Part shown: one piece after another, positions 1 to 64,000 of the stretch
Layout of the letters: the number at the start of each line of letters is the position of its first letter
Position numbering within the stretch: the first letter of the stretch is position 1
From: an uncultured Bacteroidales bacterium
GTDB lineage: Bacteria > Bacteroidota > Bacteroidia > Bacteroidales > CAYTAU01
Reading direction: 5' to 3'
NCBI GenBank assembly: GCA_964435855.1
Contig: CAYTAU010000008.1
Coordinates: forward strand, 2,096-66,095
Length of the DNA: 64,000 nucleotides
Translations under genes and position numbers: made by a program
Notes under the pieces: model-generated
The model's input: the letters and a program-made list of their open reading frames with translations, nothing else
Database searches by the model: none
Told to the model about the DNA's origin: nothing

Positions 1-244
1 GAATAGGGTCTCCAGCGGGATTCTTTCTCATGATAGAGTATTTTCTTCCCCATTCATTTATTGGTATAGAATATAGATTTGATTAACAAATATGCGGTCT
101 GTTCTTTCGGATTTCAAATCCGAAAGTAATAATGATTAGAATTGTTCGGGATTATACTTGTCTGCCGTAGGCATGAAACCCAGCTAGCGTCGACATGTTG
201 TCGGGGCTTCAAATAAGGTGCGAACAGTATGTTTGCACCAGTCT

Positions 245-285
245 TTATATCACGAAAGTGAAGAAAACCTAAATTAAGTCAAAAG
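245..285. repeat. dispersed repeat R1, copy 1 (41 bp, identical to 2041-2081)
   Basis: ttatatcacgaaagtgaagaaaacctaaattaagtcaaaag occurs identically at 245-285 and 2041-2081. Confidence 0.9.
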
Positions 286-315
286 CCAAATATCAAAAGT
301 CAAAAGTCAAAAACT

Positions 316-345
316 CCCTCTCCTTTGGAGAGGGCTGGGGTGAGG
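316..345 (+). repeat. GC-rich hairpin repeat (REP-like), copy 1
   Basis: ccctctcc-tttg-gagaggg hairpin followed by ctggggtgagg. Same architecture as 34936-34975 and 63914-63950. Confidence 0.7.
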
Positions 346-357
346 CTTTATTTTAAA

Positions 358-398
358 ATCTAAAATTAAAAGAGGGAGTTTCTCTCTTTTTTTGTTAT
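358..398 (+). terminator. terminator-like hairpin repeat R2, copy 1
   Basis: atctaaaattaaaagagggagtttctctctttttttgttat. Stem aaaagagggag/ctctctttttt (two G-U pairs) plus a T-run. Near-identical copy at 1385-1426. Confidence 0.5.
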
Positions 399-403
399 CT
401 TTA

Positions 404-432
404 GCAACCTTTTGTATTTATTTTGAGTCTTA
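404..432 (+). promoter_or_regulatory. ECF-type promoter candidate (GCAACC-N17-GTCTTA)
   Basis: GCAACC at 404-409, 17-nt spacer, GTCTTA at 427-432, 7 nt before the ATG at 440. Member of a 5-copy motif family in this window. Confidence 0.4.
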
Positions 433-439
433 TAGTTAG

Positions 440-994
440 ATGAAATTTCAAATTCCCATATTATTAATTGTTATTAGTCTTTCCGCTTTTGTTGGGTGTA
501 AGAAAAAAAATGAATACCCAACAGAATACAATATGACAGATGCAGATAAGCAATGGAATATTTATCATCTAAATCAAGAAATAAAATTTGAAAGTAATCT
601 TGGAAATACCATAACTTATGTAGTTACCGGAATTAATAGTGGTATATCAGAAGAATCCATGCCAACTGATGATGGTGGATATTCATATACTCGCGAATAT
701 ATTAATATTTATTTTAATAGAACTGATACAATTGATGAAATACGTTTTCATATGACCAGAGGTTATCCATATTCTCATGGTCTTTTTAGAGTATTTGGTA
801 TGTGGGATAATTTTTCAACTTTTTTCTCTTTACCTACAGCTAATATACCTGAACTCACTGTAAACAATACCAAATATTATGCTGTAATTCATGCAAGTGG
901 AAATGACACAGTAAGTGATTTATATTATCAAAAAGAAAAAGGGTTTTTAAGGTTTGACTATACAAATGATGAAATCTTTGAAAGAACAAATTAG
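440..994 (+). CDS. hypothetical lipoprotein
   Basis: 184-aa ORF with a signal peptide ending in the lipobox-like LSAFVGC. No catalytic motif recognised. Confidence 0.6.
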   Translation: MKFQIPILLIVISLSAFVGCKKKNEYPTEYNMTDADKQWNIYHLNQEIKFESNLGNTITYVVTGINSGISEESMPTDDGGYSYTREYINIYFNRTDTIDEIRFHMTRGYPYSHGLFRVFGMWDNFSTFFSLPTANIPELTVNNTKYYAVIHASGNDTVSDLYYQKEKGFLRFDYTNDEIFERTN

Positions 995-1157
995 AAGATT
1001 TTCAGGCTCCATTTTCCCACAAAAAAATAAACCGCATTCTGCAGATGCGGCTTATTAAATAAGTTGAGTTAAATCACTCATAACACGAAAATGATACTTA
1101 TAAAACGCAGGTATTGTTATTTTATTGTGTGCTTTATGCCCTAAAAATGATTTCTAG

Positions 1158-1367
1158 TGCACCCAAAGTCATTTGTAGTACACCTAAAGTCATTTCTAGT
1201 GCACCCAAAGTCATTTCTGGTGCACCCAAAGTCATTTCTGGTGCACCCAAAGTCATTTCAGGTGCACCTAAAGTCATTTCAGGTGCACCTAAAGTCATTT
1301 CTGGTGCACCTAAAGTCATTTCTTGTGCACCTAAAGTCATTTCTTGTGCACCTAAAGTCATTCGGGG
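1158..1367. repeat. 21-bp tandem repeat, 10 copies (tgcaccYaaagtcatttcNNg)
   Basis: Ten head-to-tail 21-bp units with 1-3 variable positions. Open in three frames only because the unit lacks stops. Confidence 0.95.
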
Positions 1368-1384
1368 ACGTTCTAAAATCATAA

Positions 1385-1426
1385 ATCTAAAATTAAAAGA
1401 GGGAGTTTCTCTCTTTTTTTTGTTAT
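1385..1426 (+). terminator. terminator-like hairpin repeat R2, copy 2
   Basis: Same sequence as 358-398 with one extra T. Lies immediately after the 21-bp array. Confidence 0.5.
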
Positions 1427-1452
1427 TAATGTTTTATGTGTAATTTTAATGT

Positions 1453-2016
1453 GTGAAAAAAGTAAGTCTGTTTATTATAATTATTTTCTATTCATTTATT
1501 GGAAATTCTCAGATATCTATATTTGGTGGAACTCCAATATCAATTGATTCGATTCCAAATAATATAATTTCATTTTTAGATTCCACATACAATGAAGAAT
1601 ATTATATAGAAGAATGTGAGCATGGGCATGGAAATCAAATTTTTGAAACGAATCAATATTCTGTAAGACTTACTACTAATGAAATAAAAATAAATCTTAC
1701 ATTTTCTCCTGATGGTAAATTTTTATACCTAAATCAAGAAATAGATTTAAATAATGTTCCTATTTATATTTATAATATTTATAGAAAAAAATATCTTATA
1801 GTTTATAAAAAAATTATTAATGAAGAGAATGTCATTAAAGTTTCAGTATCTTTTAATATCAATCAAACGGGATTAAAATATTACCATTTTTTTATATCAG
1901 AAACAGAGGAATTTGATAATGGTATAGAATTTGGTTACACAACATATGGTAGGGATATATATATAGATATTCATGGTAAAATAATTGATGTTGAAGAAAT
2001 TTATAAACACCCTTGA
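1453..2016 (+). CDS. hypothetical secreted protein (GTG start)
   Basis: 187-aa ORF with N-terminal signal-like MKKVSLFIIIIFYSFIGNSQ. A strong terminator follows. Confidence 0.55.
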   Translation: MKKVSLFIIIIFYSFIGNSQISIFGGTPISIDSIPNNIISFLDSTYNEEYYIEECEHGHGNQIFETNQYSVRLTTNEIKINLTFSPDGKFLYLNQEIDLNNVPIYIYNIYRKKYLIVYKKIINEENVIKVSVSFNINQTGLKYYHFFISETEEFDNGIEFGYTTYGRDIYIDIHGKIIDVEEIYKHP

Positions 2017-2040
2017 TTTATTATATACTATCCATTCAAA

Positions 2041-2081
2041 TTATATCACGAAAGTGAAGAAAACCTAAATTAAGTCAAAAG
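2041..2081. repeat. dispersed repeat R1, copy 2
   Basis: Identical 41-mer to 245-285. Its 3' end forms the left arm of the 2072-2113 hairpin. Confidence 0.9.
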
Positions 2082-2123
2082 TATTTACAGTTCGAAGCAT
2101 TTACTTTTGACTTTATTTTTTTT
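2072..2123 (+). terminator. rho-independent terminator
   Basis: Perfect 12-bp stem aagtcaaaagta / tacttttgactt with an 18-nt loop, followed by tatttttttt. Confidence 0.7.
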
Positions 2124-2151
2124 GTCTTTTGTCTTTTGCCTTACATAACTC

Positions 2152-5100
2152 CTACTCCACTTTAACCCTAATCCCTTCAGAATGGCTTGCAAACTCAGGA
2201 GCATACATACATTGTATTGTAGTAATACCGTTCGAAAAATCGCCACGATGCTGAACACGCAATGGATACTCAAACACATAAGTTCCCTTTGGCATATACG
2301 ATATAAAAAAGTTTGTTGCAGCATCTTTGGTGCTTTCGTAATATCCAAGTCCATCCTGATATTTATATCGGCTAATTACATTTATTGGCTCAAAACCCGA
2401 AGCACGCATATCTTTCATATGCACATATTCCATCGAGCGGTCTACACGCAACTCAATACGCACAATTATTTTATCGCCAACTTTTAGTTTTGCTTTATCG
2501 CCAATTGGCTCAATAACTTTTCCTGCATCGGTATTGCGTTCAATAAATAGTTTTTTTGTTAGTTTTAAAGGTGTTTCGTGTGTGGTTATTTTATCGAGCT
2601 GTTCAAAATACTGCCAGTAAACAGCACCCCATGCCACACCTGCATCTTTTTTTGTAACAGTAACATTTCCCATTTGTGGAGTAATTTCTCCTTTGCCCCA
2701 CGAAGTTTTAAAATATCCAGTTCCTGCTTCTACTTTTACATCATCCATCTTTTTTGGGTCAATTACCATATCGCCCATTTTTATTTCAACAAGCTGGTCG
2801 CTATCTAACCAGTCTGCACCACGTAGCAAGAGTGCATAAACAGCCTCAACGGTAGCTTTTGTAGTTTTCCAGTCTTGCGTTTGCTTTTGTTTTAGCAACC
2901 ATACTTTAAGGTTTTCAACAGATTTCTGATCGTTTGCTACTTCATCAAAAACTTCAATTAATAAAGCTTGCCTTTCAATAGGCGCCTGATACCAGTAATA
3001 TCCTACAACATCTTTCCAGTACATTCCCATTTCTTCACTGTTTGTTGAGTTTTCGCGTAATGAATTAACAATATCCATAGCTGTTTTTTTCTCTTCGTAG
3101 CGATGCAATGCCAAAGATATCATGCCTTGCATATATTTGCTTTCGCTTAACCAATACTTTTTTGCTTGTCCTTTATAATAATCAAAGGCTTCTTGTGTTT
3201 TTTTAGGAATTGGCACATCGGTAAAATAACTTCTTGCATACAGATATTGTATTTGAAGATATCCTATATGTTTCTTTTTCATTTCTTCGGCAGTATAATG
3301 ACGCTTTAGATAATTGTAATCTTCCTTTATCCTTATATCAAGATAATTGATACCGTTTTTAACCATACTCCACACGCTTTTTTCTTCTTTTACGTTTTTC
3401 ACTCCCAAATTATCGAGATGCCCCATGCCTGTTACAATATGCTGAGTAATATAACGACTTTCGGGCATTCCTGTAAACCATGGCCATCCACCATTTGACG
3501 ATTGCATTTTTTCCAGTTTCCTGATAGCAACATTAAGCTCATTGCCCATTTTATTTAAATCGAACAATAAACCTACACGCTTTTTGCGTTCTGTTTCGCT
3601 TTGTGCATTAAGTACCCATGGGGTTTCCTCAAGCAACAAAGCTTTTAGCTCCTGATTTTTTTCAAGATTAGATAATAATGCTTTACTGTCGGGAGTATTT
3701 TTCCATGCATCAAATACTCGCTTAATTTTTGGCGATGAGTTTGCAATATGCGATGCCAGAGAGTTTGCATAATATCGCGAAAATATCTGCTCGGCACATT
3801 CGTAAGGATACTCCATAAGATATGGCAATGCCTGTACAGCATACCATGCGGGGTTTGAAGTAAATTCAAGTGTTACTTTATGATGTTTTAGAGTTTTTGA
3901 ACCACCTGAATTAATAAGCTTGGTAAACTCAAAAGTTTTTGTTTGCATTCCTCTCACTGGTAAAGGCATTGTTTCGGTTACCAACATTCTGTTTGTAAGA
4001 ACAGGTAATGCTCTTTCTTCGCCATCGCTGTGTTTTCCCGATTTTGCAACAACTTTAAAACTTATTGCCTGTACTCCATCAGGAATTTCAAGATTCCATA
4101 CCACAAGTGCATTTTGTTTTAACTTTACAGTAAATTTCTTTTCTGCATTTTCGCCTTTTGCAAAAATATTTTCAACGGGTTTCATTGTAATTGCATCAAA
4201 CAATTCAAGCCTTATCTGTCCGTCAATATCTTTTTCTGTAAGATTACTTACTTTAACAGGAAATTCAATTTTATCGCCTTCGCGGAAAAATCTTGGTGCA
4301 TTTGGCATTACCATTAATTCCTTTTGAGTAATAAGTTCGTTTTGGATAAAGCCCAGCTTAAGGTCTTTTGTGTGTGCCATTCCCATCATTTTCCATTTTG
4401 TTAAACTTTCGGGAATAGTAAATGATATTATTACTTCGCTATTTTCGTTTGTCATTAAATGTGGAAAGAAAAATGCAGTTTCGTTAAAATTGCTTCTTGC
4501 TTTAACATTGTCTAATTCTCCTTTATCTCCTCCATTGCTTTTGCCATAGCCTTGTCCTTCGCCACCTTGTCCTTGTTGTCTGGTTGTAGATGTAGCAATC
4601 GTAGCAATATCAGTAACTTCCCTTACAGTACTTTCATCGTCCATATCGTATTCTGCCTCTGTTTCGGCATAATCACCATCCATAGCTGCATCCGGTGACA
4701 TTACAGATTTCATTACAGCTCTGTCTCTACCACCATTTTTGCCTCTATTCCTACCTGATGAAGGATAAGAATAATAGCTTCTGCCATAGTAATTAAATCC
4801 AAACCAGTTTAAATATTCATAATTCTCGTATGGCATTGCAAAATATTCATCAAAGTTCTCTTTGTAAAGCGCTGATGAAGAAGTTCCAAATCTCCCGCCC
4901 GTTGCATACATTGAAGAATAGTAGCTGTCAAAAACATTAAAATTCCATGAATTTGCTCTAAACTCATCTAAAGATGCATCGTATAATGTGGCAAGCATTT
5001 CGGCTGCTACTTTTTCACCTTTAGGTCCTTTTATCTTAATTCTCCACTCTTCATTCTCGCCCGGCAATAGTTTGTTCCTGAATGTTTCAAATTCAATATC

Positions 5101-8100
5101 AAGCTCTTTGTTTTTATAAGGAACACTAATTGTTGATGAATGAGTATAAAAACGATTTTCTTTAATAAAAGTAAAATGTACAGAGAAGTTGCCTCTGTGT
5201 TCTTCTTTTATTCCAATTTCAATAAGCTTTTGCTCGTTGTTTAAGTTTATCCATTCTTTACTGACAATTTTATCTTTGTGTTCAATTTCATACATAACTT
5301 TTACATTCTTATCTGCCGAGCCAATTATAAACTTGGCAAATTCTCCGGGCTGCCCACTTGATTTAATTACAGAAAACAAATCAATAGTGTTATGTGGTAT
5401 TTTTCCGGTTTCGTCGGCATACAAGGTAAAGAAACTTTCATTTTTAATGTCATTTCCAAACGCATCAACAGAATTCATTTCAATTACATAACGCCCTACT
5501 TCCCAATTTTTAAGTTTTGTTAGTTCAAGCTTTTTAGATTTCTCTGTATCAAAATTTGTTTTAAATACTTCTTTTTCTCTTTTAAGATTATGAATATTGT
5601 TTTCGTCTTTATAGATATTACCGGGGAATTTTTCTTTCCATTCTGCTTCTGTATAAATATATTCATCAGGTTTTTGCCACCTTCTGCTTCTTAAAGGCAT
5701 ATCAACATCACTAAGTTTAAATACTTTTATACTGCCTTTTGCATTTACATACTCTCCGCTTAAATTTGTAGTATATACATCAAAGGTGTCTTTATCGTTC
5801 TTATTTATTTTATCATAAATACTGGTACTTAAACTTAATGCTACGTAACCAACCCTAATATTACTCTGAGTACTTTGAGTTTCTCCGTTAATATCCGTTA
5901 CATCAACAACTATTTTATAATTGAAATCTAAATAATCGCTTTTTGGCATCGAAATATCGGGTACAGCTTTAAACTTAATAATGTATTGTCCCTTTTCATC
6001 CGATTGTACTGTTCCATTTTCAATTTCAGTTTCAGAATATGAAAATCCCCAATACCGCGACCACCAACCTCGCCAATTAGGTGTTCTAACTATTCTGTAG
6101 TTTACAATAGCATCTGTAAGCATAGCACCTGAATATGCTTTTGCTTCACCCTTAATTTCTACTGTATCGTTTAAAAGATAATCGCCATCAAATGGAAGCA
6201 TCTTAACTTCAAACTTAGGTCTTTTGTATTCTTCAACAGAAATATATTTTGAACCATAAGGTGTATGTATTTGCATATTTCCGTTTAATAAGCCCAATGG
6301 AATATCAAAAGTTCCGCTAAATGTTCCATATTCGTTTGTTGTAAGTTTCAGTTCTGTTATTTTCTGATAGTTAACATCATAAAAGGTGACAGTAACGGGG
6401 AGTTTTTCTGCAATTACTTTATTTTTCTCATCAACTTCAAGAGTTATTCCTTTAAAATATATTGTTTGTCCGGGGCGATAAATTGCTCTGTCGGTAAATA
6501 TTGTTGTGGCATAATGTTTTTCTTGTTTATAATTGTAATTGTATGAATAAAATGCGTTTTCGCTATGCAAAATATCTGTTCCATTTTTAAAGGTAAGGTA
6601 AAAGTTATTATAATTCTTTTTATCTAATTTAGGAATTGTGATGTATCCATTTTCGTCTGTTATAAAAGTAGTCGTTTTAATTCTAACATATTTCCTGAAT
6701 TTATAATCATATTTACTTACAAATTGATCAACAGTAACCTGACTTAAAGGCTCACCAGTTTTTCTGTTTAGCACATAAAAATCGTAAACTCCCTCTTTTT
6801 TCTGACGACTTACATAACTAATATTAGAAACATCAAATACGTCAAAAGCAAGCATGTTTTCGTTATATGTGAATTTTTCGGTGTTTGAAATAAATAATAC
6901 ATAAGTTCCATTAGATATGCCATCAAGTAAAACTTCGGCAGAATGAGAATTAAAATCGTTATCATAAGGGAGATTTACAATTTTCTGGTCAACAACTTCC
7001 GATTCGCTTAATAAACGGTCAATTAATTTAGTTCCCCATAATTTTTCTTGTAGTTTTTTTAATTTATTATAATCAATTTTAGCAATTCTTATATATGCTT
7101 TTGAAAGATTTTTGTATGTAATTTTAGCAGAAAAAGTATTATTTGGAATAACAACATCTTCAATTTCGGCAGATAAATTATGTGTTTCAATAGTAGCTTT
7201 TAAACTTTTGCATTTTAAACTTCCGGTTTCTTTCGGAAATTTCTCCATTGTCTTCACACAAATTTCATTTGCTGTTTTATTATACCATTTATACTTTTCT
7301 GTAGATTTATTTGTAGCATTATATGTATTTCCTTTACCATTATAATATGCAGCAATTAAATACGATACTTCTGATGAATAAGGAATATTCTTAAATTTAT
7401 TTTCTAAATTTTTTAAAGATTTAAGATAGAGACTGTCTTTAATTTCACTAACAGAATTATAATAAATAAAATGAATACGGCTAATATCTGAGCTTATCAA
7501 AGCTTCTTTATTATCATCATTTAATCTGAATTTTAAAAGGTCTTGCAATACTTTTATTCCATAAAATTGTAAAGCAAGAGTATCGTTTGTTTGAATATTG
7601 CGATTAATAAAATCTTTAGCATCTGCAAAGTAAAATTCTTCTGCAAGCATAAATTTATCAGCAGGGTGAGTTAATGTAAGTTCTGTGTTTGAATAAAAAT
7701 TAATTGCTCTGTGAGCTAAGAAATCATAAACGGTAGGTCTGATCTTTTTAGTTATATCATAATCAAATATCACCTCATCAAATACATCAATAGAAATATT
7801 TTGAAGTTTTTCTTTGTCTTTTAATGATAACTGATAATGTTTTATCACTTTATCGGCAAGTTTATTTAGATCCCAGGTTTTAATATCATCTGTAACAAAA
7901 TTTATTGTTTCAGTTCTATTATAAAATTTCCACCTGTTATTTTGGTAATACATCCAGTACATTTCTGCCAACATAGAATGCATCATCGCATTAGCAGGAA
8001 ACTCTGTTTTAACAACTTGTTTTTCAAATTCTGCAACAGCATTTTCAAAAGCATCCTCTTCATACATGTTCAGATATTTCATCCTGTAAATAGTTGCTTT

Positions 8101-8346
8101 TAATATCTGATCGGAATTATTCTCCTGCAAAGCTTTTTCATAGATCTTCTCAACAAGCACTATTGCTGATTTAGGTAAGCCTAATTTATCAAGGGAATCA
8201 ACTTTTGCCCATTCGGTTTTATAATTATCACCGCCTTCAAGAATGATTAAATTTTCGTTAATTGAAAATAAATTGCTTAAACCTGCAGTAATTACAAAAG
8301 CTGAAAACACTGCTAACACTAACAAACTACGTAGTTTCATAATCAT
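2152..8346 (-). CDS. alpha-2-macroglobulin family protein (thioester-containing, large extracellular protease inhibitor)
   Basis: 2064 aa with a signal peptide. Thioester motif YPYECAEQ (CAEQ codons at 3787-3798, Cys1517). ARSNFNETAFFFPHL resembles the R-x-x-F-x-E-T motif that follows the bait region. Low-complexity bait-like segment present. Confidence 0.9.
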   Translation of the reverse strand: MIMKLRSLLVLAVFSAFVITAGLSNLFSINENLIILEGGDNYKTEWAKVDSLDKLGLPKSAIVLVEKIYEKALQENNSDQILKATIYRMKYLNMYEEDAFENAVAEFEKQVVKTEFPANAMMHSMLAEMYWMYYQNNRWKFYNRTETINFVTDDIKTWDLNKLADKVIKHYQLSLKDKEKLQNISIDVFDEVIFDYDITKKIRPTVYDFLAHRAINFYSNTELTLTHPADKFMLAEEFYFADAKDFINRNIQTNDTLALQFYGIKVLQDLLKFRLNDDNKEALISSDISRIHFIYYNSVSEIKDSLYLKSLKNLENKFKNIPYSSEVSYLIAAYYNGKGNTYNATNKSTEKYKWYNKTANEICVKTMEKFPKETGSLKCKSLKATIETHNLSAEIEDVVIPNNTFSAKITYKNLSKAYIRIAKIDYNKLKKLQEKLWGTKLIDRLLSESEVVDQKIVNLPYDNDFNSHSAEVLLDGISNGTYVLFISNTEKFTYNENMLAFDVFDVSNISYVSRQKKEGVYDFYVLNRKTGEPLSQVTVDQFVSKYDYKFRKYVRIKTTTFITDENGYITIPKLDKKNYNNFYLTFKNGTDILHSENAFYSYNYNYKQEKHYATTIFTDRAIYRPGQTIYFKGITLEVDEKNKVIAEKLPVTVTFYDVNYQKITELKLTTNEYGTFSGTFDIPLGLLNGNMQIHTPYGSKYISVEEYKRPKFEVKMLPFDGDYLLNDTVEIKGEAKAYSGAMLTDAIVNYRIVRTPNWRGWWSRYWGFSYSETEIENGTVQSDEKGQYIIKFKAVPDISMPKSDYLDFNYKIVVDVTDINGETQSTQSNIRVGYVALSLSTSIYDKINKNDKDTFDVYTTNLSGEYVNAKGSIKVFKLSDVDMPLRSRRWQKPDEYIYTEAEWKEKFPGNIYKDENNIHNLKREKEVFKTNFDTEKSKKLELTKLKNWEVGRYVIEMNSVDAFGNDIKNESFFTLYADETGKIPHNTIDLFSVIKSSGQPGEFAKFIIGSADKNVKVMYEIEHKDKIVSKEWINLNNEQKLIEIGIKEEHRGNFSVHFTFIKENRFYTHSSTISVPYKNKELDIEFETFRNKLLPGENEEWRIKIKGPKGEKVAAEMLATLYDASLDEFRANSWNFNVFDSYYSSMYATGGRFGTSSSALYKENFDEYFAMPYENYEYLNWFGFNYYGRSYYSYPSSGRNRGKNGGRDRAVMKSVMSPDAAMDGDYAETEAEYDMDDESTVREVTDIATIATSTTRQQGQGGEGQGYGKSNGGDKGELDNVKARSNFNETAFFFPHLMTNENSEVIISFTIPESLTKWKMMGMAHTKDLKLGFIQNELITQKELMVMPNAPRFFREGDKIEFPVKVSNLTEKDIDGQIRLELFDAITMKPVENIFAKGENAEKKFTVKLKQNALVVWNLEIPDGVQAISFKVVAKSGKHSDGEERALPVLTNRMLVTETMPLPVRGMQTKTFEFTKLINSGGSKTLKHHKVTLEFTSNPAWYAVQALPYLMEYPYECAEQIFSRYYANSLASHIANSSPKIKRVFDAWKNTPDSKALLSNLEKNQELKALLLEETPWVLNAQSETERKKRVGLLFDLNKMGNELNVAIRKLEKMQSSNGGWPWFTGMPESRYITQHIVTGMGHLDNLGVKNVKEEKSVWSMVKNGINYLDIRIKEDYNYLKRHYTAEEMKKKHIGYLQIQYLYARSYFTDVPIPKKTQEAFDYYKGQAKKYWLSESKYMQGMISLALHRYEEKKTAMDIVNSLRENSTNSEEMGMYWKDVVGYYWYQAPIERQALLIEVFDEVANDQKSVENLKVWLLKQKQTQDWKTTKATVEAVYALLLRGADWLDSDQLVEIKMGDMVIDPKKMDDVKVEAGTGYFKTSWGKGEITPQMGNVTVTKKDAGVAWGAVYWQYFEQLDKITTHETPLKLTKKLFIERNTDAGKVIEPIGDKAKLKVGDKIIVRIELRVDRSMEYVHMKDMRASGFEPINVISRYKYQDGLGYYESTKDAATNFFISYMPKGTYVFEYPLRVQHRGDFSNGITTIQCMYAPEFASHSEGIRVKVE

Positions 8347-8706
8347 TATTTTTTTAATGTATTAATATTTAAAAATAGTAAAGCTTTATTGATAAACAAA
8401 AAATATTTATAATCATCCGTATTCTCTCCAAAGTATAGGTAATGATTTTCTTCAATTACCCCATCCCTAAAGGGTGTATAGAAAATCAATTTGTTCCATT
8501 TAGGGTTAGGGTTAAACAAATAGATTTTCATAATATTTAACATATTTAGAGGTAAATAAATATACAGACATTCATTAATATATTTCACTAATGATACTTA
8601 AAAACTAATTTTCCATAATTTTTATTTTAATTTTTGAAAAATTATTTGGAATTTATTCCGTTTATCAATAAAAATATGCTATATGTCAATTAAATTTCAA
8701 TCTCAG

Positions 8707-8735
8707 GCAACCTTTTAGTAAAAATTGGAGTCTAT
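8707..8735 (+). promoter_or_regulatory. ECF-type promoter candidate (GCAACC-N17-GTCTAT)
   Basis: GCAACC at 8707-8712, 17-nt spacer, GTCTAT at 8730-8735, 25 nt upstream of the mini-ORF at 8761. Confidence 0.4.
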
Positions 8736-8760
8736 TAAATATACACAACAGATTAAAGTT

Positions 8761-8856
8761 ATGAAAACTGTTTTTCTAAGAAAAGTAATAATCCCAATAG
8801 CAATTGCAATTTGCTTTATAATTGTCAGTTACTTTGTTTTTATGTTATTAAATTAA
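8761..8856 (+). CDS. candidate 31-aa single-pass membrane peptide
   Basis: MKTVFLRKVIIPIAIAICFIIVSYFVFMLLN: basic N-terminus followed by one hydrophobic helix. Below the ORF-track cutoff. Sits behind a motif copy. Confidence 0.3.
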   Translation: MKTVFLRKVIIPIAIAICFIIVSYFVFMLLN

Positions 8857-8884
8857 TTTTTTTGAAAAATAACTGGTTTCAAAA

Positions 8885-8913
8885 GCAACCTTTTTGAATA
8901 TCTTTACGTCTAT
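8885..8913 (+). promoter_or_regulatory. ECF-type promoter candidate (GCAACC-N17-GTCTAT, with C before GTCT)
   Basis: GCAACC at 8885-8890, 17-nt spacer, (c)GTCTAT at 8908-8913. No long ORF downstream. Confidence 0.4.
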
Positions 8914-8919
8914 AATATT

Positions 8920-9034
8920 ACAACAGAGCTTTACTTGTACGAATCCTTACTTAGCTACAAATCGGTAATGTTAAGCGGTAAATTAATGTTGAAATAAAGG
9001 GCAGTCATTCAATTGATTGTCCTTTGTTGATTTT
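8920..9034 (+). ncRNA. candidate short transcript (about 110 nt) between the motif copy and a plus-strand-specific hairpin
   Basis: Hairpin gggcagtca-ttcaat-tgattgtcc (8999-9022) plus tttgttgatttt. The 9-bp stem is complete only on the plus-strand RNA (two G-U pairs become A-C mismatches on the minus strand). Confidence 0.2.
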
Positions 9035-9350
9035 ATGAATTCAACTTTACGGCTGTTCCAAAAGCTAATATCTCAGAACATCCTTGCATAACAGCAGAAG
9101 TTGTAAAACGCATTCCAACAATTGCATCAGCATTTATTTTTTTTGCTTCTTCTATCATTCTTTCTAAAGCCTGACTTCTTGAATCGTCCAGTAGTTTGGT
9201 ATATTCTGATATTTCACCGCCAACAAGGTTTTTAAAGCCTGCAAAAATATCACGTCCAATATTTCTCGCTCTAACAGTGTTTCCTTTTACTAAACCCAAT
9301 GTTTCAAGTATTTCTTTTCCGGGTATTAAATCTGAAGTTGTAACAATCAT
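9033..9350 (-). CDS. YbjQ/UPF0145 family protein (heavy-metal-binding-like domain)
   Basis: 105 aa. Typical family pattern: GLVKGNTVRARNIGRDIFAGFKNLVGGEI..Y...L...R..A..RM...A...GA.AIVGMRF. Confidence 0.85.
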   Translation of the reverse strand: MIVTTSDLIPGKEILETLGLVKGNTVRARNIGRDIFAGFKNLVGGEISEYTKLLDDSRSQALERMIEEAKKINADAIVGMRFTTSAVMQGCSEILAFGTAVKLNS

Positions 9351-9365
9351 AATTATAAATTTAAG

Positions 9366-10148
9366 TTAATCAATAATATTTTGAATTACTCTTAATTTGT
9401 GTGAGTATTTTTTTGTCTCACTGTTGTAAATTCCCTGATGATCTAGTTTATCAATTCTTACTTTGCCTGATGCATGAATAATTAATCCATTTACTAATAC
9501 CACTCCCGTATGAGTGATTATTCCATCTGTATTTTCAAAAAATGCAAGATCTCCCGGCTTTGCTTCATGTGTAAAATTTAATGTTGTACCTAAATTAACC
9601 TGCTCTTTTGCATCGCGAGGCAAATCAATACCATTTAATTTGTATAAAATTTGAGTAAAACCACTACAGTCAATACCAAATGGAGTACGACCACCCCATA
9701 AATATGGTGCATTTAAATAAATTTTAGACAGGTCAACTATATGCTTTCTTACATCATTACTTCTATTATAAGCATCAATTAGTTTGTACTCAAGATTATT
9801 GTTTTTAAATAAATTAGTATTTTTATCATAAAAGTGCAGCAAACTTCCCGGAACAAGTTGAGTTATTTCTTTAGTTTTTATACATTCTACTTTTGTTAAT
9901 AGTTTATTTGTGAAAACAGGTTTAAGAGTACTCATTTTCTCAAAATCTTCTTGTTCAATCTCTACAAACATTTTTTCATCAATCCAGCCTTCATAATTAT
10001 CATGAGCTAACTGAATAAAAAACCAAGTTTTCTTCTTTTCAATAATAGTAAATAACTCTCCAAACAAAACCTGACTTACCATTTCGCTTTGCTCTGTAGG
10101 CTCGCGTCGTAAGGGAATAATTGTTGATATAGCTATGCCAAATTTCAT
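9366..10148 (-). CDS. NlpC/P60 (C40) peptidoglycan peptidase with N-terminal SH3b-like region
   Basis: YLWGGRTPFGIDCSGF (catalytic Cys) and ITHTGVVL (His). YkfC-like architecture. Confidence 0.85.
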   Translation of the reverse strand: MKFGIAISTIIPLRREPTEQSEMVSQVLFGELFTIIEKKKTWFFIQLAHDNYEGWIDEKMFVEIEQEDFEKMSTLKPVFTNKLLTKVECIKTKEITQLVPGSLLHFYDKNTNLFKNNNLEYKLIDAYNRSNDVRKHIVDLSKIYLNAPYLWGGRTPFGIDCSGFTQILYKLNGIDLPRDAKEQVNLGTTLNFTHEAKPGDLAFFENTDGIITHTGVVLVNGLIIHASGKVRIDKLDHQGIYNSETKKYSHKLRVIQNIID

Positions 10149-10434
10149 TGTATATTATAAATTCTTTTGTTCCAATTAATAAATAAAAACAAGTGTCTAA
10201 ATTAATAAAATTTAATCAAACCATTTATCATTGTCAATTTCATATTTATAATTATAAACATAATTAATTGCCTGCTTCTGTAACCTTGTAGTATTGTGCA
10301 ATTTACCATAGTCCTTTTTTGTGAAATCATGTTTAAAAAAAATTAAATTGTTTTGAACAGATTACGACAAATTTACTTGTCTGGTATACAGGAGCTTATT
10401 TACTCCTGAATGTGTCTTTAAAGTTTCTTTGTTA

Positions 10435-10536
10435 TTACTCCAAAACAATTTTTTGCACAATTATTCCTTTGCTTTTTGTTACTTTAATAATGTAGATGTT
10501 TTTGGCTTGATTATTTAAATGCCATTTTGCCTCATT
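10435..10536 (-). pseudogene. relic of a T9SS C-terminal sorting domain (last ~30 aa only)
   Basis: The +1 frame after the GT-C stop reads NEAKWHLNNQAKNIYIIKVTKSKGIIVQKIVLE*. It aligns with the tails of both intact CTDs in this window (..LSNGIYIIKINDKNFKFIKN*, ..LSGGVYLCKIITDIKIITKQVVLIK*). A stop lies immediately upstream and there is no start. Confidence 0.4.
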
Positions 10537-12295
10537 CTAAAAAAATAATTTGAAAAATCTCATTTAAACTAATTGTATCACTATTCCCTCTTATTGTTTC
10601 ATTAGGTTGAAGGGACAAATAAAAGCCATGATCCGTTTTTAAAGCAACTTTATTATTTTCTAATTGAATTACTTCAAATGTTTCCCATGCCCATGGATTA
10701 GAGCTAGAGGCATCTATTAAAGAATCAATATTTTTATCGGCATACATGAAGTGATTGTTGTTAGCTTGCAGAATTAATTGTTGCTCTTTATACTTATAAA
10801 CCCTAAATTTTTCATTATTGCCAATTGTTAAACTATTTGCATAAATGATAGCATTTGGGTCTTTTAATTTTAAAAACTTATTGTTTGCTGCTTGGATGGC
10901 CGTGTATTGGCCTGGAGCTGTTGGGCTTGCGATTGTAGGGATTGACTCGTAAATACCTTTTAAGGCTTTTTTAAGGTCTGGTCTATCCAATAAACTTACC
11001 CAATTTTTTACATGTTCGTCTTTTAGGAAGTGGGCCCAATATGATTCTTTTGTCATTGAATCCCAATGAATAATTTTTTTGTAATATTGCTTTGTACTGA
11101 ACAGATTCAAATAAATAAAGAATATTAAAGTTGTAAAAATTAATATTTTAGAAGTTAGCTTTAATTTTAATATTTTATTTATAAAAAATCCTAACGGTAT
11201 TGCCATTATTGCATAAGAGTCAATGAACGCTCTGCCACCAAAACCACCACCGTACCACCAACACCACCACGACAAAATAATCCAGATATTTAATACTACA
11301 AATAAGAGAACAGATATGCTAAGATCTTTTACTTTTGAAAAGAGTATTGGAATGCCTATAAATGTAGCGAAAAACATAATTGGTGTATAAATAAACCAGC
11401 CTTTCCGGTATCCAAATAATCCTTCTATAATTTGTGGATTATTAAAAAAGAAACCCTCATCTTGATAAGAATAATAAAACCAACTCCCTGTAATTATTTT
11501 CCAATAAATTACTTGAGGTAGCCATATTATTATAATTGCCAAAATAATAAATGATAGATGAAACCATTTATTTTTAAAAAATACAACTCTCTCTTTCAGG
11601 GCTTTAATTGAAGGAACTCTATATAAAAGAAAGAAAATTCCAATGATAATGTTTGTTGGTCTAACTAAAACAATTAAACCAAATAATAATCCAATTATTA
11701 TAGAATTTTTTATTGTAGGTTTGGAGTAATACTTATCAATAAAATATAGAAATGCAGCAAAAAGTGTAAAGCTATATATATGAGACATTGCCGGTTCAAT
11801 TGTTGCATAAAAAAATAAATTTGTTCCTAATGCAATTAAAAGTAATGTTATACCAACTGTAATGTCATTAAGATATTTTTTCAAAAATTTTCTTAAGTAA
11901 AACAATCCAAGAAATAAAAATAGACAAGCATTAAACGAAAGTACCATTTTGTATGGTTCTGAATACCCATCTGCAGGGAAATCACTTAATTTTGCTATTG
12001 CATGGCCAACAAAGAATGCAGGAGTATATAAATATGCTAAGCCCATACTTGTTTTGATTACTCGTTTTCCATCTTCAGTCTTTAAATACCAGATTTTTTT
12101 TTGAACTTCTTTAGTCTTTTTGAAATAAAGCGTTAGGTCATGGTATATAAATGTGGCAGGAACATATACATAATAATGATTAACATCCCAACATATAATC
12201 CTATCTTTCTTCCATAGCTTTAGATCCATCATTACAATAGTTGTAGATAGGACTACTATAAAGATTACAATATAAGAGAAACTGATCTTTTTCAT
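10532..12295 (-). CDS. polytopic GT-C-like membrane glycosyltransferase (PMT/ArnT/YfhO-like) with C-terminal fascin-like beta-trefoil domain
   Basis: 587 aa. About 12 predicted TM helices, with an early loop carrying WDVNHYY. The C-terminal ~130 aa is soluble with repeated beta-trefoil-like segments (NNKFLKL.., NEKFRVY.., NNHFMYA.., WETFEVIQLENNKVALKTDHGFYLS). Confidence 0.55.
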   Translation of the reverse strand: MKKISFSYIVIFIVVLSTTIVMMDLKLWKKDRIICWDVNHYYVYVPATFIYHDLTLYFKKTKEVQKKIWYLKTEDGKRVIKTSMGLAYLYTPAFFVGHAIAKLSDFPADGYSEPYKMVLSFNACLFLFLGLFYLRKFLKKYLNDITVGITLLLIALGTNLFFYATIEPAMSHIYSFTLFAAFLYFIDKYYSKPTIKNSIIIGLLFGLIVLVRPTNIIIGIFFLLYRVPSIKALKERVVFFKNKWFHLSFIILAIIIIWLPQVIYWKIITGSWFYYSYQDEGFFFNNPQIIEGLFGYRKGWFIYTPIMFFATFIGIPILFSKVKDLSISVLLFVVLNIWIILSWWCWWYGGGFGGRAFIDSYAIMAIPLGFFINKILKLKLTSKILIFTTLIFFIYLNLFSTKQYYKKIIHWDSMTKESYWAHFLKDEHVKNWVSLLDRPDLKKALKGIYESIPTIASPTAPGQYTAIQAANNKFLKLKDPNAIIYANSLTIGNNEKFRVYKYKEQQLILQANNNHFMYADKNIDSLIDASSSNPWAWETFEVIQLENNKVALKTDHGFYLSLQPNETIRGNSDTISLNEIFQIIFLE

Positions 12296-12311
12296 AGACT
12301 GAAATTATTCT

Positions 12312-13025
12312 TTATTTAAATTTAAGGATACCATACTTAATAATGGTCCATAATATTTTAAAAGCATCTTTGTTTCTAAGCTTTTTACCTTCACCATAGT
12401 TTCTTGGGAAATAATGAACAGGAACTTCAATAATATTATTTTTTCTTACCCTTAAAGCTTTTAATATCATTTCTGCTTCTATCCCAAATCGCTCTTCTTT
12501 TAATTTAATTTTATTGTAAAGGTCTCTATGTATTAATTTATAACCACATGCCATATCTGTTAGTTTAACATTTATAAATATGGATGTGATAAATGTGAAT
12601 ATTTTATTTCCTAAGTATCTTCGGTAGGAAGAAACTGGCCTTAAAACTCCTGGAAGATATCTGGAGCCATTTACAAATTGCACATTGAATCTATGCATTG
12701 CATCTAATAATACAATAATGTCATCAATGGATAATTCCATATCGGCATCTTGCATGAGAAAAATATCTCCATTTGCTTTTGCAATACCAGTTTTTACAGC
12801 AGCACCTTTACCTCTGTTGATTTCATGTTGTAGAAATATAAAATTATTTTTATTCTTGGAAAAATTTGAGACTATTTCATGTGAATTGTCGCTTGAACCA
12901 TCATCAATAACAATAAATTCAATAGTGGAAATATATGAAGGAAATTTAAGTTCGTTAAGCTTCTGTAATGTTTCTAATATGTGATTCTCTTCATTAAAGA
13001 ATGGAACAATAATACTTAATTTCAT
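12312..13025 (-). CDS. family 2 glycosyltransferase (polyprenyl-phosphate sugar synthase type, ArnC/GtrB/CsbB-like)
   Basis: KLSIIVPFFNEE, VIDDGSSD, GKGAAVKTG, LMQDADME. About 237 aa with no long TM region. Confidence 0.85.
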   Translation of the reverse strand: MKLSIIVPFFNEENHILETLQKLNELKFPSYISTIEFIVIDDGSSDNSHEIVSNFSKNKNNFIFLQHEINRGKGAAVKTGIAKANGDIFLMQDADMELSIDDIIVLLDAMHRFNVQFVNGSRYLPGVLRPVSSYRRYLGNKIFTFITSIFINVKLTDMACGYKLIHRDLYNKIKLKEERFGIEAEMILKALRVRKNNIIEVPVHYFPRNYGEGKKLRNKDAFKILWTIIKYGILKFK

Positions 13026-13325
13026 AATTAAAGTTATTAGCAGATTTAATCCTAATCCAAATGAACTTATTTTTTAAATGAATATTCTATTCAAAATATA
13101 GTTTTTAAAATTTTATTTATTGATATATTTTACAACAGTAATAATTTTTTTAAAAAATTGCATAAAAATAACATTAAAATGAAGAATAATTAGTCAAATT
13201 CATAAAATGTACTTCTTGTAAGTCTTAAAATTATTCTCATTTAAATGACGACATACACTCTTTAACCACCTTTTTTACAGCAAAACCATTGCTTGTTGTT
13301 ACTTTTTTATGTTTGAGATTTATTC

Positions 13326-13354
13326 CAAGATTCAAAATAAATGCAAAAGGTTGC
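13326..13354 (-). promoter_or_regulatory. weaker copy of the GCAACC-N17 motif (ATCTTG in the -10 position)
   Basis: Minus strand reads GCAACC ttttgcatttattttga ATCTTG. The spacer differs by 1 nt from the copy at 404-432. It lies about 300 nt upstream of the GT2 start. Confidence 0.25.
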
Positions 13355-13468
13355 ATGTAAAGAGAAGAAAAAAGTGAACTAAAGGACTTAAAGTGTAGAG
13401 TGCTTATAATTATTTTAATTTTAAGGTTAATTTTTTCTTTTAATTAAAAACAAAAATTAAATATTTGT

Positions 13469-13476
13469 TACTTTTG
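13469..13476 (+). promoter_or_regulatory. Bacteroidota sigma-A type -7 box (TAnnTTTG) for the phosphonate operon
   Basis: TACTTTTG lies 17 nt before the ATG at 13493. No clear -33 TTTG at the canonical spacing. Confidence 0.35.
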
Positions 13477-13492
13477 CCTAAAAAAAAATATA

Positions 13493-14785
13493 ATGACAAA
13501 AAAAGTATATGTAGGGATGAGTGCAGATATGATTCATCCCGGACATTTAAATATTATTAAGGAAGCAAGTAAATTAGGCAATGTTATTGTTGGAATACTT
13601 ACCGATAAAGCTATTGCTTCATATAAGCGCTTGCCTGCATTAAAATATGAACAACGAAAAATAATTATAGAAAATATAAAAGGTGTAACTGAGGTTATTC
13701 CGCAACATGAATTAGATTATACAGTTAATTTACGTAAAGTAAAGCCGGATTATGTTGTTCATGGAGACGATTGGAAAGAAGGTATTCAGAGAAGAGTGCG
13801 TCAAAAAGTTATTGACACACTTGCAGAGTGGGGAGGCAAACTACATGAAGTGCCATATACAAAAGGAATTTCTTCAACACAATTAAATCAAACACTAAAA
13901 GAAATTGGTACAACTCCTGAAATAAGAATGGGTAAATTACGTCGTTTAATTGATTCAAAACCAATTGTTAGAGTGATGGAGGCTCATAATGGTTTAACAG
14001 GATTAATTGTTGAGAATATCAATGTTAAAAAAGATGGCATGACAAAAGAATTTGATGCCATGTGGCTTAGTAGCCTCACTGATTCTACTGCCAAAGGTAA
14101 ACCAGACATTGAAGCAGTTGATGTTACTTCGCGCCTACATAGTCTTAACGACATTTTAGAAGTAACCACAAAACCTATTATATATGATGGTGATACAGGT
14201 GGAATTCCGGAACATTTTATATTTACTGTGAGAACTTTGGAACGTCTGGGAGTTTCTGCAATAATTATTGAGGATAAAACTGGTTTAAAGAAAAATTCTC
14301 TTTTTGGAACAGATGTTAAACAAACCCAAGATTCAATAGAAAATTTTTCTAATAAGATTAAAACAGGTAAGCAATCACAAATTACAGATAGTTTTATGAT
14401 AATAGCCAGAATAGAGAGTTTGATACTAAAGCAAGGAATGGATGATGCTATTAATAGAGCAAAAGCGTATATAGAAGCGGGGACTGATGGTATTATGATT
14501 CACAGTAAAGAAAAAGATGGAAATGAAATTCTTGAATTTTGCAAAAAGTTTAATGAATTTGATAGACGTGTCCCCTTAGTTGTTGTTCCTTCTAGTTATA
14601 ATCACATATACGAAAAGCAATTCATTGATGCAGGTGCTAATGTCGTAATTTATGCAAATCATTTGTTGAGGAGTGCTTACCCTGCAATGATTGATGTTGC
14701 AAAAATAATTTTAGAAAATGAACGTTCTTCTGAAGTTAATGATAAATGTATGTCAATTAAAGAAATACTAACTCTTATCCCATAG
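13493..14785 (+). CDS. pepM: bifunctional cytidylyltransferase-like domain / phosphoenolpyruvate mutase
   Basis: The N-terminal ~130 aa is TagD/ECT-like with a HIGH-type motif ([18 protein letters not shown]). The C-terminal PepM domain has DGDTGG and [13 protein letters not shown]. Confidence 0.9.
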
Positions 14786-14792
14786 ATAAATA

Positions 14793-15923
14793 ATGATTAG
14801 TCCTAATTTTTTTTATAATTACTTAACGAGTAAAAATATAGAGTTTTTTACAGGTATACCTGACTCATTATTAAAAGATATTTGTGCTTATATTACAGAT
14901 AACACTTCAAAGAAAAATCATATTATTGCGGCAAACGAAGGAAATGCAATTGCTATTGCAGCCGGATATCATATGGCAACAGATAAAATCCCTTTGGTTT
15001 ATATGCAAAATTCAGGAATAGGCAATGCTGTAAATCCGCTGCTGTCACTTACTGACTCGAACGCGTATAATATTCCGATTTTACTGATGATTGGTTGGCG
15101 AGGTGAACCTGGAACAAAAGATGAACCGCAACATGTTAAACAAGGCTTGGTTACAACTTCTTTGCTTGATGCGATGAAAATACCATATTTAATTTTAGAC
15201 CAAGACGAACAAAATGCCAAAGAACAAATAGATGAAGCAATAAATAAAATAAATAAAACAAATGTTGTTTTTGCTATTATTGTTAGAAAAGGAACTTTTG
15301 AAAAATATAGTATCAAGCAAAAAACAGATGCAAATTATACACTTTATCGCGAAGAGGCAATTAAAATAATTGTTGAGCAATTAGAAGGAAAAGAGTTAAT
15401 TGTTTCAACTACAGGAAAAACTTCTCGTGAGCTTTTTGAATGCAGAGAGGCATTAAATCAGCTACATAATGCTGATTTTTTGACCGTAGGTTCTATGGGA
15501 CATGCTAGTCAAATAGCATTAGGTATAGCATTAAGCAAACCTAATAGAAAAGTAATATGTATTGATGGTGATGGAGCTGTTTTAATGCACATGGGAGGGT
15601 TTGCAATTATAGGAACACAATCTCCAAAGAATTTTTTACATATAATTATAAATAATGGAGCACATGAATCTGTTGGTGGACAACCAACTGTAGCTTTTGG
15701 TATTGATATTCCATCTATTGCTAAAGCCAATAATTACAAATACGCCGTTAGAGTTTCAACATCAGATGAGCTTAAAGATGCTCTTGTAGAAATTGATAAA
15801 AACTTATTCCCGGCACTTATTGAAATAATGGTACGAACAGGTTCAAGAGATGATTTAGGTCGCCCTACTATTAAGCCGATAGATAACAAAATTAATTTTA
15901 TGAAAAATCTAGCATCAGAATGA
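14793..15923 (+). CDS. ppd: phosphonopyruvate decarboxylase
   Basis: 376 aa. ThDP motif GDGAVLMHMGG...NNGAHESVGGQ. Sits immediately after pepM. Confidence 0.88.
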   Translation: MISPNFFYNYLTSKNIEFFTGIPDSLLKDICAYITDNTSKKNHIIAANEGNAIAIAAGYHMATDKIPLVYMQNSGIGNAVNPLLSLTDSNAYNIPILLMIGWRGEPGTKDEPQHVKQGLVTTSLLDAMKIPYLILDQDEQNAKEQIDEAINKINKTNVVFAIIVRKGTFEKYSIKQKTDANYTLYREEAIKIIVEQLEGKELIVSTTGKTSRELFECREALNQLHNADFLTVGSMGHASQIALGIALSKPNRKVICIDGDGAVLMHMGGFAIIGTQSPKNFLHIIINNGAHESVGGQPTVAFGIDIPSIAKANNYKYAVRVSTSDELKDALVEIDKNLFPALIEIMVRTGSRDDLGRPTIKPIDNKINFMKNLASE

Positions 15924-17047
15924 GGCAAGAAGTATATAGAAATACGCAATTTTTAGATTTTAAGAAGTTTGTTAATAGGTATAATCCACAAAAAGTATTT
16001 TTGGTTGTGGATAAAAATTCATACGAGGTTTCCGGAGCAAGATTATTTATTGAAAAAATCTTTGGCGATGCTTTATCTGTCGCATTTTCTGATTTTAATC
16101 CCAATCCTCAATTGTCAGACTTAAAAAAAGGTATCTTTTTATTTCAAAAAGGTAAATATGAATTAATCTTGGCATTAGGAGGAGGGAGTGTTATTGATAT
16201 GGCTAAGCTGATTAGTGTAATGGTACATCAAGATCAGGATGTTAAAAAAATTGCAAAAAGAAGTGCTATTTTGAATAATAAAAAGACCCCATTGTTAACT
16301 ATTCCAACAACAGCCGGTACAGGTGCAGAAGCAACATCATTTGCAGTTCTTTATATTGATAAAGTCAAATATTCTGTTGCAAATGAATCAATATCTCCCA
16401 ATTATATTTTTTTGTCTCCCGAATTTTTAATGTCTGCACCTCCATATTTAACAGCTTGTACAGGTCTTGATGCATTTTGTCAAGCAATAGAATCTGTTTG
16501 GAGTATTAATTCCACAACAGAATCTAAAAAATATGCTCTTGAAGCAATTGATATAGTATGGAATAATCTGAAAATGGCAGTTGTTGATAATGACAAAAAA
16601 GCAAAGTCATTAATGCAAGAAGCTGCGTATTTAGCAGGTAAAGCAATAAATATCACAAAAACAACAGCGCCACATGCTTTGTCTTATGCTTTTACAAGTT
16701 ATTATAATATACCCCACGGGCATGCGGTAGCTTTGAGTTTGCCTTTTTTCTTTGAGTATAATTATGGGGTTTTAGATATTGACTGTAATGATACTCAAGG
16801 TGGAGATATTGTTAGAAATCGAATAAATGAGATCTTAAAAATAATGAATCTTAATATTGATAATGTGAACAATGAACTTACTTTATTCTTTGATTCAATA
16901 GGGATTAATATTAATATTATGACATTAATTAAGGATTTTAATCCAGATATAATTGTTAACAATATAAATCTTGAACGATTAAATAATAACCCAAGAAAAA
17001 TTAATAAAAAATCATTGATGAGTTTTTTAAATAACTGTAAATATTAG
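15920..17047 (+). CDS. iron-containing (group III) alcohol dehydrogenase, probable phosphonoacetaldehyde reductase
   Basis: GGGSVIDMAK and PHALSYAF..IPHGHAVAL metal-site histidines. ATGA overlap with ppd. The specific substrate is inferred from context. Confidence 0.7.
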   Translation: MRQEVYRNTQFLDFKKFVNRYNPQKVFLVVDKNSYEVSGARLFIEKIFGDALSVAFSDFNPNPQLSDLKKGIFLFQKGKYELILALGGGSVIDMAKLISVMVHQDQDVKKIAKRSAILNNKKTPLLTIPTTAGTGAEATSFAVLYIDKVKYSVANESISPNYIFLSPEFLMSAPPYLTACTGLDAFCQAIESVWSINSTTESKKYALEAIDIVWNNLKMAVVDNDKKAKSLMQEAAYLAGKAINITKTTAPHALSYAFTSYYNIPHGHAVALSLPFFFEYNYGVLDIDCNDTQGGDIVRNRINEILKIMNLNIDNVNNELTLFFDSIGININIMTLIKDFNPDIIVNNINLERLNNNPRKINKKSLMSFLNNCKY

Positions 17048-17068
17048 TAATACTAAGTAACTTCTATT

Positions 17069-18307
17069 ATGACAAAAATACTTTTATATATAGACCCAGC
17101 GTCAACAAGTGCATTGCTTTATATTATAATTGCCATTGCAGCAACACTTGCCTTTGCCTTACGTGGTTTTTTCTATAGGATTAAAAATTTAATTTTTGGA
17201 AAAGGATTTATAAATACTAATGAATTTAATAATATTGATATTATTTTTTATTCTGAAGGGAAACAATATTGGCCTGTGTTTTATCCAATTATTAAAGCTT
17301 TGGAAAAGAAAAATATTGAATGTGCATATTTAACATCAGATGATAAAGATCCCGGCTTAGACTATAAATCAGAACTTCTTAAAACAAAATTTATAGGTAA
17401 TTTAACTATGACATCAGTTTATTTAAAAAAATTAAAAGCTAAATTTGTTGGAATGACTACACCACAACTTGATGTAATGATGATACAGCGATCAAAACAT
17501 ATACAACATTATGCTCATATAGTACATGCTCCTATTGATGTTTTTACATATCGTAAATTTGCTTTTGATTATTTTGATTCTGTTTTTTGTTCAGGACCAC
17601 ATCAAATAGAAGGAATTAAAAAACTAGAAGAGAAACGTGGAACAAATAAAAAACTTCTTTTAGAAACTGGACTTACATATTATGATGTAATGTTAGAGGA
17701 TATTAAAAAATTACCAAACCCAGATAAGCAAAGACCTGTTGTATTAGTTGCTCCAACATGGAAAGAGTACTCAATATTAAACAGATTTGGATTAAAGTTT
17801 TTTGAAAATCTTCTAAAAGATGAATCTTATGATGTTATTTTAAGACCTCACCCACAAACTTATGTGAGTTTCCCAAAATTAATTGCAGAAATTGAAGAAA
17901 AATATAAAGATGAACCACGATTTGTTGTTGACAGAGAACCATTAGGAACAGCAAGTATGTTGAAAGCTGACTTGATGATCAGCGATTTGTCAGGAGTGTT
18001 TTGGGATTTTATGTTTTTATATTCCAAACCTATCTTATTATTAAAAACGAACTTTGAATCTATAGAAGGTTTTGAAGGAAGTGAGTTAGACTATGAAATG
18101 TGGGAAATGAGAGAAAGAAGTAGGGTTGGGAGTATTTTTGATGAAGATGATTTAGAAAATATAAATAAAGTTGTGAAAGACTTATTAGAAACCCCTCCTC
18201 TTATGCAGTTAGAAGAGCTGAGAAAGCAGTCAGTATTTAATTTTGGGAGGGCTGGAGAAACAGCTGCTAAACAGATATTAGAGATAATAGAAGATATTGA
18301 CAAATAA
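17069..18307 (+). CDS. TagF/TagB-family CDP-alditol-type phosphotransferase homolog with N-terminal TM helix
   Basis: VVLVAPTWKE, ILRPHPQT, DLMISDLSGVFWDF, SKPILLL: the hallmark string of the CDP-glycerol glycerophosphotransferase family. Confidence 0.75.
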   Translation: MTKILLYIDPASTSALLYIIIAIAATLAFALRGFFYRIKNLIFGKGFINTNEFNNIDIIFYSEGKQYWPVFYPIIKALEKKNIECAYLTSDDKDPGLDYKSELLKTKFIGNLTMTSVYLKKLKAKFVGMTTPQLDVMMIQRSKHIQHYAHIVHAPIDVFTYRKFAFDYFDSVFCSGPHQIEGIKKLEEKRGTNKKLLLETGLTYYDVMLEDIKKLPNPDKQRPVVLVAPTWKEYSILNRFGLKFFENLLKDESYDVILRPHPQTYVSFPKLIAEIEEKYKDEPRFVVDREPLGTASMLKADLMISDLSGVFWDFMFLYSKPILLLKTNFESIEGFEGSELDYEMWEMRERSRVGSIFDEDDLENINKVVKDLLETPPLMQLEELRKQSVFNFGRAGETAAKQILEIIEDIDK

Positions 18308-18324
18308 AAAAATAACAAAAAATA

Positions 18325-21300
18325 ATGATTTTTTTCGAGCAAATAATATCACCATTTATTTTTATAATTAAGCAAATATTTTTGTTTAGTTATGAATTAA
18401 CCGGTGATTATGGTGTAGCTATTATTTTATTAAGTTTTGTAGTATCATTGATCTTATTGCCAATTTTTATTTTAATAGAAAAATCCAAAAAGAAAGATGA
18501 TGTTGTAAGGAAAAAAATGAAACCCTTAATTGATGAAATTAAGCGAGTTTATAAAGGGCAAGAACGTTATTATTATTTAAAAACAATAAATCGTCAGTAT
18601 AATTACAATTCTTTCAAGGCACTAATTCCAATTTTAAGTTTATTAATTCAGATACCATTTTTTATTGCAGCTTATCAGTTTTTAGAAAATTTTACAGAAC
18701 TAAAAGATGTAAGCTTTTTATTTATTAAAGACTTAAGTCTTCCCGATGGATTGTTTGGAGATATACATTTTTTACCAATCCTAATGACATTGGTAAATTT
18801 ATTAACAGCGTATTTATACACACGTAATGGCAATACATCTGAGCGCAAACAAATGTTAATAGTTGCAGGAGCTTTTTTGATTTTACTATTTAATCTTCCC
18901 TCAGGTTTAGTTCTTTATTGGACAATGAATAATGTTTTTAGCTTTTTTAGATTGTTTATTACAAATAAGGAAGTTTTTAAATCCAATTTATTAGGTTCAT
19001 CAAATTTTAATTTTGATTTTAAGGCTTCATATAAAAAACTCAAAATAATATTTATTGTTATTTTGGCACCTCTTTTATTCTCTCAGTTTTATTGGGCTTT
19101 TAATCATGATTTTAATGATATTTATATCCGCTTGCTGATGGCAATACTTATATCAGTTGGCTTAACCTTGTTAATCTGGCTAATAATAAATTTCTATAAA
19201 CATTACAAAACAACCATACTTGAAATAAAAGTAAAGCCAAGCTTGTTTTTTACTTTATTATTTTTAACTGTTTATTTTCATTTATCATCTCAGTTTTATT
19301 TTACAGGGGAAAATGCAACATTAAGTATAATTGCCTTATTAATGCTAATCCCTATTCAGTTTATTGGTTACATATATACGATTCGAACAAGATCAAAAAA
19401 AATTGCATATAAGTTTACAATTATTATTTATTTAGTTATTGTAGCTTATCAACTAGTTTCGTTAATATCCTATATTGCTGAAGATATTTTAATTAGTATT
19501 TTTAAAATAGAAATATTAATTGAATCAGGCTCATTCTCAGACATATTGGTGCCGGGTATTATTTTTTCCTTAATTTCATCAATTTATTATCTGCGACATA
19601 ATGGAACCCAGACAAATATAACAGCAAGAAAGAATTGGTTAATTTTTTCCCTTTCTATATTATATATCTTTGGGGTAATATTCTTTTGGCACCCCTTAAT
19701 TGTGTATTCTTCTTTTCCTGCAAATTTTGAATTTCCGGCATATAAATTTTTTAGCAATAATTTAATTCCATTTATAATAAGTATTTTCTCCAGTATTTTG
19801 CTTTATAAAATACTCTCAAAAAAATATAGAATAAATATGCTTCAAGTATTTTTATGGCTTGTTATTATTGTTCTATTGTATAGCTCAATTATTCCATTCG
19901 ATGTTGGTACATTACAAGTAAATTTTTTCTCAAAAGAAAATAATTTGGCTGCTGAAACATACAAATATTTATTTGAAGCTATTTTGTTAATAGGTATTTA
20001 TATTATAGTAATTAGGGTGTTAAAACGAAAGTATTTTAAACAAATTACTTTTGTATTAATTGTTTTGAACCTGTTTATTATTAGTCAAAGCTTATATTTA
20101 TCAGTAAAAACAGGTGTATTTTTTTCTAAGGGAAATGATAACATTAAAGCTAAAGAAATTCAGTTTTCAAAAAATAATGAAAACATAATATTCTTTATTA
20201 TAGATGGAGCACAGGGTTGGTATATGCGAGATATTTTTATTGAAAACCCCAAACTAAATGATTTATATGATGGTTTTGTTTGGTATCCAAATACAATTTC
20301 AACATCAAATTATACATATTCTTCTGTTCCCGGTATGATGTGTGGAAATGATTTCTCTATTGAAAATATGAATAAAGATGAGGATAAAACCATAACTCAA
20401 AAAGTAACTAATGCCACTGCTAAATTCTATAGTAAAATTAAAGATAAGGGCTATTATTTTACAGGAAATCACCTTTCATACTCAAACTTAGATACAAAAC
20501 AAATTGACAATTTTCTCCCAAAATGGGAAAATAGTTGGTCAGAAGTAATAGGTCTGATTAATAGAGGTGAAATGTGGTATTCTCGTCTTTGGGAAAATGC
20601 ACTTTTTTCTTCTTCACCACTTTTTTTAAAACCAAGAATTTATAATCACAATAAATGGTTTGAAATAAGGAAAAATGAACAAAAAGAAATTACAACTACA
20701 GAACTCTTAGGCAAATATAGTTTTATTACAATTTTACCTAAAATCTCAAGCAACAAAAGTAATAATTCTAATTTTATTTATATTCATTCAATGTTTGCAC
20801 ATGCCCCTTGGGATTTAATTACAGAAGGTAACAAACTAATTAGTGATGTAAGCCCTTATGAAAATCAAAAACAATTTATTGAGTTTTTTGCAAAATGGCT
20901 AACTTGGATGAAAGAAAATGAAGTTTATGATAATACCAAAATAATTCTTGTGTCAGATCATGGACCATCTTGGTGGCATTATGACAAAAAAATAGAAGAC
21001 CATAACATACCTATAGTTTGGTCTAAAGATAATAAGGTTGTATTAGTGGAGTTTCTTAGATTAAACCCTGTTTTGATGGTAAAGGACTTTAATTCAAAAG
21101 GAAAAGTGAAAGAAGATTGGAGAATAATGAGCAATATTGATACTTATGCAATTGCATTTGATGAAAATGATCCAACAAAAAATAATCTTCCATCAAGAAC
21201 AGTTTATACATACTATACAAAATGGCACACAGATTTAAAAACTAGAAAAAAATACCAAAATAACCTTGCATTTCAGATCAAGGATAATGTATATGATATT

Positions 21301-21711
21301 AATAATTGGAAAAAAATTTCAACGTCAAATGATGCTGTGTCATATATGGAAAAAAATTCTTCTATAAGTATCTATGACAGTACTAATTTAGATGTAATTT
21401 TTTTAAATAAACAACGAACTATAATAATTTCAAGGATTAAAAATAGTTATGATTGGCTTGAAAATGTGAAAAGCCAAGCTAAAAAAAGAGAAATAACTTT
21501 AGATTCGATGTTAATATTATCAGCAAATTATGTTATAGAAACTGCAGAATCAGGATGCATAAAAGAAAGAGCAGTACTCATTCATAAAATAAAAAATGAT
21601 GAAGAGTGGTTAAACTCCATTATTGAAGATGCTAAAGTGAAAAATATTCAAATCGATTCAATGATATTGAAAAATGTTAATCACATTTTATATACCAGGC
21701 AAAATAAATGA
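18325..21711 (+). CDS. fusion protein: YidC/Oxa1-like module + polytopic region + LtaS/EptA-like sulfatase-fold domain + 2 C-terminal W/KAK repeats
   Basis: N-terminus has YGVAIILLSFVVSLILLP, MKPLIDEIKRVY, LLIQIPFFIAAY, FLFIKDLSLPD and PSGLVLYWTMNNVFSF. The extracytoplasmic domain has IFFIIDGAQGWY and ILVSDHGPSW. Confidence 0.7.
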   Translation: MIFFEQIISPFIFIIKQIFLFSYELTGDYGVAIILLSFVVSLILLPIFILIEKSKKKDDVVRKKMKPLIDEIKRVYKGQERYYYLKTINRQYNYNSFKALIPILSLLIQIPFFIAAYQFLENFTELKDVSFLFIKDLSLPDGLFGDIHFLPILMTLVNLLTAYLYTRNGNTSERKQMLIVAGAFLILLFNLPSGLVLYWTMNNVFSFFRLFITNKEVFKSNLLGSSNFNFDFKASYKKLKIIFIVILAPLLFSQFYWAFNHDFNDIYIRLLMAILISVGLTLLIWLIINFYKHYKTTILEIKVKPSLFFTLLFLTVYFHLSSQFYFTGENATLSIIALLMLIPIQFIGYIYTIRTRSKKIAYKFTIIIYLVIVAYQLVSLISYIAEDILISIFKIEILIESGSFSDILVPGIIFSLISSIYYLRHNGTQTNITARKNWLIFSLSILYIFGVIFFWHPLIVYSSFPANFEFPAYKFFSNNLIPFIISIFSSILLYKILSKKYRINMLQVFLWLVIIVLLYSSIIPFDVGTLQVNFFSKENNLAAETYKYLFEAILLIGIYIIVIRVLKRKYFKQITFVLIVLNLFIISQSLYLSVKTGVFFSKGNDNIKAKEIQFSKNNENIIFFIIDGAQGWYMRDIFIENPKLNDLYDGFVWYPNTISTSNYTYSSVPGMMCGNDFSIENMNKDEDKTITQKVTNATAKFYSKIKDKGYYFTGNHLSYSNLDTKQIDNFLPKWENSWSEVIGLINRGEMWYSRLWENALFSSSPLFLKPRIYNHNKWFEIRKNEQKEITTTELLGKYSFITILPKISSNKSNNSNFIYIHSMFAHAPWDLITEGNKLISDVSPYENQKQFIEFFAKWLTWMKENEVYDNTKIILVSDHGPSWWHYDKKIEDHNIPIVWSKDNKVVLVEFLRLNPVLMVKDFNSKGKVKEDWRIMSNIDTYAIAFDENDPTKNNLPSRTVYTYYTKWHTDLKTRKKYQNNLAFQIKDNVYDINNWKKISTSNDAVSYMEKNSSISIYDSTNLDVIFLNKQRTIIISRIKNSYDWLENVKSQAKKREITLDSMLILSANYVIETAESGCIKERAVLIHKIKNDEEWLNSIIEDAKVKNIQIDSMILKNVNHILYTRQNK

Positions 21712-24700
21712 ATTTTTTCGAGCAAATTATATCACCATTTATTTTTATAATTAAGCAAATCTTTTTGTTTAGTTCTGAATTAACCGGTAATTATGGTGTA
21801 GCTATTATTTTATTAAGTTTTGTAGTATCATTGATCTTATTGCCAATTTTTATTTTAATAGAAAAATCCAAAAAGAAAGATGATGTTGTAAGGAAAAAAA
21901 TGAAACCCTTAATTGATGAAATTAAGCGAGTTTATAAAGGGCAAGAACGTTATTATTATTTAAAAACAATAAATCGTCAGTATAATTACAATTCTTTCAA
22001 GGCACTAATTCCAATTTTAAGTTTATTAATTCAGATACCATTTTTTATTGCAGCTTATCAGTTTTTAGAAAATTTTACAGAACTAAAAGATGTAAGCTTT
22101 TTATTTATTAAAGACTTAAGTCTTCCCGATGGATTGTTTGGAGATATACATTTTTTACCAATCCTAATGACATTGGTAAATTTATTAACAGCGTATTTAT
22201 ACACACGTAATGGCAATACATCTGAGCGCAAACAAATGTTAATAGTTGCAGGAGCTTTTTTGATTTTACTATTTAATCTTCCCTCAGGTTTAGTTCTTTA
22301 TTGGACAATGAATAATGTTTTTAGCTTTTTTAGATTGTTTATTACAAATAAGGAAGTTTTTAAAGCCAATTTATTCGGTTCATCAAATTTTAATTTTGAT
22401 TTTAAGTCTTCATATAAAAAACTCAGAATAATATTTATTGTTATTTTGGCACCTCTTTTATTTTCTCAGCTCTATTGGGCTTTTAATCATGACTTTAATG
22501 ATATCTATATCCGCTTACTGGTGACAGTACCTATATCAGTTGGTTTAACTTTTTTTGTATGGCTAATAATAAATATATACCGTCATTACAAACAAGCTTT
22601 ATATAATATACAAGTAAAACCGAACTTGTTTTTCACTTTATTATTTTTAACTGTTTACTTTCATTTATCATCTCAGTTTTATTTTACAGGAGAAAATGCA
22701 ACACTAAGTATAATTGCCTTATTAATGCTAATACCTATTCAGTTTATTGGTTACATATATACAATTCGAACAAAATCAAAAAAAATTGCATATAAGTTTA
22801 CAATTATTATTTACTCCCTTATTGTAGCATATCAACTAATTACAATAACTTCTTATTTTGCAGAAGATATATCATTTAGTGTGGCAAAAATTAACATATT
22901 TATTAAACCCGGTTCATTTTCAGATGTATTAGTATCCGGTATTATTTTTTCTTTAATTGCATCAATATACTTTTTTCGTTCTTCTAAAATTAAATTTGAA
23001 AACAATAATAGATCAAACTATTTTATCTACACATTGTCAATAATTTTTATTTTTGGATTAATATTTTTCTGGAAACCATTATTAGTATACTCTTCTTCTC
23101 CTGATACATTTAGTTTCCCGGCTGGGCATATTTTTAAATATAATTACAAACTTTTTTTAATATGGTTTAGTATTTTAGTGCTAGCCTACATTTTGTTGCC
23201 AAAAAAATACAAAAAGATCTTGTTATACCTAAGTCTAATATATGTAGTTATTAGCTTTATATATAGCTTAATAATTCCTATTCAACTTGGATCATTACAA
23301 GTTTCAAAGTTTTCTGAACAGAAAAATCTTGAAGCACCTATAATGCATTACTTATTAGAAGCTATATTATTAATATGTATATTTTTTGCAGTTAACTGGG
23401 TTTATAAAAAAAAGTACTACAAAGTTACTGCTATAGTTTTGATTGTTTTCAACTTTTTATTGATAGGTCAAAGTATTTTTAGTGCATATAAAACAGGATA
23501 TTTTTATAGATCAGTTTACGAAGAAAAAATAAACACAAAAGATATTCCTTTTTCAAAAGATCAACAAAATATTGTTTATTTTCTTGCAGATGGATTTCAG
23601 GGATGGTATATAAAAAGAATAATGGAAGAAGAATCTGAGTTAAAAGATGTGTTTTCCGGTTTTACATGGTTTCCTAATACTTTATCAGAATCTAACTATA
23701 CACATTCTTCTGTAAATTCACTCTTTATAGGAAAAAAAGGTTCTGTAATTCAGATGAATGCTGATACAATACATACAATTAAAGAAAAAATTAATTACGC
23801 AGCTCTAGCTTTTATAAAAAAAATAAGAGAAAAAGGATATACTTATTCCAGTACTTATATGCATTATTCAGGTGTAGAGGCAAGCGAATTTGACAACTAT
23901 ATACCTTTTTGGAACGATGTATGGAATAAATGGTCTATTGATGTACCACTTGGGAATAAGATTGATGTTTGGAAAAAACGACTTTATGAAAATGCACTAT
24001 TTTATAGCCTGCCATTATTCCTAAAGCCTAAAATATATAATAAAACAGAGTGGCTACAATATTATTTTCCTAATCTAGAAGGAAAAAAACAAGATGGATA
24101 TAAATACTCTTATGAGCCGTATAATTTTATTAGACTATTGCCATATATATCTGTAATAGATTCGGGAATACCTAATTTTGTTTATATACACGATCATTCG
24201 TTGCATAACCCATGGAACACAGTAAATGACTTAGGGGAAATGAAAAACGATGTTCATCCTTATGAAGTTAGTATATGGTTCATTCAACGTTTTGCACGTT
24301 GGATAAAATGGATGAAGGATAATGATGTATATGATAATACAAAAATTGTAATAGTTTCAGATCACGGAGTATCTTGGTCTGCATTTGATGGTGAAGTAGA
24401 CATAAAATCATCGGTAAATTGGGAAAATAACCCTAGTAAAATATCCAAAATTTTATTTTGGAGACTTAACGCACTTTTAATGGTAAAGGATTTTAATGCA
24501 ACAGGACCTCTTAAAGAAGATTGGCGTATTATGACAAATGCTGATGCCCCTGAATTAATTTTTAATTTTAAAGAATTTATTGATAATGATTCAATAAACA
24601 GAATATTAAATTCATACTATACTAAATGGGAGGGGGAAATGACAAGTAAAATAATAATAAATATTCCAAAACAATATGAAGTAGAAAATGATATTTATGA

Positions 24701-24737
24701 TTTGAATAACTGGAAAGAAATTAAAGAAGTGAAATGA
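21708..24737 (+). CDS. paralog of 18325..21711 (YidC-like + polytopic + sulfatase-fold domain, no C-terminal repeats)
   Basis: First ~219 aa almost identical to the upstream paralog. VYFLADGFQGWY and VIVSDHGVSW. ATGA overlaps at both ends. Confidence 0.7.
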   Translation: MNFFEQIISPFIFIIKQIFLFSSELTGNYGVAIILLSFVVSLILLPIFILIEKSKKKDDVVRKKMKPLIDEIKRVYKGQERYYYLKTINRQYNYNSFKALIPILSLLIQIPFFIAAYQFLENFTELKDVSFLFIKDLSLPDGLFGDIHFLPILMTLVNLLTAYLYTRNGNTSERKQMLIVAGAFLILLFNLPSGLVLYWTMNNVFSFFRLFITNKEVFKANLFGSSNFNFDFKSSYKKLRIIFIVILAPLLFSQLYWAFNHDFNDIYIRLLVTVPISVGLTFFVWLIINIYRHYKQALYNIQVKPNLFFTLLFLTVYFHLSSQFYFTGENATLSIIALLMLIPIQFIGYIYTIRTKSKKIAYKFTIIIYSLIVAYQLITITSYFAEDISFSVAKINIFIKPGSFSDVLVSGIIFSLIASIYFFRSSKIKFENNNRSNYFIYTLSIIFIFGLIFFWKPLLVYSSSPDTFSFPAGHIFKYNYKLFLIWFSILVLAYILLPKKYKKILLYLSLIYVVISFIYSLIIPIQLGSLQVSKFSEQKNLEAPIMHYLLEAILLICIFFAVNWVYKKKYYKVTAIVLIVFNFLLIGQSIFSAYKTGYFYRSVYEEKINTKDIPFSKDQQNIVYFLADGFQGWYIKRIMEEESELKDVFSGFTWFPNTLSESNYTHSSVNSLFIGKKGSVIQMNADTIHTIKEKINYAALAFIKKIREKGYTYSSTYMHYSGVEASEFDNYIPFWNDVWNKWSIDVPLGNKIDVWKKRLYENALFYSLPLFLKPKIYNKTEWLQYYFPNLEGKKQDGYKYSYEPYNFIRLLPYISVIDSGIPNFVYIHDHSLHNPWNTVNDLGEMKNDVHPYEVSIWFIQRFARWIKWMKDNDVYDNTKIVIVSDHGVSWSAFDGEVDIKSSVNWENNPSKISKILFWRLNALLMVKDFNATGPLKEDWRIMTNADAPELIFNFKEFIDNDSINRILNSYYTKWEGEMTSKIIINIPKQYEVENDIYDLNNWKEIKEVK

Positions 24738-26644
24738 GGATAATATTAATTATTATTATTATTACAGTAATTGCTTTTAGTTGTAATAAGCCTAAATCTG
24801 CTCGTGATATTTTTAAATATAATCATGAAGAAGAGATATTTTTAGATTATACAAACAGTTATAATGAGGGATTTAATATTCCTGGTAATAATTCTTTTTT
24901 TGAAATAAAATTTATTTCAGAGGATTTTATTGGAAAATACTATAAAATATACTATCAGAATGAAAGTTATAAATTTGATGATACATTAAATTTATCTAAT
25001 GAGAACTTTTATGGTAGTTGGTCCGATACAAATATTGAGTTTGAAAATTTTTCAGAGGATACTACAATTATTAAATTTCAGATTCAGGGGAATCCAAGAA
25101 ATGAAGAAAAGTACTATCAAGATAATAGGGTTTATTTATCAGAAAATAAAATTCAGAAAACAGCAGAATCAATTTTAACTGATAAAAAATGGTCAAATGA
25201 TATTTTAGAAAAATCAAAATTGAATAATGTATCTTTCGAAAAACAACTTTATATTGATACAGAATGGCTTTTGCTTGATAAACAAAAGAGCAAAAGAACT
25301 AATAATAGATGGCAACGTAATCCTAGGCTTGGAGTTTATAGTTTGTTAATCGTAATAGTAGATCCAGAACAATTAGCAAAAACACCAAAATATATTGCTA
25401 ACATTAGTTTGAAAAATTCAGAATCTCATTTTGTTAATCCATATAAATATTTTGCCGATAATGAAGATAATAGCAAGGGCTTGGTGTATAAAATTGATAG
25501 GATAATAAAAGTAAAAGCTAAACCTCCTGTCAATAAAGGGATATATGTTAATTGTAAATTAAGAGACATAGATACAGCATATTATAATAAATATGTAAAT
25601 AGCAGTTTAAAGCTAAATAATAATGCAGCATTTGCTTATTTCCCAAATAAACGTTCCATTGATAAACCTATCCAAAATTTACCGGTGAGCTCAAAGTTAT
25701 TATCAGGTGAATACAGTTTAGAAGATTATAAAAAAAATATTGATGAGTTTGATGAACAAAGACTTGAAATTTTCTTTAAAAACTCAAAAGCTCCCGGTAA
25801 AACTTTTGGCGTTAATGAAAAAAACAATTCAATATGGTTTAAAAACCCTGCAAATAAAGAAGGAGAGTATTTAAAAGAAAATATTGGTATTCAAACCAGA
25901 AATGGTTTTACATATGGTAAATATACATTTAAAATAAAAATGGCAGAACTTCTAAATAAGCATAATGTATGGACCGGTTTAACAAATGCATTATGGCTTA
26001 TGGCTGAATCTGATGCAGAATGGAACAAGCGTAGAATATGCAATAAAGGTGGTTTTTTACCATATTATGGAGCACCAAAGACTGAGAAGAGAATTCCTGC
26101 TGTTTCATATTCTGAAATTGATTTTGAGATAATTAAAGCTCCAGAGAATTGGCCAATAACATCTTATAAAGATAAAACTTGTAGAAAGGAAGATCCTGCA
26201 TCTCATGTTGACAAAGTTATGATTGCATGTACAAATTTTGATTTAGCATGCCAACAGCCAAATAGCTTTAATAACGGTGTAGAAAAAATTAGATATAAAA
26301 AAGATACTTTTAATATTCATAGATGGAATACATGGTATCATGCGCTAACATCAAAAGTCCCTATTGCTGATGATGAATTATTTCAAAATGAGTTTTATTA
26401 TTTTCAAATAGAATGGAAACCAACAGAAATTATTTGGCGTATTGGAAAAGATAAAAAAAATCTTAAGGTAGTAGGATATATGAACGACAAAGTAACCAGT
26501 ATCCCTAATAATCAAATGGTTTGTATTATTACCCAAGAGTATCACCACTCTCATTGGTGGCCGGAATCTCCTTTTGAACAGGAAAATGTACCTTTTACAT
26601 TAGAAGATTTAAAAGGGGTTTTATATGAAATTGAAATTGAATAG
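24734..26644 (+). CDS. lipoprotein with C-terminal GH16/ConA-like glucanase-fold domain and one W/KAK repeat
   Basis: Lipobox VIAFSC. YGKYTFKIKMAE...ALWLMAE, SEIDFEI (ExDxE) and YYFQIEWKPTEIIWRIG. Confidence 0.65.
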   Translation: MRIILIIIIITVIAFSCNKPKSARDIFKYNHEEEIFLDYTNSYNEGFNIPGNNSFFEIKFISEDFIGKYYKIYYQNESYKFDDTLNLSNENFYGSWSDTNIEFENFSEDTTIIKFQIQGNPRNEEKYYQDNRVYLSENKIQKTAESILTDKKWSNDILEKSKLNNVSFEKQLYIDTEWLLLDKQKSKRTNNRWQRNPRLGVYSLLIVIVDPEQLAKTPKYIANISLKNSESHFVNPYKYFADNEDNSKGLVYKIDRIIKVKAKPPVNKGIYVNCKLRDIDTAYYNKYVNSSLKLNNNAAFAYFPNKRSIDKPIQNLPVSSKLLSGEYSLEDYKKNIDEFDEQRLEIFFKNSKAPGKTFGVNEKNNSIWFKNPANKEGEYLKENIGIQTRNGFTYGKYTFKIKMAELLNKHNVWTGLTNALWLMAESDAEWNKRRICNKGGFLPYYGAPKTEKRIPAVSYSEIDFEIIKAPENWPITSYKDKTCRKEDPASHVDKVMIACTNFDLACQQPNSFNNGVEKIRYKKDTFNIHRWNTWYHALTSKVPIADDELFQNEFYYFQIEWKPTEIIWRIGKDKKNLKVVGYMNDKVTSIPNNQMVCIITQEYHHSHWWPESPFEQENVPFTLEDLKGVLYEIEIE

Positions 26645-26646
26645 AT

Positions 26647-28077
26647 ATGGTTTTTAGCAGTATCTTTTTTCTACTATATTTTTTACCGGTATTCTTAATA
26701 ATTTACCATATTATTCCTCATAAGTATAGAAATTGGTGGATATTAATATCAAGCATTCTCTTCTATTCATGGGGGGCTCCAAAATTTGTATTTGTAGTAG
26801 TTGCTTCTGTTATTATTGACTATTACATTATAAATGAAATGCATAAAATGAATAATGATAAAAACCGAAAATGGATGCTTGCTTTATCAATATCCATAAA
26901 TATTGGTTTATTATTGTTTTTTAAATATGCTAACTTTTTTGTTGAGAATGTTAATTCAGTTCTTCAAGGTATTGGATTCGAACAAGTAGGTTGGACATCA
27001 ATTGCATTACCAATAGGTATTTCATTTTATACATTTCAAACTTTAACATATTCAATTGATGTTTATAGAAAAGTTCACAAACCATTAAAAAGCCCTTTTC
27101 AATATTTGGTTTATATAATGCTTTTTCCTCAGATGATTGCGGGACCTATTGTACGCTTTAACCAAATAGCCGAACAAATTGAAGACAGAAAAAACCTTGA
27201 AACTATTGATAATAAGCTGCTTGGATTTTTCAGGTTTGCAATAGGTTTAGCAAAAAAAGTACTAATTGCTAATGTAATGGGGGCAGAAGCAGATAGAATA
27301 TTTGCGCTTAGTGAGGGAAACTTAGGCTTTTATCAAGCTTGGTTAGGTGTTTTAGCTTATACTTTCCAAATCTATTATGATTTTTCAGGTTATTCTGATA
27401 TGGCTATTGGTTTGGGCAGGATAATGGGCTTTAAATTTCCTGAAAATTTTAATAATCCATATATTTCTCAGAGTATTAGTGAATTCTGGAGAAGGTGGCA
27501 TATTACACTTGGTAGCTGGATGCGTGATTATTTATATATTCCACTCGGCGGTAGTAGGGTAAAATCAAAAAGAAGACTGTTTTTTAATCTTTGGCTGATA
27601 TTCATAATTTCAGGTTTATGGCATGGAGCTGCGTGGAACTTTATTATTTGGGGAGCTTACCATGGAATTTTTCTAATTTTTGATAGATTATTTTGGCTTA
27701 AGATTGTAGACAAAATTGGCAAATATCCAAGTATTTTTATAACATTCTTTATTACAATTATTGGATGGGTTCTTTTCAGAGCAGAAAGCTTATTTCAAAT
27801 AAAATACTATTTAAAGGCAATGTTTAGCTTTAAAACTATAGAGTTTGACTTTTATATTACTAATGAATTTTGGACATTATTTATTATTGCATTTATATTT
27901 GCATTTATTACTATTTCTAAATTAGGGCTTAAAATTGAGAACTTTGTATTCTTCAAAAAAAAATATAGTATTGGTCAAACACTATTTATGTCTTTTATAG
28001 TATTTTTATTATTAATTCTTTCTATTGCTAATATAGTTTCTTCTGATTTTAACCCTTTTATCTATTTTAGATTTTAA
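26647..28077 (+). CDS. MBOAT family O-acyltransferase (AlgI/DltB-like)
   Basis: FWRRWHITLGSWMRDYLYIPLGG and GLWHGAAWNF (conserved His). Polytopic. Confidence 0.9.
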   Translation: MVFSSIFFLLYFLPVFLIIYHIIPHKYRNWWILISSILFYSWGAPKFVFVVVASVIIDYYIINEMHKMNNDKNRKWMLALSISINIGLLLFFKYANFFVENVNSVLQGIGFEQVGWTSIALPIGISFYTFQTLTYSIDVYRKVHKPLKSPFQYLVYIMLFPQMIAGPIVRFNQIAEQIEDRKNLETIDNKLLGFFRFAIGLAKKVLIANVMGAEADRIFALSEGNLGFYQAWLGVLAYTFQIYYDFSGYSDMAIGLGRIMGFKFPENFNNPYISQSISEFWRRWHITLGSWMRDYLYIPLGGSRVKSKRRLFFNLWLIFIISGLWHGAAWNFIIWGAYHGIFLIFDRLFWLKIVDKIGKYPSIFITFFITIIGWVLFRAESLFQIKYYLKAMFSFKTIEFDFYITNEFWTLFIIAFIFAFITISKLGLKIENFVFFKKKYSIGQTLFMSFIVFLLLILSIANIVSSDFNPFIYFRF

Positions 28078-28089
28078 AATAACAAATTT

Positions 28090-29685
28090 ATGAATAAACA
28101 TATAAAAAAAGTAATACTCCTGTTTTTTATTATTATTCTTATGGTCCCGGCAATTGAAAGACACCTGAGTTTTTTTAACTTCACACAACTTAATGGTGCA
28201 TACACAAATACATCCAGAATTGACCTAAATGTTACAAACTTTCTTGATGATTCCTATCAAATTGCTTTAGAGAAAAATTTGACTGATAGTATAGGATTTA
28301 AAAGTATTCTTGTTCGCGTATATAATCAAATAGCTTATTCATTATTTAATATTTCACATGCAAATAAAGTTGTTGTTGGAACTGATGATGTTTTATATGA
28401 AGACTACTACATTAACTCATATTATGGCAAAGATTATATTGGTCATGATAAAATTAATGAAAAAGTAGAAAAGTTTTCAAAACTTCAACAATTATTATAT
28501 TCTAAAGGAATTCATTTGCTTTTAGCCATAACACCAAGTAAAGCATCCATATATCCAAATAATTTTCCTAAGCATTTGAAGTCTGAAAAAGGTACAACAA
28601 ATTATGAAAAAACAATTGAACTCCTTAACAAATATGATTGCAAATATATAGACTTAAAAAATATATTTTTAGAATTAGATAAAACAACTGAATATACTCT
28701 ATTTCCGAAGCAGGGAATTCACTGGAGTGGCTATGGAATTACAAAAGCTGCAGATACACTATTTAAGTATTTATCAAATAAAACTGGCATCATTTTTAAC
28801 AATATAATTATAAAAGAAGGAGAATTAACAAATATATATCAAGGTTCAGATAATGACATTGGCGATGCATTAAATCTATTATTTAAACCTGTAATTGATA
28901 AATTATATTATCCTGAAATTATTTTTTATAATGATAAAAATAATACTAAACCGGGTGTGCTAATTATTGGAGATAGCTTCTCTAATGGATTTTGGAAATT
29001 TTATCCATACTTTCAAAATTTATTTAATGAAGAAAGTCAGTTTTGGTATTATAATCAGGAAATTATTTGGCCACAAAATAATTTAAATACAAAAGTCGAG
29101 TCATTAGATCTGTATGAAGAGATACTTAAAAGAAAAATTATTTTAGTTATTAGTTCAGAACAAAATCTCGATAATTTGGGCTACTTCTTTTTTGATAAAA
29201 CATTAGAAATATTTAATAATAAAAATAAGTTTATTAAAAATAAAATAAATCACTATACTTCAAAAATTAAAACAGATAAAAATTGGCTAAACAGTATTAA
29301 GGAAAAAGCTAAAATGAACAATATTTCAGAAGATGAAATGATTAATATTGATGTAAAATGGCTTTGCGAACAAGATATTATTAGATACTATACAGATTCT
29401 ATTAATAATGATTCTGTGTGGAAATCTAATATAATTAGAAAATCTGTTGAAAAGCAAATGTCTTTAGATTCTATAATCTTTTTGGATGCTAAATATTTAT
29501 TTAAAATAAATTATGAAGATCTTTTAAATAATAGTAATACAGATAAATTAGTATTAAAAACAATTGAAAAAATAAAGGCAGATATAGATTGGTATAATGA
29601 TATTAAACAAAAAGCAAAGAAAAACAATATTACTGTTGAGGAACAGCTTCGCATTGATGCTGAATGGGTTGTTGAGAATATGTAG
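28090..29685 (+). CDS. AlgJ/AlgX/DltD-like SGNH-type partner of the MBOAT, with three C-terminal W/KAK repeats
   Basis: N-terminal anchor helix. KQGIHWSGYG (DxHW-like) and LIIGDSFSNGF. Position directly after the MBOAT. Repeats lie at 29242-29682. Confidence 0.55.
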   Translation: MNKHIKKVILLFFIIILMVPAIERHLSFFNFTQLNGAYTNTSRIDLNVTNFLDDSYQIALEKNLTDSIGFKSILVRVYNQIAYSLFNISHANKVVVGTDDVLYEDYYINSYYGKDYIGHDKINEKVEKFSKLQQLLYSKGIHLLLAITPSKASIYPNNFPKHLKSEKGTTNYEKTIELLNKYDCKYIDLKNIFLELDKTTEYTLFPKQGIHWSGYGITKAADTLFKYLSNKTGIIFNNIIIKEGELTNIYQGSDNDIGDALNLLFKPVIDKLYYPEIIFYNDKNNTKPGVLIIGDSFSNGFWKFYPYFQNLFNEESQFWYYNQEIIWPQNNLNTKVESLDLYEEILKRKIILVISSEQNLDNLGYFFFDKTLEIFNNKNKFIKNKINHYTSKIKTDKNWLNSIKEKAKMNNISEDEMINIDVKWLCEQDIIRYYTDSINNDSVWKSNIIRKSVEKQMSLDSIIFLDAKYLFKINYEDLLNNSNTDKLVLKTIEKIKADIDWYNDIKQKAKKNNITVEEQLRIDAEWVVENM

Positions 29686-29707
29686 GGACTTTTACTTCCC
29701 CATTTTT

Positions 29708-31180
29708 TCAATTTTTAATAAACTTAAAGTTTTTATCATTAATTTTAATGATATAAATGCCATTACTTAGATTCGAAATATCTATTGTGTGGAAAAATAA
29801 ATTTTGAATGTTTTCGAAATTTTGTTCAATAACTGTCTGCCCAAATGCATTATAGATTTCAATGCTCAATGTATTAAATCCTATATTGCTATTTTCAATA
29901 TCAATATTAAGGTAATTTTGAGCAGGATTTGGATAAACATTAATTCCATAATACTTATTAATATCGTTAATATTACTTATCAAATACGTAATACTGGTTG
30001 TATCAATAAATAGTGAAATATCTGAAAAAATAGGATTTATGCTATCTATTGATATTGTTGGTGGAAAAGTTTCAAATCCTGCTTTTTCGGCAAATATTGT
30101 ATATGTACCGTATTCTATGTTATCGAACTCATAATAACCTGTATTATCCGGCAAAGTAAATTTTATAGGTAAATTATTTTGGTCCAATAAAATAATTGGA
30201 ATATTTTTAGCTGCATTTTCTTGAATATTATTGTTTCCTCCAAACCAATTTTCTCCATAAACATCAATTTCATAAGAAGATGAATCTGTGTAAGTAATAT
30301 TTCCACTTATTTTACCTACTCCCCAGTTAATAGTATCACTATAGCATAGATTAATTTCTATAGTATCAACATCATAAACATTTGCATTTTCCCAGTTTAA
30401 GGAATCGCTGTAATATGTTGGAAAATAAATTGGTGTATACGGAACTCCCAAATTAAAATAAGGTATAGCATATACATAATAATAACCGGGATTATAGCGA
30501 GTAACAGAGAAACTGCCACTATCAATATAAGAATAATTAACAGCACTTATTATGCTGTCAACATTAAACCAGTAAATAATAGCAATACCTTCGGGTAATA
30601 AATTGCCTCCCGCATAAACAGTACCATGTACTGCAGGCGGTTCTGTTAATTGTACTCCATAAGACTCGCAACATCCAATACCATCACAAACAGTAACTGT
30701 GTATGTTCCTGCTGATAAATTTTCAATAGAAGCTGTTGTATCAGCAGTGTTTCCGGTATTCCACGTATATGTATATGGAGGAACTCCATAACTTACATTA
30801 AGGTCAATAAATCCATCATTACCACCATTATTTGTAATATTGCCATAACTTGCTTGTATATCAAGATCGCAAAAACTTACAGTAATATCTGTGCAAATTG
30901 TACTGCTACAACCTAAATATGTTTCAATTGTATGACAAACTGTATATGTTCCGGGAATTAAATATGTATGAATTGGATATATATCATTACTTACTGGAGA
31001 ACCATCACCAAAATCCCAGTAGTATGTACTCACAGTATCACCTACAAGTTCTAAATATGAAAGAGGATAAAATCCTGCGTTGCTAGCATTTAAGTAATAG
31101 CCAAAATTTGCATAGCAATTCTGTGATTTTAATAAGAAGGGAGTAATTATAAATAATATAACAATTAATAGTTTTTTCAC
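29708..31180 (-). CDS. T9SS-secreted protein with PKD domain, SprB-like repeat and C-terminal sorting domain
   Basis: YWDFGDGSPVSNDIYPIHTYLIPGTYTV (PKD), NGGNDGFIDLNVSYGVPPYTYTWN (SprB-like), VYPNPAQNYLNIDIE...NGIYIIKINDKNFKFIKN (CTD). Confidence 0.8.
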   Translation of the reverse strand: MKKLLIVILFIITPFLLKSQNCYANFGYYLNASNAGFYPLSYLELVGDTVSTYYWDFGDGSPVSNDIYPIHTYLIPGTYTVCHTIETYLGCSSTICTDITVSFCDLDIQASYGNITNNGGNDGFIDLNVSYGVPPYTYTWNTGNTADTTASIENLSAGTYTVTVCDGIGCCESYGVQLTEPPAVHGTVYAGGNLLPEGIAIIYWFNVDSIISAVNYSYIDSGSFSVTRYNPGYYYVYAIPYFNLGVPYTPIYFPTYYSDSLNWENANVYDVDTIEINLCYSDTINWGVGKISGNITYTDSSSYEIDVYGENWFGGNNNIQENAAKNIPIILLDQNNLPIKFTLPDNTGYYEFDNIEYGTYTIFAEKAGFETFPPTISIDSINPIFSDISLFIDTTSITYLISNINDINKYYGINVYPNPAQNYLNIDIENSNIGFNTLSIEIYNAFGQTVIEQNFENIQNLFFHTIDISNLSNGIYIIKINDKNFKFIKN

Positions 31181-31189
31181 CTCAATGTT

Positions 31190-32944
31190 TTAAAAATTAT
31201 ATCTTATACCGAGCTTTAATCCGTAGGCATTAAATTTATGAGAAATTGGCTGTGATTTTATGAATATTGAATTTATTGATTTTCTATAATACGGATTAGC
31301 TACAAAACTGAAAAAGTCATTAATTTTATATTCAAACCCAATAGCAGCGATCATAGAAAAGCTTGGTATAATATATGTTTGTTTTTCATTATTTATATCT
31401 TCAATGTTATAACTACTGTTTAAAGATTTTCCTGAAGAATTGATATATAAACCTGTTATTAAACCAAATTTTGGAGAAACTGTAAATTTATTTTGTTTAA
31501 ACTGATAACCAATACTTAATGGTATTTCAATGTATGAATATGTATTTTTAACTTTAATATTTTGATCAGTCATTGATGAATCATAGTCTGTAACTAAAAC
31601 CTCATAAGGAACTTTTACTGTATTTGAAATAGTATATGGAATATAGCTTGTATCACCTGAATCAAGATATTCATCTAAGTCAAAAACAAATATTGTATCA
31701 TATTGTTGTTCATATTGATATTCGGTTTCGTAATAAGATGTTGTATCAATAAGTAAAACTTCCTGATCATAATTAAATTGTTCGTTAAATTTCTTATAAT
31801 AAATACCGCTTTGTACAATAAAATTTTTATATGAATAATTAATATTTATACCAAATGAGTTTGATAACATTGGACTTAATGCATTATTATATGTTTCTTC
31901 ATAATTATTGTTCTCCGCAGATGTTGTTCTAATAATGCTTGAAGTAAAAGCAGGATCCAATAAAACATCTAATGACCAATTTGTAGTTTCTGTAATAATA
32001 GGATCTCCAAATGCGTCTGTCCCTAATGTATCCTTATATTCAAAATCACTAAATGCTATTAATGAATCTGTATTTAATGTAATAGGTCCTTTATGTATTA
32101 AATTTATTATTTCATGTCCAATTGTTTTATATTCTGCATTATATGATACAGAATTTACTTCCTCAACAACTGCATTTATTTCCTTTGCAATGTTTTCTTT
32201 GTTATTAATGACGTCAGCAACAAGATCAGCAGGAGTAAGGTTAATATTTTCAATTACATCATTTTTCTCAACAACTGTATTTATTTCTTTTGCAATGTTT
32301 TCTTCGTTGTTAATATCGTCAGCAACATTATCAACAGGATTAAGATCAATATTTTCAATTATATCATTTTCCTCAACGTCTGCATTTATTTCTGTTGCTA
32401 TGTTTTCGTTGTTGTTAATATCGTTAGCAACATAATTAACCTGAGTAAGATTAATATTTTCAATTATATCATTTTCCTCAATATCTGTATTTACTTCTGT
32501 TACTGTTTTATTGAAAATTTGTGAATTGTTATTGTTATCAGATTTATTTTCATCATTAGTATTTAAAAATGTTTCAACAGGCTTAATATCATAATTACTT
32601 ACATCTTGATTATTAGTTACCAAAGCATTTTGATTATAGCCTATGTTTTCTGAAATTACTGAGTATGTTCCGATGAATAATAATGCCAGTATTGATACTA
32701 AATAATAAAAATTAAATGTTGAAAAATTAAATCTAAAGAAATTAACATAAAATAGTTTTCTTTGAATATTGCTCCATATTCTAGCACTTGGTTTAACTAA
32801 ATATCCATTAAATTTATCATAGAAATAACTTTCTGAACGTAACTGGTTTTCAATATTATTCCAGGTTTGTTCTGATGGTTTTACTTTTGCTTTTTCAAAA
32901 GAATCTTTAAATAAATCTTCAATATTGTTGTAATTCTCACTCAT
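31190..32944 (-). CDS. anti-sigma-like membrane protein with acidic 35-aa repeats and C-terminal beta-barrel-like domain
   Basis: Starts 7 nt after the sigma gene ends. N-terminus has two W-containing helices (EQTWNNIENQL, ARIWSNIQRKL) and one TM (YLVSILALLFIGTYSVI). C-terminus has alternating aromatic strands ending LGIRYNF. Confidence 0.5.
   Translation of the reverse strand: MSENYNNIEDLFKDSFEKAKVKPSEQTWNNIENQLRSESYFYDKFNGYLVKPSARIWSNIQRKLFYVNFFRFNFSTFNFYYLVSILALLFIGTYSVISENIGYNQNALVTNNQDVSNYDIKPVETFLNTNDENKSDNNNNSQIFNKTVTEVNTDIEENDIIENINLTQVNYVANDINNNENIATEINADVEENDIIENIDLNPVDNVADDINNEENIAKEINTVVEKNDVIENINLTPADLVADVINNKENIAKEINAVVEEVNSVSYNAEYKTIGHEIINLIHKGPITLNTDSLIAFSDFEYKDTLGTDAFGDPIITETTNWSLDVLLDPAFTSSIIRTTSAENNNYEETYNNALSPMLSNSFGININYSYKNFIVQSGIYYKKFNEQFNYDQEVLLIDTTSYYETEYQYEQQYDTIFVFDLDEYLDSGDTSYIPYTISNTVKVPYEVLVTDYDSSMTDQNIKVKNTYSYIEIPLSIGYQFKQNKFTVSPKFGLITGLYINSSGKSLNSSYNIEDINNEKQTYIIPSFSMIAAIGFEYKINDFFSFVANPYYRKSINSIFIKSQPISHKFNAYGLKLGIRYNF
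32157..32503. repeat. 105-bp in-frame tandem repeat, ~3.3 copies (acidic EINxxVEENDIIENIxLxPVDxVADDINNxENIAK)
   Basis: Directly visible in both DNA and protein. It also creates the spurious antisense ORF 31908..32435. Confidence 0.85.
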
Positions 32945-32950
32945 TTTAAT

Positions 32951-33496
32951 TTATGCAATTGTTCTTTCTACACTTAAGTTTATTAAATTTTTACGTATTA
33001 TTTTTTTTGCTCTCGAATATTGCGACTTTGAAGTAGCAACATCAATATTCAACATTTTTGCAATTTCCTTATGTTTATACCCTTCAATGGCAAACATATT
33101 AAAAATTATCCTATATCCACTTGACAACTCTCTAATTACCTTCAACAATTCATCTTTTGTAAATTCTCCATAAGAGACGGTATAACTATTAATATCTGAA
33201 ACATTATCAAGATCGTCCTGATAATAATGTTTTAGGTTTTTTCTATAATTAGAAATTGCGGTATTAATAATTATTTTTCTCATCCAACCTTCAAAAGAAC
33301 CTGTACCCTGATATTGTTTAATTTTTAAAAATATTTTTAAAAAACCTTCCTGCATAATATCCTCTGCTTCAGGTCTGCTTAATGCATAACGCATGCAAAT
33401 ACCTAGCATAATAGGCGCAAAACGATTATAAAGCATTTTTTGTGCTTTCTTATCGTTTTTTTTACAAGCCCTTATAATTTGTTCTTCAGAAAACAT
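32951..33496 (-). CDS. ECF-type RNA polymerase sigma-70 family factor
   Basis: 181 aa. Region 2 (EDIMQEGFLKIF, FEGWMRKIIINTAI) and region 4 (YRIIFNMFAIEGYKHKEIAKMLNIDVATSKSQYSRAKKIIR). Confidence 0.9.
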   Translation of the reverse strand: MFSEEQIIRACKKNDKKAQKMLYNRFAPIMLGICMRYALSRPEAEDIMQEGFLKIFLKIKQYQGTGSFEGWMRKIIINTAISNYRKNLKHYYQDDLDNVSDINSYTVSYGEFTKDELLKVIRELSSGYRIIFNMFAIEGYKHKEIAKMLNIDVATSKSQYSRAKKIIRKNLINLSVERTIA

Positions 33497-33508
33497 TGCA
33501 GATATTAT

Positions 33509-33537
33509 TAAGACACATGAATAGTTAAAAAGGTTGC
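33509..33537 (-). promoter_or_regulatory. ECF-type promoter candidate directly upstream of the ECF sigma gene (GCAACC-N17-GTCTTA)
   Basis: Minus strand reads GCAACC tttttaactattcatgt GTCTTA, 12 nt before the ATG at 33496. Autoregulation is typical of ECF sigmas. Confidence 0.5.
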
Positions 33538-33946
33538 ATGAAAAAACAAATTTTTATTTCGTTTAATCATTGTATGAATTATTATTATTTCAAATTTCAG
33601 GATGTTTTGCCCTTATTTTATTAATTATCCTCTTTTTATTATTGCCAAACTGTTAACATAGTTTGTTGTGCAATGAATAAAGATTGTCAAATATACCTGT
33701 TTTTATTCAATTTACCTATTTTTTTTGTGAATTATTTGGGTTAAAAATTAAAAATAAATAAATAAAACATACCTTAATTGGCGAATTAGACAATATTATT
33801 TCCAGTATTCAGGATGATGTAATTATCTACTATTCCGAATCAGAAAATTTGATTTATGTTGCAATAGAGCATAAGAATTAGGTAAACGTTCGTTCTAATC
33901 CGATGGCCCTAGTATTGAAACGGAACGACAAACGACAAACAGTATT

Positions 33947-34684
33947 TTATATCGTAAATTTCCAAGCACAATAATATTCATCAGGGTGTTTATCGGGAGG
34001 ACAACTTAAACATTCTGTTTTTATTCTTTTATCAATAGCTTCGACAAATGTCTTATATTCTACCATTCCACCTGATTTACATGGATAATCTTCAAGCCCT
34101 TTTCTTTTACGTGCAGATTGAACCCGGCAATCGTTCATCAGGAAAACAAAACTGTTGTTTGTTTCTTCAATAATTGATTGTTTATTAACAGTTGCATAAA
34201 GCCTGAAGTTTAATGCTTTTTTTAAACCATCAAGTCCCGGATTTTCAGGTAATTCAAGCAAGCGTTTTATAGACCATGCTTCAAGAGGGGAGAAGTGTCC
34301 CCAGCAAGTGTCGTTGCAGCGTTTGGCATCGAACATTCCGTGTTCAAATTCTACTGCCTGAAACCAAACACCATCGTTTGCCAGCCAGTTTACTGCAACA
34401 GCTTCTTTAAGTTCGTTTATTTTTTCATCAGGTAGGTTGAGCAAAGGTTCGGGAATATCTTCTTTCATCTCAAATCCTAATACTTTTGATATTCTTTTCA
34501 TTTGTATTGCATAGCTTTTTTCGTAAGCTTTTGTTAATGTTTCAAAAGCTTTTTCTTTGCCCATTTGGTGTTGTACTTCAGCAAACCACATTGCATGGTG
34601 CATCATAGTTCTATGCCAGAAATCTATAATTAATCTTATGTTTTCAGCTTTGCTAAGTTTATTTTGCGAATTTTTATCTTTCAT
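33947..34684 (-). CDS. hypothetical Cys-rich cytosolic protein
   Basis: 245 aa with no signal peptide. C-terminal cysteines: CRVQSARKRKGLEDYPCK...CLSCPPDKHPDEYYC. Family not confidently recognised. Confidence 0.6.
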   Translation of the reverse strand: MKDKNSQNKLSKAENIRLIIDFWHRTMMHHAMWFAEVQHQMGKEKAFETLTKAYEKSYAIQMKRISKVLGFEMKEDIPEPLLNLPDEKINELKEAVAVNWLANDGVWFQAVEFEHGMFDAKRCNDTCWGHFSPLEAWSIKRLLELPENPGLDGLKKALNFRLYATVNKQSIIEETNNSFVFLMNDCRVQSARKRKGLEDYPCKSGGMVEYKTFVEAIDKRIKTECLSCPPDKHPDEYYCAWKFTI

Positions 34685-34935
34685 TAGTTTGTTTTTTTAG
34701 CCGCGAATCATGCCTCAGGCAGACACGGTACGCCAATGTTTTTTTCCCATATTACTTGTTGTTTTTTAATTCTGACCTGATAGCTCATAATTACAATATG
34801 TAATAATGAATGTAAAATGTTGAATTCAGAATGTAGAACTCATTCATTATTCTAAATTCATCATAGAATATTCTATAAATTTGTTTAATAGCCCTTAACT
34901 AAATGACATTAAAATTGGGTTGGGGTAATGTTTTA

Positions 34936-34975
34936 CCTCTAGTCCCTTCCGCCTATGGCGGAGAGGTTCGGAGGG
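34936..34975 (+). repeat. GC-rich hairpin repeat (REP-like), copy 2
   Basis: cctctagtcccttccgcc-tat-ggcggagagg ttcggaggg + T9. Closely resembles 63914-63950. Confidence 0.7.
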
Positions 34976-34981
34976 TTTTTT

Positions 34982-37702
34982 TTACCCTTGCTTAATATTT
35001 GCTTGTGCTGCTGCTAATCGTGCAATTGGCACTCTAAATGGTGAACAACTTACGTAATTCATTCCAACTTTATGGCAAAATTCTACTGATGATGGCTCAC
35101 CACCATGTTCGCCACAAATACCTATTTTTAAATCAGGATTAGTAGTTCTACCTCTGCTTATTCCCATTTCAACTAATTGTCCAACACCTTCCTGGTCTAA
35201 TACCTGAAAAGGGTCGTTCTTAAGAATTCCTAATTCAGTATAAACAGGTAAAAATTTACCCGCATCATCTCTTGAATATCCAAATGCCATTTGAGTAAGG
35301 TCATTTGTTCCAAAAGAAAAGAATTCGGCAGTTTCGGCAACTTTGTCCGCTGTCAGAGCGGCCCTTGGTATTTCTATCATTGTACCAACTAAATATTCAA
35401 TTTTGTCGCCTTTTTCTTCAAATACTTTGTTGGCAATTTTTTTAACCATGTCTTCTTGCATTCTGTATTCTTTGGCAGTACCTATTAGTGGTACCATAAT
35501 TTCAGGAATAGCTTTAATTCCTTTTTTCTTAAGATTTAAAGCAGCTTCGATGATTGCTCTTGCCTGCATTTCGGTAATTTCAGGATAAGTATTTCCCAAA
35601 CGACAACCTCTATGTCCAAGCATTGGGTTAAATTCAGAAAGGTCTTCTACTTTATCTTTAATTATTTTTACAGATACACCCATTACATCAGCCATTTCCT
35701 GTTGTCCTTTTTCATCGTGTGGAACAAACTCATGTAAAGGAGGGTCAAGTAAACGAACAGTTACAGGCAAGTCTTGCATAGCTTCAAAAATGCCTTCAAA
35801 ATCTTTTCTTTGTATAGGCAATAATTTTTTCAAAGCTTCAATTCTTCCTGTTTCGTCATCAGCAAGTATCATTTCACGCATTGCAATAATTCTGTCGCCC
35901 TCAAAAAACATGTGTTCCGTACGGCAAAGACCAATGCCTTGTGCTCCAAATTCGCGAGCTGCTTTAGCATCGTGAGGAGTATCGGCATTTGTTCTTACAT
36001 TCATTCTTGTAAATTTATCGGCAAGAGTCATTAGTTCTCCAAAATCACCACTTAATTCAGGGTCAATAGTTTTTGTCTGTCCTTCATAAACTTCACCGGT
36101 ACTTCCGTTGAGAGATATCCAATTACCTTCATTATAAGTAACACCATCAACAGTCATTGTTTTTGCTTTGTAATCAATTTTTATGCTACCTGCACCCGAA
36201 ACACAACATTTGCCCATTCCTCGTGCTACAACTGCTGCATGTGATGTCATTCCTCCCCGTGCAGTTAAAATGCCATTAGCAATGTTCATTCCTTTAAGAT
36301 CTTCGGGAGATGTTTCAATACGAACTAAAATAACGTTTTTACCATTATTTGCCCATTCTTCTGCATCATCGGCATGAAATACTATTTGACCGGTTGCTGC
36401 TCCGGGAGAAGCAGGCAGACCTTTTGTAATTACATTTGCTGAAGCAATTGCTCCTTTATCAAAAACAGGGTGAAGAAGTTCATCAAGTTTATTTGGTTCA
36501 ACTCTTAGTACAGCTGTTTTGTCATCTATTTCACCCTCTTTAAACATATCAGTTGCAATTTTTACCATTGCAGCACCTGTACGTTTTCCGCTTCTTGTTT
36601 GCAATAACCAAAGTTTACCATCTTGCATAGTAAATTCAATGTCTTGCATATCTTTATAGTGTTTTTCAAGTTTTTTCTGAGTATCGAATAGTTCTTTATA
36701 AACCACAGGCATTAATTCTTCAAGCGATGGATATTCAGAAGCTCTAATTTCTTCTGTTATATTAGCTAATTTGGCCCAACGTAATGAACCTTCCTTAGTA
36801 ATTTGTTGAGGGGTACGGGTTCCTGCAACAACATCTTCGCCTTGTGCGTTAATAAGGTATTCGCCGTTAAATATATTTTCGCCGGTTCCTGCATCTCTTG
36901 TAAAAGCAACTCCTGTTCCTGAACTGTTTCCCATATTCCCATAAACCATTGCTTGTACATTAACGGCAGTTCCCCACTCAGAAGGAATTTGATTTAACTG
37001 ACGGTAATAAATAGCTCTTTCAGTATTCCAACTGTCAAAAACAGCCATTATAGCGCCCCATAGTTGATCCCATGGGTTTGTTGGAAAATCTTTTCCGGTT
37101 TGTTTTTTTACAGCAATTTTAAATTTTTCAACTAATTCTTTCAGGTCGTCAACACTAAAGTCCGTATCTAATTCAATACCTTTTGCCTCTTTAATTTCTT
37201 CCATTATTTTTTCAAATGGGTCAATGTCTTCTTTAGATTCAGGTTTCATTCCCAAAACAACATCACCATACATTTGAACAAAACGGCGATAAGAATCCCA
37301 TGCAAAGCGTTCATTATCCGATTTTATTGCTATACCTATGACAGTTTCATCATTTAATCCAAGATTAAGCACTGTGTCCATCATACCCGGCATAGAAACT
37401 CTTGCACCGGAGCGAACTGATACTAAACACGGATTTTCTTTATCCCCAAATTTAGCTCCCATAATTTTTTCGATATGAGTAACTCCATTTTCAATATCTT
37501 TTTGCAACAATTCAACAACTTTATCTTTACCAAATTCATTGTATTCAGTACAAGTATCAGTAGTAATTGTGAATCCTGGAGGCACCGGTACGCCAATTAA
37601 ATTCATTTCGGCAAGGTTTGCACCTTTTCCACCTAGAAGATTTTTCATGTCGGATTTTCCTTCAGCTTCTTTGTTTCCAAATGTATAAACTCGTTTTTCC
37701 AT
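34982..37702 (-). CDS. ppdK: pyruvate, phosphate dikinase
   Basis: 906 aa. LGGKGANLAEM, catalytic GGMTSHAAVVARGMG, C-terminal CGEHGGEP. Confidence 0.97.
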   Translation of the reverse strand: MEKRVYTFGNKEAEGKSDMKNLLGGKGANLAEMNLIGVPVPPGFTITTDTCTEYNEFGKDKVVELLQKDIENGVTHIEKIMGAKFGDKENPCLVSVRSGARVSMPGMMDTVLNLGLNDETVIGIAIKSDNERFAWDSYRRFVQMYGDVVLGMKPESKEDIDPFEKIMEEIKEAKGIELDTDFSVDDLKELVEKFKIAVKKQTGKDFPTNPWDQLWGAIMAVFDSWNTERAIYYRQLNQIPSEWGTAVNVQAMVYGNMGNSSGTGVAFTRDAGTGENIFNGEYLINAQGEDVVAGTRTPQQITKEGSLRWAKLANITEEIRASEYPSLEELMPVVYKELFDTQKKLEKHYKDMQDIEFTMQDGKLWLLQTRSGKRTGAAMVKIATDMFKEGEIDDKTAVLRVEPNKLDELLHPVFDKGAIASANVITKGLPASPGAATGQIVFHADDAEEWANNGKNVILVRIETSPEDLKGMNIANGILTARGGMTSHAAVVARGMGKCCVSGAGSIKIDYKAKTMTVDGVTYNEGNWISLNGSTGEVYEGQTKTIDPELSGDFGELMTLADKFTRMNVRTNADTPHDAKAAREFGAQGIGLCRTEHMFFEGDRIIAMREMILADDETGRIEALKKLLPIQRKDFEGIFEAMQDLPVTVRLLDPPLHEFVPHDEKGQQEMADVMGVSVKIIKDKVEDLSEFNPMLGHRGCRLGNTYPEITEMQARAIIEAALNLKKKGIKAIPEIMVPLIGTAKEYRMQEDMVKKIANKVFEEKGDKIEYLVGTMIEIPRAALTADKVAETAEFFSFGTNDLTQMAFGYSRDDAGKFLPVYTELGILKNDPFQVLDQEGVGQLVEMGISRGRTTNPDLKIGICGEHGGEPSSVEFCHKVGMNYVSCSPFRVPIARLAAAQANIKQG

Positions 37703-37824
37703 GATATATTTAATTTAAAATATTTACTTAATTTCTATATTCAAAAATGCAAAGATTTTTAATTTTAACCAAAAAATAAAGTTTTTTTTTAATTTTTTTT
37801 TTAAATAATAAGTTAAGACATTAT

Positions 37825-37856
37825 ACATTAAATTGCTAATACATTAAATTGCTAAT
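37825..37856. repeat. perfect 16-bp direct repeat x2 (acattaaattgctaat) in the divergent ppdK / histidine-kinase intergenic region
   Basis: Two adjacent identical 16-mers. Confidence 0.9.
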
Positions 37857-37989
37857 AGATTTTGTTTTTTAATTTATTAGTATATGTATTATTACATGGT
37901 TTTTATTAAAAAAAAGTGATTTTGTTTGTTTGTTTTTTGTTTTTGTATACTTTTATAAATAATTATTTATAAAATAAATATTTCATTTT

Positions 37990-40491
37990 ATGAAGCAAAA
38001 ACGTAAATTTCTGATATTCTTTTTGTTTTTATATTGTTTTGCCTTTTCATTTTCATCAATTGCCAGTAATAAGATAGACAGTTTAAAGAACCTTCTAAAT
38101 TCTAATGAAAATAAAGAACAATTGGAAATACTTAAACAACTTTCTGATATACAAATAGAAAAACAACCATCCAAAGCACTTGAGTATAGTAAGCGTGCAT
38201 TAATTATATCACAAAAGATCAAAAATAAAAAGGATGAATATGAATTATTGATAAGTATTGGTGAAATTTATAAAAAAATAGAATTTTATGAAGATGCACT
38301 TGAATACTTTTTGTTTGCTTTCAATTTTGCAAAAGAAAATAATGAAATTAATGAAATCGCTTATGTATATAATAATCTTGGAATTGTATATGCGAATCTA
38401 AGTAATACTAAAGAAGCATTATCTTATTTTGAAAAGTATCTTAAAATTCAAGAAGAAAATCTTGATAAAAATCAAATGATTGTTGCATATAATAATATTG
38501 CAGGTGTTTATTATACTGAAAAAGATTATAAGACAGCAATAGAGTTTTATGAAAAATCTGTTAAAATTGAGAAAGAGATTTTTGATACAGTCAGCCTTGT
38601 TTTAACTTTAAATAATCTGGGATTGATATATCTTGATATGGATGATTATAATAATTCTAAAAAGTATTTTAATGAGGGATTAACACTTGCAAAAGAGAAT
38701 AATTTTATTGATGATATTATTTACACTAACAGCAATTTTGTTGATTTACATATTAAAAAGGCTGAATATCAGTTTGCAAAAAAATATTTGGAAGAAAATA
38801 TTAAACTCGCCAAACAACAAGGCTCTATAATTGTATTGCGAAATACCTATAAGAATTATTCATTATTGCACGAAAAATCGCAAAATTATAAACAAGCATA
38901 TACCTATTTTAAATTATATATCCAATATAAAGACAGTATATTAAGCATTGAAAATAATAATAAAATTGCTAATTTAAAGATAATTTATAGTTCAGATAGC
39001 AAAGAAATTGAAAATAAAATATTTAAAAAAAATAAGTATATCAATGAACTTAAAATAGCTAAACAAAATAGCTTTTTGTCCTTACATATTGTTTTCGGGT
39101 TTTTTATTGTATTGCTATTAATAATGTTGTTGATAATGATTAAAATTAACAAAAAGAACAAAACTGTTTTAAAGAAAAAAAATATGGAGATTAAACAGAT
39201 AAATTCTGAAATTAATTCTCAAAATTTAATGAATGAACAAAGAGTAGAACAAAAAACGCATCAATTACAAAATGATATTGAAAAAAGAAAGGGAACAGAA
39301 GAAGAACTTAAAATTGCATTAAATCAAACTGAGAAAACGAATAAAGAAAAATATGCATTTTTGATTAACATGAGTCATGAAATAAGAAACCCTCTTAATG
39401 CAATTATAGGGCTTTCTAATTTGGTGGAAAATTCTTTGAAAGATACTAATGTTGATTGTTCTCGTTATATTGAGGGTATTAAAAAAAACAGTAATACTTT
39501 ATTGAATTATTTTAATAATATGCTTGAACATAGTTTAATTGAAGATGTAGATGTAGATTTAGATTTAGATATTATTCAATGTAATGTATGTGAGATTATT
39601 GAAACTTCAATTAAAATGCATTCATTTACTGCAAATGAGAAAGGTCTTGAACTTAATTTGACTAAAAATATTTTGCCAAAAGTAAATGTTGATTGTAAGA
39701 CTATAGCCAAAGTTTTTTCTAAAGTTATTGAAAATGCAGTTAAATATACAAAAGAAGGGGGTATAGATATATCAAGTATGCACATACCTGAAAGTAATGA
39801 AGTATATATACAGGTTTCAGATACAGGAATTGGGATTGATAAGGAACTATTACCACATATTTTTGAATCGGTTGCTCTTGAAAGCGAAGGTTATTATAAA
39901 TCGTTTGATGGTACAGAAAAAGGTTTATCACTATCTAAAAAGTTAATAGAATTAATTGGCGGTAGAATTGAAATTTCATCTAAAAAGAATAAAGGAACAA
40001 TAGTAAAAATATTCATACCTGTAGAAGAAATAGATGAAAGTTTGTCAGATAAACAGTATATCATTTCTGCCGATGAAATGCATATCTCAAATGATATTTT
40101 AAAAGAAAGCGGACTTGAAATACTTATAATTGAAGATGATGAATTTAATGCCTTGATATTGGAAGAAATTTTAACTAAAATAGGAAAAACCACTACTGCT
40201 GTTGATGGTAATAATGCACTAGAAATTATTCAAAATAAATCGGGTAAAACTAAAAAATTTGATATAATAATTTCCGATATTAATTTGCCTGGAAAACTTG
40301 ATGGTATTGAGCTTATGAAAACAATAAAAGAAAAATGGAATTTTTATAAAGATGTCCCTTTTATTGCTCAAACAGCTTATGCTATGAGTAAAGACAGAGA
40401 ACGTTTGTTGCAATCGGGTTTTGATGATTATATTTCCAAGCCAATTGATAATGATGAATTGCTAGTGATAATTAAGAGTAAATTAATTTGA
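37990..40491 (+). CDS. hybrid sensor histidine kinase/response regulator with N-terminal TPR repeats
   Basis: Signal/TM, TPR-like YNNLG/YNNIA repeats, a second TM, H-box [31 protein letters not shown], receiver ILIIEDD...[15 protein letters not shown]...ISKP. Confidence 0.9.
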
Positions 40492-41925
40492 TTTTTTTGG
40501 ATTTAAACCAAACTTTTCTTTTCCAATTTTTAGCATATAATTGTATGCAGACTTGTAATTATTTTCAATTAACCCATCTAATATAGCATCTTTTATAGCG
40601 AGTTTGATATCTCCAACAATTTTTGAAGGTTTAATATCAAAAATAGTTATAATCTCTTTCCCGTTTATAGGTGGTTGCCAATTTCTTATTTTGTCTTTTT
40701 CTTCAACTTCAATAAGTTTTGTTCTTACTAATTTAAAATTTTCAATATATTGTTTTATTTTTTTTTCATTCTTTGATGTAATATCAGCTTCCGATAATAG
40801 CATAAGATCATCAACATCATTTCCTGCATCGTATAAAAGTCTTCTTATTGCAGAATCGGTAACTTTGTTAGAAACTAAAGCAATTGGTCTTAAATGCAAG
40901 TTAACCAGTTTCTGTACATATTTCATCTTTTCGTTTAATGGCAATCGTAATGCTTTAAAAATATCAGGTATCATTTTAGCACCATAATGCTCATGTCCGT
41001 GAAAACTCCATCCTGTTTTTCTATTAAATTTTTTTGTAGAGGGTTTTGCAATATCATGCAGTAATGATGCCCATCTAAGCCACAAATTTTCAGACTTTCT
41101 ACTAATATTATCTAATACTTCAAGTGAATGGTAAAAATTATCTTTATGTGCTTTGTTGTTTATTATTTCTACTCCTTTTAGTTTATCAAGTTCTGGAATA
41201 ATTATTTTTAGTAATCCGCTTTCATCAAGCAATCTGAAACCTGCTGAAGGTTTTTTTGAAAGCATTATTTTATTTATTTCGTCAATAATCCTTTCAGGTG
41301 AAACAATCTTAATTCTGTCCTTATTATTAATAATTCCTTTATATGATGTTTTATCAATATTAAAATTTAATTGGGAAGCAAACCTAATAGCACGTAGCAT
41401 TCTTAAAGGGTCATCAGAAAAAGTAATATCAGGGTCTAATGGAGTTCTAATAATTTTTTCTTTAAGGTCATTTAAACCGTTAAACGGGTCAATAAATTTA
41501 CCATAAGAATTTTTATTTAATGATATTGCAAGAGTATTAATTGTAAAATCTCTTCGGTTTTGATCATCTTCAATAGTCCCGTTTTCTACTATTGGTTTTC
41601 TGGAATTTCTATTATAAGATTCTTTCCTTGCGCCAACAAATTCTATCTCAAAATTTTTATATACTACTTGAGCAGTACCAAAGTTTTTGTAAACAGCAAC
41701 ATTTTTAATTTTTAATTTATTGGCAAGTTCTTTGGCTAAATCAATACCGCTTCCTATTACTACAATATCAATATCTTTGCTTTTTCTTTTTAAAAACAAG
41801 TCTCTGACATAACCACCTATGACAAATGCTTCTTGATTATTTTTTGCAAGTATTTCGGATACGGCATTAAACACGTTATTATTAAGGTGTTCAATAATTC
41901 TAGTATGTGATATATCTGTATTCAA
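40483..41925 (-). CDS. CCA-adding enzyme / poly(A) polymerase family nucleotidyltransferase with HD domain
   Basis: [33 protein letters not shown]. Confidence 0.85.
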
Positions 41926-42047
41926 AACATGACAAAATTACAATTTTTATTATATTTTTTCACAAAATTCACTTAATACATGAAATGGCATATATGTTGA
42001 TATGTGAATGCGTCAATATGTTATTTAATAATTTAAAAACAAATATT

Positions 42048-42410
42048 ATGATTGAGCATTTAACTGTAGAAACTTTTAAGGAAAAAGTTTTTAATTATGA
42101 AAAAAATAAAGAATGGAAATTTGAAGGCAAAATTCCTGCTGTAATAGATTTTTATGCTGAATGGTGTCAACCTTGTAAAATAGTAGCTCCTATTCTTGAA
42201 GAATTACAGGACGAGTATAAGGGAGACCTTAATGTATATAAAGTAAACACTGAAGAACAACAAGAATTAGCAGGTGTTTTTGGAGTGCAAAGTATTCCAT
42301 CAATTTTATTTGTACCAAAAGAAGGGCAACCACAAATGGCACAAGGCGCATTACCAAAAGATACTTTTAAGAAAGCATTTGCAGATGTGTTGAAAGTAAA
42401 AGAAAAGTAA
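42048..42410 (+). CDS. thioredoxin
   Basis: 120 aa from the internal ATG (MIEHLTVETF..). WCQPCK active site. The longer ORF-track start adds an implausible leader. Confidence 0.85.
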   Translation: MIEHLTVETFKEKVFNYEKNKEWKFEGKIPAVIDFYAEWCQPCKIVAPILEELQDEYKGDLNVYKVNTEEQQELAGVFGVQSIPSILFVPKEGQPQMAQGALPKDTFKKAFADVLKVKEK

Positions 42411-42455
42411 GTAATTCTGTGATATTATAGGGTAATTATAAAAAATATTAGTATA

Positions 42456-42508
42456 AATTCGTGTGATTCGTGGCAAAGAAAAATATTAGCGAATTAGCGG
42501 CAAAAAAA
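42456..42508 (+). repeat. short motif cluster ATTCGTG-GATTCGTGGCAAAGAAAAA / GAATTAGCGGCAAAAAAA
   Basis: Related to gattcgcggctaaaaaaac (minus strand at 34692-34710) and ccccgtggcaattgatttttt (54833-54853). Confidence 0.5.
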
Positions 42509-42519
42509 TATATGTAGAT

Positions 42520-42999
42520 ATGAAAAGATTATCAATTTTAATATTAGTATTTATAGCATTTAATTCGATTTTGATCTCTCAAAATACATTGCTTGTTGAT
42601 GCAGCTAAATCAGGTGTAATATCAAATAATAGTTCAAAAGAAATTATACATTTAAATAAGGAAAAGTTTAAAAAACTGGTTTTTAATTATGATGTAAACG
42701 ATAAATGGAAATACGAAGGTAATGTTCCTGCAATAATTGATTTTTATGCAGATTGGTGCAAACCTTGTAAAATGGTTGCTCCTACATTGGAAGAGCTTCA
42801 AAAAGAATACAATGGGAAAATTCAGATTTATAAAGTGAATACGCAATTTGAAAAAGAGCTTGCAAGTGTTTTTAGAATTTCAGGTATTCCTGCATTCTTG
42901 TTCATACCTGAAGAAGGCGAACCATCAATGGCAACAGGAGCAATGCCAAAAGCAAGTTTTGAAAAATATATTAAAGAATATTTAAAAATAGAAAAGTAG
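42520..42999 (+). CDS. secreted/periplasmic thioredoxin-family protein
   Basis: Signal peptide MKRLSILILVFIAFNSILISQ. WCKPCK. Paralog of 42048..42410. Confidence 0.8.
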   Translation: MKRLSILILVFIAFNSILISQNTLLVDAAKSGVISNNSSKEIIHLNKEKFKKLVFNYDVNDKWKYEGNVPAIIDFYADWCKPCKMVAPTLEELQKEYNGKIQIYKVNTQFEKELASVFRISGIPAFLFIPEEGEPSMATGAMPKASFEKYIKEYLKIEK

Positions 43000-43040
43000 A
43001 AGTTGCTTGAGGAGATTTTGCATAGCATCTGTTTTATCAA

Positions 43041-43655
43041 TTATTGATAATGCAGATGCTTTTTTATTACCTCAATTATAGATTTGTAAGTTTGATTTTT
43101 AATAATTTCAAGTTTATTTTTTTCAAACCATTTAACGATTGTAATATCTTCTTCAATTTGAGGTATCAACTTATTATTTCCAAAATAATCCATTTTATAC
43201 CAATATGTTTTTTTTAAAACATTTTGATTTTCAAATTTATATGTATGAAATGTATTGCAAACATGCTTAATAATTTTTACGTTTTTCAAGCCAGTTTCTT
43301 CTTCAACTTCTCTTAATGCAGTAATTTTGGGTGTTTCGCCATCGTCAATTTTTCCCTTTGGTAAATCCCATTTTCCTCTTCTGAAAATAAATAATATCCT
43401 GTCGTTTTCATCTTTAATTATTCCCCCCGAAGCTTCAATTATTTGAAATTGAGAAGAAAAGGTCATAAATAATTTTTCAACATTTTGTGAATATATACAT
43501 AATTCGTCTAAATCAGAATCGGAACTTATTAAATGAATCGCATTAGTAATGTCCTCAATATTACCAATATAGTTGATATTTTTGATTTCCGTTTCTTTTT
43601 TGTCTGAAATATGAATTACTTTATCGTTAAAAAAAACTTTATAATTTTGCATCAT
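43041..43655 (-). CDS. NUDIX hydrolase
   Basis: Nudix box GKIDDGETPKITALREVEEETGL. Confidence 0.85.
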   Translation of the reverse strand: MMQNYKVFFNDKVIHISDKKETEIKNINYIGNIEDITNAIHLISSDSDLDELCIYSQNVEKLFMTFSSQFQIIEASGGIIKDENDRILFIFRRGKWDLPKGKIDDGETPKITALREVEEETGLKNVKIIKHVCNTFHTYKFENQNVLKKTYWYKMDYFGNNKLIPQIEEDITIVKWFEKNKLEIIKNQTYKSIIEVIKKHLHYQ

Positions 43656-44289
43656 GGAAAATATTGAAAAAAACGTAGCTAATCATTTATTGCAAATTAA
43701 AGCAATAAAACTACAACCTGCAAATCCTTTTACATGGGCTTCGGGATGGAAATCGCCAATATATTGTGATAACAGAAAAACATTATCATATCCCGAAACA
43801 AGAGATTACATTCGAGATTGTTTTGTGAAAGTTGTAAATGAAAAATATCCTGATGTTGAAGTTATTGCAGGTGTTGCTACAGGAGCAATTGCAATGGGAG
43901 TGCTTGTGGCACAAGTTTTAAATAAGCCTTTTGTTTATATTAGATCGGCTGCAAAGGGGCATGGTTTGGAAAACATGATTGAAGGTGAGATTAAGGCAGG
44001 ACAAAAAGTTGTGGTAATTGAAGATTTAATTTCAACGGGCGGAAGCAGTCTTAAAGCTGTTAATGCCTTGCGTGTAGCTGATTGTGATGTGCTTGGTATG
44101 GTAGCAATTTTTACTTACGATTTTGAAGTTGCAAGAGACAATTTTAATAAGCTTGGTTGTAAACTTATCACTTTAAGTAATTACAATGCAATGATTGAAG
44201 CTGCTAATGAAAATAATTATATTGAGAAAAATGATATTGAAACATTAAAAGAATGGAGAATTAATCCCAGTAAATGGGGAAAAGAATAA
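43654..44289 (+). CDS. pyrE: orotate phosphoribosyltransferase
   Basis: FTWASGWKSPIYCDNR and PRPP loop VVVIEDLISTGGSS. Confidence 0.93.
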   Translation: MENIEKNVANHLLQIKAIKLQPANPFTWASGWKSPIYCDNRKTLSYPETRDYIRDCFVKVVNEKYPDVEVIAGVATGAIAMGVLVAQVLNKPFVYIRSAAKGHGLENMIEGEIKAGQKVVVIEDLISTGGSSLKAVNALRVADCDVLGMVAIFTYDFEVARDNFNKLGCKLITLSNYNAMIEAANENNYIEKNDIETLKEWRINPSKWGKE

Positions 44290-44295
44290 TTAATT

Positions 44296-44697
44296 ATGAC
44301 AAAAATTGAAAGTAACAAAAAGAATATCAATAAGAGAATTGAATTTGTTTATAGTTTTCTTGAAGATATTAATAATTTGGAGAAAATAATGCCCGATAGG
44401 GTTGTTGATTGGCAATCTACAAGTGAGAGCTGTTATTTTACCATTAAGGGAACAGCTAGTTTAGGGATGAAGATTGAAGAAAAAAAGCCTTCTACATTCA
44501 TAAAATTAATTAACGATGGAAAAGTGCCTTTTAAATTTGATTTTTTAATGGAATTGGCAGAAGTTGATAACGAAAATACAAGTGTCCAGTTTATTTTTAA
44601 TGCTGATTTAAATCCTATGTTGAAAATGATGGCTGTTTCTCCATTGAAAAACTTTTTAAATATTTTATTAGACAATTTGTCAGAAACAAATTTTTAA
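44296..44697 (+). CDS. small SRPBCC-like protein (paralog 1)
   Basis: 133 aa. Shares DWQ.T.E.C.FTI and overall pattern with the next ORF. Fold assignment is tentative. Confidence 0.5.
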   Translation: MTKIESNKKNINKRIEFVYSFLEDINNLEKIMPDRVVDWQSTSESCYFTIKGTASLGMKIEEKKPSTFIKLINDGKVPFKFDFLMELAEVDNENTSVQFIFNADLNPMLKMMAVSPLKNFLNILLDNLSETNF

Positions 44698-45096
44698 ATG
44701 CTAGAAGTTGTAAGTAAAATTGGTAGTGTAAATAAATCTGAAGAGGAGATATATAACAGATTATCAGATTTTAATAATTTAGGGCAAATGCTGCCAAAAG
44801 ATAAAGTTAGCGATTGGCAGGCAACAGAAGAAACCTGTAGTTTCACAATTGAAAAAGTAGGAAATATAGAATTGCATATTATAGAAAAACAGCCCAATAA
44901 ACTAATAAAAATTGGTGGTGGCGGAGCAATTCCTATGAATTTTAATTTGTGGATACAGCTAAAACAAATAAATACTAATAAAACTGCCGTAAGAATTACA
45001 ATAAAAGCTGAAGTAAACGTAATGATGAAAACGATGCTGAAAAAACCATTACAAAAAGCTTTGGATGGCATGATAGATAATCTTGAGAAAATGTAG
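44698..45096 (+). CDS. small SRPBCC-like protein (paralog 2)
   Basis: 132 aa. Tandem paralog of 44296..44697. Confidence 0.5.
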   Translation: MLEVVSKIGSVNKSEEEIYNRLSDFNNLGQMLPKDKVSDWQATEETCSFTIEKVGNIELHIIEKQPNKLIKIGGGGAIPMNFNLWIQLKQINTNKTAVRITIKAEVNVMMKTMLKKPLQKALDGMIDNLEKM

Positions 45097-45118
45097 TTTA
45101 TAGGAATAAGTAAATCGG

Positions 45119-46582
45119 ATGAGATTAAAAACCCATAAATACTTAATATTAACAATAATAATTTTTGGAGTAATATATTCCTTAGTATCTCTTGTAAATC
45201 ATTATAATTTCAGAACATATGCTTTAGATTTAGGAGCATATACAAATGCAATGTATGATTATATCCATTTTCAATGGAATGATAGTACTGTTTTTAAAGA
45301 AATAAGAGAAAACTTATTCGCCGATCATTTCGATTTATACTTAGTTATATTTTCTCCTTTATCATTAATTTTTAGAACCTATACGTTATTAATTGTACAA
45401 ATAATATTTTTATTATTTGGTGGGATAGGAGTATACAAATATTTCTCAATTTCAAAATATAAATACAATATAGCTTTATTTGCAACTATATATTTTTATC
45501 TGTTTTTTGGAGTTTTTTCTGCTGTATCGTTTGATTATCATAGTAATGTTATAGCCTCATCACTTATACCTTGGTTATTTTACTGCTTCAAGCGAAAAAA
45601 ATACATGAACACAGGAATTATTCTTGTACTGTTGTTAGTATCAAAAGAGAATATTTCTCTGTGGCTTGCATTTATATTTATAGGTTTATTATTTGAGTAT
45701 AAAAAAGATAAAGTTTCCTTACGTTATTTGTTCTTGTTTTTTTCAATATCAATTATGTATTTTATATTAATAATCAATGTTGTTATGCCAGCCCTTTCAA
45801 ATAGCGGAACATATCCCCACTTCGATTATTCTTATTTAGGAAATGACTCGTTTGAAGCAGTAAAGTATTTATTTTCACATCCAATAGAAGCTGTTAAAAT
45901 ATTATTTGTAAATCATACTGATAGCTATTTTGGCAACTATGTTAAACTTGAATTACATATACTGGTTTTTATATCAGGATTTTTCATGTTGTTTTTAAAG
46001 CCACATTATATTTTAATGTTAATCCCAATTTATTTTCAAAAGTTATTTCATGATAATTATTTAATGTGGGGGATTTATGGGCAATATTCTATTGAATATG
46101 CTCCTATTTTAGCAATTGGAATTTTTTCTGCCATCAGTGAATTTAAAAGTATAAAACTATCAAAGATTATATCTGTTGTAGTTTTGTTGGGTGTTATATG
46201 TTCAACAATAAGAATAATGGATAATACAGTTATATATACAGATAAATCAAGAATACGACTTTATAAAACTTCTCATTATAAAAGAGATTATAATGTGAAA
46301 ATTGTACATGAACAAATAAATAAAATTCCTGAAAATGCAATAGTTAGTGCTCAATCATCAATTTTACCTCATTTATCTATAAGGGATTATATTTACCAGT
46401 TTCCAATTGTTAAAGATGCTGATTATATAATATACTCTCCTAAAGAAAGTACATATCCGTTATTAGAAGAAGATTTTTATGTAAAAATCAAAGACATTAT
46501 GAGTTCAAATAAATGGAGAACATATTTTATGAGTGAAGATATTGTTATACTTGAAAAGAATGTAACTATTCAGTGTAATTGA
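45119..46582 (+). CDS. polytopic membrane protein, DUF2079-like (putative GT-C-type)
   Basis: 487 aa. Early loop DLGAYTNAMYDY typical of DUF2079. Many TM helices. Confidence 0.55.
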   Translation: MRLKTHKYLILTIIIFGVIYSLVSLVNHYNFRTYALDLGAYTNAMYDYIHFQWNDSTVFKEIRENLFADHFDLYLVIFSPLSLIFRTYTLLIVQIIFLLFGGIGVYKYFSISKYKYNIALFATIYFYLFFGVFSAVSFDYHSNVIASSLIPWLFYCFKRKKYMNTGIILVLLLVSKENISLWLAFIFIGLLFEYKKDKVSLRYLFLFFSISIMYFILIINVVMPALSNSGTYPHFDYSYLGNDSFEAVKYLFSHPIEAVKILFVNHTDSYFGNYVKLELHILVFISGFFMLFLKPHYILMLIPIYFQKLFHDNYLMWGIYGQYSIEYAPILAIGIFSAISEFKSIKLSKIISVVVLLGVICSTIRIMDNTVIYTDKSRIRLYKTSHYKRDYNVKIVHEQINKIPENAIVSAQSSILPHLSIRDYIYQFPIVKDADYIIYSPKESTYPLLEEDFYVKIKDIMSSNKWRTYFMSEDIVILEKNVTIQCN

Positions 46583-46674
46583 TTTCTATTTGCATTAACC
46601 ATTGAAAAATCCTCAATTTTGTAATCCAATAAAATTATTGTATCTTTAAAAATCAATTAAAACTCCTATATACT

Positions 46675-49600
46675 ATGAAAAAAATTGCCCTTTTGCTATT
46701 CGTTAGTGTGTTATTATCCAGTCAATTATTTAGCGCTACATATTACGGCAAAGAAGCTAATGACATTATTCAGGGAACAGAAGTTTTACGTTTTAAAGAT
46801 TTCTCTGATATTCCAAGTTTTATAAAATTTAAAAAAGGAAGTGAGATTCAATATGCTGATATCATTAACTGGATGAAACGTTTCTATAAATCGGATAATA
46901 ATTTTGATTTTAAATTAATAAATAGAGAAACTGATAGATTGGGAATAGAACATTACAGATATCAGCAAACATATAATAATATACCTGTAGAACTTACAAT
47001 GTATATTTTTCATGTAAAAAACGGTAAAGTAATATCGGCAAACGGAAATCTTTACGACAAAATCAATATTTCACAATCTGCCTCTGTTTCTGAAACTGAA
47101 GCTCTAAGTAACGCAAAAGTTTATGTAGGAGCAGAAACATATATGTGGGAAATGCCGGGGCAGGAAGCTCATATTAAAAAATTACAAGAAGATCCAAATG
47201 CAACATATTTTCCAAAAGCCGATATGGTTATTATATCCGAAAACGGAAATATTTATAAAGGCAAGTTAAATACTGCCTATAAATTTAATATTTATGCACA
47301 CAAACCAGTCAGCAGAGCTTATATTTATGTTGATGCCAATACAGGGGAAATTCTTTTCGAAAATAAAATAATTCATACTGCTGATGTTCCAGGTACAGCA
47401 GAAACAGGATATAGCGGAACCCGCACACTTACTGCCGATAGCTATAGTGGATATTACAGGCTAAGAGAAACAGGCAGGGGACTTGGTGTAGAAACCTACG
47501 ATATGAATAATGGTACAAATTATGGCAGTGCAGTAGATTTTACCGATAGTGATAATTTCTGGAATAATGCAAATCCTGAATTAGACGAGTATGCTGCCGA
47601 TGCTCATTGGGCAACAGAAATGACTTACGATTATTATTATAATACGCATAGTAGAAACAGTATAGATGGCAGTGGTTTTAAACTTATTAGTTATATTCAT
47701 TACGATACTGATTATGCCAATGCTTTTTGGAATGGAAATTATATGACATACGGCGATGGTAACGGAAGTACAATAAGTCCGCTTACAACAGTAGATATTT
47801 GTGCTCATGAAATTACTCATGGTTTAACAAGTTATACTGCCGCTCTGGTATATAGTTATGAGTCAGGAGCTTTAAATGAAGCATTTAGCGATATTTTTGG
47901 CACTACCGTGGAGTTTTATGCAAAGCCATTGCTGGCAAATTGGGATATTGGCGAAGATATTGGAACAACATTTCGTTCACTTGCTGATCCAAATGCTTAC
48001 AATTTGCCAGATACATATCTTGGGAATTATTGGGCAACAGGCAGTGGAGATTATGGCGGAGTACATACTAATTGTGGAGTGTTAATGCACTGGTATTATT
48101 TAATTAGTGAAGGTGGTAGTGGAACAAACGATAATGGCGATTCTTATAATATCAGCCCAATAGGAATGGATAAAGCCGGTGATATTACTTACAGATTGTT
48201 AACTGTTTATTTAACCCCTTCATCACAATATATGGATGCCCGATTTTATGCAATACAATCAGCAATAGATCTATATGGAGCCTGTACTCCTGAAGTAGAA
48301 GAAGTAACAAATGCAATGTATGCAGTAGGGTTAGGAAACGCATATACTCCGAATGTTGTTAGTGATTTTGAAGCTGATTATACTCAATCGTGTATAGCTC
48401 CTTTTACAGTACAGTTTACAAATATGTCGGTTAACGGCACCAATTTTGACTGGGATTTTGGTGATGGAGGCACAAGTACGGACATTAATCCAACACATAC
48501 ATATACCACTTTAGGAACATTTAATGTTCAGCTATTTTCTGATGGAGGTGTTTGTGGTACTGACACTGAAATTAAAACATCGTATATTGAAATTGACACT
48601 ACTTTACCATGTATAGCAATAATGCCAACTTCTGGAACTTATACCCATTATTCCTGTGACGGAAAATTATACGATACTGGCGGAGCTACAAATAATTATC
48701 CGGATCAGACTGATGTATCATTTACTATATCACCACCGGGAGCTACACAAATAACTTTAGATATTCTTTCGTTTAGTGTTGAAGCAGGAAGTGGTTCAAC
48801 ATGCGATTTCGATTATATAGCTTTTTACGATGGTCCTGATATTTCTTCTCCTTTAATTAATGGAACACTTTATTGTAATACAACGGGTAGTCCGGGAACA
48901 ATAACATCTACAGGTGGCGATATAACAGTAAGGCAATATTCCGATCAGGCAGTTACAGAATCAGGTTTTGAGTTAGACTGGACATGTTATTATCCAAGTA
49001 CTCCGCCTGTGGCAAATTTTTCTGTAATCAATAACACAACATGTACAGGAACTATAATATTTACAGATAATTCATCAAATGCACCTACGTCGTGGAATTG
49101 GGATTTTGGCGATGGTAACGTATCAACAGATCAAAACCCTGTTTACACATACACTTCTAATGGTACTTATACTGTTACATTAATTGCAATTAATGCTTAT
49201 GGTTCTGATACAATTACAATAATTGATTATATTTTTATTGTTGCACCTGATATGCCGGTTACAACAGGAGCTACAATTTGTGAAAACGAAACAGCAATTT
49301 TATCAGCAACAGCTTCGGGAGAAATATACTGGTACGATGCAGTAACAGCAGGAAATTTGCTTGACACAGGTATTACATATACAACGCCTCCTCTTACAGT
49401 ATCTACAACATATTATGTTGAAAACAGTGTGTCACAAAGTCCTCAGAATGTTGGAGAAACAAATAATACAGGCGATGGTGGCTTTTTAGGAGCTACACAT
49501 TATCTTGTTTTCGATTGTTTTACACCTGTAACATTATTATCGGTTGAAGTTAATGCAGAAACTACTGCTGACAGAACAATAGAGCTAAGAGATAATCTGG

Positions 49601-50388
49601 GTGCAGTTTTGCAATCTATAACATTAAATATTCCTGCAGGAATTAGTAGAATTGACCTTAATTTTGATATTCCTATTGATAATAATTTACAATTAGCTTG
49701 TGCCGGCACACCCGACCTTTTTAGAACTAATGCAAATACAAATTATCCTTATGTATTGTCAGGTTTATTAAGTATTAATTATAGCAGTGCAACTACTCCG
49801 ACAGGATATTATTATTATTTCTATGATTGGGAAGTGCAGGAATTACCTTGCCTTAGTCAAAGAGATTCTGTTGAGGCAATTGTTGAAGCACTGCCTACAG
49901 CAGATTTCTCCTATTCAACAAATTTTCTGGATGTTAGCTTAACAAATAATTCAACTAATGCAACATCATATAATTGGGACTTTGGTGATGGAAATACTTC
50001 AACAGATCAAGATCCAATACATACATATAGTGCAGATGGTACTTATACTATAACGTTAATAGCTTCAAATAATTGTGGGAACGACACATCTTTTATAATA
50101 ATTACAGTTGTTGGTGTATCAATTTCTGATAAACCTGAATTATCTGATGTTGAAATTTATCCAAATCCTACAAATGATAAATTGTTTGTAAGCATATATA
50201 ATCCTAATAATAATGCAGAAATACAATTACTTGATATTAATGGGAAAATGATATGCAGACAATTTATTAAGAGTACCGGTAAAAATAAAACAGTACTTGA
50301 TATGTCAGATTTATCAGGTGGAGTTTATTTGTGTAAAATAATTACTGATATCAAGATAATAACTAAACAAGTAGTTTTAATTAAGTAA
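46675..50388 (+). CDS. M4 (thermolysin-like) zinc metalloprotease, T9SS cargo with PKD and CUB-like domains
   Basis: Propeptide (FTP/PepSY-like), HEITHG, GALNEAFSDIFG, GGVHTNCGV. Three x WDFGDG PKD domains. CDFDYIAFYDG CUB-like domain. CTD is VEIYPNPTNDKLFVSI...GGVYLCKI. Confidence 0.9.
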   Translation: MKKIALLLFVSVLLSSQLFSATYYGKEANDIIQGTEVLRFKDFSDIPSFIKFKKGSEIQYADIINWMKRFYKSDNNFDFKLINRETDRLGIEHYRYQQTYNNIPVELTMYIFHVKNGKVISANGNLYDKINISQSASVSETEALSNAKVYVGAETYMWEMPGQEAHIKKLQEDPNATYFPKADMVIISENGNIYKGKLNTAYKFNIYAHKPVSRAYIYVDANTGEILFENKIIHTADVPGTAETGYSGTRTLTADSYSGYYRLRETGRGLGVETYDMNNGTNYGSAVDFTDSDNFWNNANPELDEYAADAHWATEMTYDYYYNTHSRNSIDGSGFKLISYIHYDTDYANAFWNGNYMTYGDGNGSTISPLTTVDICAHEITHGLTSYTAALVYSYESGALNEAFSDIFGTTVEFYAKPLLANWDIGEDIGTTFRSLADPNAYNLPDTYLGNYWATGSGDYGGVHTNCGVLMHWYYLISEGGSGTNDNGDSYNISPIGMDKAGDITYRLLTVYLTPSSQYMDARFYAIQSAIDLYGACTPEVEEVTNAMYAVGLGNAYTPNVVSDFEADYTQSCIAPFTVQFTNMSVNGTNFDWDFGDGGTSTDINPTHTYTTLGTFNVQLFSDGGVCGTDTEIKTSYIEIDTTLPCIAIMPTSGTYTHYSCDGKLYDTGGATNNYPDQTDVSFTISPPGATQITLDILSFSVEAGSGSTCDFDYIAFYDGPDISSPLINGTLYCNTTGSPGTITSTGGDITVRQYSDQAVTESGFELDWTCYYPSTPPVANFSVINNTTCTGTIIFTDNSSNAPTSWNWDFGDGNVSTDQNPVYTYTSNGTYTVTLIAINAYGSDTITIIDYIFIVAPDMPVTTGATICENETAILSATASGEIYWYDAVTAGNLLDTGITYTTPPLTVSTTYYVENSVSQSPQNVGETNNTGDGGFLGATHYLVFDCFTPVTLLSVEVNAETTADRTIELRDNLGAVLQSITLNIPAGISRIDLNFDIPIDNNLQLACAGTPDLFRTNANTNYPYVLSGLLSINYSSATTPTGYYYYFYDWEVQELPCLSQRDSVEAIVEALPTADFSYSTNFLDVSLTNNSTNATSYNWDFGDGNTSTDQDPIHTYSADGTYTITLIASNNCGNDTSFIIITVVGVSISDKPELSDVEIYPNPTNDKLFVSIYNPNNNAEIQLLDINGKMICRQFIKSTGKNKTVLDMSDLSGGVYLCKIITDIKIITKQVVLIK

Positions 50389-50474
50389 TACTGAATTCAG
50401 GAAGATTATCCCCTTATCTTAATTAATAGCTTTAACTCTTTTAATTTTATTTTACAGCTCATCTTTGGCAAAAT

Positions 50475-50492
50475 AATCTATATATATTGATT
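50475..50492. promoter_or_regulatory. 18-bp near-palindrome AATCtATATATATtGATT upstream of the His-rich gene / TBDR pair
   Basis: 16 of 18 positions self-complementary. Lies 63-80 nt upstream of the ATG at 50555. Confidence 0.3.
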
Positions 50493-50554
50493 TGCAATAA
50501 ATATTTACAATTATCTATTGTATGTTACTTTGAATTATATATTTTTGCCAATTC

Positions 50555-50917
50555 ATGAAGATGACCATTAAAAATATAACAAATAAATTAGTTGTCTTTT
50601 TGATAATAGGCATGATGGGAATGTTTATTGCCAATAAAGCTATTTTTATGCATGCCCATAGACTAAGTGACGGAACAGTTATTGTACATACTCATCCTTA
50701 TAATAAATCAGATGATTCAAACCCATACAAGTCTCATCATCATACAAATGCAGAATTGCTATTTTTTCAAAATTTAGAAATTCTTTTTCTAATAGTATTT
50801 TTCACTCTTGCTTTACCTGCCCTTATTAAAAAGATAAAACACTTATTCCACTTAATAACAAGGAATACTCTAAACTGCATAATTCTTCATAAAGGCAGAG
50901 CACCTCCAATTTCATAA
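50555..50917 (+). CDS. small membrane protein with His-rich loop
   Basis: Two hydrophobic helices flank HAHRLSDGTVIVHTHPYNKSDDSNPYKSHHHTN. Confidence 0.5.
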   Translation: MKMTIKNITNKLVVFLIIGMMGMFIANKAIFMHAHRLSDGTVIVHTHPYNKSDDSNPYKSHHHTNAELLFFQNLEILFLIVFFTLALPALIKKIKHLFHLITRNTLNCIILHKGRAPPIS

Positions 50918-50998
50918 TATCACATTTTATTACAATTTTTTAAGACAGAAATTGCATATTCTGTCTTAAAACAATATTTTAATGTAAAAAATAATATT

Positions 50999-53380
50999 AT
51001 GAACAAAATATATATTATCTTGATAATGTTTTTATTATCATTTACACAAATCAATTATGCCCAAAAAAATAAAACAGATGCCACTATTGTTGGACATGTG
51101 ATTTGCTCTTATTGTGGAGAACATATCCCTTTTGCAGCGGTAACTGTTAAAGGGACAACAATTGGAACTACAACAGACGAATCAGGACACTATCAGTTAA
51201 TTAATTTACCAGTAGGAACTATAACAATTAGAGTACAATCATTAGGTCATAAACCCAAAGAAAAAGAAATAACAATTAAAGCGGATGAAACCAAGGAACT
51301 AAAATTTGAATTGGATAAGGATGTTTTAGGGATTGAAGAAGTTGTAGTTACCGGAGATAGAAACAAAACAAACAGAACAGAATCTTCAACTATTGTTAGT
51401 ATTTTAACACCTAAATTATTTGAAACAATACAATCAGTAACTTTAAGCGAAGGTTTAAATTTTTGTCCGGGTTTAAGAATGGAAAATAACTGCCAGAATT
51501 GTGGTTTTTCTCAAGTCAGGATGAATGGAATGGAGGGTCCTTATTCCCAAATATTAATAAATGGTCGTCAAATTTTTAGTGGATTAGCCGGAGTTTATGG
51601 TTTGGAGTTAATTCCTTCAAGCATGATTGAACGGGTTGAAGTAGTTAGAGGTGGTGGTTCTGCATTATATGGGAGCAATGCCATTGCAGGCACAATTAAC
51701 CTGATTTTGAAAGACCCCGTTAATAATTCTTACGAATTTGGAATTAATAGCGGACTTATTGGTGTTGGATTGGATAATTCCGGTGATATTTCCCAAGATT
51801 ATTCGGTAAATTTCAATACATCTTTGGTTTCTGCCGACAATAAAACAGGCATGTCTCTTTATGGATTTTATCGCGACAGAGAACCATTTGATGCAAATGA
51901 TGATAGATTTTCTGAAATTGCCCTTTTAAAAAATACTACAATAGGAACACGATTATTTCATCGTTTTGGAACTAGAAATAAACTCATGGCCGATTTTTTC
52001 AATATTAAAGAAGAAAGACGGGGAGGAGATAAATTTGATTATCCGGCTCATGAAGCAAACATTGCCGAGGCATTAAAACATAATTTGACTACAGGGGCAT
52101 TAACCTATGAGCAATTTTTCAGGGAGGATGATATGTTTTCCATTTATGTTTCAGGACAAAGAATAAACAGGGATTCGTATTACGGAGCAAATAAATCCTT
52201 AAGTGATTATGGAAACACTAAAGATTTTTCTTATACAATAGGTACTCAGTATAATGCAAAATTTAGAAAATCAAGTTTGGTAATAGGTATCGAAAATGAA
52301 GGTGCCTCATTAAAAGATAAAAAGCTTGGATATTCTGATATTGAAAATTCTGTAATTGATGATACTATTATTAATATTAAACATACAAATAATGTTATTA
52401 TTGCAGACCAAATTACAAATACCACAGGCATTTTTTCACAATATGAAATTAAATGGAATAAATTTAAAGTTTCTGCCGGTGCACGGTTTGATAATTATAA
52501 TGTGGTAGATAACCAACATTTTGGTTATAATAAATCAGGAAATGTGTTGAGTCCAAGGTTTACCTTAAAATATGACATAAAAAAGTATTTGCAAGCCAGA
52601 GTGAGCTATTCACAAGGATATCGTGCCCCACAAATATTTGATGAGGATTTACACATTGAAACATCTGGTTCCAGAAAAGTAATTCATGAAAATGACCCTG
52701 ATTTAAAACAAGAAACAAGCTATAGTTATATGGCATCATTTGACTTTAACAAACAAATAGGGAAAGTGTATGTTGGTTTATTAGTTGAGGGATTTTATAC
52801 TCAACTGAATAATCCTTTTGCAAATGAATACAGTGAAGCTGATGAAAACGGAACTATTGTTTATACACGAGTTAATGCAGAAAAAGGAGCAAAAGTACAA
52901 GGTGTAAATATTGAATTGAATGTAGTACCAACTGATAAATTTTCATTAAAAGCAGGTTTTACTAAACAAAATAGTAAATATGAAGAAGTACAGGAATTTA
53001 ACGAAAAAAGTTTTTTTCGTACACCTGAAGATTATGCTTATTTGACATTAGATTTGCAAGCATCAAAAAAATTGGGAATATCTTCAACAGGTAATTATAC
53101 AGGTAAAATGCTTGTTCCTTATTTTGGATTACAAATCCCAAATCCTGATGATGGAGAATTAAGAACAACAAAAAGTTTTTTTGATATAGGATTGAAAATA
53201 CGATACAATATTAAATTGAACGGAGCTACTTTGCAGGTTTATACAGGAGTGAAAAATATATTCAATTCATATCAAAGTGATTTTGATAGCGGAATTGGCA
53301 GAGACCCTGGATATATATATGGACCAATGAATCCGCGTATTGTTTATTTTGGATTGAAAATTGGAAATTTTATCAAATAA
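50999..53380 (+). CDS. TonB-dependent receptor with CarboxypepD_reg N-terminal domain
   Basis: Signal peptide, GHVI...VTVKGTTIGTTTDESGHYQLINLPVG, plug (NNCQNCGFSQVRMNGMEG, GSNAIAGTINLI), long beta-barrel. Confidence 0.9.
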   Translation: MNKIYIILIMFLLSFTQINYAQKNKTDATIVGHVICSYCGEHIPFAAVTVKGTTIGTTTDESGHYQLINLPVGTITIRVQSLGHKPKEKEITIKADETKELKFELDKDVLGIEEVVVTGDRNKTNRTESSTIVSILTPKLFETIQSVTLSEGLNFCPGLRMENNCQNCGFSQVRMNGMEGPYSQILINGRQIFSGLAGVYGLELIPSSMIERVEVVRGGGSALYGSNAIAGTINLILKDPVNNSYEFGINSGLIGVGLDNSGDISQDYSVNFNTSLVSADNKTGMSLYGFYRDREPFDANDDRFSEIALLKNTTIGTRLFHRFGTRNKLMADFFNIKEERRGGDKFDYPAHEANIAEALKHNLTTGALTYEQFFREDDMFSIYVSGQRINRDSYYGANKSLSDYGNTKDFSYTIGTQYNAKFRKSSLVIGIENEGASLKDKKLGYSDIENSVIDDTIINIKHTNNVIIADQITNTTGIFSQYEIKWNKFKVSAGARFDNYNVVDNQHFGYNKSGNVLSPRFTLKYDIKKYLQARVSYSQGYRAPQIFDEDLHIETSGSRKVIHENDPDLKQETSYSYMASFDFNKQIGKVYVGLLVEGFYTQLNNPFANEYSEADENGTIVYTRVNAEKGAKVQGVNIELNVVPTDKFSLKAGFTKQNSKYEEVQEFNEKSFFRTPEDYAYLTLDLQASKKLGISSTGNYTGKMLVPYFGLQIPNPDDGELRTTKSFFDIGLKIRYNIKLNGATLQVYTGVKNIFNSYQSDFDSGIGRDPGYIYGPMNPRIVYFGLKIGNFIK

Positions 53381-53563
53381 TACCAATTGTAATTATGAAA
53401 TAGTTTTTGGACTATTTTATAATTTTACAATGGTTAATGCCGATGTTACATGAAAATATTTCAAGATTTTGAACTATATTGAATGTTCAATCGGTATAAT
53501 ATATTTATATCCTAGTTTTGCATTGTTATGTAAAAGATAATTAAAGTATAAAGCAAAAAAAAA

Positions 53564-53586
53564 GCAGCCGATTGGCTGCTTTTTTT
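53564..53586. terminator. bidirectional rho-independent terminator
   Basis: gcagcc-gatt-ggctgc flanked by A8 and T7. Lies between convergent genes. Confidence 0.8.
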
Positions 53587-53603
53587 AATATATTTTGATT
53601 GAA

Positions 53604-54389
53604 TTAGTTTTTATAATCTCCACCAATTCTACGATCCACACCAGATGGAACATTAAAGTCAGTCACATGTAACATATAATATGAAGTTCCAACTTTAGTA
53701 GCTATAACATCATCATAAATATCATTACCTGTTGTACCTGTGATATCAACAGCATCATAAGATGTTGCTGCTGTTCCAGCATCAACTACAGACGCAAGAC
53801 CTTCTTGTGTTGTAATTGAAGTCCATTGAGCTGTAGTTAAAATTACCATTTTATTTCCACTAGCAGGTGTAATATGAGCATTAACAGCTTTTGAACTACT
53901 ATTCCATTCTAAACCAAATTGACTTAAGCCTGTAGCAGTATTAGCACCATCTCTAGCCCATTCAAATGCAGCAGCAGCAGTTAAATCAGTTTCGTCAGGT
54001 ACAGGCTCTTTAAGAGTAATAGTAACATCTTTTGTGTCAGCCCACTCTTCACCATCTTTGTCAGTTGCAGTAAAAGTAAATGTTAAAGTACCTGCAGTTA
54101 CACCAGATGATGGAAGTATAACTTGGAATGTTTGATTTGAAACAGAATTTCCTGATAATGCAATTTCTCCAGCAGGAGCAATACTAGCAGCTGTAGTTGT
54201 ATAGCTTAATAATTCTAAGTCTTCGTTTGAAGCAACAGAATAAGTGAAAATAAGTGTATCACCTTGCCATGCCTCACTAACGTTTGCATCGATAGTTAAA
54301 GTTGGTCCTTCCGGATCGTCTTTTCCACAGCTTGAGAACATAATTGTTCCGGCTAATAAAATTAAAGCAAAAATTTTAAGATTTTTCAT
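53604..54389 (-). CDS. Ala/Thr/Gly-rich surface lipoprotein, hypothetical
   Basis: Lipobox MFSSCGKDD. Ig-like repeat texture. Visibly higher GC than its neighbours. Confidence 0.7.
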   Translation of the reverse strand: MKNLKIFALILLAGTIMFSSCGKDDPEGPTLTIDANVSEAWQGDTLIFTYSVASNEDLELLSYTTTAASIAPAGEIALSGNSVSNQTFQVILPSSGVTAGTLTFTFTATDKDGEEWADTKDVTITLKEPVPDETDLTAAAAFEWARDGANTATGLSQFGLEWNSSSKAVNAHITPASGNKMVILTTAQWTSITTQEGLASVVDAGTAATSYDAVDITGTTGNDIYDDVIATKVGTSYYMLHVTDFNVPSGVDRRIGGDYKN

Positions 54390-54631
54390 AATGTATTAAA
54401 TTTTTAATTAAACAATAAATTTAGATAAATAATTCTTTAAATATTTTTTACAAATATATTACTTTTTTCTAAAACAAAAATATTTATTTATTAAATGTTA
54501 TAATATTTAACTTTTTATAAATTTATTTTTAGAAAATGAAATCAGTGGTTTCAAATATTGTGCCAATTTGTGAATTGTAAGTTCAGGACTCTTCGAATTT
54601 ACGTTTCATAAATTAAATTATGTGTTATTAA

Positions 54632-54790
54632 CAGTTGCCCCGCCTTTTAAGGCGGGGATATAAATATTGTAAAAATAGGGCTTTAGCCCAAAAGTTTTTT
54701 AATTTTTTTTGGGCTGAAGCCCATTTAATTTTTGTACTTCAACCCCCGACCTAAAGGTTTCCGAGAAATCGGAACAGGCTGGGGCAACTG
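54632..54790. repeat. 159-bp multi-hairpin element bounded by 10-bp inverted repeats
   Basis: cagttgcccc ... ggggcaactg. Internal hairpins at 54638-54657, 54678-54689, 54710-54723 and 54760-54773. Confidence 0.5.
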
Positions 54791-54909
54791 ATAATGAGCA
54801 TCTCAACTCTTAACTTAATGACATTGGGATAAACCCCGTGGCAATTGATTTTTTCACATTAAATTTGTGGTATAAATTATAAGTTGAAAAAATCGCAAAT
54901 AGAAATTAT

Positions 54910-57564
54910 TTAAAGTCGTTTCCATTGCTTAATATATGCTTTCTTTAAATACTTATACCATTTATCGCCCTTGGTATAATTTATAACATTATTTTTTGCA
55001 ATTATTTTCGGATTTTGCTTATGGTCTTTAATTGCCAGTTTAGTCCCAAGAAAAATCTGATTATCTTTTGTTATATTAACCTGATAATCTTTCCTTTTCA
55101 ATTCGTCTAATAATTCAAGTGATTTATCAAATTCTGAATTGCCGGAATAATATCCAACAGAATAATTAATAAATCTCAAATCTTTATTTGATTTTATAAA
55201 GTCGAATAAAATAGTATGTTTTAATCTCAAATGAGATACATTATTGCCATTAAAATATTGTTCAGCTTCATTATAATTTGTTATAACTTCCTTGTATCTG
55301 CCAACACTTATTAATTTATTTATTTCAACAATTTTTTTCTGATAAATTATGCCTGCAAGAATTTCATTTTTTTTATTAATTACATTATCTGTTGATATTT
55401 TACATTCTGTGTTATTATCGGATATCTTTAGAGCATCATTCAATTTTTGTTCAGCATCAATATATTTTTGTTTTCCGACAAACTCTATTGCTTTATTATA
55501 ATTTCTATTATAACCAGTTTGCGCATTTTTACATTCCTGAGAAAATATTTTATCTCTTAACTCATTTATAGCGTTACTAATATCTTTATGATTGTTTAAA
55601 CTGTATTGTGTCTGGAGTTCTTGTGAATTGAAAAAATATTTTTTTGCATTTTCAACATTATTTTTTTCAACTTCAATATTTCCTTTTTTTGTTTTTGAAA
55701 ATATTAATGCTTTGGCACTATTTTCTATATATGAGCTTAAATTTGCATCTCTATTAAAACTATAATTGTTTTCAAGTTGTTTTGCCGTATTGTAATTTTT
55801 CAATGCTTCTTCATGCTTTTTTGAATTTGAAAGCTTTTTCCCATTTTTAATAGTATTGGTATAGAAAACAAGTTTTATATCATTTGATAATTTAATTGCC
55901 AAAGTATCTGTTTCCAGATTATTTTTTTGCCGGTAAATTTTAGCATTTTCCAGTAAGCTCTCAGCTTTTTTATGATTATTATCGTTGTCAAGAGTCTGTC
56001 TTGCCAATTTTATTTTACTTAAATAAATACCATATTTTGCTGCATAAATACCTTTATTTAATTTGTCGGAACATTCAATATGTGAATTATAGACGCATAT
56101 ATTTTCGGCATTTTGAAACTGAATTAGTGCTTTTTCATATTTACCCGTAGTGTTTAATAATTCACCATCATTAAGATACGCATTATAAAGTGTTAATCTA
56201 ATATCGTTTAATAAACTAACATTTAAAAATGTATTATGATTTTGAATAAAAATTTTGGCAGTGCTAATAATCGATTCGGCATTTTTAAATGCTTTTGCTT
56301 TAATTAAAATTTCTGCTTTTGTAATATATTTGTTTAGTTTGCCGGTGTACGACTTTGAAAATTCATTTTTTAGATCTTCATTACAATATACTCCTGATAT
56401 GCTTATGCAAATATTTTCAGCATTTTTCAACAGATCAATTGCATTATTATATCTTTCATTATTATTTTGCTTTGCAGCTTCATTTATCTGATCAGTATAA
56501 ATATTTTTAGCAAGCTCAATAGTTAAATTTTGTGTGTTTGGATCAGCTTGCATTTTAAATAAAATATCTTTAATTCGCTGAACAGCTTGCGAAATATCTT
56601 TTTTATGAAAATCAATTTTTGCAAGTTGATAATGAGCCGGAGCAAACATCAAGTTTGAATTTATCGACTTATTAAAATATAATGAAGCTAATTCTATGTT
56701 GTTTTCTGATAAAAATTCCAGTCCTTTTGTATAATATATTTGATGTAAATTTTGAAGAATATTATTTATTTTAACACTGATTTTTGAATTTAATTGATGC
56801 AAATCGCTGTATTTTTGTTCAAAATCAATAGGGTCGAATAAATTAAGTTCAAGTTTATTAATAATATCTTTATCGTTAATGTTTTTAATAATATGTGTAT
56901 TACGGTCAGCTAAGTTTTTATATTCAAATATTCTGTCTAAATCATTTAAGTTTACTTTTTGCAAATCTATAAATGCGATTTTCATTTGAGTATCAAAATT
57001 GTAGTAATCATCAATTAATACACATTTTGAATTAAATGTATTTACACTTTCATGTGTGTATTTTAATTTTTTGTATGTACAATTTAATTTATAGTTTGAA
57101 AGATTAAAAGTATCAACAACATTCATAGATATTATATTAATTGGGTTTCCTTCAAGTTTAATATCATTAAATTGATATGTTCCCAAAACAGAATTGTTAG
57201 CAAGCCAGTTAATTTTAATATCAATTGTAGCAGGAAATAAAACTTCATTCATAGGAAATCCTTTATAGTAAATATTGCCGGAAAATTGTATGTCGGTAAA
57301 ATTAACTTCAAAAAATAATTTGGTTAATCTTCTTTCAATTTTCAACTTTTGATTATAACTGATAATAAATTGCGTGTTGCTAACATGTTTTGGAATACTC
57401 GCAGCTATTACCTTAAGAATATGGTTTTTGTTTCTTGACTCAATTCCTGAACTATATTTTGCAACAAATGTTTCGCTATTTGTTACATTATAAATCACTT
57501 GTTGTTGAGATAAGATCAATGTAGATATTAATAGAATGTTGAAAAGCAGTAATATGTGTTTCAT
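54910..57564 (-). CDS. large secreted helical-repeat (TPR-like) protein, hypothetical
   Basis: Start moved to MKHILLLFNILLISTLILSQQ (signal peptide). Repeated Y-N-x-A helical motifs and NAENIC-x7-8-C modules. Confidence 0.7.
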   Translation of the reverse strand: MKHILLLFNILLISTLILSQQQVIYNVTNSETFVAKYSSGIESRNKNHILKVIAASIPKHVSNTQFIISYNQKLKIERRLTKLFFEVNFTDIQFSGNIYYKGFPMNEVLFPATIDIKINWLANNSVLGTYQFNDIKLEGNPINIISMNVVDTFNLSNYKLNCTYKKLKYTHESVNTFNSKCVLIDDYYNFDTQMKIAFIDLQKVNLNDLDRIFEYKNLADRNTHIIKNINDKDIINKLELNLFDPIDFEQKYSDLHQLNSKISVKINNILQNLHQIYYTKGLEFLSENNIELASLYFNKSINSNLMFAPAHYQLAKIDFHKKDISQAVQRIKDILFKMQADPNTQNLTIELAKNIYTDQINEAAKQNNNERYNNAIDLLKNAENICISISGVYCNEDLKNEFSKSYTGKLNKYITKAEILIKAKAFKNAESIISTAKIFIQNHNTFLNVSLLNDIRLTLYNAYLNDGELLNTTGKYEKALIQFQNAENICVYNSHIECSDKLNKGIYAAKYGIYLSKIKLARQTLDNDNNHKKAESLLENAKIYRQKNNLETDTLAIKLSNDIKLVFYTNTIKNGKKLSNSKKHEEALKNYNTAKQLENNYSFNRDANLSSYIENSAKALIFSKTKKGNIEVEKNNVENAKKYFFNSQELQTQYSLNNHKDISNAINELRDKIFSQECKNAQTGYNRNYNKAIEFVGKQKYIDAEQKLNDALKISDNNTECKISTDNVINKKNEILAGIIYQKKIVEINKLISVGRYKEVITNYNEAEQYFNGNNVSHLRLKHTILFDFIKSNKDLRFINYSVGYYSGNSEFDKSLELLDELKRKDYQVNITKDNQIFLGTKLAIKDHKQNPKIIAKNNVINYTKGDKWYKYLKKAYIKQWKRL

Positions 57565-57724
57565 GGCTTCTTGTTTTATAAGAATTTTAAAAATACAAAT
57601 TTTGTTAATCTTCAATACAAAATTTATGAAAAATAAATAAATTTTTTAAAACACAATAAATTTTATGCTATACTGTAAAATTCATGTGTATATTTGTACC
57701 TAAAATTAAAATATTTGATGCGAT

Positions 57725-58927
57725 ATGAAAGCTATTGCAGGTAATACCGGTCCAAAAGTTAGATCTGATTGTGAAATAAGCATAGAACTGAAAAAATCAG
57801 GTTCTAATGAAATTATACTCAACAGTAAAGTAAAGCCTTTATATGGCGATTCAATAATTTCCTTATGCAAGGAAATATTAGCTTATTTTGAAATAAGTAA
57901 TGCGAAACTTATCATTGATGATAGTGGTGCATTACCGTTTGTTATTGCTGCAAGATTAGAGGCAGCAATAAAAAAGCTTGTTAAAACGGAAGAAGAATAT
58001 TTGCCCGAAATTATTAAAGAAAATAAATATTCAACAAAACCCGATGAGTTTAGATTTTCCAGACTTTATTTGCCTGGCAATTTTCCAAAAATGATGCTTA
58101 ATGCAGGAATTCACAAACCTAATGGAATTATTTTAGACCTTGAAGATTCTGTTGCACCTGCAAAAAAAGATGAAGCATCTTATTTGGTTCGTAATGCTTT
58201 AAGACAAGTTGACTTTTATGGAGCAGAACGCATGGTAAGAATAAATCAAGGTGACCATGGAATAGAAGATTTAAAATTTATAGTACCTCATTATGTTAAT
58301 TTAATTCTAATTCCAAAATGTGAAACTGCTGACTATATCAAACAAATTGACAAAGAAATTGATAAGATACGAAAAGATAAAAATATTGATTATCCAATAT
58401 ATTACATGCCAATAATTGAAAGTGCATTGGGAGTAGAAAATGCGTTTGAGATTGCTACAGCTTCCAAAAATGTGGTTTCGCTTGCTATTGGACTAGAAGA
58501 TTATACCGCCGATTTAGGAACAAAAAGAACAAAAGAAGGAACTGAATCTTTATATGCAAGAACACGTTTGGTTAACGCATGTAAAGCTGCCGGTATTCAG
58601 GCTATTGATTCTGTATTTTCTGATGTTGCCGATATGGAAGGATTAAAAGAAAATGTTTGTATTTCTAAGTCTTTAGGATTTGATGGAATGGGATGTATTC
58701 ATCCAAGGCAAATTGAAGTAATTAAAGATGGATTTGCTCCTAAAGAGGATGAAATTGAAAAAGCAAAGAAGATAGTTGCGGCATTTATTGAAGCAGAAAA
58801 GAAAGGTTTGGGAGTTGTATCTTTGGGTACAAAAATGATTGATCCTCCTGTGGTAAAAAGAGCTCAAAAAACTATTGACCTTGCTGTTCAGCTTGGTAAA
58901 TTAGATATGGATTGGTTAAAGAGTTAA
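57725..58927 (+). CDS. citDE: citrate lyase acyl carrier protein (gamma) fused to citrate lyase beta subunit (citryl-CoA lyase)
   Basis: N-terminus MKAIAGNTGPKVRSD places Ser14 as in CitD. Residues ~105-400 are HpcH/CitE-like (LDLEDSVAP..KD, IESALGVENA, EDYTADLG). Confidence 0.8.
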   Translation: MKAIAGNTGPKVRSDCEISIELKKSGSNEIILNSKVKPLYGDSIISLCKEILAYFEISNAKLIIDDSGALPFVIAARLEAAIKKLVKTEEEYLPEIIKENKYSTKPDEFRFSRLYLPGNFPKMMLNAGIHKPNGIILDLEDSVAPAKKDEASYLVRNALRQVDFYGAERMVRINQGDHGIEDLKFIVPHYVNLILIPKCETADYIKQIDKEIDKIRKDKNIDYPIYYMPIIESALGVENAFEIATASKNVVSLAIGLEDYTADLGTKRTKEGTESLYARTRLVNACKAAGIQAIDSVFSDVADMEGLKENVCISKSLGFDGMGCIHPRQIEVIKDGFAPKEDEIEKAKKIVAAFIEAEKKGLGVVSLGTKMIDPPVVKRAQKTIDLAVQLGKLDMDWLKS

Positions 58928-58943
58928 TAAATAAATTATTGTA

Positions 58944-60494
58944 ATGAAATTCGTAAAAAATGCAGCAGGAAGGTTAATCCCCGAAGAAATTAACGGAAAA
59001 CCAGTTATTCCTTTTAAAGGTGTTGGCAAACATAGACCGGAAGGAAGAAAATACGCACCGCAAATTTCTACATGTGCCGATTATCCCGATGATGGAAATA
59101 AATTACAGCCATCTTTAAAAGAAGCTTTAATAAAATCAGGTTTAAAAGATGGTATGACAATTTCTACTCATCATCATTTTAGGAATGGAGATGTAATAGC
59201 AAATCAGATATTTGATATTGCAAAAGAACTTGGTGTTAAAGACCTTGTTTGGTTTCCTTCTGCTTCATTTCCTTGCCACCAGCATTTAATACAATATCTC
59301 GAAGATGGCACAATTCATCATATTGAAGGTAGCATGAACGGACCTCTTGGCAGATTTGCTACAAAGGGAAAAATGAAAGGTGTTGGTGTTTTACGTTCAC
59401 ATGGCGGAAGATATCAGGCAGTGCAAGATGGCGATGTACATATTGATATTGCTGTAATTGCTGCACCAACTGCCGATACTTTTGGCAATGCAACCGGCGA
59501 CAGAGGACCTGCTGCTTGTGGTTTGCTTGGTTTTGCTCTTGCAGATAGTCAGTATGCCGATAAGGTAATAGTTGCGACCGATAATATTGTGCCTTTTCCT
59601 TGTATCCCGTGGCAAATACACGGTAATTATGTCGATTATACAGTAAAAGTAGATATTATTGGATTGCCGGAAAAAATAGTTTCCGGAACTACTAATATAA
59701 CAAAAAGTCCCGACAGATTGTTGATTGCTGAAATGACAGCTAAATTCTGCGATGAAGCAGGGATTGTTCAGGACGGATTTTCATATCAGGCAGGAGCCGG
59801 AGGAACTGCTTTATCAATTGGAATTTATTTTGCAGAAATGCTTAAAGAAAGAAATATAAAAGCCCGATTTATTAGAGCAGGAAGTAATAAATATCCTGTT
59901 CAGATGTTGGAAGACGGTTTGGTTGATTATATACTTGACGGACAAACTTTCGATTTGGAAGGCGTACGTTCTATGCGGGAAAATCCTGGGCATATTAATA
60001 CAAGTCCGTTTACAAGTTACAATTATCATAGTAAAGGGAATTTCGCTTCTATGGTTGATGTAGCAATACTTGGAGCAACAGAAGTTGATGTGAATTTTGA
60101 TGCAAATGTTGTTACACATTCCGATGGATATTTGTTACATGGAATTGGCGGATGGCAAAACTGTCTGGCATCAAAGTGTACTATTTTACCTATCCCTTTG
60201 TTTAGAGATAGAATTCCTGTTATTGTTGATGAAGTTACTACTTTGTGCGGACCGGGAGAATTAATTGATGTTATTGTAACAGAGAGAGGAATAGCAATTA
60301 ATCCGCTAAGGAAAGATTTAATAGAAAAAATGAAAGGCTCTGATTTACCTGTTAAAACAATAGAGCAGTTGAAAGAAGAAGCCGAAAAGATTTGTGGGAA
60401 ACCTTCTAAACCTAAATTTGGCGAGAAAGTTATTGCAGCTATTAAGTGGGTTGACGGAACAGTGATTGATGTAGTTAAAGAAGTTATTGATTAG
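58944..60494 (+). CDS. citF: citrate lyase alpha subunit (citrate CoA-transferase)
   Basis: 516 aa. Length, position after citE and overall sequence character are typical of CitF. Confidence 0.85.
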   Translation: MKFVKNAAGRLIPEEINGKPVIPFKGVGKHRPEGRKYAPQISTCADYPDDGNKLQPSLKEALIKSGLKDGMTISTHHHFRNGDVIANQIFDIAKELGVKDLVWFPSASFPCHQHLIQYLEDGTIHHIEGSMNGPLGRFATKGKMKGVGVLRSHGGRYQAVQDGDVHIDIAVIAAPTADTFGNATGDRGPAACGLLGFALADSQYADKVIVATDNIVPFPCIPWQIHGNYVDYTVKVDIIGLPEKIVSGTTNITKSPDRLLIAEMTAKFCDEAGIVQDGFSYQAGAGGTALSIGIYFAEMLKERNIKARFIRAGSNKYPVQMLEDGLVDYILDGQTFDLEGVRSMRENPGHINTSPFTSYNYHSKGNFASMVDVAILGATEVDVNFDANVVTHSDGYLLHGIGGWQNCLASKCTILPIPLFRDRIPVIVDEVTTLCGPGELIDVIVTERGIAINPLRKDLIEKMKGSDLPVKTIEQLKEEAEKICGKPSKPKFGEKVIAAIKWVDGTVIDVVKEVID

Positions 60495-60560
60495 TGTAAA
60501 GTCAGGTTAAAGTAAATAAGTTCAAAATTAGAATTAAAAATAACACAATTATATATTTGA

Positions 60561-61232
60561 ATGGTATCGGTTGAATTTGAGGAACTGGGAACGATTGATT
60601 ATAAAAAAGCCTGGGATTATCAGGAAGAACTTTTTCAAAAATCATTAGAGCTTAAGGCAAACAATAAAAAAGCACATAATTATTTGCTTTTTTGTGAGCA
60701 TCCGCATGTTTATACTTTGGGAAAGAGTGGAGATAAAAGGAATTTATTATTAAACGAAAATTTATTAAAACATAAAAAAGCTACATTTTACAAGATAAAC
60801 AGGGGAGGAGACATAACATATCATGGTCCCGGACAAATTGTTGGTTACCCAATAATAGACCTCGAACAATTTAATATAAATATAAAAGATTATATTTGTA
60901 AAATAGAAGAAGCAATAATTTCTACCTTGAGCGAGTTTAATATTATTGCCGAAAGGCTTGAAGGAGCGACCGGTATCTGGCTTGATACGAATAATACAAA
61001 AACAAGAAAAATATGTGCAATAGGAGTGAGAGCAAGCAGATATATAACTATGCATGGCTTTGCTTTTAATGTGAACACTAATCTTGAGTATTTTACTTAC
61101 ATAAATCCATGTGGGTATATCAACAAAGGTGTAACGTCTATGAAAAAAGAATTAGGCAAAGAGCAGAATATGGAAGAGATTAAAAAAGTATTATTAAAAA
61201 AAATAATTGAAGAATTTAACATGAAGATATAA
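60561..61232 (+). CDS. lipB: lipoyl(octanoyl) transferase
   Basis: NRGGDITYHGPGQIVGYPI and RKICAIGV. Confidence 0.9.
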   Translation: MVSVEFEELGTIDYKKAWDYQEELFQKSLELKANNKKAHNYLLFCEHPHVYTLGKSGDKRNLLLNENLLKHKKATFYKINRGGDITYHGPGQIVGYPIIDLEQFNINIKDYICKIEEAIISTLSEFNIIAERLEGATGIWLDTNNTKTRKICAIGVRASRYITMHGFAFNVNTNLEYFTYINPCGYINKGVTSMKKELGKEQNMEEIKKVLLKKIIEEFNMKI

Positions 61233-61309
61233 AAAAACAACAAATAACGAACAACGAATAACGAATAACGACAAACGGTTCCTTTGTAAACTTTAAAACT
61301 AAATATATA

Positions 61310-63034
61310 ATGAACAAAAAATGGATACTAAAACAAAACGATGACACAGAAGCAGTAAACAGTCTTAGCGAAACTTTAAATGTTGACCCAATTGTTTCGG
61401 AGTTGTTAATTCAGCGTGGTATTACAAATTACGATGAGGCAAAAGCATTTTTCAGACCTCAGTTAGAACAAATGTACGACCCATTTCTAATGAAAGATAT
61501 GGACAAAGCTGTAGAACGTCTGCAAAAAGCAATAGAGAATAGCGAGAAAATGCTAATCTATGGTGATTATGATGTAGATGGCACAACATCTGTTGCAATG
61601 ACATATTCATATTTGAAACAATTTAATAGCAATATTGATTATTATATCCCCGACAGATATACCGAAGGTTATGGAATATCAACAAAAGGTGTTGATTATG
61701 CTATTGAAAATGATTGTACACTTGTTATTGCTCTCGATTGTGGAATTAAGGCAAACGATAAAATAGATTATGCAAATGAAAAAGGAATTGACTTTATTAT
61801 TTGTGATCATCACCTGCCTGGCGATGAAATACCAAATGCTGTAGCAATATTAGACCCAAAACAAGAAGGTTGTAATTATCCTTTTAAAGAATTGTCGGGT
61901 TGCGGAGTAGGATTTAAACTTTTACACGCTTTTATGATAAAATTAGACCTTAAATTTGAGGGATTATTGCGATATATAGACCTTGTTGCAACTAGTATAG
62001 CTTGCGATATTGTGCCTATTACAGACGAAAACAGAATTTTTGCATATTATGGGCTAAAACTCATAAATGCAAATCCAAGTATAGCATTTCAGGCATTAAT
62101 AGATGTTTCGGATATGAGCGGAAGGCAAGTTGATATTAATGATATGGTATTTAGAATAGGGCCAAGAATTAATGCTGCAGGAAGAATTGAGTCGGGAAAC
62201 AGAGCTGTAGAACTTTTAATTACTACCGATAAAGAACTTGCTACAGAATTAGCATCAGCAATTAATAAGCTTAACAACGAACGTAAAGAATTTGATAAAA
62301 GTATCACGGAAAATGCTTTGCAAATGATTGAGGATAACGACGAACTTATTAATAAAAAATCTACTGTATTATTTAATCCCGAGTGGCACAAAGGTGTGAT
62401 AGGCATTGTGGCTTCGCGACTTATGGAGCATTATTACAGACCAACTATATTGCTTACCGAAAATGACGGACTGGTTTCAGGTTCGGCTCGTTCTGTTAAT
62501 GGATTTGATTTGTATGCAGCTATTGAAAAATGTGGTGATTTGCTTGAAGGTTATGGAGGACACATGTATGCTGCAGGCTTAACTTTAAAACCTGAAAACG
62601 TACCATTGTTACAAGAAAGATTCGAAAAAATTGTTACAGAAACTATTACAGAAGAACAATTAACTCCATATCTTGAGGTTGATAAAGAAATAAGACTTGA
62701 AGATATTTCACCAAAACTTTTTCGTATTTTAAATCAGTTTCAACCTTTTGGACCAGGCAATATGCGACCACTATTTATAAGCAATAATGTTCAGGACATT
62801 GGCTGGAGTAAAGTTGTGGGCAAAAATGAAGAGCATTTAAGAATTGATATCAGAGAAAATAACAACGAGAACAGATATAATGGTATTGCATTTAGGCAGG
62901 CAGATAAATTGGATATTGTTAAATCTAATACAAATTTTGATGTGTGTTATGTTATTGACGAAAATCATCATAGAGGCAGAGTTAGTTTGCAATTAAGAGT
63001 AAAAGATATTAGGGAGGCAAGCAGTCAGGAATAA
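61310..63034 (+). CDS. recJ: single-stranded-DNA-specific exonuclease RecJ
   Basis: DHH-family motifs IYGDYDVDGTTS, ALDCG, ICDHH. DHHA1 GGHMYAAG. Confidence 0.93.
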   Translation: MNKKWILKQNDDTEAVNSLSETLNVDPIVSELLIQRGITNYDEAKAFFRPQLEQMYDPFLMKDMDKAVERLQKAIENSEKMLIYGDYDVDGTTSVAMTYSYLKQFNSNIDYYIPDRYTEGYGISTKGVDYAIENDCTLVIALDCGIKANDKIDYANEKGIDFIICDHHLPGDEIPNAVAILDPKQEGCNYPFKELSGCGVGFKLLHAFMIKLDLKFEGLLRYIDLVATSIACDIVPITDENRIFAYYGLKLINANPSIAFQALIDVSDMSGRQVDINDMVFRIGPRINAAGRIESGNRAVELLITTDKELATELASAINKLNNERKEFDKSITENALQMIEDNDELINKKSTVLFNPEWHKGVIGIVASRLMEHYYRPTILLTENDGLVSGSARSVNGFDLYAAIEKCGDLLEGYGGHMYAAGLTLKPENVPLLQERFEKIVTETITEEQLTPYLEVDKEIRLEDISPKLFRILNQFQPFGPGNMRPLFISNNVQDIGWSKVVGKNEEHLRIDIRENNNENRYNGIAFRQADKLDIVKSNTNFDVCYVIDENHHRGRVSLQLRVKDIREASSQE

Positions 63035-63088
63035 TCTTTAATATCTGCATTTATTTTTGGATATTTCTTCTATGAATCTAACTTAGAA

Positions 63089-63811
63089 CTAAAATAGCTC
63101 CCCAATTTCTACAATAAAATTGGGGTTCTTTTCTGCAGCGGTACCTATTACAATAATATCGGCACCTGCGTTTATAGTTTCGGCTGCCTGATGTGCTGAA
63201 TTTATGCCACCGCCAACAATTAGCGGGATATTAATATTTGCTTTAATTTGTTCTATCATAGTAGAATTAACAGCCTGCTCTGCACCACTGCCGGCTTCCA
63301 GATATATTGCTTTATTGCCAAGCATTTCGCCGGCAATAGCTGTTGCAATAGCTATATCAGGTTTGTTGGCAGGTATTGGTTTTGTATTACTCATATATTC
63401 AATAGAAGTAATTTTTGAATTCTCAATTAAAATATATCCAGTAGAAATAATTTCAAGATTGCTTTTTTTAAGCATTGGAGCAGCTATAACATGATTACCA
63501 ATTAAATATTCGGGGTTTCGCCCCGATATTAATGATAACAAAAGTATGCCGTCTGCTTTATCGGAAATTTGCAGCAAACTGCCGGGAAACAATATAACGG
63601 GGATATTGCTTTGTTTTTTTATCTCATCAATTACAAAATCAACAGGATTGAAAATAATGCTGCCGCCAACCAAAAAGAACGAAACATTTGCATTATTGGC
63701 AATTTCTATCAACTCTTTTAATGTTTTACTTGTATGTTTATCCGGATCAATTAATAATGCAAGTTGTGCTTTGCCTTCCGCAGTTTTAGTTATTATGTTT
63801 TTGTATAACAT
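63089..63811 (-). CDS. geranylgeranylglyceryl / heptaprenylglyceryl phosphate synthase family protein (PcrB/GGGPS-like)
   Basis: LLIDPDK, FLVGGS, LFPG, SGRNPEYLIG, YLEAGSGA, IVGGGI, IVIGTA. Confidence 0.8.
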   Translation of the reverse strand: MLYKNIITKTAEGKAQLALLIDPDKHTSKTLKELIEIANNANVSFFLVGGSIIFNPVDFVIDEIKKQSNIPVILFPGSLLQISDKADGILLLSLISGRNPEYLIGNHVIAAPMLKKSNLEIISTGYILIENSKITSIEYMSNTKPIPANKPDIAIATAIAGEMLGNKAIYLEAGSGAEQAVNSTMIEQIKANINIPLIVGGGINSAHQAAETINAGADIIVIGTAAEKNPNFIVEIGELF

Positions 63812-63913
63812 TGTTTAGTTTATTTGTAATTATTTGCCTATTGTTAATTGTTTACTGTCAATTTTCAAATTAATATTTTCCATTTTATTTCGAATATTCT
63901 AGATAATATTTTG

Positions 63914-63950
63914 CCTCTAGTTCCTCCCCTTTGGGGAGGTTAGGAGGGGC
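63914..63950 (+). repeat. GC-rich hairpin repeat (REP-like), copy 3
   Basis: cctctagttcctcccc-tttg-gggagg ttaggaggggc. The 5' part cctctagtYcctYcc is shared with 34936-34975. Confidence 0.7.
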
Positions 63951-64000
63951 TATTTATTTCAAACACCAAACAAGTGTAAAATCATTAAATACTTTATAAT

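Follow-up and report, generated by a model that had tools for sequence, protein, structure and literature searches.

A nine-gene operon in a Bacteroidales genome joins phosphonate-biosynthesis genes to TagF-like and EptA/LtaS-fold enzymes, and we propose, with a probability of about 0.5, that it specifies a phosphonyl-tailoring pathway that would place 2-hydroxyethylphosphonate (HEP) on an extracytoplasmic glycoconjugate. Its enzyme families, conserved residues, gene linkage and modularity are directly established. The phosphonate genes are tied, both physically and in evolution, to the TagF-like and EptA/LtaS-fold enzymes. We found no description of this TagF-like/YidC-fusion machinery in the literature; the operon points to a conserved and so far undescribed enzyme pair, one member of which is a putative EptA/LtaS-like transferase fused to a YidC-like domain.

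The operon and its boundaries

Within the window, by which we mean the whole stretch of 64,000 nucleotides analysed, reading of the ORFs places nine genes on the plus strand at 13493-29685, exactly the coordinates given in an earlier note on this DNA. Its picture of nine same-strand ORFs with tight gaps or overlaps is borne out by junctions, from ORF1 to ORF9, of 7, -4, 21, 17, -4, -4, 2 and 12 nt, the 4-nt overlaps lying at 15920, 21708 and 24734. A scan of 12000-31500 detected no terminator-like sites in the nine-ORF junctions; the three that it found in this interval (5.7 expected from shuffles) are all within coding sequence. The nine-gene locus is confirmed as a real operon. It is preceded by a 467-nt AT-rich intergenic region (13026..13492, plus strand), which, as read from the sequence, is the probable promoter region and contains a TAnnTTTG match, TACTTTTG, at 13469-13476, 17 nt ahead of the ATG of ORF1. 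As this motif shows no enrichment across the window (116 matches versus ~127 expected), the evidence that it provides for a promoter is weak and positional. In the close relative L001 other genes lie upstream of the block, which sets its 5' boundary at 13026..13492. A Bacteroidota origin of the window, also suggested earlier, finds support both in the taxonomy of every close homologue and in a neighboring T9SS-tail protein. The enzyme families previously assigned to the nine ORFs likewise hold in every case on profile, fold and motif evidence.

Genes predicted to make CMP-HEP

The first three genes, which resemble Fom1, Fom2 and FomC, respectively, should together yield CMP-2-hydroxyethylphosphonate (CMP-HEP). 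ORF1 (13493..14785, plus strand; 430 aa) is a bifunctional protein combining a Fom1-type cytidylyltransferase domain (residues 1-138, 13493-13906; PF01467, CTP_transf_like, 2e-14) with a PEP mutase (residues 146-430, 13928-14782; PF13714, 9e-54; TIGR02320, 418 bits, cutoff 320); it displays an HPGH motif at residue 15 and the Ppm motif EDKxxxxxNS at residue 260. Residues 5-138 match PDB 5x3d (200 bits, 4.8e-58), and the PEP mutase part matches 1m1b (2e-40). Fom1 exemplifies this PF01467-Ppm fusion, and its product is CMP-HEP (PMC6697681). ORF2 (14793..15923, plus strand; 376 aa) is a phosphonopyruvate decarboxylase (Ppd; TIGR03297, 505 bits, cutoff 312; TPP_enzyme_N and TPP_enzyme_C), and its 4-nt overlap with ORF3 suggests translational coupling. 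ORF3 (15920..17047, plus strand; 375 aa) is a group III iron alcohol dehydrogenase (Fe-ADH, 1.7e-33; ADH_Fe_C, 9e-25) and a probable PhpC/FomC-like phosphonoacetaldehyde reductase yielding HEP, as PhpC-like Fe-ADHs do from phosphonoacetaldehyde (PMC8942020). Its best NCBIfam match, TIGR03405, the sole phosphonate-specific Fe-ADH model, reaches 165 bits, well under the 424-bit cutoff, so that the predicted substrate rests on context. The gene comes after Ppd in 18/18 Bacteroidota loci. Each of the nine ORFs has an assignment, and no Fom3, HppE, MpnS or HEPD-like gene is among them.

The TagF-like transferase and the YidC-fusion proteins

ORF4 (17069..18307, plus strand; 412 aa) is a TagF-like phospho(no)transferase of the CDP-alcohol type (PF04464, Glyphos_transf, 41.8 bits, cutoff 22.1), whose hydrophobic N-terminal segment constitutes its one membrane helix. 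Its family profile matches Cps3D, a TagF-like polymerase of capsule (8qoy; 1.7e-11), TarL (1e-6) and TagF (1.9e-5), with the alignment to TagF-family structures confined to the C-terminal half. Across 27 orthologues, including those from Treponema, the residues H153, D170, R259-P-H261-P-Q263, D306 and S308 are invariant. The TagF-like gene always adjoins the phosphonate genes (18/18 and 24/24 Bacteroidota loci), and CMP-HEP is the donor that we propose for it.

ORF5 (18325..21711, plus strand; 1128 aa) is a four-part fusion of a YidC-like domain (residues 1-225, 18325-18999), a region of ~11 further helices (residues 226-600, 19000-20124), an alkaline-phosphatase-fold domain of the EptA/MCR-1/LtaS/PbgA-like type (residues 601-1005, 20125-21339) and a helical tail in which a 32-aa motif occurs twice (residues 1024-1127, 21394-21705). 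Profiles match it at PF02096 (1.9e-27), TIGR03592 (100 bits, cutoff 84) and, weakly, Sulfatase (3e-6). The AF2 model has a pLDDT of 79.8 and a modest global pTM of 0.55; Foldseek returns YejM/PbgA as the best match (4.6e-7), followed by MCR-1 (6e-7), EptA (2e-6), LtaS (1.5e-5) and BcsG (4e-5), along with the YidC of B. halodurans (TM 0.71, rmsd 3.2). PbgA/YejM is often held to be non-catalytic, and a sequence search with the catalytic domain alone found only MCR-2, non-significantly (E 0.34). The family-wide invariant residues are S41, D627, T664, H826, D878 and H879, of which the last five are of the metal-ligand/nucleophile type and favor catalysis. The sulfatase CxPxR motif is absent from both ORF5 and ORF6, and the former reading of these 'sulfatase-fold' giants needs correction: the domains in question are similar to phospho-head-group transferases. 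Membrane-anchored members of the alkaline-phosphatase superfamily move phospholipid head groups to diverse acceptors, as a preprint describes (bioRxiv 10.64898/2026.09.23.753746).

A YidC domain match and comparison with ORF5 identify ORF6 (21708..24737, plus strand; 1009 aa) as its paralogue lacking the motif tail, the two being 97.8% identical in the YidC-like domain and 41% in the catalytic domain; ORF6, too, has the ~11 further helices and the EptA/MCR-1/LtaS/PbgA-fold domain. The former is the best conserved portion of the fusions in general, same-genome paralogues sharing 73-100% identity there and 31-47% in the catalytic domain. YidC keeps an arginine in its groove for its insertase role, whereas the YidC-like domain of the fusions does not; the earlier note remarks on neither this loss nor the strong conservation. 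This domain could be a mere insertion or assembly aid; E. coli YidC, for its part, scrambles glycerophospholipids in vitro (PMC11047089).

A phosphonate core and an optional glycan module

The gene order, whose conservation in relatives had been put forward as a check on the operon, is kept in L001, the close relative, and in loci L003, L010 and L012 of Draconibacterium, and dozens of MAGs from Bacteroidales share it; such recurrence far exceeds chance. The core of PepM, Ppd, Fe-ADH, the TagF-like protein and one to three intact copies of the YidC-fusion is invariant in all 18 Bacteroidota loci with enough upstream sequence; these five genes often occur by themselves, unaccompanied by a transporter gene, and the fusions adjoin the TagF-like gene in 24/24 Bacteroidota loci. 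The trio of GH16-like, MBOAT and AlgX-type genes lies 3' of the core in only six of 19 loci, and is also found without phosphonate genes, beside a GT-C-like protein and a small GT2 of the kinds encoded immediately upstream in the window. The operon combines two modules, the phosphonate core and an optional glycan trio. In Treponema, the TagF-like/YidC-fusion pair flanks the AEP (PntC-AEPT) cluster, which makes the pair a candidate for the missing phosphonyl-transfer step; the PntC-AEPT cluster that it flanks in Spirochaetes is of the Tde1415 type, and elsewhere it flanks other nucleotidyltransferase fusions. This distribution agrees with a module of general use for cytidylyl-activated head groups.

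Within the trio, ORF7 (24734..26644, plus strand; 636 aa) is a GH16-fold lipoprotein, in which the lipobox Cys17 and the ExDxE signature (E461-x-D463-x-E465) are invariant in 30 homologues. Profile searches gave no match to Pfam or NCBIfam for ORF7 itself, and eight of the 30 family members match Pfam GH16 weakly; the AF2 model (pLDDT 89.4, pTM 0.86) and the top 50 Foldseek matches, all GH16 enzymes (best 1.4e-8), establish the fold at approximately residues 340-636 (25751-26641). ORF8 (26647..28077, plus strand; 476 aa) is an AlgI/PatA/DltB-like membrane O-acyltransferase of the MBOAT family (PF03062, 6.8e-33) with H285 and H326 invariant in 16 orthologues; its best NCBIfam match, TIGR04091 (DltB), at 172 bits falls far under the cutoff of 375, and hence it is not a DltB equivalog. 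ORF9 (28090..29685, plus strand; 531 aa) is membrane-anchored with an AlgX/AlgJ-type SGNH-like domain (PF16822, ALGX, 1.7e-14, 54.6 bits, cutoff 26.5), H211 and D295-S296 being invariant in 10 orthologues. The 32-aa motif occurs once in the N-terminal half of ORF7, to which no domain is assigned (residues 152-183, 25187-25282), and three times in the C-terminal tail of ORF9 (residues 399-531, 29284-29682). In the window it is restricted to these two proteins and ORF5, and this sharing links the phosphonate module to the glycan module.

Two minus-strand genes upstream extend the comparison. A small GT2 of DPM1/GtrB-type size (12312..13025; 237 aa; PF00535, 5.6e-32), divergent from the operon, shows 38% and 35% identity to small GT2s adjoining ORF7 homologues in L084 and L085, and probably belongs to the ORF7-9 glycan module. 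Next to it is a 587-aa multi-TM protein (10532..12295) with at least eight hydrophobic segments and a C-terminal FRG1/fascin-like (beta-trefoil-type) domain, which, from comparison of homologues, we tentatively regard as a GT-C-like glycosyltransferase: four of 25 family members match PMT_2 (best 2e-6), and the first loop carries an invariant D37. It is a recurrent neighbor of ORF7 homologues, with 47% identity (E 1.7e-121) to a 617-aa protein beside the GH16-like gene in L084, 32% identity to one in L083, and a homologue 3' of the GH16-like gene in L015. Both genes are absent from the close relative L001, which makes their tie to the operon a loose one.

A proposed phosphonyl-tailoring pathway

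In the pathway that we favor, with its predicted donor, acceptors, carrier-lipid step, flipping and topology, the PEP mutase part of ORF1, ORF2 and ORF3 would convert PEP via phosphonopyruvate and phosphonoacetaldehyde to HEP, which the Fom1-like domain of ORF1 would join to CTP as CMP-HEP. ORF4, membrane-tethered with its catalytic domain on the cytoplasmic side, would transfer the HEP-phosphonyl group to a hydroxyl on a membrane-bound carrier, which could be a lipid or a lipid-linked glycan, and pass the HEP-bearing carrier to ORF5 and ORF6. Their YidC-like groove domain, having lost the insertase arginine, may act like a scramblase and carry the charged head group through the inner membrane, whereupon the periplasmic EptA/LtaS-like domain, with Thr664 as candidate nucleophile and a metal site, would hand HEP to hydroxyls of external acceptors; the two paralogues, whose catalytic domains have diverged, may serve different acceptors or steps. 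The separate glycan module of ORF7-9 and the upstream GT2/GT-C-like genes would cut or transglycosylate and O-acylate the HEP-receiving glycan, with the common helical motif possibly gathering ORF5, ORF7 and ORF9 at one place or substrate.

The earlier note had envisaged a phosphonate-containing, O-acylated surface polymer built by a full set of teichoic-acid machinery. Of this, an extracytoplasmic product bearing a C-P compound is most likely, but nothing shows a polymer, and single-unit head-group decoration, as by EptA, BcsG, OpgB and GacH, fits at least as well. Nor is the set full: profile searches of the nine-gene operon found no TagO/TagA/TagB-type primers, TagGH-type exporter, LCP ligase or DltA/DltC, and ORF8 lies far under the DltB cutoff. 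A true teichoic-acid analogue, in which the free hydroxyl of HEP permits a head-to-tail poly(HEP) chain, is therefore possible but not supported, and we regard it as improbable. Polymerization might occur in the cytoplasm via ORF4, whose closest structural relatives are the polymerases Cps3D, TarL and TagF, or outside via the LtaS-like domains, ORF5 and ORF6 then taking the roles of primase and polymerase, with ORF8/ORF9 esterifying the chain in Dlt-like fashion. LtaS is among the ORF5 fold matches, the two to four diverged fusion paralogues per locus are reminiscent of LtaP and LtaS, which divide the labor as primase and polymerase, DltB is the best NCBIfam match of ORF8, and the nine genes sit close together in a single operon. 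However, the trio, being optional and found without phosphonate genes, cannot serve a phosphonate polymer exclusively and most likely trims and O-acylates a glycan; further, Treponema has the same pair beside a pathway for AEP, which lacks a hydroxyl and cannot polymerize. No poly-phosphonate is known to us from the literature, and the searches made for one turned up none.

TagF/TagB-type enzymes normally work directly on lipid-linked glycans at the cytoplasmic side of the membrane, and the glycans so modified then leave via separate transporters, which would render a second transfer step superfluous and counts against the tailoring pathway. It is accordingly conceivable, albeit unlikely, that ORF4 decorates an undecaprenyl-linked glycan with HEP, and that a flippase or transporter whose gene lies elsewhere exports it; the fusions would then be not HEP transferases but hydrolases, remodeling enzymes or, like PbgA, sensors or chaperones acting on the modified envelope. 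The top ORF5 fold match, the seven of 23 Spirochaete loci with fusions but no TagF-like gene near, and the Wzx/MurJ-like gene close to the L044 cluster agree with this, whereas the family-wide invariant catalytic-type residues, the constant pairing of fusions with the TagF-like gene in Bacteroidota around a core often devoid of a transporter gene, and the fact that it gives no account of why the YidC-like domain is so extremely conserved speak against it. A HEP-headed lipid made by the membrane-anchored ORF4 and kept in membranes, with ORF5/ORF6 distributing or remodeling it between leaflets or membranes, appears quite improbable: known phosphonolipid routes run via CDP-alcohol-phosphatidyltransferase-type enzymes rather than TagF-like ones, the conserved catalytic periplasmic domain, diversified in paralogues, points to onward transfer to several acceptors, and the motif that ORF5 has in common with the glycan-acting proteins ORF7 and ORF9 suggests that the target is a glycan. 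In its favor are the capability of the YidC fold for lipid scrambling (PMC11047089) and the earlier placement of Selenomonas pepM clusters with multiple 'sulfatases' in a phosphonolipid group (PMC8942020). Most remote of all is a diffusible natural product derived from CMP-HEP, such as a fosfomycin-like or other antibiotic; ORF1-3 do match Fom1, Fom2 and FomC, but the operon encodes neither a radical-SAM methyltransferase nor an epoxidase, a hydrolase, an ATP-grasp enzyme or an NRPS, and has no export or resistance gene, and all its other genes encode membrane or periplasmic envelope enzymes.

A candidate route for phosphonates to the cell surface

The route by which cytidylyl-activated phosphonates reach the cell surface is an acknowledged gap in phosphonate tailoring, the later steps of which 'remain enigmatic' (Rice et al., 2019). 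Together with hundreds of similar loci, the one analyzed here points to two proteins as a specific and testable answer, namely a TagF-like transferase and a YidC-fused EptA/LtaS-like protein (the YidC-fusion), which from their sequences are a candidate for the missing phosphonyl-transfer machinery. This pair has been kept from Bacteroidales to the oral and gut Treponema and lies beside pathways for 2-hydroxyethylphosphonate (HEP), for the phosphonate head group AEP, and probably for other head groups. A literature search, with supplementary figures outside its scope, found no paper tying pepM or HEP to a YidC fusion or to TagF-like or EptA/LtaS-type transferases, and the relevant enzyme families are not mentioned by Acker et al. 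(2022) on marine phosphonates. The HEP-type pepM neighborhoods constitute 8.5% of all, with a known product in only two of their ten families; pepM clusters with 'multiple sulfatases' have been recorded in Selenomonas (PMC8942020).

Organization of the operon

The nine ORFs span 13493-29685 on the + strand, an exact match to the layout in the earlier note, with successive intergenic gaps of 7, -4, 21, 17, -4, -4, 2 and 12 nt; the three 4-nt overlaps fall at 15920, 21708 and 24734. The operon layout is real. In order, ORF1-ORF9 encode a cytidylyltransferase-PEP mutase fusion (PepM), a phosphonopyruvate decarboxylase (Ppd), an Fe-ADH, the TagF-like transferase, two YidC-fusions, a GH16-like lipoprotein, an MBOAT protein and an AlgX-like protein. 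All nine of these family calls were confirmed by profile-HMM annotation, with ORF7 identified through its structural model and Foldseek. No terminator-like hairpins were found at the operon junctions, and the three terminator-like sites in the operon region (as against 5.7 in shuffled sequence) all lie within coding sequence. A 467-nt AT-rich spacer separates ORF1 from the divergent upstream genes, and the end of ORF9 is 22 nt from a convergent gene. A single transcript spanning the operon is a likely prediction. The TAnnTTTG match 17 nt ahead of the ORF1 start is a weak indication of a promoter, because the window holds no excess of this Bacteroidota motif (116 occurrences versus ~127 expected), and a sigma-70 promoter scan was uninformative in so AT-rich a window (153 sites versus 141 expected). 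No Rfam families were found in the window, so that neither a riboswitch nor a leader RNA accounts for regulation. In L001, a locus from a close relative that is 89-94% identical, the called start of ORF7 lies ~140 nt after ORF6 (L001:13384-16548), as opposed to the overlap at 24734 of the window, reflecting either differing start calls or a variable junction.

Predicted synthesis of the activated head group

There is strong family evidence that the first three genes specify the steps to CMP-HEP, the cytidylyl-activated form of HEP, by a predicted path that would run from PEP through phosphonopyruvate, phosphonoacetaldehyde and HEP. The PEP mutase of ORF1 scores 418 bits with the equivalog model TIGR02320 (cutoff 320) and displays at residue 260 the Ppm-specific EDKxxxxxNS motif, which distinguishes Ppm from its isocitrate-lyase relatives. 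Fused to its N-terminus is a PF01467 cytidylyltransferase domain (2e-14) with an HxGH motif, HPGH, at residue 15; residues 5-138 match PDB 5x3d (4.8e-58), which, also going by the label and length of the entry, we take to be the cytidylyltransferase domain of Fom1. By domain, motif and similarity alike, ORF1 can be predicted to be a Fom1-type HEP cytidylyltransferase. Such PF01467-Ppm fusions account for 23.6% of Ppm proteins, and their exemplar Fom1 makes CMP-HEP (PMC6697681). ORF2 is a Ppd (TIGR03297, 505 bits versus a cutoff of 312) in which both the N- and C-terminal TPP-binding domains, PF02776 and PF02775, are matched. ORF3 is a group III Fe-ADH (1.7e-33), whose best NCBIfam model is the phosphonate-linked TIGR03405, at 165 bits and below the 424-bit cutoff. 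Its predicted role as a PhpC/FomC-type phosphonoacetaldehyde reductase rests on its conserved place behind Ppd, seen in 18 of 18 loci; Fe-ADHs of the PhpC type convert phosphonoacetaldehyde to HEP (PMC8942020).

The same three-enzyme logic and the same PF01467-Ppm fusion are seen in the early fosfomycin pathway of Streptomyces (Fom1 CyTase-Ppm, Fom2 Ppd and FomC reductase), with CMP-HEP as the predicted product in both cases. However, the window operon lacks Fom3, Fom4 and FomD, and whereas CMP-HEP is a transient antibiotic intermediate in the fosfomycin pathway, here it would be a transfer donor. With the tailoring genes absent, a fosfomycin-like or methylphosphonate product was rejected. The PepM-Ppd-FeADH core is also common to the HEP phosphonoglycans of two actinomycetes, Glycomyces and Stackebrandtia, which, as the work is represented in the papers citing it, have HEP esterified to an exopolysaccharide (Yu et al., 2014, cited in PMC13576164 and PMC8942020); these are Gram-positive organisms, unlike the Bacteroidota source of the window.

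The TagF-like transferase and the YidC-fusions

ORF4 (412 aa) can be assigned on sequence to the TagF/CDP-glycerol glycerophosphotransferase family (PF04464, 41.8 bits versus a cutoff of 22.1). A profile of 27 orthologues recovers the TagF-like capsule polymerase Cps3D (8qoy, 1.7e-11), TarL (8va1, 1e-6) and TagF (3l7m, 1.9e-5) from the PDB; the alignment to these structures covers only residues ~187-408, so that the homology with TagF-family polymerases, including Cps3D, is one of the C-terminal Rossmann half. H153 and an R-P-H261-P-Q motif are invariant in the orthologues. Single-sequence PDB searches with ORF4, with ORF7 and with the catalytic domain of ORF5 yielded nothing useful. Unlike these polymerases, ORF4 is short and single-domain with one N-terminal hydrophobic TM helix, and its expected donor is a CMP-phosphonate rather than a CDP-alditol. 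Given the positively charged stretch that follows the TM helix, the catalytic domain should face the cytoplasm, where it would move the HEP-phosphonyl group from CMP-HEP onto a membrane-bound carrier.

ORF5 and ORF6 combine a YidC-like domain (residues ~1-225), ~11 further helices and a soluble domain, in that order. The first of these matches PF02096 (1.9e-27) and TIGR03592 (100 bits versus a cutoff of 84), and in the predicted structure of ORF5 (pLDDT 79.8, pTM 0.55) it superimposes on Bacillus halodurans YidC (3wo7) with a TM-score of 0.71 and an rmsd of 3.2 Å in Foldseek; the five-TM YidC core fold and its cytoplasmic hairpin are preserved in the fusions. As compared to the YidC/Oxa1 insertases, with which they share this core, the hairpin and above-cutoff Pfam and TIGR03592 scores, the fusions have the domain joined to an enzyme, in one to four copies per locus, and the groove arginine (E. 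coli R366, B. halodurans R72) aligns with S41, a serine invariant in 29 family members. PGAP and IMG nevertheless name fusions of 1000-1230 aa 'membrane protein insertase YidC' (e.g. P0022, P0030 and P0077), a misleading label that gives no hint of the enzyme domain or of the missing groove arginine. We know of no earlier case of a YidC/Oxa1 fold being built into a small-molecule or lipid pathway instead of protein insertion; such a repurposing inside an enzyme, if true, is relevant to the lipid scrambling recently found for insertases.

The soluble domain belongs to the alkaline phosphatase (AP)-like fold: Foldseek retrieves PbgA/YejM, full-length MCR-1 (6e-7), full-length EptA (2e-6), LtaS (1.5e-5), BcsG (4e-5) and sulfatases with the ORF5 model. 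D627, T664, H826, D878 and H879 are invariant across the 29 family members. The Pfam Sulfatase model (PF00884) gives a weak match to ORF5 only (3e-6), and the CxPxR (C/S-x-P-x-R) sulfatase motif was not found, the candidate nucleophile lying instead in T664-Y-S-S-V-P-G; a true sulfatase function was rejected for want of the motif. The signature is of the phospho-head-group transferase type rather than that of a sulfatase, with T664 as the putative nucleophile from the sequence and the model. With the membrane-anchored AP-superfamily head-group transferases (EptA/MCR-1, LtaS, BcsG, OpgB, GacH and also PbgA/YejM) the fusions share the fold, a C-terminal, predicted periplasmic domain placed after a TM bundle, a putative Thr plus Asp/His metal site, the 'VSDHG' motif and, as in LtaS, the occurrence of paralogue sets. 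They differ in having the extra N-terminal YidC-like domain and ~6 extra helices, additions of which we know of no description for these transferases. Further, the known transferases draw on the bulk phospholipids PE and PG, whereas the fusions of the window are coupled to dedicated donor synthesis.

Conservation is distributed unevenly along the fusions. The YidC-like part, including the almost invariant cytoplasmic hairpin (residues 52-95 of ORF5), is the most conserved region and holds ~95 of the invariant columns; between paralogues in one genome it is 73-100% identical, as against 24-64% for the middle TM region and 31-47% for the catalytic domain. Such a distribution would be expected if the cytoplasmic partner or substrate were constant and the acceptors on the outside had diversified. 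In the proposed mechanism, the fusion would carry the head group of the carrier through the YidC-like groove, and its periplasmic domain would hand HEP to acceptors in the manner in which EptA, BcsG, OpgB, GacH and LtaS transfer PE or PG head groups. We infer this flipping and transfer step because YidC scrambles phospholipids in vitro (PMC11047089), the groove arginine is replaced by serine, the YidC-like part is the most conserved, and paralogues are least diverged there. At the DNA level, the first ~750 nt of ORF5 and ORF6 (18325-19075 versus 21708-22458) are 97-100% identical, with 450 nt in a row without a difference, and past ~1200 nt the identity falls to ~55-65%, which resembles the outcome of gene conversion or of a partial duplication in the very recent past. 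The two segments form a direct repeat spaced 3.4 kb, which could mediate deletion.

Conservation and alternative head groups

The YidC-fusion family has 1701 matches at E<1e-5 and 471 confirmed loci in species-representative genomes; for 82 retrieved loci, we matched the ORFs against the proteins of the window. The gene order persists in relatives: PepM, Ppd, Fe-ADH and the TagF-like gene occur in the window order in all 18 Bacteroidota-type loci with at least 5.2 kb of upstream sequence, and the TagF-like gene adjoins the fusion in 24 of 24 Bacteroidota-type loci. Each such locus has one to three intact fusion genes, and one (L033) may have four. The full trio of GH16-like, MBOAT and AlgX genes (ORF7-9) also follows in six of the 19 loci with enough downstream sequence, for example in L001, L010, L012, L021 and the Draconibacterium halophilum locus L003 (CP048409.1, about 4.70-4.73 Mb), which keeps the window order but has three fusions. 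Lentimicrobium has a bare five-gene core.

Beyond the Bacteroidota, the family reaches the Spirochaetes, Treponema among them, with the cultured T. putidum ATCC 700334 as one carrier. Of 23 loci here, 16 retain the TagF-like partner, and PepM is found in some only. Where PepM-Ppd is present in these, the next gene codes for a fusion of NTP_transf_3 and a class-V aminotransferase (~614 aa), the architecture of T. denticola Tde1415 PntC-AEPT, which was shown to make CMP-AEP in a study that left the transfer step open and has no mention of YidC, an insertase or a sulfatase (PMC6697681). The Treponema relatives of the Tde1415 cluster carry the TagF-like/YidC-fusion pair too. Phosphonyl tailoring (Pnt) clusters such as that of Tde1415 and Bacteroides fragilis PS B, likewise with AEP, use a cytidylyl-activated phosphonate for surface decoration, as we propose for the window; in contrast to them, the window has HEP via an Fe-ADH rather than AEP via a transaminase as its predicted head group, and an activating domain of the PF01467 rather than the LicC type. 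In other loci the pair is found beside a nucleotidyltransferase fused to a class-I/II aminotransferase and beside glycosyltransferases. Because it accompanies HEP, AEP and such further nucleotidyltransferase-fusion pathways, the pair behaves, as far as sequence can tell, like a module that serves cytidylyl-activated head groups in general, with HEP as the Bacteroidota cargo. HEP esters make up a large part of marine dissolved organic phosphorus, to which Bacteroidota could contribute.

Among Lachnospiraceae and Treponema loci without pepM, L053 (6889-8691) and L072 (13925-15748) have the pair beside a ~600-aa protein in which a LicC/PntC-type nucleotidyltransferase is fused with a domain of class-I/II aminotransferase (or decarboxylase-like) type, which suggests a different cytidylyl-activated head group.

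A predicted glycan module

ORF7 has no Pfam or NCBIfam match (Pfam GH16 scores 10.8 bits versus a cutoff of 22), and a profile of its orthologues matched nothing in the PDB. In its model (pLDDT 89.4), however, the 50 best PDB matches of the C-terminal half in Foldseek are all GH16 enzymes; the lipobox Cys17 and an E461-I-D463-F-E465 (E-x-D-x-E) motif are invariant. Since it falls below the Pfam cutoff and only eight of 30 homologues match GH16, and these weakly, ORF7 is either a very divergent GH16 member or a sister family. ORF8 is an MBOAT protein (PF03062, 114.8 bits versus a cutoff of 27) with invariant H285 and H326, the latter in W-H-G, and ORF9 is a membrane-anchored AlgX-type SGNH-like protein (PF16822, 54.6 bits versus a cutoff of 26.5) with invariant H211 and D295-S296. 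The two reproduce the two-component layout by which AlgI/AlgJ/AlgX, PatA/PatB, WssH/WssI and DltB/DltD acylate an extracytoplasmic polymer. As opposed to the Dlt system, the operon is devoid of the DltA/DltC carrier pair, making glycan acetylation likelier than D-alanylation. Dlt-type D-alanylation was rejected on this ground and because ORF8 reaches 172 bits with the DltB model TIGR04091, below its cutoff of 375. In the proposed mechanism, ORF7-9 would cut or transglycosylate a glycan and O-acylate it.

What sets ORF9 apart from known SGNH-like partners is a novel helical motif, present in triplicate towards the C-terminus. This 32-aa motif (W..I..KAK.nNIs.d.m..DA.W) occurs three times in the ORF9 tail (29284-29682), twice in the ORF5 tail (21394-21705) and once in ORF7 (25187-25282); it was not found elsewhere in the window, and it matches no Pfam family. 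It recurs in the orthologues of eight fetched loci (L001, L003, L010, L012, L013, L015, L021 and L031). As it is common to ORF5, ORF7 and ORF9 only, the join between the HEP and glycan modules looks functional and not just positional, and the shared motif would co-localize the three proteins.

ORF7 has more than 1368 homologues, every one of them from Bacteroidota and annotated as 'hypothetical'. Those in Flavobacteriales and Bacteroidia MAGs have no phosphonate genes nearby and adjoin MBOAT/AlgX genes (as in the locus L084), a small GT2 and a ~600-aa multi-TM protein. Counterparts of the last two precede the operon on the - strand: a small GT2 of 237 aa (12312-13025), 38% and 35% identical to small GT2s beside ORF7 homologues, and a 587-aa multi-TM protein with an FRG1/fascin-like C-terminal domain (10532-12295), 47% identical (E 1.7e-121) to the L084 neighbor. 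The multi-TM family is unannotated and very large, at 6707 cluster representatives, and has an invariant Asp in the first loop; its profile matched no PDB sequence, and weak PMT_2 matches tentatively point to a GT-C-like protein. Since the trio is optional and is found without phosphonate genes, the nine-gene operon resolves into a HEP module (ORF1-6) and a part of a predicted glycan module, which would consist of ORF7-9 and the divergent GT2/GT-C-like pair.

Teichoic-acid-like polymer or head-group transfer

The earlier note saw in the operon phosphonate genes joined to a full set of teichoic-acid-type enzymes and suggested a surface polymer as the product. The link of the phosphonate genes to envelope enzymes is real and conserved, but the 'full teichoic-acid set' and the 'polymer' are over-readings. 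In the nine ORFs and the flanking genes we found none of the wall teichoic acid domains, namely those of the TagO/TagA/TagB primer enzymes, the TagGH ABC exporter and the LCP ligase, and DltA and DltC are absent from the operon. A genuine poly-HEP 'teichoic acid' is possible, given the free hydroxyl of HEP, the polymerases among the relatives of TagF and the resemblance of the fusion paralogues to LtaP/LtaS, and the capsules that Gram-negative pathogens make with TagF-like polymerases already provide examples of teichoic-acid-like polymers in diderms. Three observations speak against poly-HEP: the operon has no DltA/DltC and no primer, exporter or ligase, the acylation trio can be missing from phosphonate loci and can occur outside them, and the same pair works in Treponema with AEP, which is unable to polymerize. 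We regard as quite unlikely the elaborate form of this proposal, in which the YidC-like domain, taken over from protein insertion, would be a dedicated flippase or scramblase of the phosphonate-headed carrier lipid that the TagF-like enzyme makes and would feed the fused LtaS/EptA-like domain directly. On the outer side of the inner membrane, the paralogous domains of the Bacteroidota version would then link HEP units head to tail into a poly-phosphonate, a 'phosphono-lipoteichoic acid' on a diderm, which ORF7-9 would process further.

Two further rivals do without a polymer. HEP might be used for direct decoration in the cytoplasm, leaving the fusions in another role, or a phosphonolipid might itself be the end product. 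Both compete with the reading preferred here, in which the pair would transfer HEP by way of a carrier to acceptors outside.

Flanking genes

Convergent with the operon on the - strand (29708-33496) are genes for a PKD/SprB-repeat protein that ends in a T9SS sorting domain, for a 584-aa protein weakly matching an OMP beta-barrel, and for a sigma factor of the ECF type; the PKD/SprB-repeat and 584-aa genes are kept downstream in L001. On the other side, a bacterial alpha-2-macroglobulin-like protein of 2064 aa with MG2, A2M and bMG10 domains is encoded at 2152-8346 (- strand). A pyruvate phosphate dikinase gene (34982-37702, - strand) lies 5 kb downstream of the operon; its product makes PEP, the substrate of PepM, but the gene is on the opposite strand to the operon and probably unrelated to it.

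Follow-up and report, generated by a model that had tools for sequence, protein, structure and literature searches.

The gene at positions 13493-14785 (forward strand) of the window, the whole 64,000-nucleotide stretch of DNA from an uncultured Bacteroidales bacterium that was analysed, very likely encodes a working Fom1-type enzyme, in which a phosphoenolpyruvate (PEP) mutase is joined to a 2-hydroxyethylphosphonate (HEP) cytidylyltransferase (CyTase). We infer the substrates of both halves from sequence comparison and from a structural model. A fusion of PF01467 with PEP mutase is a common type that has already been characterised in Fom1, and its architecture, chemistry and abundance have been published. 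Thus, the fusion adds nothing new by itself, and annotation pipelines already name such proteins. Its value is that of an anchor, as it points to CMP-activated HEP, and not AEP, as the likely head group of the product of the operon.

In the proposed pathway, the C-terminal PEP mutase would convert phosphoenolpyruvate to phosphonopyruvate, the phosphonopyruvate decarboxylase (Ppd) encoded by the next gene would convert this to phosphonoacetaldehyde, and the following Fe-alcohol dehydrogenase (Fe-ADH) would yield HEP. The N-terminal CyTase would then form CMP-HEP and pyrophosphate from HEP and CTP. As the mutase would act in the first step and the CyTase in the fourth, a single polypeptide would carry both of these steps of the route from PEP to CMP-HEP. 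The route would be that of Fom1, Fom2 and FomC in the Streptomyces synthesis of fosfomycin, with no fosfomycin tailoring genes following here. Most likely, CMP-HEP would be the activated donor with which the route ends, and its phosphonyl group would most likely be transferred by the adjacent TagF-fold enzyme onto a hydroxyl of a glycan or polymer of the envelope.

One reading frame with two domains

The open reading frame list and the translation give a protein of 430 amino acids plus the stop codon, and a single unbroken frame carries both domains. The first-pass annotation, made from the sequence alone, had placed one open reading frame at exactly these positions and had described it as a HIGH-motif cytidylyltransferase fused to a canonical PEP mutase; the frame and both domain calls proved correct (PF01467, PF13714 and TIGR02320), and the two signature strings that it quoted are present, the HxGH-type string at residues 9-22 and the PEP mutase string at residues 260-272 (nucleotide 14270 onward). 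Judging from the Pfam and NCBIfam scores, both domain matches are far beyond chance. Neither the fusion nor the start codon is an artefact of assembly, because the alignments with homologues span residues 1-430; more than 100 homologues have equal length and cover the protein in full. The AlphaFold2 model of the whole protein, computed from a 33-sequence alignment, has a mean pLDDT of 89.8 and a pTM of 0.87. The junction of the domains (residues 139-148, positions 13907-13936, forward strand) lies between the ends of the Pfam and PDB matches of the two halves, and in the model it appears as a short break at residues 139-141 between the helices 128-138 and 142-155.

Upstream of the gene, 17 nt 5' of the ATG, the sequence TACTTTTG (positions 13469-13476, forward strand) matches TAnnTTTG, which we take to be the Bacteroidota -7 promoter consensus. 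By its sequence and position this match is weakly suggestive of a promoter, and it may be due to chance because the surrounding DNA is very AT-rich. When the 467 bp of intergenic DNA preceding the gene were scanned with Rfam, no RNA element was detected at E <= 1.

The C-terminal domain (residues 149-430, positions 13937-14782, forward strand) is assigned as PEP mutase by TIGR02320, by PDB sequences and by Foldseek. PF13714 (PEP_mutase) matches residues 149-406 with an E-value of 8.9e-54, the PEP mutase equivalog TIGR02320 gives 418 bits, above its cutoff of 319.55, and the Mytilus PEP mutase 1M1B is matched with an E-value of 2e-40. The best Foldseek matches of the modelled domain are likewise PEP mutases, 5UNC and 1PYM. 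The only weak stretch of the model is residues 268-273, presumably the site of the mobile gating loop of PEP mutase. It lies just past the EDK of the motif EDKxxxxxNS, which was found by its pattern at residues 260-269 (positions 14270-14299, forward strand). According to Rice et al. (2019; PMC6697681), from whom the definition of the motif is taken, EDKxxxxxNS separates PEP mutase from its isocitrate-lyase relatives.

The N-terminal domain (residues 1-138, positions 13493-13906, forward strand) is similar to the CyTase of Fom1, as indicated by Pfam, by PDB sequences and by superposition of the model. PF01467 is matched at residues 10-131 (E-value 2e-14; 54.4 bits against a cutoff of 21), and at E <= 0.01 Pfam gave no match in the protein to PF12804, the MobA-like NTP transferase family of the LicC/PntC type. 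The HxGH nucleotide-binding signature is HPGH at residues 15-18 (positions 13535-13546, forward strand), located by its pattern and aligned with HPGH of Fom1, HWGH of TagD and HYGH of ECT. The alignment further identifies YTKGISST at residues 122-129 (positions 13856-13879, forward strand) as the counterpart of RTxGISTT in enzymes of the TagD/ECT type. The aligned segments are YTPGISST in Fom1 and RTQGVSTT in ECT, so that the change from Arg to Tyr at the start of the motif is common to the present protein and Fom1.

Conservation was analysed in an alignment of 33 true fused homologues reaching down to 41% identity. In this set, D12, H15, G17, D38, Y44, R55, H90, G91, D93, W94, R103, Y122, T123 and S127 are invariant in the CyTase half, in which H18, K45 and R46 reach a conservation of at least 90%. 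The invariant residues of the mutase half are D188, D205, D232, D234, E260, D261, K262, N268, S269, R306, E308 and H337. An alignment of representatives of 50%-identity clusters had suggested poor conservation of the mutase motifs; it was set aside, as divergent proteins in which the mutase half has degenerated prevailed in that set. By these residues, both halves of the present protein look catalytically intact.

It might be supposed that the N-terminal domain is degenerate, regulatory or structural and that only the mutase is active. Nothing in this protein favours such a view; elsewhere, the mutase half degenerates in some fused proteins, so that a fusion of this kind can lose the activity of one half. 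However, the HxGH signature, K45/R46, R55, D93/W94 and Y122/T123/S127 are all present here and are invariant or nearly so, and the model, which has high confidence, hardly differs from the Fom1 domain with its bound ligand. Furthermore, across 80 related loci the mean identity is 73.5% for the CyTase part versus 70.6% for the mutase part, and the CyTase part is the more conserved in 64 of the 80, which speaks against a domain that is decaying or has only a regulatory role. We therefore give an inactive N-terminal domain hardly any credence, and prefer the reading in which both halves would act as enzymes.

Substrate of the cytidylyltransferase domain

Among all PDB sequences, residues 5-138 best match chain A of 5X3D, with an E-value of 1.5e-59 and about 68% identity. 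The title of this entry is 'HEP-CMP-bound form of cytidylyltransferase (CyTase) domain of Fom1 from Streptomyces wedmorensis'. The next matches are human ECT (ethanolamine-phosphate cytidylyltransferase; 7e-17) and Bacillus subtilis TagD (1.5e-10). The modelled CyTase domain superposes on 5X3D with a TM-score of 0.97 and an rmsd of 0.9 Å over 126 residues.

The fold of PF01467 alone does not fix the substrate, because some PF01467-Ppm fusions are located in clusters of the AEP type. Such fusions are mentioned by Li and Horsman (2022; PMC8942020), in part from clusters with an AEP transaminase, and three of the loci collected here (L048, L075 and L079) are of this kind. Moreover, PF01467 enzymes use many substrates (TagD, ECT, CCT and PhpF). 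One may therefore ask if the present domain activates AEP, another derivative of phosphonoacetaldehyde, or a phosphate ester such as glycerol-3-phosphate or phosphoethanolamine. Several observations speak against this. The match to the HEP-specific domain of Fom1 is at least 40 orders of magnitude stronger than that to ECT or TagD, and the protein reaches only 51.8 bits with the TagD model TIGR01518, below the cutoff of 165.4. In the host genome, which is 96% complete and in which one true PEP mutase was found, there is no PhnW-type AEP transaminase (best score 34 bits against a cutoff of 400.8).

The related loci are also informative. The 80 loci come from a scan in which each prokaryotic species was represented by one genome; their fused genes share 66-97% identity with the present one. 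The hosts are Bacteroidales, Salinivirgaceae, Marinifilaceae, Flavobacteriia (Polaribacter, Arenibacter) and Sphingobacteriia (Olivibacter), together with rumen Prevotella-like MAGs, Clostridium, Holophaga, spirochaetes, Aminicenantes and DPANN archaea; Arenibacter hampyeongensis JCM 17788, Olivibacter ginsenosidimutans JCM 18200 and Polaribacter sp. MF5-112 are cultivated carriers of the module. Seventy loci have at least 2.4 kb of downstream sequence and are thus informative for gene order. Ppd lies directly 3' of the fusion in all 70, followed by Fe-ADH in 66. A class-V aminotransferase takes the place of Fe-ADH in L048 and L079, which are two of the four exceptions, and in L075. These three loci and the truncated L040 possess an additional LicC/PntC-like gene, and their CyTase domains are the most divergent (62%). 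In metagenomes, a direct fusion of CyTase with Fe-ADH was found (P0167). Taken together, the order of Ppd and Fe-ADH, the divergence of the AEP-type loci and the fusion of CyTase with Fe-ADH tie this CyTase subfamily to HEP. A substrate other than HEP thus appears improbable for the enzyme in the window, and HEP is the substrate that we assume below.

Downstream genes and the probable fate of CMP-HEP

The gene directly downstream of the fusion (positions 14793-15923, forward strand) encodes Ppd, the counterpart of Fom2, with 504.8 bits for TIGR03297 against a cutoff of 312.5. Its stop codon is overlapped by the start of the gene for a group III Fe-ADH (positions 15920-17047, forward strand; PF00465 and PF25137), which is a probable phosphonoacetaldehyde reductase and counterpart of FomC/PhpC. 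The best NCBIfam match of this Fe-ADH is the phosphonate-linked PsrA (TIGR03405), with 165 bits under a cutoff of 423.7; because the score is below this phosphonate-specific cutoff, the assignment of HEP formation is based on the family, position and conservation of the gene. Next comes a gene for a TagF-like (PF04464) GT-B phosphotransferase with a long N-terminal helix (positions 17069-18307, forward strand), which Pfam and Foldseek suggest as a candidate user of CMP-HEP. Further 3', the nine-gene operon encodes two proteins of more than 1000 amino acids with a YidC-like N-terminus, the first of which also has a sulfatase-fold domain, as well as a 636-amino-acid protein without a Pfam match, an MBOAT protein and an AlgX-like protein. 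A T9SS sorting domain and SprB repeats are encoded nearby; these features and the names given to the closest homologues point to Bacteroidales as the group of the host.

In fosfomycin synthesis, the product of the Fom1 route is not the end donor. In the sole characterised case, that of Fom1, Fom3 and FomD (PMC8158854), CMP-HEP is a transient protected intermediate, and a similar role in a pathway to a small, diffusible phosphonate could be imagined here in place of that of a donor for the cell surface; a fusion of a radical-SAM protein with CyTase in metagenomes (P0210) would fit such a role. However, the Pfam matches of the operon include no Fom3 (B12 radical-SAM methyltransferase), no FomD (DUF402 hydrolase) and no Fom4 epoxidase, and the 96%-complete genome contains no FomD-type DUF402 protein. 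With neither an AEP transaminase nor FomD, the pathway should stop at HEP, without proceeding to AEP or continuing toward fosfomycin, and CMP-HEP is likely the end donor. The genes that follow are of the envelope type (the TagF-fold transferase, two membrane proteins with YidC and sulfatase folds, MBOAT and AlgX-like), and since the operon continues into such envelope-polymer genes, CMP-HEP is probably not transient. We consider a diffusible product very unlikely, and CMP-HEP as the donor for an envelope component remains our preferred reading.

The fused gene was found in seven of 300 sampled Bacteroidota genomes, besides that of the window. This patchy distribution fits a variable surface-glycan trait.

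The TagF-like protein matches PF04464 with 41.8 bits against a cutoff of 22.1, and the match covers model positions 151-311 only. No PDB sequence was matched at E <= 1. In its AlphaFold2 model (pLDDT 81.6), the N-terminal helix comprises residues 10-42, and the best Foldseek matches are TagF (3L7I-M; E-value 3.6e-13, TM-score 0.52) and TarL (8VA1), with generic GT-B enzymes ranking lower. H261, part of an RPHP-like segment, is retained in all of 25 homologues. The gene is the sole PF04464 match in the host genome.

With an HMM built from such neighbours, 32 of the 80 loci were found to have a TagF-like gene no more than 8 kb from the fusion. Of the 52 related loci that are 15 kb or longer, 23 contain such a gene, and about half are without one by the HMM. 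For the neighbours in Marinifilum, Arenibacter and Olivibacter, which are divergent, PF04464 was confirmed by Pfam. The family is matched in only 18 of 100 sampled Bacteroidota genomes, mostly as a single copy. The counts of the fusion with TagF-like genes are not independent, because the loci are related; even allowing for this, the adjacency is far above that of random placement. The recurrent adjacency supports, without proving, a TagF-type enzyme as the user of a CMP-phosphonate, and these TagF-like genes are good candidates for the transfer of the phosphonyl group from CMP-HEP to an acceptor. Given the Fom1-type fusion, it is moderately probable that the TagF-like neighbour in the window is a CMP-HEP-dependent phosphonyl transferase.

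In the first-pass annotation, it was proposed that the N-terminal domain supplies a downstream transferase with a CMP-phosphonate. This proposal is supported at the level of sequence, by the identity of about 68% to the HEP CyTase of Fom1 and by the position of the gene before those for Ppd, Fe-ADH and the TagF-fold protein. In the literature searched, no CMP-HEP-using transferase has been characterised, and no pairing of glycerophosphotransferase with phosphonate terms was found. CMP-HEP (or HEP-CMP) occurs there only in connection with fosfomycin, with radical-SAM chemistry or in Rice et al. (2019; PMC6697681), and PMC8931226 makes no mention of cytidylyltransferase, teichoic or sulfatase.

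An enzyme of the TagF fold might also polymerise HEP from CMP-HEP, because HEP, like glycerol phosphate, keeps a free hydroxyl. The product would then be, in place of a single cap, poly(2-hydroxyethylphosphonate), a C-P analogue of teichoic acid, and the YidC/LtaS-like, MBOAT and AlgX-like proteins of the operon would process the chain in a Gram-negative Bacteroidales bacterium. Nothing in our results favours polymerisation over a single transfer, and we regard the polymer as unlikely.

Comparison with known systems

Fusions of PEP mutase are frequent. Of 1485 RefSeq proteins with EDKxxxxxNS, 59.5% are fused to another domain, the partners being PF12804 (LicC-like) in 33.0%, PF01467 in 23.6% and both in 2.9% (Rice et al. 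2019; PMC6697681). The same study names Fom1, the N-terminal domain of which moves CMP from CTP onto HEP, as the precedent of the PF01467-Ppm type, and adds the phosphonoformate cytidylyltransferase PhpF as another enzyme of PF01467 that acts on a phosphonate. In our protein-database search, the fusion had at least 8000 matches at E <= 0.001; the best 120 of these all have PF13714 plus PF01467 and are 421-439 amino acids long. Several close homologues bear the JGI name 'phosphoenolpyruvate phosphomutase / 2-hydroxyethylphosphonate cytidylyltransferase'. These results bear on two points of the first-pass annotation. It had taken CMP activation of phosphonates to be established only for enzymes of the LicC type, which is wrong because Fom1 and PhpF have been published (PMC6697681) and homologues are already named for HEP cytidylyltransferase activity. 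It had also implied that the fusion is novel, which does not hold with PF01467 fusions amounting to 23.6% of the true PEP mutases in RefSeq. The domain-architecture search that it recommended, for PF01467 with PEP mutase, returns thousands of examples, as is to be expected from this share, and the fusion is thus of a catalogued kind.

The closest known system is Fom1 of Streptomyces wedmorensis, a bifunctional HEP cytidylyltransferase and PEP mutase (Cho et al. 2017, as cited in PMC6697681 and PMC8158854), which together with Fom2 and FomC leads from PEP to 2-HEP-CMP (PMC8158854). In a paper on Pectobacterium, the name 'fom1' refers to a marker gene that encodes a plain PEP mutase, and the paper is uninformative here. 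The present protein resembles Fom1 in the order of the domains, in the CyTase domain, in the motifs HPGH and YTxGISST, and in having a true PEP mutase half. The gene order is similar as well, the fusion being followed by a Fom2-like Ppd and a FomC-like Fe-ADH. The systems differ in the host, which is an uncultured Bacteroidales bacterium here and an actinomycete in the case of Fom1, and in the Fom3, Fom4 and FomD of the fosfomycin cluster, of which the first two are lacking from the operon here and the last from both operon and genome.

The PntC-Ppm fusions (LicC-like, PF12804; Rice et al. 2019, PMC6697681) also combine a cytidylyltransferase with a PEP mutase and make a CMP-phosphonate for the tailoring of the cell surface. 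However, PntC has a MobA/LicC-like fold and prefers AEP, whereas the fusion described here has a HIGH-motif Rossmann domain. TagD and ECT/CCT (PF01467) share with the CyTase domain the fold, HxGH, and the aligned R55 and GDDW segments. The similarity to them is distant by the E-values given above, and Tyr stands in the present domain for the Arg of RTxGISTT. Furthermore, the present enzyme is fused to PEP mutase, and its predicted substrate is a phosphonate.

As for the product, the exopolysaccharide of Stackebrandtia nassauensis and Glycomyces, in which HEP is esterified to a glycan (Yu et al. 2014, as cited in PMC8942020), is of the kind predicted here. In the account given in PMC8942020, it is the only isolated product type of surface pathways of the PhpC (HEP) type. 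Its producers are actinomycetes, unlike the Bacteroidales host of the window.

Distribution of the fused gene

Fom1-type fused genes, in which a PF01467 cytidylyltransferase (CyTase) domain precedes PEP mutase (Ppm), occur at two separate loci in each of two Salinivirgaceae metagenome-assembled genomes (MAGs). The copies are about 82% and 71% identical to the fused protein of the window (13493-14785, +) in one MAG (L006 and L025, respectively) and about 69% and 70% identical in the other (L024 and L026). At L024, the fused gene is accompanied by the phosphonopyruvate decarboxylase (Ppd) gene and then a TagF-like gene, without Fe-ADH. We also found the fused gene in MAGs of DPANN archaea, namely a Woesearchaeota (L076) and a Nanoarchaeota (L079), with 66-69% identity to the Bacteroidales protein of the window, which suggests either that the module was spread widely by horizontal transfer or that these contigs were mis-binned.

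At a few loci (L048 from Clostridium algidicarnis, L075 and L079), a class-V aminotransferase of the 2-aminoethylphosphonate (AEP) type takes the place of Fe-ADH. At these three loci and at the truncated locus L040, a separate gene for an HTH-plus-LicC/PntC-like nucleotidyltransferase lies immediately upstream of the PF01467-Ppm fusion; thus, each of these clusters contains two distinct cytidylyltransferase folds.

Other architectures of the CyTase subfamily

In numerous metagenome proteins (among them P0123, P0131, P0134, P0140, P0146 and P0148-P0150), the Fom1-like CyTase domain is well preserved (60-73% identity to that of the window), and the C-terminal PF13714 domain is without the catalytic set of PEP mutase. 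The EDKxxxxxNS motif is absent from this domain, DGDTG is replaced, for example by DVGNE, and the Arg and His are also lost. The mutase-like half may be a retained scaffold or may perform a different chemistry. The gene order at the P0123 loci (L087-L089) is APS-kinase-like, CyTase-pseudomutase, Fe-ADH, sulfotransferase-like and GT4; Ppd was not seen on these contigs, which are 5-6 kb long. Elsewhere in this CyTase subfamily, the domain is joined to different partners, as in CyTase-Fe-ADH (P0167, 512 aa), radical-SAM-CyTase (P0210, 483 aa) and HD-CyTase-PEP mutase (P0237, 625 aa), and in P0121 (363 aa) it is doubled in tandem.

Putative promoter and TagF-like genes

The Bacteroidota -7 promoter consensus is TAnnTTTG. 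In the window, TACTTTTG (13469-13476), 17 nt 5' of the ATG of the fused gene, matches it, as does a further site at about 13308. Both fall within a stretch that is highly AT-rich, and thus these matches may have arisen by chance.

In a Rikenellaceae MAG (L010), the TagF-like gene (3792-5094) is broken across two overlapping frames (3792-4352 and 4228-5094), probably by a frameshift or an assembly error. The TagF-like protein of the window (17069-18307, +) is the sole PF04464 match in the 4.7-Mb genome. Its predicted structure has an N-terminal helix of 33 residues (10-42), which is probably a membrane anchor; the helix falls outside the coverage of the TagF-type soluble domains in the PDB.

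Follow-up and report, generated by a model that had tools for sequence, protein, structure and literature searches.

Tandem proteins combining a YidC-like module with an alkaline-phosphatase-fold domain in a candidate phosphonate-tailoring operon of a Bacteroidales bacterium

Short N-out single-span proteins are classic clients of YidC, and Cox18/Oxa2 sets the precedent for a client-dedicated paralogue. LtaS occurs as multiple paralogues per genome and PbgA is a non-catalytic LPS sensor. In MprF a cytoplasmic lipid synthase forms one protein with a dedicated flippase, which exports what the synthase makes. The groove arginine of YidC is described as strictly conserved, although it is dispensable in the E. 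coli protein if residue 517 is aromatic (PMC8920935), and purified E. coli YidC scrambles phospholipids in vitro (PMC11047089). The steps of phosphonate tailoring beyond CMP-activation have been described as unknown (PMC6697681). Here, two adjacent genes are analysed in a 64,000-nt stretch of DNA from an uncultured Bacteroidales bacterium (the window), the products of which, A and B, each combine a YidC-like module, a polytopic region and an alkaline-phosphatase (AP)-fold domain (Table 1). No description of an insertase/phosphotransferase fusion of this type was found in the literature searched.

Table 1. Operon genes and domains of proteins A and B, in window positions.
Feature	Position	Strand	Basis
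Cytidylyltransferase (PF01467, PntC/Fom1 type)-PEP mutase fusion, first gene of the operon	13493..14785	+	
Phosphonopyruvate decarboxylase (Ppd)	14793..15923	+	TIGR03297, 505 bits (cut-off 312.5)
Iron-containing alcohol dehydrogenase (Fe-ADH)	15920..17047	+	Pfam Fe-ADH, 116 bits
TagF-like (Glyphos_transf) transferase	17069..18307	+	PF04464, E 9e-11
Protein A, 1128 aa: YidC-like module, 11 TM helices, AP-fold domain, C-terminal repeat tail	18325..21711	+	
A, YidC-like module, aa 1-218; Ser41 at the groove-Arg position	18325..18978	+	
A, middle region, 11 TM helices, aa ~232-595	19018..20109	+	Alignment to modelled B
A, AP-fold domain; putative active site D627, T664, H826, D878, H879	20158..21339	+	
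A, C-terminal tail, two ~45-aa repeat copies	21340..21708	+	jackhmmer within the window
Protein B, 1009 aa: architecture of A without the tail	21708..24737	+	
B, YidC-like module, aa 1-218	21708..22361	+	
B, middle region, 11 TM helices	22401..23492	+	AF2 models; hydropathy, positive-inside pattern
B, helices 1-6: 232-260, 266-299, 305-323, 331-354, 360-384, 404-425			
B, helices 7-11: 438-463, 474-496, 499-522, 545-567, 571-595			
B, AP-fold domain; putative active site D628, T665, H833, D885, H886	23541..24734	+	
Putative lipoprotein, 636 aa; one shared-repeat copy, 'SEIDFEI' motif	24734..26644	+	
MBOAT-family membrane O-acyltransferase (AlgI/DltB-like)	26647..28077	+	PF03062, 115 bits
AlgX/AlgJ-like SGNH protein; three C-terminal shared-repeat copies	28090..29685	+	PF16822, 55 bits

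Architecture of the fusion proteins

Both ORFs are uninterrupted and overlap by 4 bp, with coordinates exactly as claimed in the original prediction, and every motif that it quoted was found in A and B at equivalent positions. The proteins are 62% identical overall, and a 575-nt tract (nt 83-657) is 100% identical between the two genes. A jackhmmer search of the window revealed that the ~45-aa repeat of the A tail recurs in the products of the genes at 24734 and 28090. The succession of YidC module, polytopic region and AP-superfamily domain is a genuine architecture. A mis-assembly or missed stop codon could also have created the fusion; a collapsed repeat could in principle explain the identical tract, and in two related loci (L019, L058) the module and the remainder lie in overlapping frames. 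This explanation is already refuted by the homologue survey, which recovered 78 genomic loci and more than 120 full-length homologues of 1000-1230 aa from independent assemblies, some on contigs of complete-genome size (4.6-6.1 Mb, Draconibacterium among them). Furthermore, the co-resident paralogues of every multi-copy locus combine high identity in the module (73-95%) with low identity in the AP domain (33-49%).

The non-YidC part is matched at E<=1e-10 by 929 representative clusters (50% identity), and the fusion homologues are annotated publicly as 'membrane protein insertase YidC'. The family is widespread yet undescribed: its supposed novelty holds for the literature searched, whereas in public databases the architecture is common, neither rare nor hidden.

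A and B are each predicted to have 16 TM helices, with Lys/Arg-rich loops on alternate sides. In this topology the YidC-like core is oriented as in ordinary YidC, and the C-terminal AP-fold domain lies in the periplasm. A further polytopic region is present after the module as had been proposed, with 11 helices instead of 8-10. A PDB match to this middle region was absent, as was any detectable resemblance to the 5-TM domain of LtaS/EptA.

The YidC-like module and the periplasmic domain

The similarity of the N-terminus to YidC proved significant in profile searches. Residues 29-215 cover the whole PF02096 model (1-163/163) with E 2e-27 and 97 bits (cut-off 35 bits), the modules score 100-101 bits with TIGR03592 (cut-off 84.3 bits), and phmmer matched solved YidC structures at E 1e-13 to 1e-10. 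The predicted fold superimposes on B. halodurans YidC (3wo6) with a TM-score of 0.72 and an rmsd of 3.3 A over 212 columns. The conserved groove arginine, in contrast, is missing: Ser takes its place here, Arg or Lys occurs in none of 111 fused modules, and the arginine is replaced in all 111 and in 77 of 78 stand-alone modules. The position is occupied by S, T, N or Q across the clade, and an invariant Trp is found at the equivalent of E. coli residue 517. Loss of the arginine alone would not abolish insertase activity, since the E. coli protein dispenses with it when residue 517 is aromatic (PMC8920935). The YidC-like module falls in a clade of its own, one devoid of the groove arginine, and the replacement of this residue across fused and stand-alone modules indicates a specialised module; we infer that the module is not the insertase of the cell.

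The module is also the most conserved part of the protein, with 61 of 218 columns invariant and a mean pairwise identity of 72% compared with 42% for the AP domain and 32% for the middle region. Its cytoplasmic hairpin is almost invariant (KGQERYYYLKT.NRQ). The high identity, the invariant columns, the pattern among paralogues and the identical 575-nt tract indicate that the module is functional and not vestigial. A lipid-linked substrate for the groove, as had been suggested, is possible, and is made more credible by the published lipid scrambling of YidC in vitro (PMC11047089); it competes with a role of the module in binding or inserting the TagF-like anchor, discussed below.

The sulfatase-fold assignment of the C-terminal domain is clear by fold, while the sequence evidence is weak. 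PF00884 scores 27.1 bits in A (aa 620-883) and 12.7 bits in B with a cut-off of 25 bits. The best Foldseek matches in the PDB are PbgA, LtaS, MCR-1 and S1 sulfatases, at E 4e-7 to 1e-5 and probability 1.00. The putative active-site residues of B listed in Table 1 are invariant among 61 homologues, and T665 begins a helix 10 residues ahead of an invariant Gly, an interval we take to be the nucleophile spacing of the sulfatase motif. The sequence match to LtaS is confined to the H...DHG region, and the attempt to align the nucleophile with LtaS T300 yielded no significant alignment. An identity as formylglycine sulfatase was rejected, the C/S-x-P-x-R motif being replaced by an invariant Thr followed by x-x-S-x-P.

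Hydrolases make up most of the alkaline-phosphatase/sulfatase fold, and the weak sequence matches include sulfatases and one phosphonate monoester hydrolase, so that a hydrolytic role in the periplasm was considered, with the domain cleaving phosphodiesters or phosphonate esters to trim or recycle phospho(no)-groups at the surface. We regard this as very unlikely: the genes lie within biosynthetic operons and are translationally coupled to synthesis genes, and Thr occupies the nucleophile position where the sulfatase motif is absent. The characterised members that are polytopic membrane proteins and use Thr as nucleophile (LtaS, EptA/MCR-1, OpgB) are, to our knowledge, transferases.

Operon context and homologous loci

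The phosphonate operon, which the original prediction had not used, is the strongest functional evidence. Its genes are spaced by -4 to 21 bp. The product of the first gene scores 183 bits with Pfam PEP_mutase, 54 bits with CTP_transf_like and 418 bits with TIGR02320 (cut-off 320). The top NCBIfam match of the Fe-ADH is Phn_Fe-ADH (TIGR03405, 165 bits, under cut-off), and the operon context suggests that the enzyme is probably a phosphonoacetaldehyde reductase yielding 2-hydroxyethylphosphonate (PMC8942020). The TagF-like protein bears an N-terminal anchor, YIDPASTS at aa 7-14 and then a hydrophobic helix. Downstream of B, the putative lipoprotein had no Pfam match and is kept at that position in loci L001, L009, L011 and L013; the top NCBIfam match of the MBOAT protein is DltB (172 bits, under cut-off). 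It is about an even bet that this operon tailors the cell surface with phosphonate and that its inner-membrane enzymes include the paralogues A and B.

The context is preserved in Bacteroidota, where a TagF-like gene and Ppm were both present in all 15 loci for which 5.2 kb or more was available upstream; the order, where the flank suffices, is Ppm, Ppd, FeADH and TagF-like, then one to three tandem fusions. Treponema putidum has three tandem TagF-like/fusion pairs. Ppm was found in only 5 of 23 spirochaete and Firmicute loci (flanks of up to 10 kb), and one spirochaete locus without it has TagD-like cytidylyltransferases instead, from which it follows that the family probably also handles phospho-alcohols, with phosphonate specificity depending on context.

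At some loci the domains are encoded separately, 'Rosetta stone' evidence in favor of the coupling proposed below. One cluster (L086) contains individual genes for a 727-aa protein with the TM and AP domains, TagF-like, PntC-Ppm, Ppd, an aminotransferase, a 71-aa anchor protein and a 226-aa Arg-less YidC-like protein. In L084 a TagF-like gene is followed by a stand-alone YidC-like gene and a PntC-aminotransferase fusion, with a stand-alone TM-AP gene further on. The sulfatase-fold homologue of Brachyspira hyodysenteriae directly follows a YidC-like gene. Against the coupling, a close homologue (P0123) lacks the module, and the contig, which extends ~1.4 kb upstream of it, carries no YidC gene there.

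These loci bear on whether the module is a built-in chaperone, a cis-acting insertase/foldase for the protein's own 11 TM helices that is unrelated to substrate. The YidC fold and most signature motifs are intact, the module is made first because it is N-terminal, and the aromatic residue that renders the arginine dispensable in E. coli is also present here (PMC8920935). Nevertheless, TM-AP homologues exist without a fused module, the YidC-like gene of split loci adjoins TagF-like or anchor genes and not the TM-AP gene, the region supposedly folded is much less conserved than the module itself, and loss of the arginine is universal in the clade; the chaperone role is consequently improbable.

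The split loci are also relevant to a docking role, in which the module is a client-dedicated insertase that only inserts or permanently holds the N-out anchor of the TagF-like enzyme and moves no lipid. The anchor, with consensus Y-I/L-D-P-G-T-G-S and a TM helix, lies within the TagF-like ORF at 55 of 62 loci and in no shuffled ORF, and split systems encode the ~71-aa anchor by a gene of its own, which immediately precedes the stand-alone YidC-like gene in L084 and L086 and the TagF-like gene in L083. As an indirect indication, the 71-aa protein forms 39 clusters, of which 19 have a longest contig of the same size as that of stand-alone YidC-like matches. The near-invariant hairpin and the precedents of YidC clients and Cox18/Oxa2 are in accord with docking, which if true would join cytoplasmic and periplasmic enzymes in one complex. 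However, the Bacteroidota anchor is fused to the TagF-like enzyme and not to the YidC module, the B. hyodysenteriae pair has no TagF-like gene within 8 kb, and the intermediate still needs a route across the membrane for which the operon in the window offers no other candidate transporter. Docking as the sole role is possible but rather doubtful.

Proposed mechanism and comparison with known systems

We favor the interpretation, with a probability of roughly 0.5, that A and B are periplasmic phosphonyl transferases in which the YidC-derived module couples to the TagF-like step as a lipid route, as an anchor dock or as both; they probably attach phosphonate groups to the cell surface. Cytoplasmic enzymes would make 2-hydroxyethylphosphonate and activate it as a CMP conjugate, from which the TagF-like enzyme would load the phosphonyl group onto a membrane-bound carrier at the inner face, probably a lipid. 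The carrier would pass to the outer face, where the periplasmic Thr (T664 in A, T665 in B) would attack phosphorus, as in LtaS, EptA and OpgB, and the covalent Thr intermediate would hand the phosphonyl group to an envelope glycan, with different acceptors for A and B. The module would be the conserved coupler of the cytoplasmic and periplasmic steps; its hydrophilic, membrane-thinning groove most likely would provide the bilayer path of the lipid-linked intermediate, and/or the module would hold the TagF-like anchor.

The modules of A and B share with YidC/SpoIIIJ/Oxa1 the five-TM core, cytoplasmic coiled-coil hairpin, orientation and signature motifs (LLxQIPFF, DLSxPD, PSGLVLYW..N). They differ in having no signal, lipoprotein or P1 N-terminal part, in scoring far under the cut-offs of all full-length YidC equivalog models, in their own hairpin sequence and missing arginine, and in being fused to an enzyme encoded in surface-tailoring operons. 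The polytopic N-terminal part followed by an extracytoplasmic AP-fold domain, the Thr nucleophile position and the Asp and Asp-His metal ligands are features of LtaS, EptA/MCR-1 and OpgB, and the paralogues in one genome recall LtaS. Unlike LtaS/EptA, A and B have 16 TM helices instead of 5, and the donor is probably the TagF-like product and not bulk phospholipid. PbgA/YejM (6xlp) is the best full-length Foldseek match (E 4e-7, 695 columns), with a TM-score of just 0.33 and an rmsd of 18.8 A; unlike in PbgA, the catalytic set is invariant. The S1 formylglycine sulfatases have the same fold and the best sequence matches around the DHG region, and are set apart by the nucleophile motif.

In the wall teichoic acid pathway, TagD and TagF are followed by TagGH export and LCP ligation. 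As in that pathway, a TagF-family enzyme would use a CDP/CMP-activated alcohol-phosph(on)ate at the inner face with a later step outside, TagD-like genes replace the phosphonate genes in one spirochaete locus, and the downstream MBOAT and SGNH-like proteins resemble DltB/DltD or AlgI/AlgJ. In contrast, the operon has neither an ABC exporter nor an LCP ligase, the host is a diderm member of the Bacteroidota, and the TagF-like enzyme has its own anchor motif. MprF is similar in logic only, in that a lipid-modifying enzyme is joined to a leaflet-to-leaflet lipid mover; the folds are unrelated, and the enzyme of A and B is periplasmic and would consume the translocated substrate.

Architecture of the fused proteins A and B

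The tandem genes encoding A (1128 aa) and B (1009 aa) are uninterrupted open reading frames on the plus strand that overlap by 4 bp, and all peptide motifs quoted in the original prediction were found in both proteins at equivalent positions. The overall identity of A and B is 62% and very uneven along the length. Nucleotides 83-657 show 100% identity between the two genes; over the following ~500 nt the identity is mosaic (79-94%), and over the remainder it is ~60-65%. The identical 575-nt tract lies in the YidC module (aa 1-218) and indicates recent gene conversion, with assembly collapse being less likely. Mis-assembly or read-through as the source of the fusions was ruled out by the homologue survey (more than 120 full-length homologues, 78 loci and the paralogue pattern of multi-copy loci), results bearing out the earlier statement that there is no sign of mis-assembly in the two genes. 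In two related loci the YidC module and the remainder are in overlapping, different frames (L019, 4964-5758 and 5706 onward; L058, 7446-8609 and 8452 onward), probably reflecting frameshift errors or pseudogenes and not true split genes.

Coordinates of the gene block encoding A and B, of features within it and of neighbouring genes in the window.
Feature	Position (nt)	Strand	Match or remark
Bacterial alpha-2-macroglobulin, 2064 aa	2152-8346	-	
NlpC/P60 peptidase	9366-10148	-	
587-aa protein	10532-12295	-	FRG1/fascin-like beta-trefoil C-terminus; divergent from the operon
GT2 glycosyltransferase, 237 aa	12312-13025	-	divergent from the operon
Cytidylyltransferase-PEP mutase fusion (Ppm)	13493	+	TIGR02320, 418 bits
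Phosphonopyruvate decarboxylase (Ppd)	14793	+	TIGR03297, 505 bits
Iron alcohol dehydrogenase (Fe-ADH)	15920	+	best match phosphonate-associated Fe-ADH model, below cut-off
TagF-like Glyphos_transf protein, N-terminal anchor	17069	+	PF04464
Anchor motif of TagF-like protein (aa 7-14)	17087-17110	+	
Fusion protein A	18325-21711	+	
Tract identical to B	18407-18981	+	in YidC module
Two ~45-aa repeats in A tail	21340-21708	+	no Pfam match
Fusion protein B	21708-24737	+	
Tract identical to A	21790-22364	+	in YidC module
Region of B corresponding to the hairpin of longer homologues (aa ~232-299)	22401-22604	+	
Putative lipoprotein, 636 aa	24734-26644	+	no Pfam or NCBIfam match
MBOAT acyltransferase	26647	+	PF03062; best NCBIfam match DltB, 172 bits, below cut-off; with next gene, 26647-29685
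AlgX-like (AlgX/AlgJ-like) SGNH protein	28090-29685	+	PF16822
T9SS-tail, PKD/SprB-repeat protein	29708-31180		identifies the organism as Bacteroidota

The Pfam model PF02096 (60KD_IMP) matched aa 29-215 over model positions 1-163 of 163 (E 2e-27, 97 bits with the cut-off at 35). TIGR03592, a domain-level model of NCBIfam, scored 100-101 bits against a cut-off of 84.3, and phmmer against PDB sequences returned YidC structures only (E 1e-13 to 1e-10). YidC structures were also the sole PDB matches of an AlphaFold2 model of aa 1-603 (pLDDT 76.5). Foldseek aligned this model with B. halodurans YidC 3wo6 (TM 0.72, rmsd 3.3 Å, 212 columns) and with 3wo7, 6al2, 3wvf and 6y86 (E 5e-5 to 1e-3), E. coli and T. 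maritima YidC being among the matches; no other fold was recovered from the PDB, the next matches having E>1. The five transmembrane (TM) helices and cytoplasmic hairpin of the YidC fold are present in the modelled module, and the hairpin is nearly invariant. Thus, the proposed similarity to YidC is significant in profile searches and in agreement with the predicted fold. All 12-13 full-length YidC equivalog models listed from NCBIfam scored far below their cut-offs, the best reaching 84 bits against 479. Identity as a housekeeping YidC is ruled out by the failed equivalog models, the phosphonate-operon context and the loss of the groove arginine.

Retention of the conserved Arg-equivalent of the YidC groove had been raised in the original prediction. 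It is not retained; Ser41 aligns with the groove Arg of T. maritima YidC and with R366 of the E. coli protein. The position is occupied by Ser, Thr, Asn or Gln, and never by Arg or Lys, in 111/111 fused modules from 78 loci (46/46 copies from Bacteroidota have Ser, and 65/65 from spirochaetes and Firmicutes have Thr, Ser, Asn or Gln), and by Asn, Ser or Thr in 77 of the 78 aligned stand-alone YidC-like relatives. A positive residue at the groove centre has been reported as strictly conserved in all YidC homologues, and the Arg of E. coli YidC is dispensable if residue 517 is hydrophilic or aromatic (PMC8920935). Since the equivalent of residue 517 is an invariant Trp (W199) in the fused modules, loss of the Arg marks a distinct clade and is no proof of lost insertase ability. 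The clade so defined is a large set of YidC-fold proteins, fused and stand-alone, located in biosynthetic operons and devoid of a residue held to be strictly conserved.

The mean pairwise identity in a 61-sequence alignment was 72% for the YidC module (61 of 218 columns invariant), 32% for the 11-TM region that follows it (6/364) and 42% for the C-terminal domain with the alkaline phosphatase/sulfatase fold (AP domain; 27/398). Between co-resident paralogues of every multi-copy locus, the YidC modules are 73-95% identical in Bacteroidota and 56-71% identical in spirochaetes, and the AP domains 33-49%. The results indicate that the YidC module is the most constrained part and is common to paralogues with diverged catalytic domains, consistent with paralogues that share a donor-side or partner-side function and differ in their acceptors. 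A decaying anchor does not fit this pattern of constraint.

In the full-length model of B (pLDDT 84.2, pTM 0.67), residues 232-595 span 11 TM helices, with a short beta-hairpin at 388-399, and an alpha/beta domain starts at ~612. Together with the five helices of YidC the total is 16, and Lys/Arg-rich loops occur on alternate sides. From the helix count, the positive-inside pattern and the orientation canonical for YidC, the YidC core is predicted to lie in the usual orientation with the C-terminal domain in the periplasm. No structural match to the 11-TM region was found in the PDB, the separate model of aa 1-603 having returned YidC alone. A homologue of the five-helix N-terminal TM domain of LtaS, EptA and OpgB was not found, the YidC core and AP domain being separated by 11 helices; the long alignments to PbgA and MCR-1 in the full-length search had poor TM-scores and are not usable as TM-domain homology. 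The longer homologues (P0043, P0055, P0058 and others; 1160-1230 aa) have two to four additional tandem copies of a two-helix hairpin immediately behind the YidC module, where B has aa ~232-299. The hairpin motif is Q-(L/I)-N-W-A-x-x-x-x-F-(D/N)-D-I-x-x-R. The additional helices come in pairs and the topology is thus preserved.

Foldseek with the full-length model of B placed PbgA, LtaS, MCR-1, YejM periplasmic domains and S1 sulfatases on top (E 4e-7 to 1e-5), with a probability of 1.00 for LtaS (2w8d, 2w5r, 4uor), MCR-1 (9nww), PbgA and sulfatases. PF00884 was marginal in A (27.1 bits against a cut-off of 25) and below the cut-off in B. Of the predicted sulfatase-fold domain, the fold is therefore upheld by structural comparison and the sequence profile is weak. 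Residues D628, T665, H833, D885 and H886 (numbering of B; T664 in A is the equivalent of T665) are invariant in the alignment of 61 full-length homologues. T665 starts a helix ten residues before an invariant Gly in the consensus T-x-x-S-x-P-x-x-x-x-G, which presumably puts it at the nucleophile position of the sulfatase motif C-x-P-x-R-x-x-x-x-T-G. PDB profile searches with full-length and domain-only alignments gave significant alignment confined to the H...DHG region, with no significant residue-level alignment to the LtaS/EptA nucleophile; the N-terminal part of the domain aligned with choline sulfatase below significance. The C/S-x-P-x-R motif is absent from the family consensus. Since there is no Cys or Arg at the putative nucleophile site, a formylglycine (S1) sulfatase is ruled out; the domain resembles the Thr-nucleophile transferases LtaS, EptA and OpgB.

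Operon context, distribution and split genes

Genes A and B are the fifth and sixth in a block of nine closely spaced plus-strand genes, whose intergenic distances range from -4 to 21 bp. The block has the features of a Pnt-type surface-tailoring cluster, namely Ppm with a fused cytidylyltransferase, Ppd and surface-polymer genes. Yu et al. in 2013 reportedly mentioned 'multiple sulfatases' in Group 4 phosphonolipid clusters. The first three activities of the operon constitute the known route to 2-hydroxyethylphosphonate (HEP) (PMC8942020). The PF01467 domain on Ppm is one of two nucleotidyltransferase types commonly fused to this enzyme; CMP-activation was shown for the PF12804 type and the Fom1 cytidylyltransferase was cited for PF01467, with the tailoring steps after activation described as unknown (PMC6697681).

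The DltB-like MBOAT gene is followed by that for the AlgX/AlgJ-like SGNH protein, and neither DltA nor DltC is encoded among the genes of the operon, suggesting O-acylation of an extracytoplasmic polymer rather than D-alanylation. The N-terminus of the 636-aa protein (…IAFSC) is lipoprotein-like, and a segment, SEIDFEI, resembles the GH16 catalytic motif E-x-D-x-E; in several Bacteroidota loci this protein is likewise encoded downstream of the fusions. A repeat of ~45 aa (approximately W..x..KAK..nI..D.m...DA.W) present in the tail of A occurs three times in the AlgX-like protein (aa ~378-534), once in the 636-aa lipoprotein (aa ~136-190) and in the equivalent proteins of five other loci (L001, L009, L011, L013 and L025). 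It may be a common polymer-binding or complex-forming module.

A search of 5.8 billion protein clusters yielded the more than 120 full-length homologues (1000-1230 aa), all with PF02096 and many also with PF00884. They derive from Bacteroidales, Salinivirgaceae, Lentimicrobium and Draconibacterium, contigs of 4.6-6.1 Mb included, and those with a name are labelled 'membrane protein insertase YidC'. In a HMMER scan of 1.84 billion representatives with the non-YidC part as query, 2260 proteins matched at E<=1e-3, of which 929 reached E<=1e-10. A scan of one genome per species gave at least 466 encoding stretches, and the 78 loci kept include T. putidum ATCC 700334, T. brennaborense, Treponema sp. 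JC4, other spirochaetes, Lachnospiraceae and a Chlorobiota MAG. The gene order Ppm, Ppd, Fe-ADH, TagF-like and one to three tandem fusions is essentially fixed in Bacteroidota, and the TagF-like and Ppm genes were both present in 15/15 Bacteroidota loci with at least 5.2 kb upstream. Spirochaete and Firmicute loci contained the TagF-like gene in 14 and Ppm in 5 of 23 cases (flanks up to 10 kb). Three TagF-like/fusion pairs are in tandem in T. putidum, and one spirochaete locus combines two small TagD-like cytidylyltransferases, a TagF-like protein and a fusion in a polysaccharide cluster lacking Ppm. This distribution indicates that the TagF-like protein and the fusion form a conserved unit, for which the activated group is a phosphonate in the lineage of the window and probably a phospho-alcohol in some other lineages. 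A ~780-aa protein encoded in a 'Shewanellaceae' MAG (L051, 1190-3586) has Asn in place of the groove Arg in its YidC module. Its TM helices are fewer, its AP-like domain (…INGDHGP…) has diverged further, and its gene is followed by TagF-like, Ppm, Fe-ADH and Ppd genes. Unless this bin has been wrongly assigned, the architecture is thus also found outside the lineages given above.

The YidC module was present in 77 and missing in 60 of 137 further representatives; the latter comprise some truncated open reading frames and genuine ~730-790-aa proteins consisting of the TM region and AP domain (TMD+AP). On a 2.1 Mb contig (L086), one cluster encodes a TMD+AP protein (727 aa), a TagF-like protein, PntC-Ppm, Ppd, a nucleotidyltransferase and an aminotransferase, together with a 71-aa protein and a 226-aa YidC-like protein as separate genes. 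Locus L084 encodes a TagF-like protein, a stand-alone YidC-like protein in which Asn replaces the Arg, and a fusion of PntC with an aminotransferase, a type characterised in T. denticola (PMC6697681), with a stand-alone TMD+AP protein further on. In Brachyspira hyodysenteriae CP117021 (L087, 8001-10726), the gene for a 334-aa Arg-less YidC-like protein is followed after 9 bp by that for a 570-aa AP-fold homologue; neither a TagF-like nor a Ppm gene occurs within 8 kb. The additional C-terminal helices of this YidC-like protein resemble part of the core, and the 570-aa homologue has few TM helices. Stand-alone YidC-like proteins form a family of ~80 clusters. The split-gene loci are evidence for a joint function of the Arg-less YidC-like module with the TagF-like and TMD+AP enzymes.

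The TagF-like proteins begin with the motif Y-(I/L)-D-P-(G/A)-(T/S)-(G/T)-S followed by a hydrophobic (TM) helix. This anchor motif was located inside the TagF-like reading frame in 55 of 62 loci and was not detected in shuffled reading frames. In split loci the anchor has its own gene, for a ~71-aa protein whose first helix is signal-like. These small proteins make up a family of 39 clusters, and the gene is located immediately upstream of the YidC-like gene (L084, 716-946; L086, 7773-7985) or of the TagF-like gene (L083, 8605-8814). The longest-contig value of 19 of the 39 clusters is shared with stand-alone YidC-like matches, which points indirectly to the same contigs. Among the 39 clusters, a search limited by exact-word matching of its short query revealed no anchor fused to a YidC-like module. 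Pure docking, in which the YidC module would be a binding or insertion site for the N-out anchor of the TagF-like partner, is given a probability slightly below that of the lipid path described below.

Proposed role in phosphonyl transfer

The YidC-derived module is proposed to be a coupling device in phosphonyl transfer to an envelope glycan, a model to which a probability of about 0.5 is assigned. Cytoplasmic enzymes would make CMP-activated 2-hydroxyethylphosphonate, from which the TagF-like enzyme would load the phosphonyl group onto a carrier bound to the membrane at its inner face. The carrier would then cross the membrane, and the periplasmic Thr would attack the phosphorus and hand the group to an envelope glycan that may subsequently be O-acylated by the MBOAT/AlgX-like pair. 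Single units or a chain may be transferred; polymerisation of the LtaS type to poly(hydroxyethylphosphonate), allowed by the free hydroxyl of HEP, is speculation.

Two non-exclusive roles of the YidC module fit the data, a path for lipid and a binding or insertion site for the anchor of the partner. As a path for the lipid-linked intermediate, the module would offer a hydrophilic route that thins the membrane; this role is advanced tentatively and gains plausibility from the scrambling of phospholipids by purified YidC (PMC11047089). With similar reserve, the Oxa1/YidC-fold domain might have turned from a protein insertase to a dedicated transbilayer route for a lipid-linked small molecule, hard-wired between the cytoplasmic TagF-like and periplasmic LtaS-like transferases. 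It would then be a natural example of an insertase fold acting as a substrate-specific scramblase inside a biosynthetic machine, and would supply the export and attachment steps that are missing for surface decoration with bacterial phosphonates and some phospho-alcohols.

The coupling model supplies concrete candidates for the steps by which CMP-activated phosphonate leaves the cytoplasm and is attached to the envelope (PMC6697681), and the Arg-less clade offers a natural test of the claim that insertases double as lipid scramblases (PMC11047089). Two questions become testable, how surface phosphonates are exported and attached and whether an insertase fold can serve a lipid substrate in vivo. 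The system is found in cultured organisms, among them Draconibacterium, Treponema putidum and Brachyspira hyodysenteriae, and is accessible to experiment. Public annotation hides the fusion under the name YidC. Hundreds to thousands of 'membrane protein insertase YidC' entries are probably not the housekeeping insertase, which bears on automated annotation, on the counting of YidC paralogues and on essential-gene prediction.

Nothing relevant was found in the literature on a fusion of YidC with an LtaS/sulfatase-type domain, on YidC with phosphonate or on phosphonate with glycerophosphotransferase. The combination, the Arg-less YidC clade and the fixed partnership with the TagF-like protein appear to be undescribed in the searchable literature. 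The parts are already known, namely the YidC fold, phosphonate tailoring and the membrane transferase of the alkaline phosphatase superfamily.
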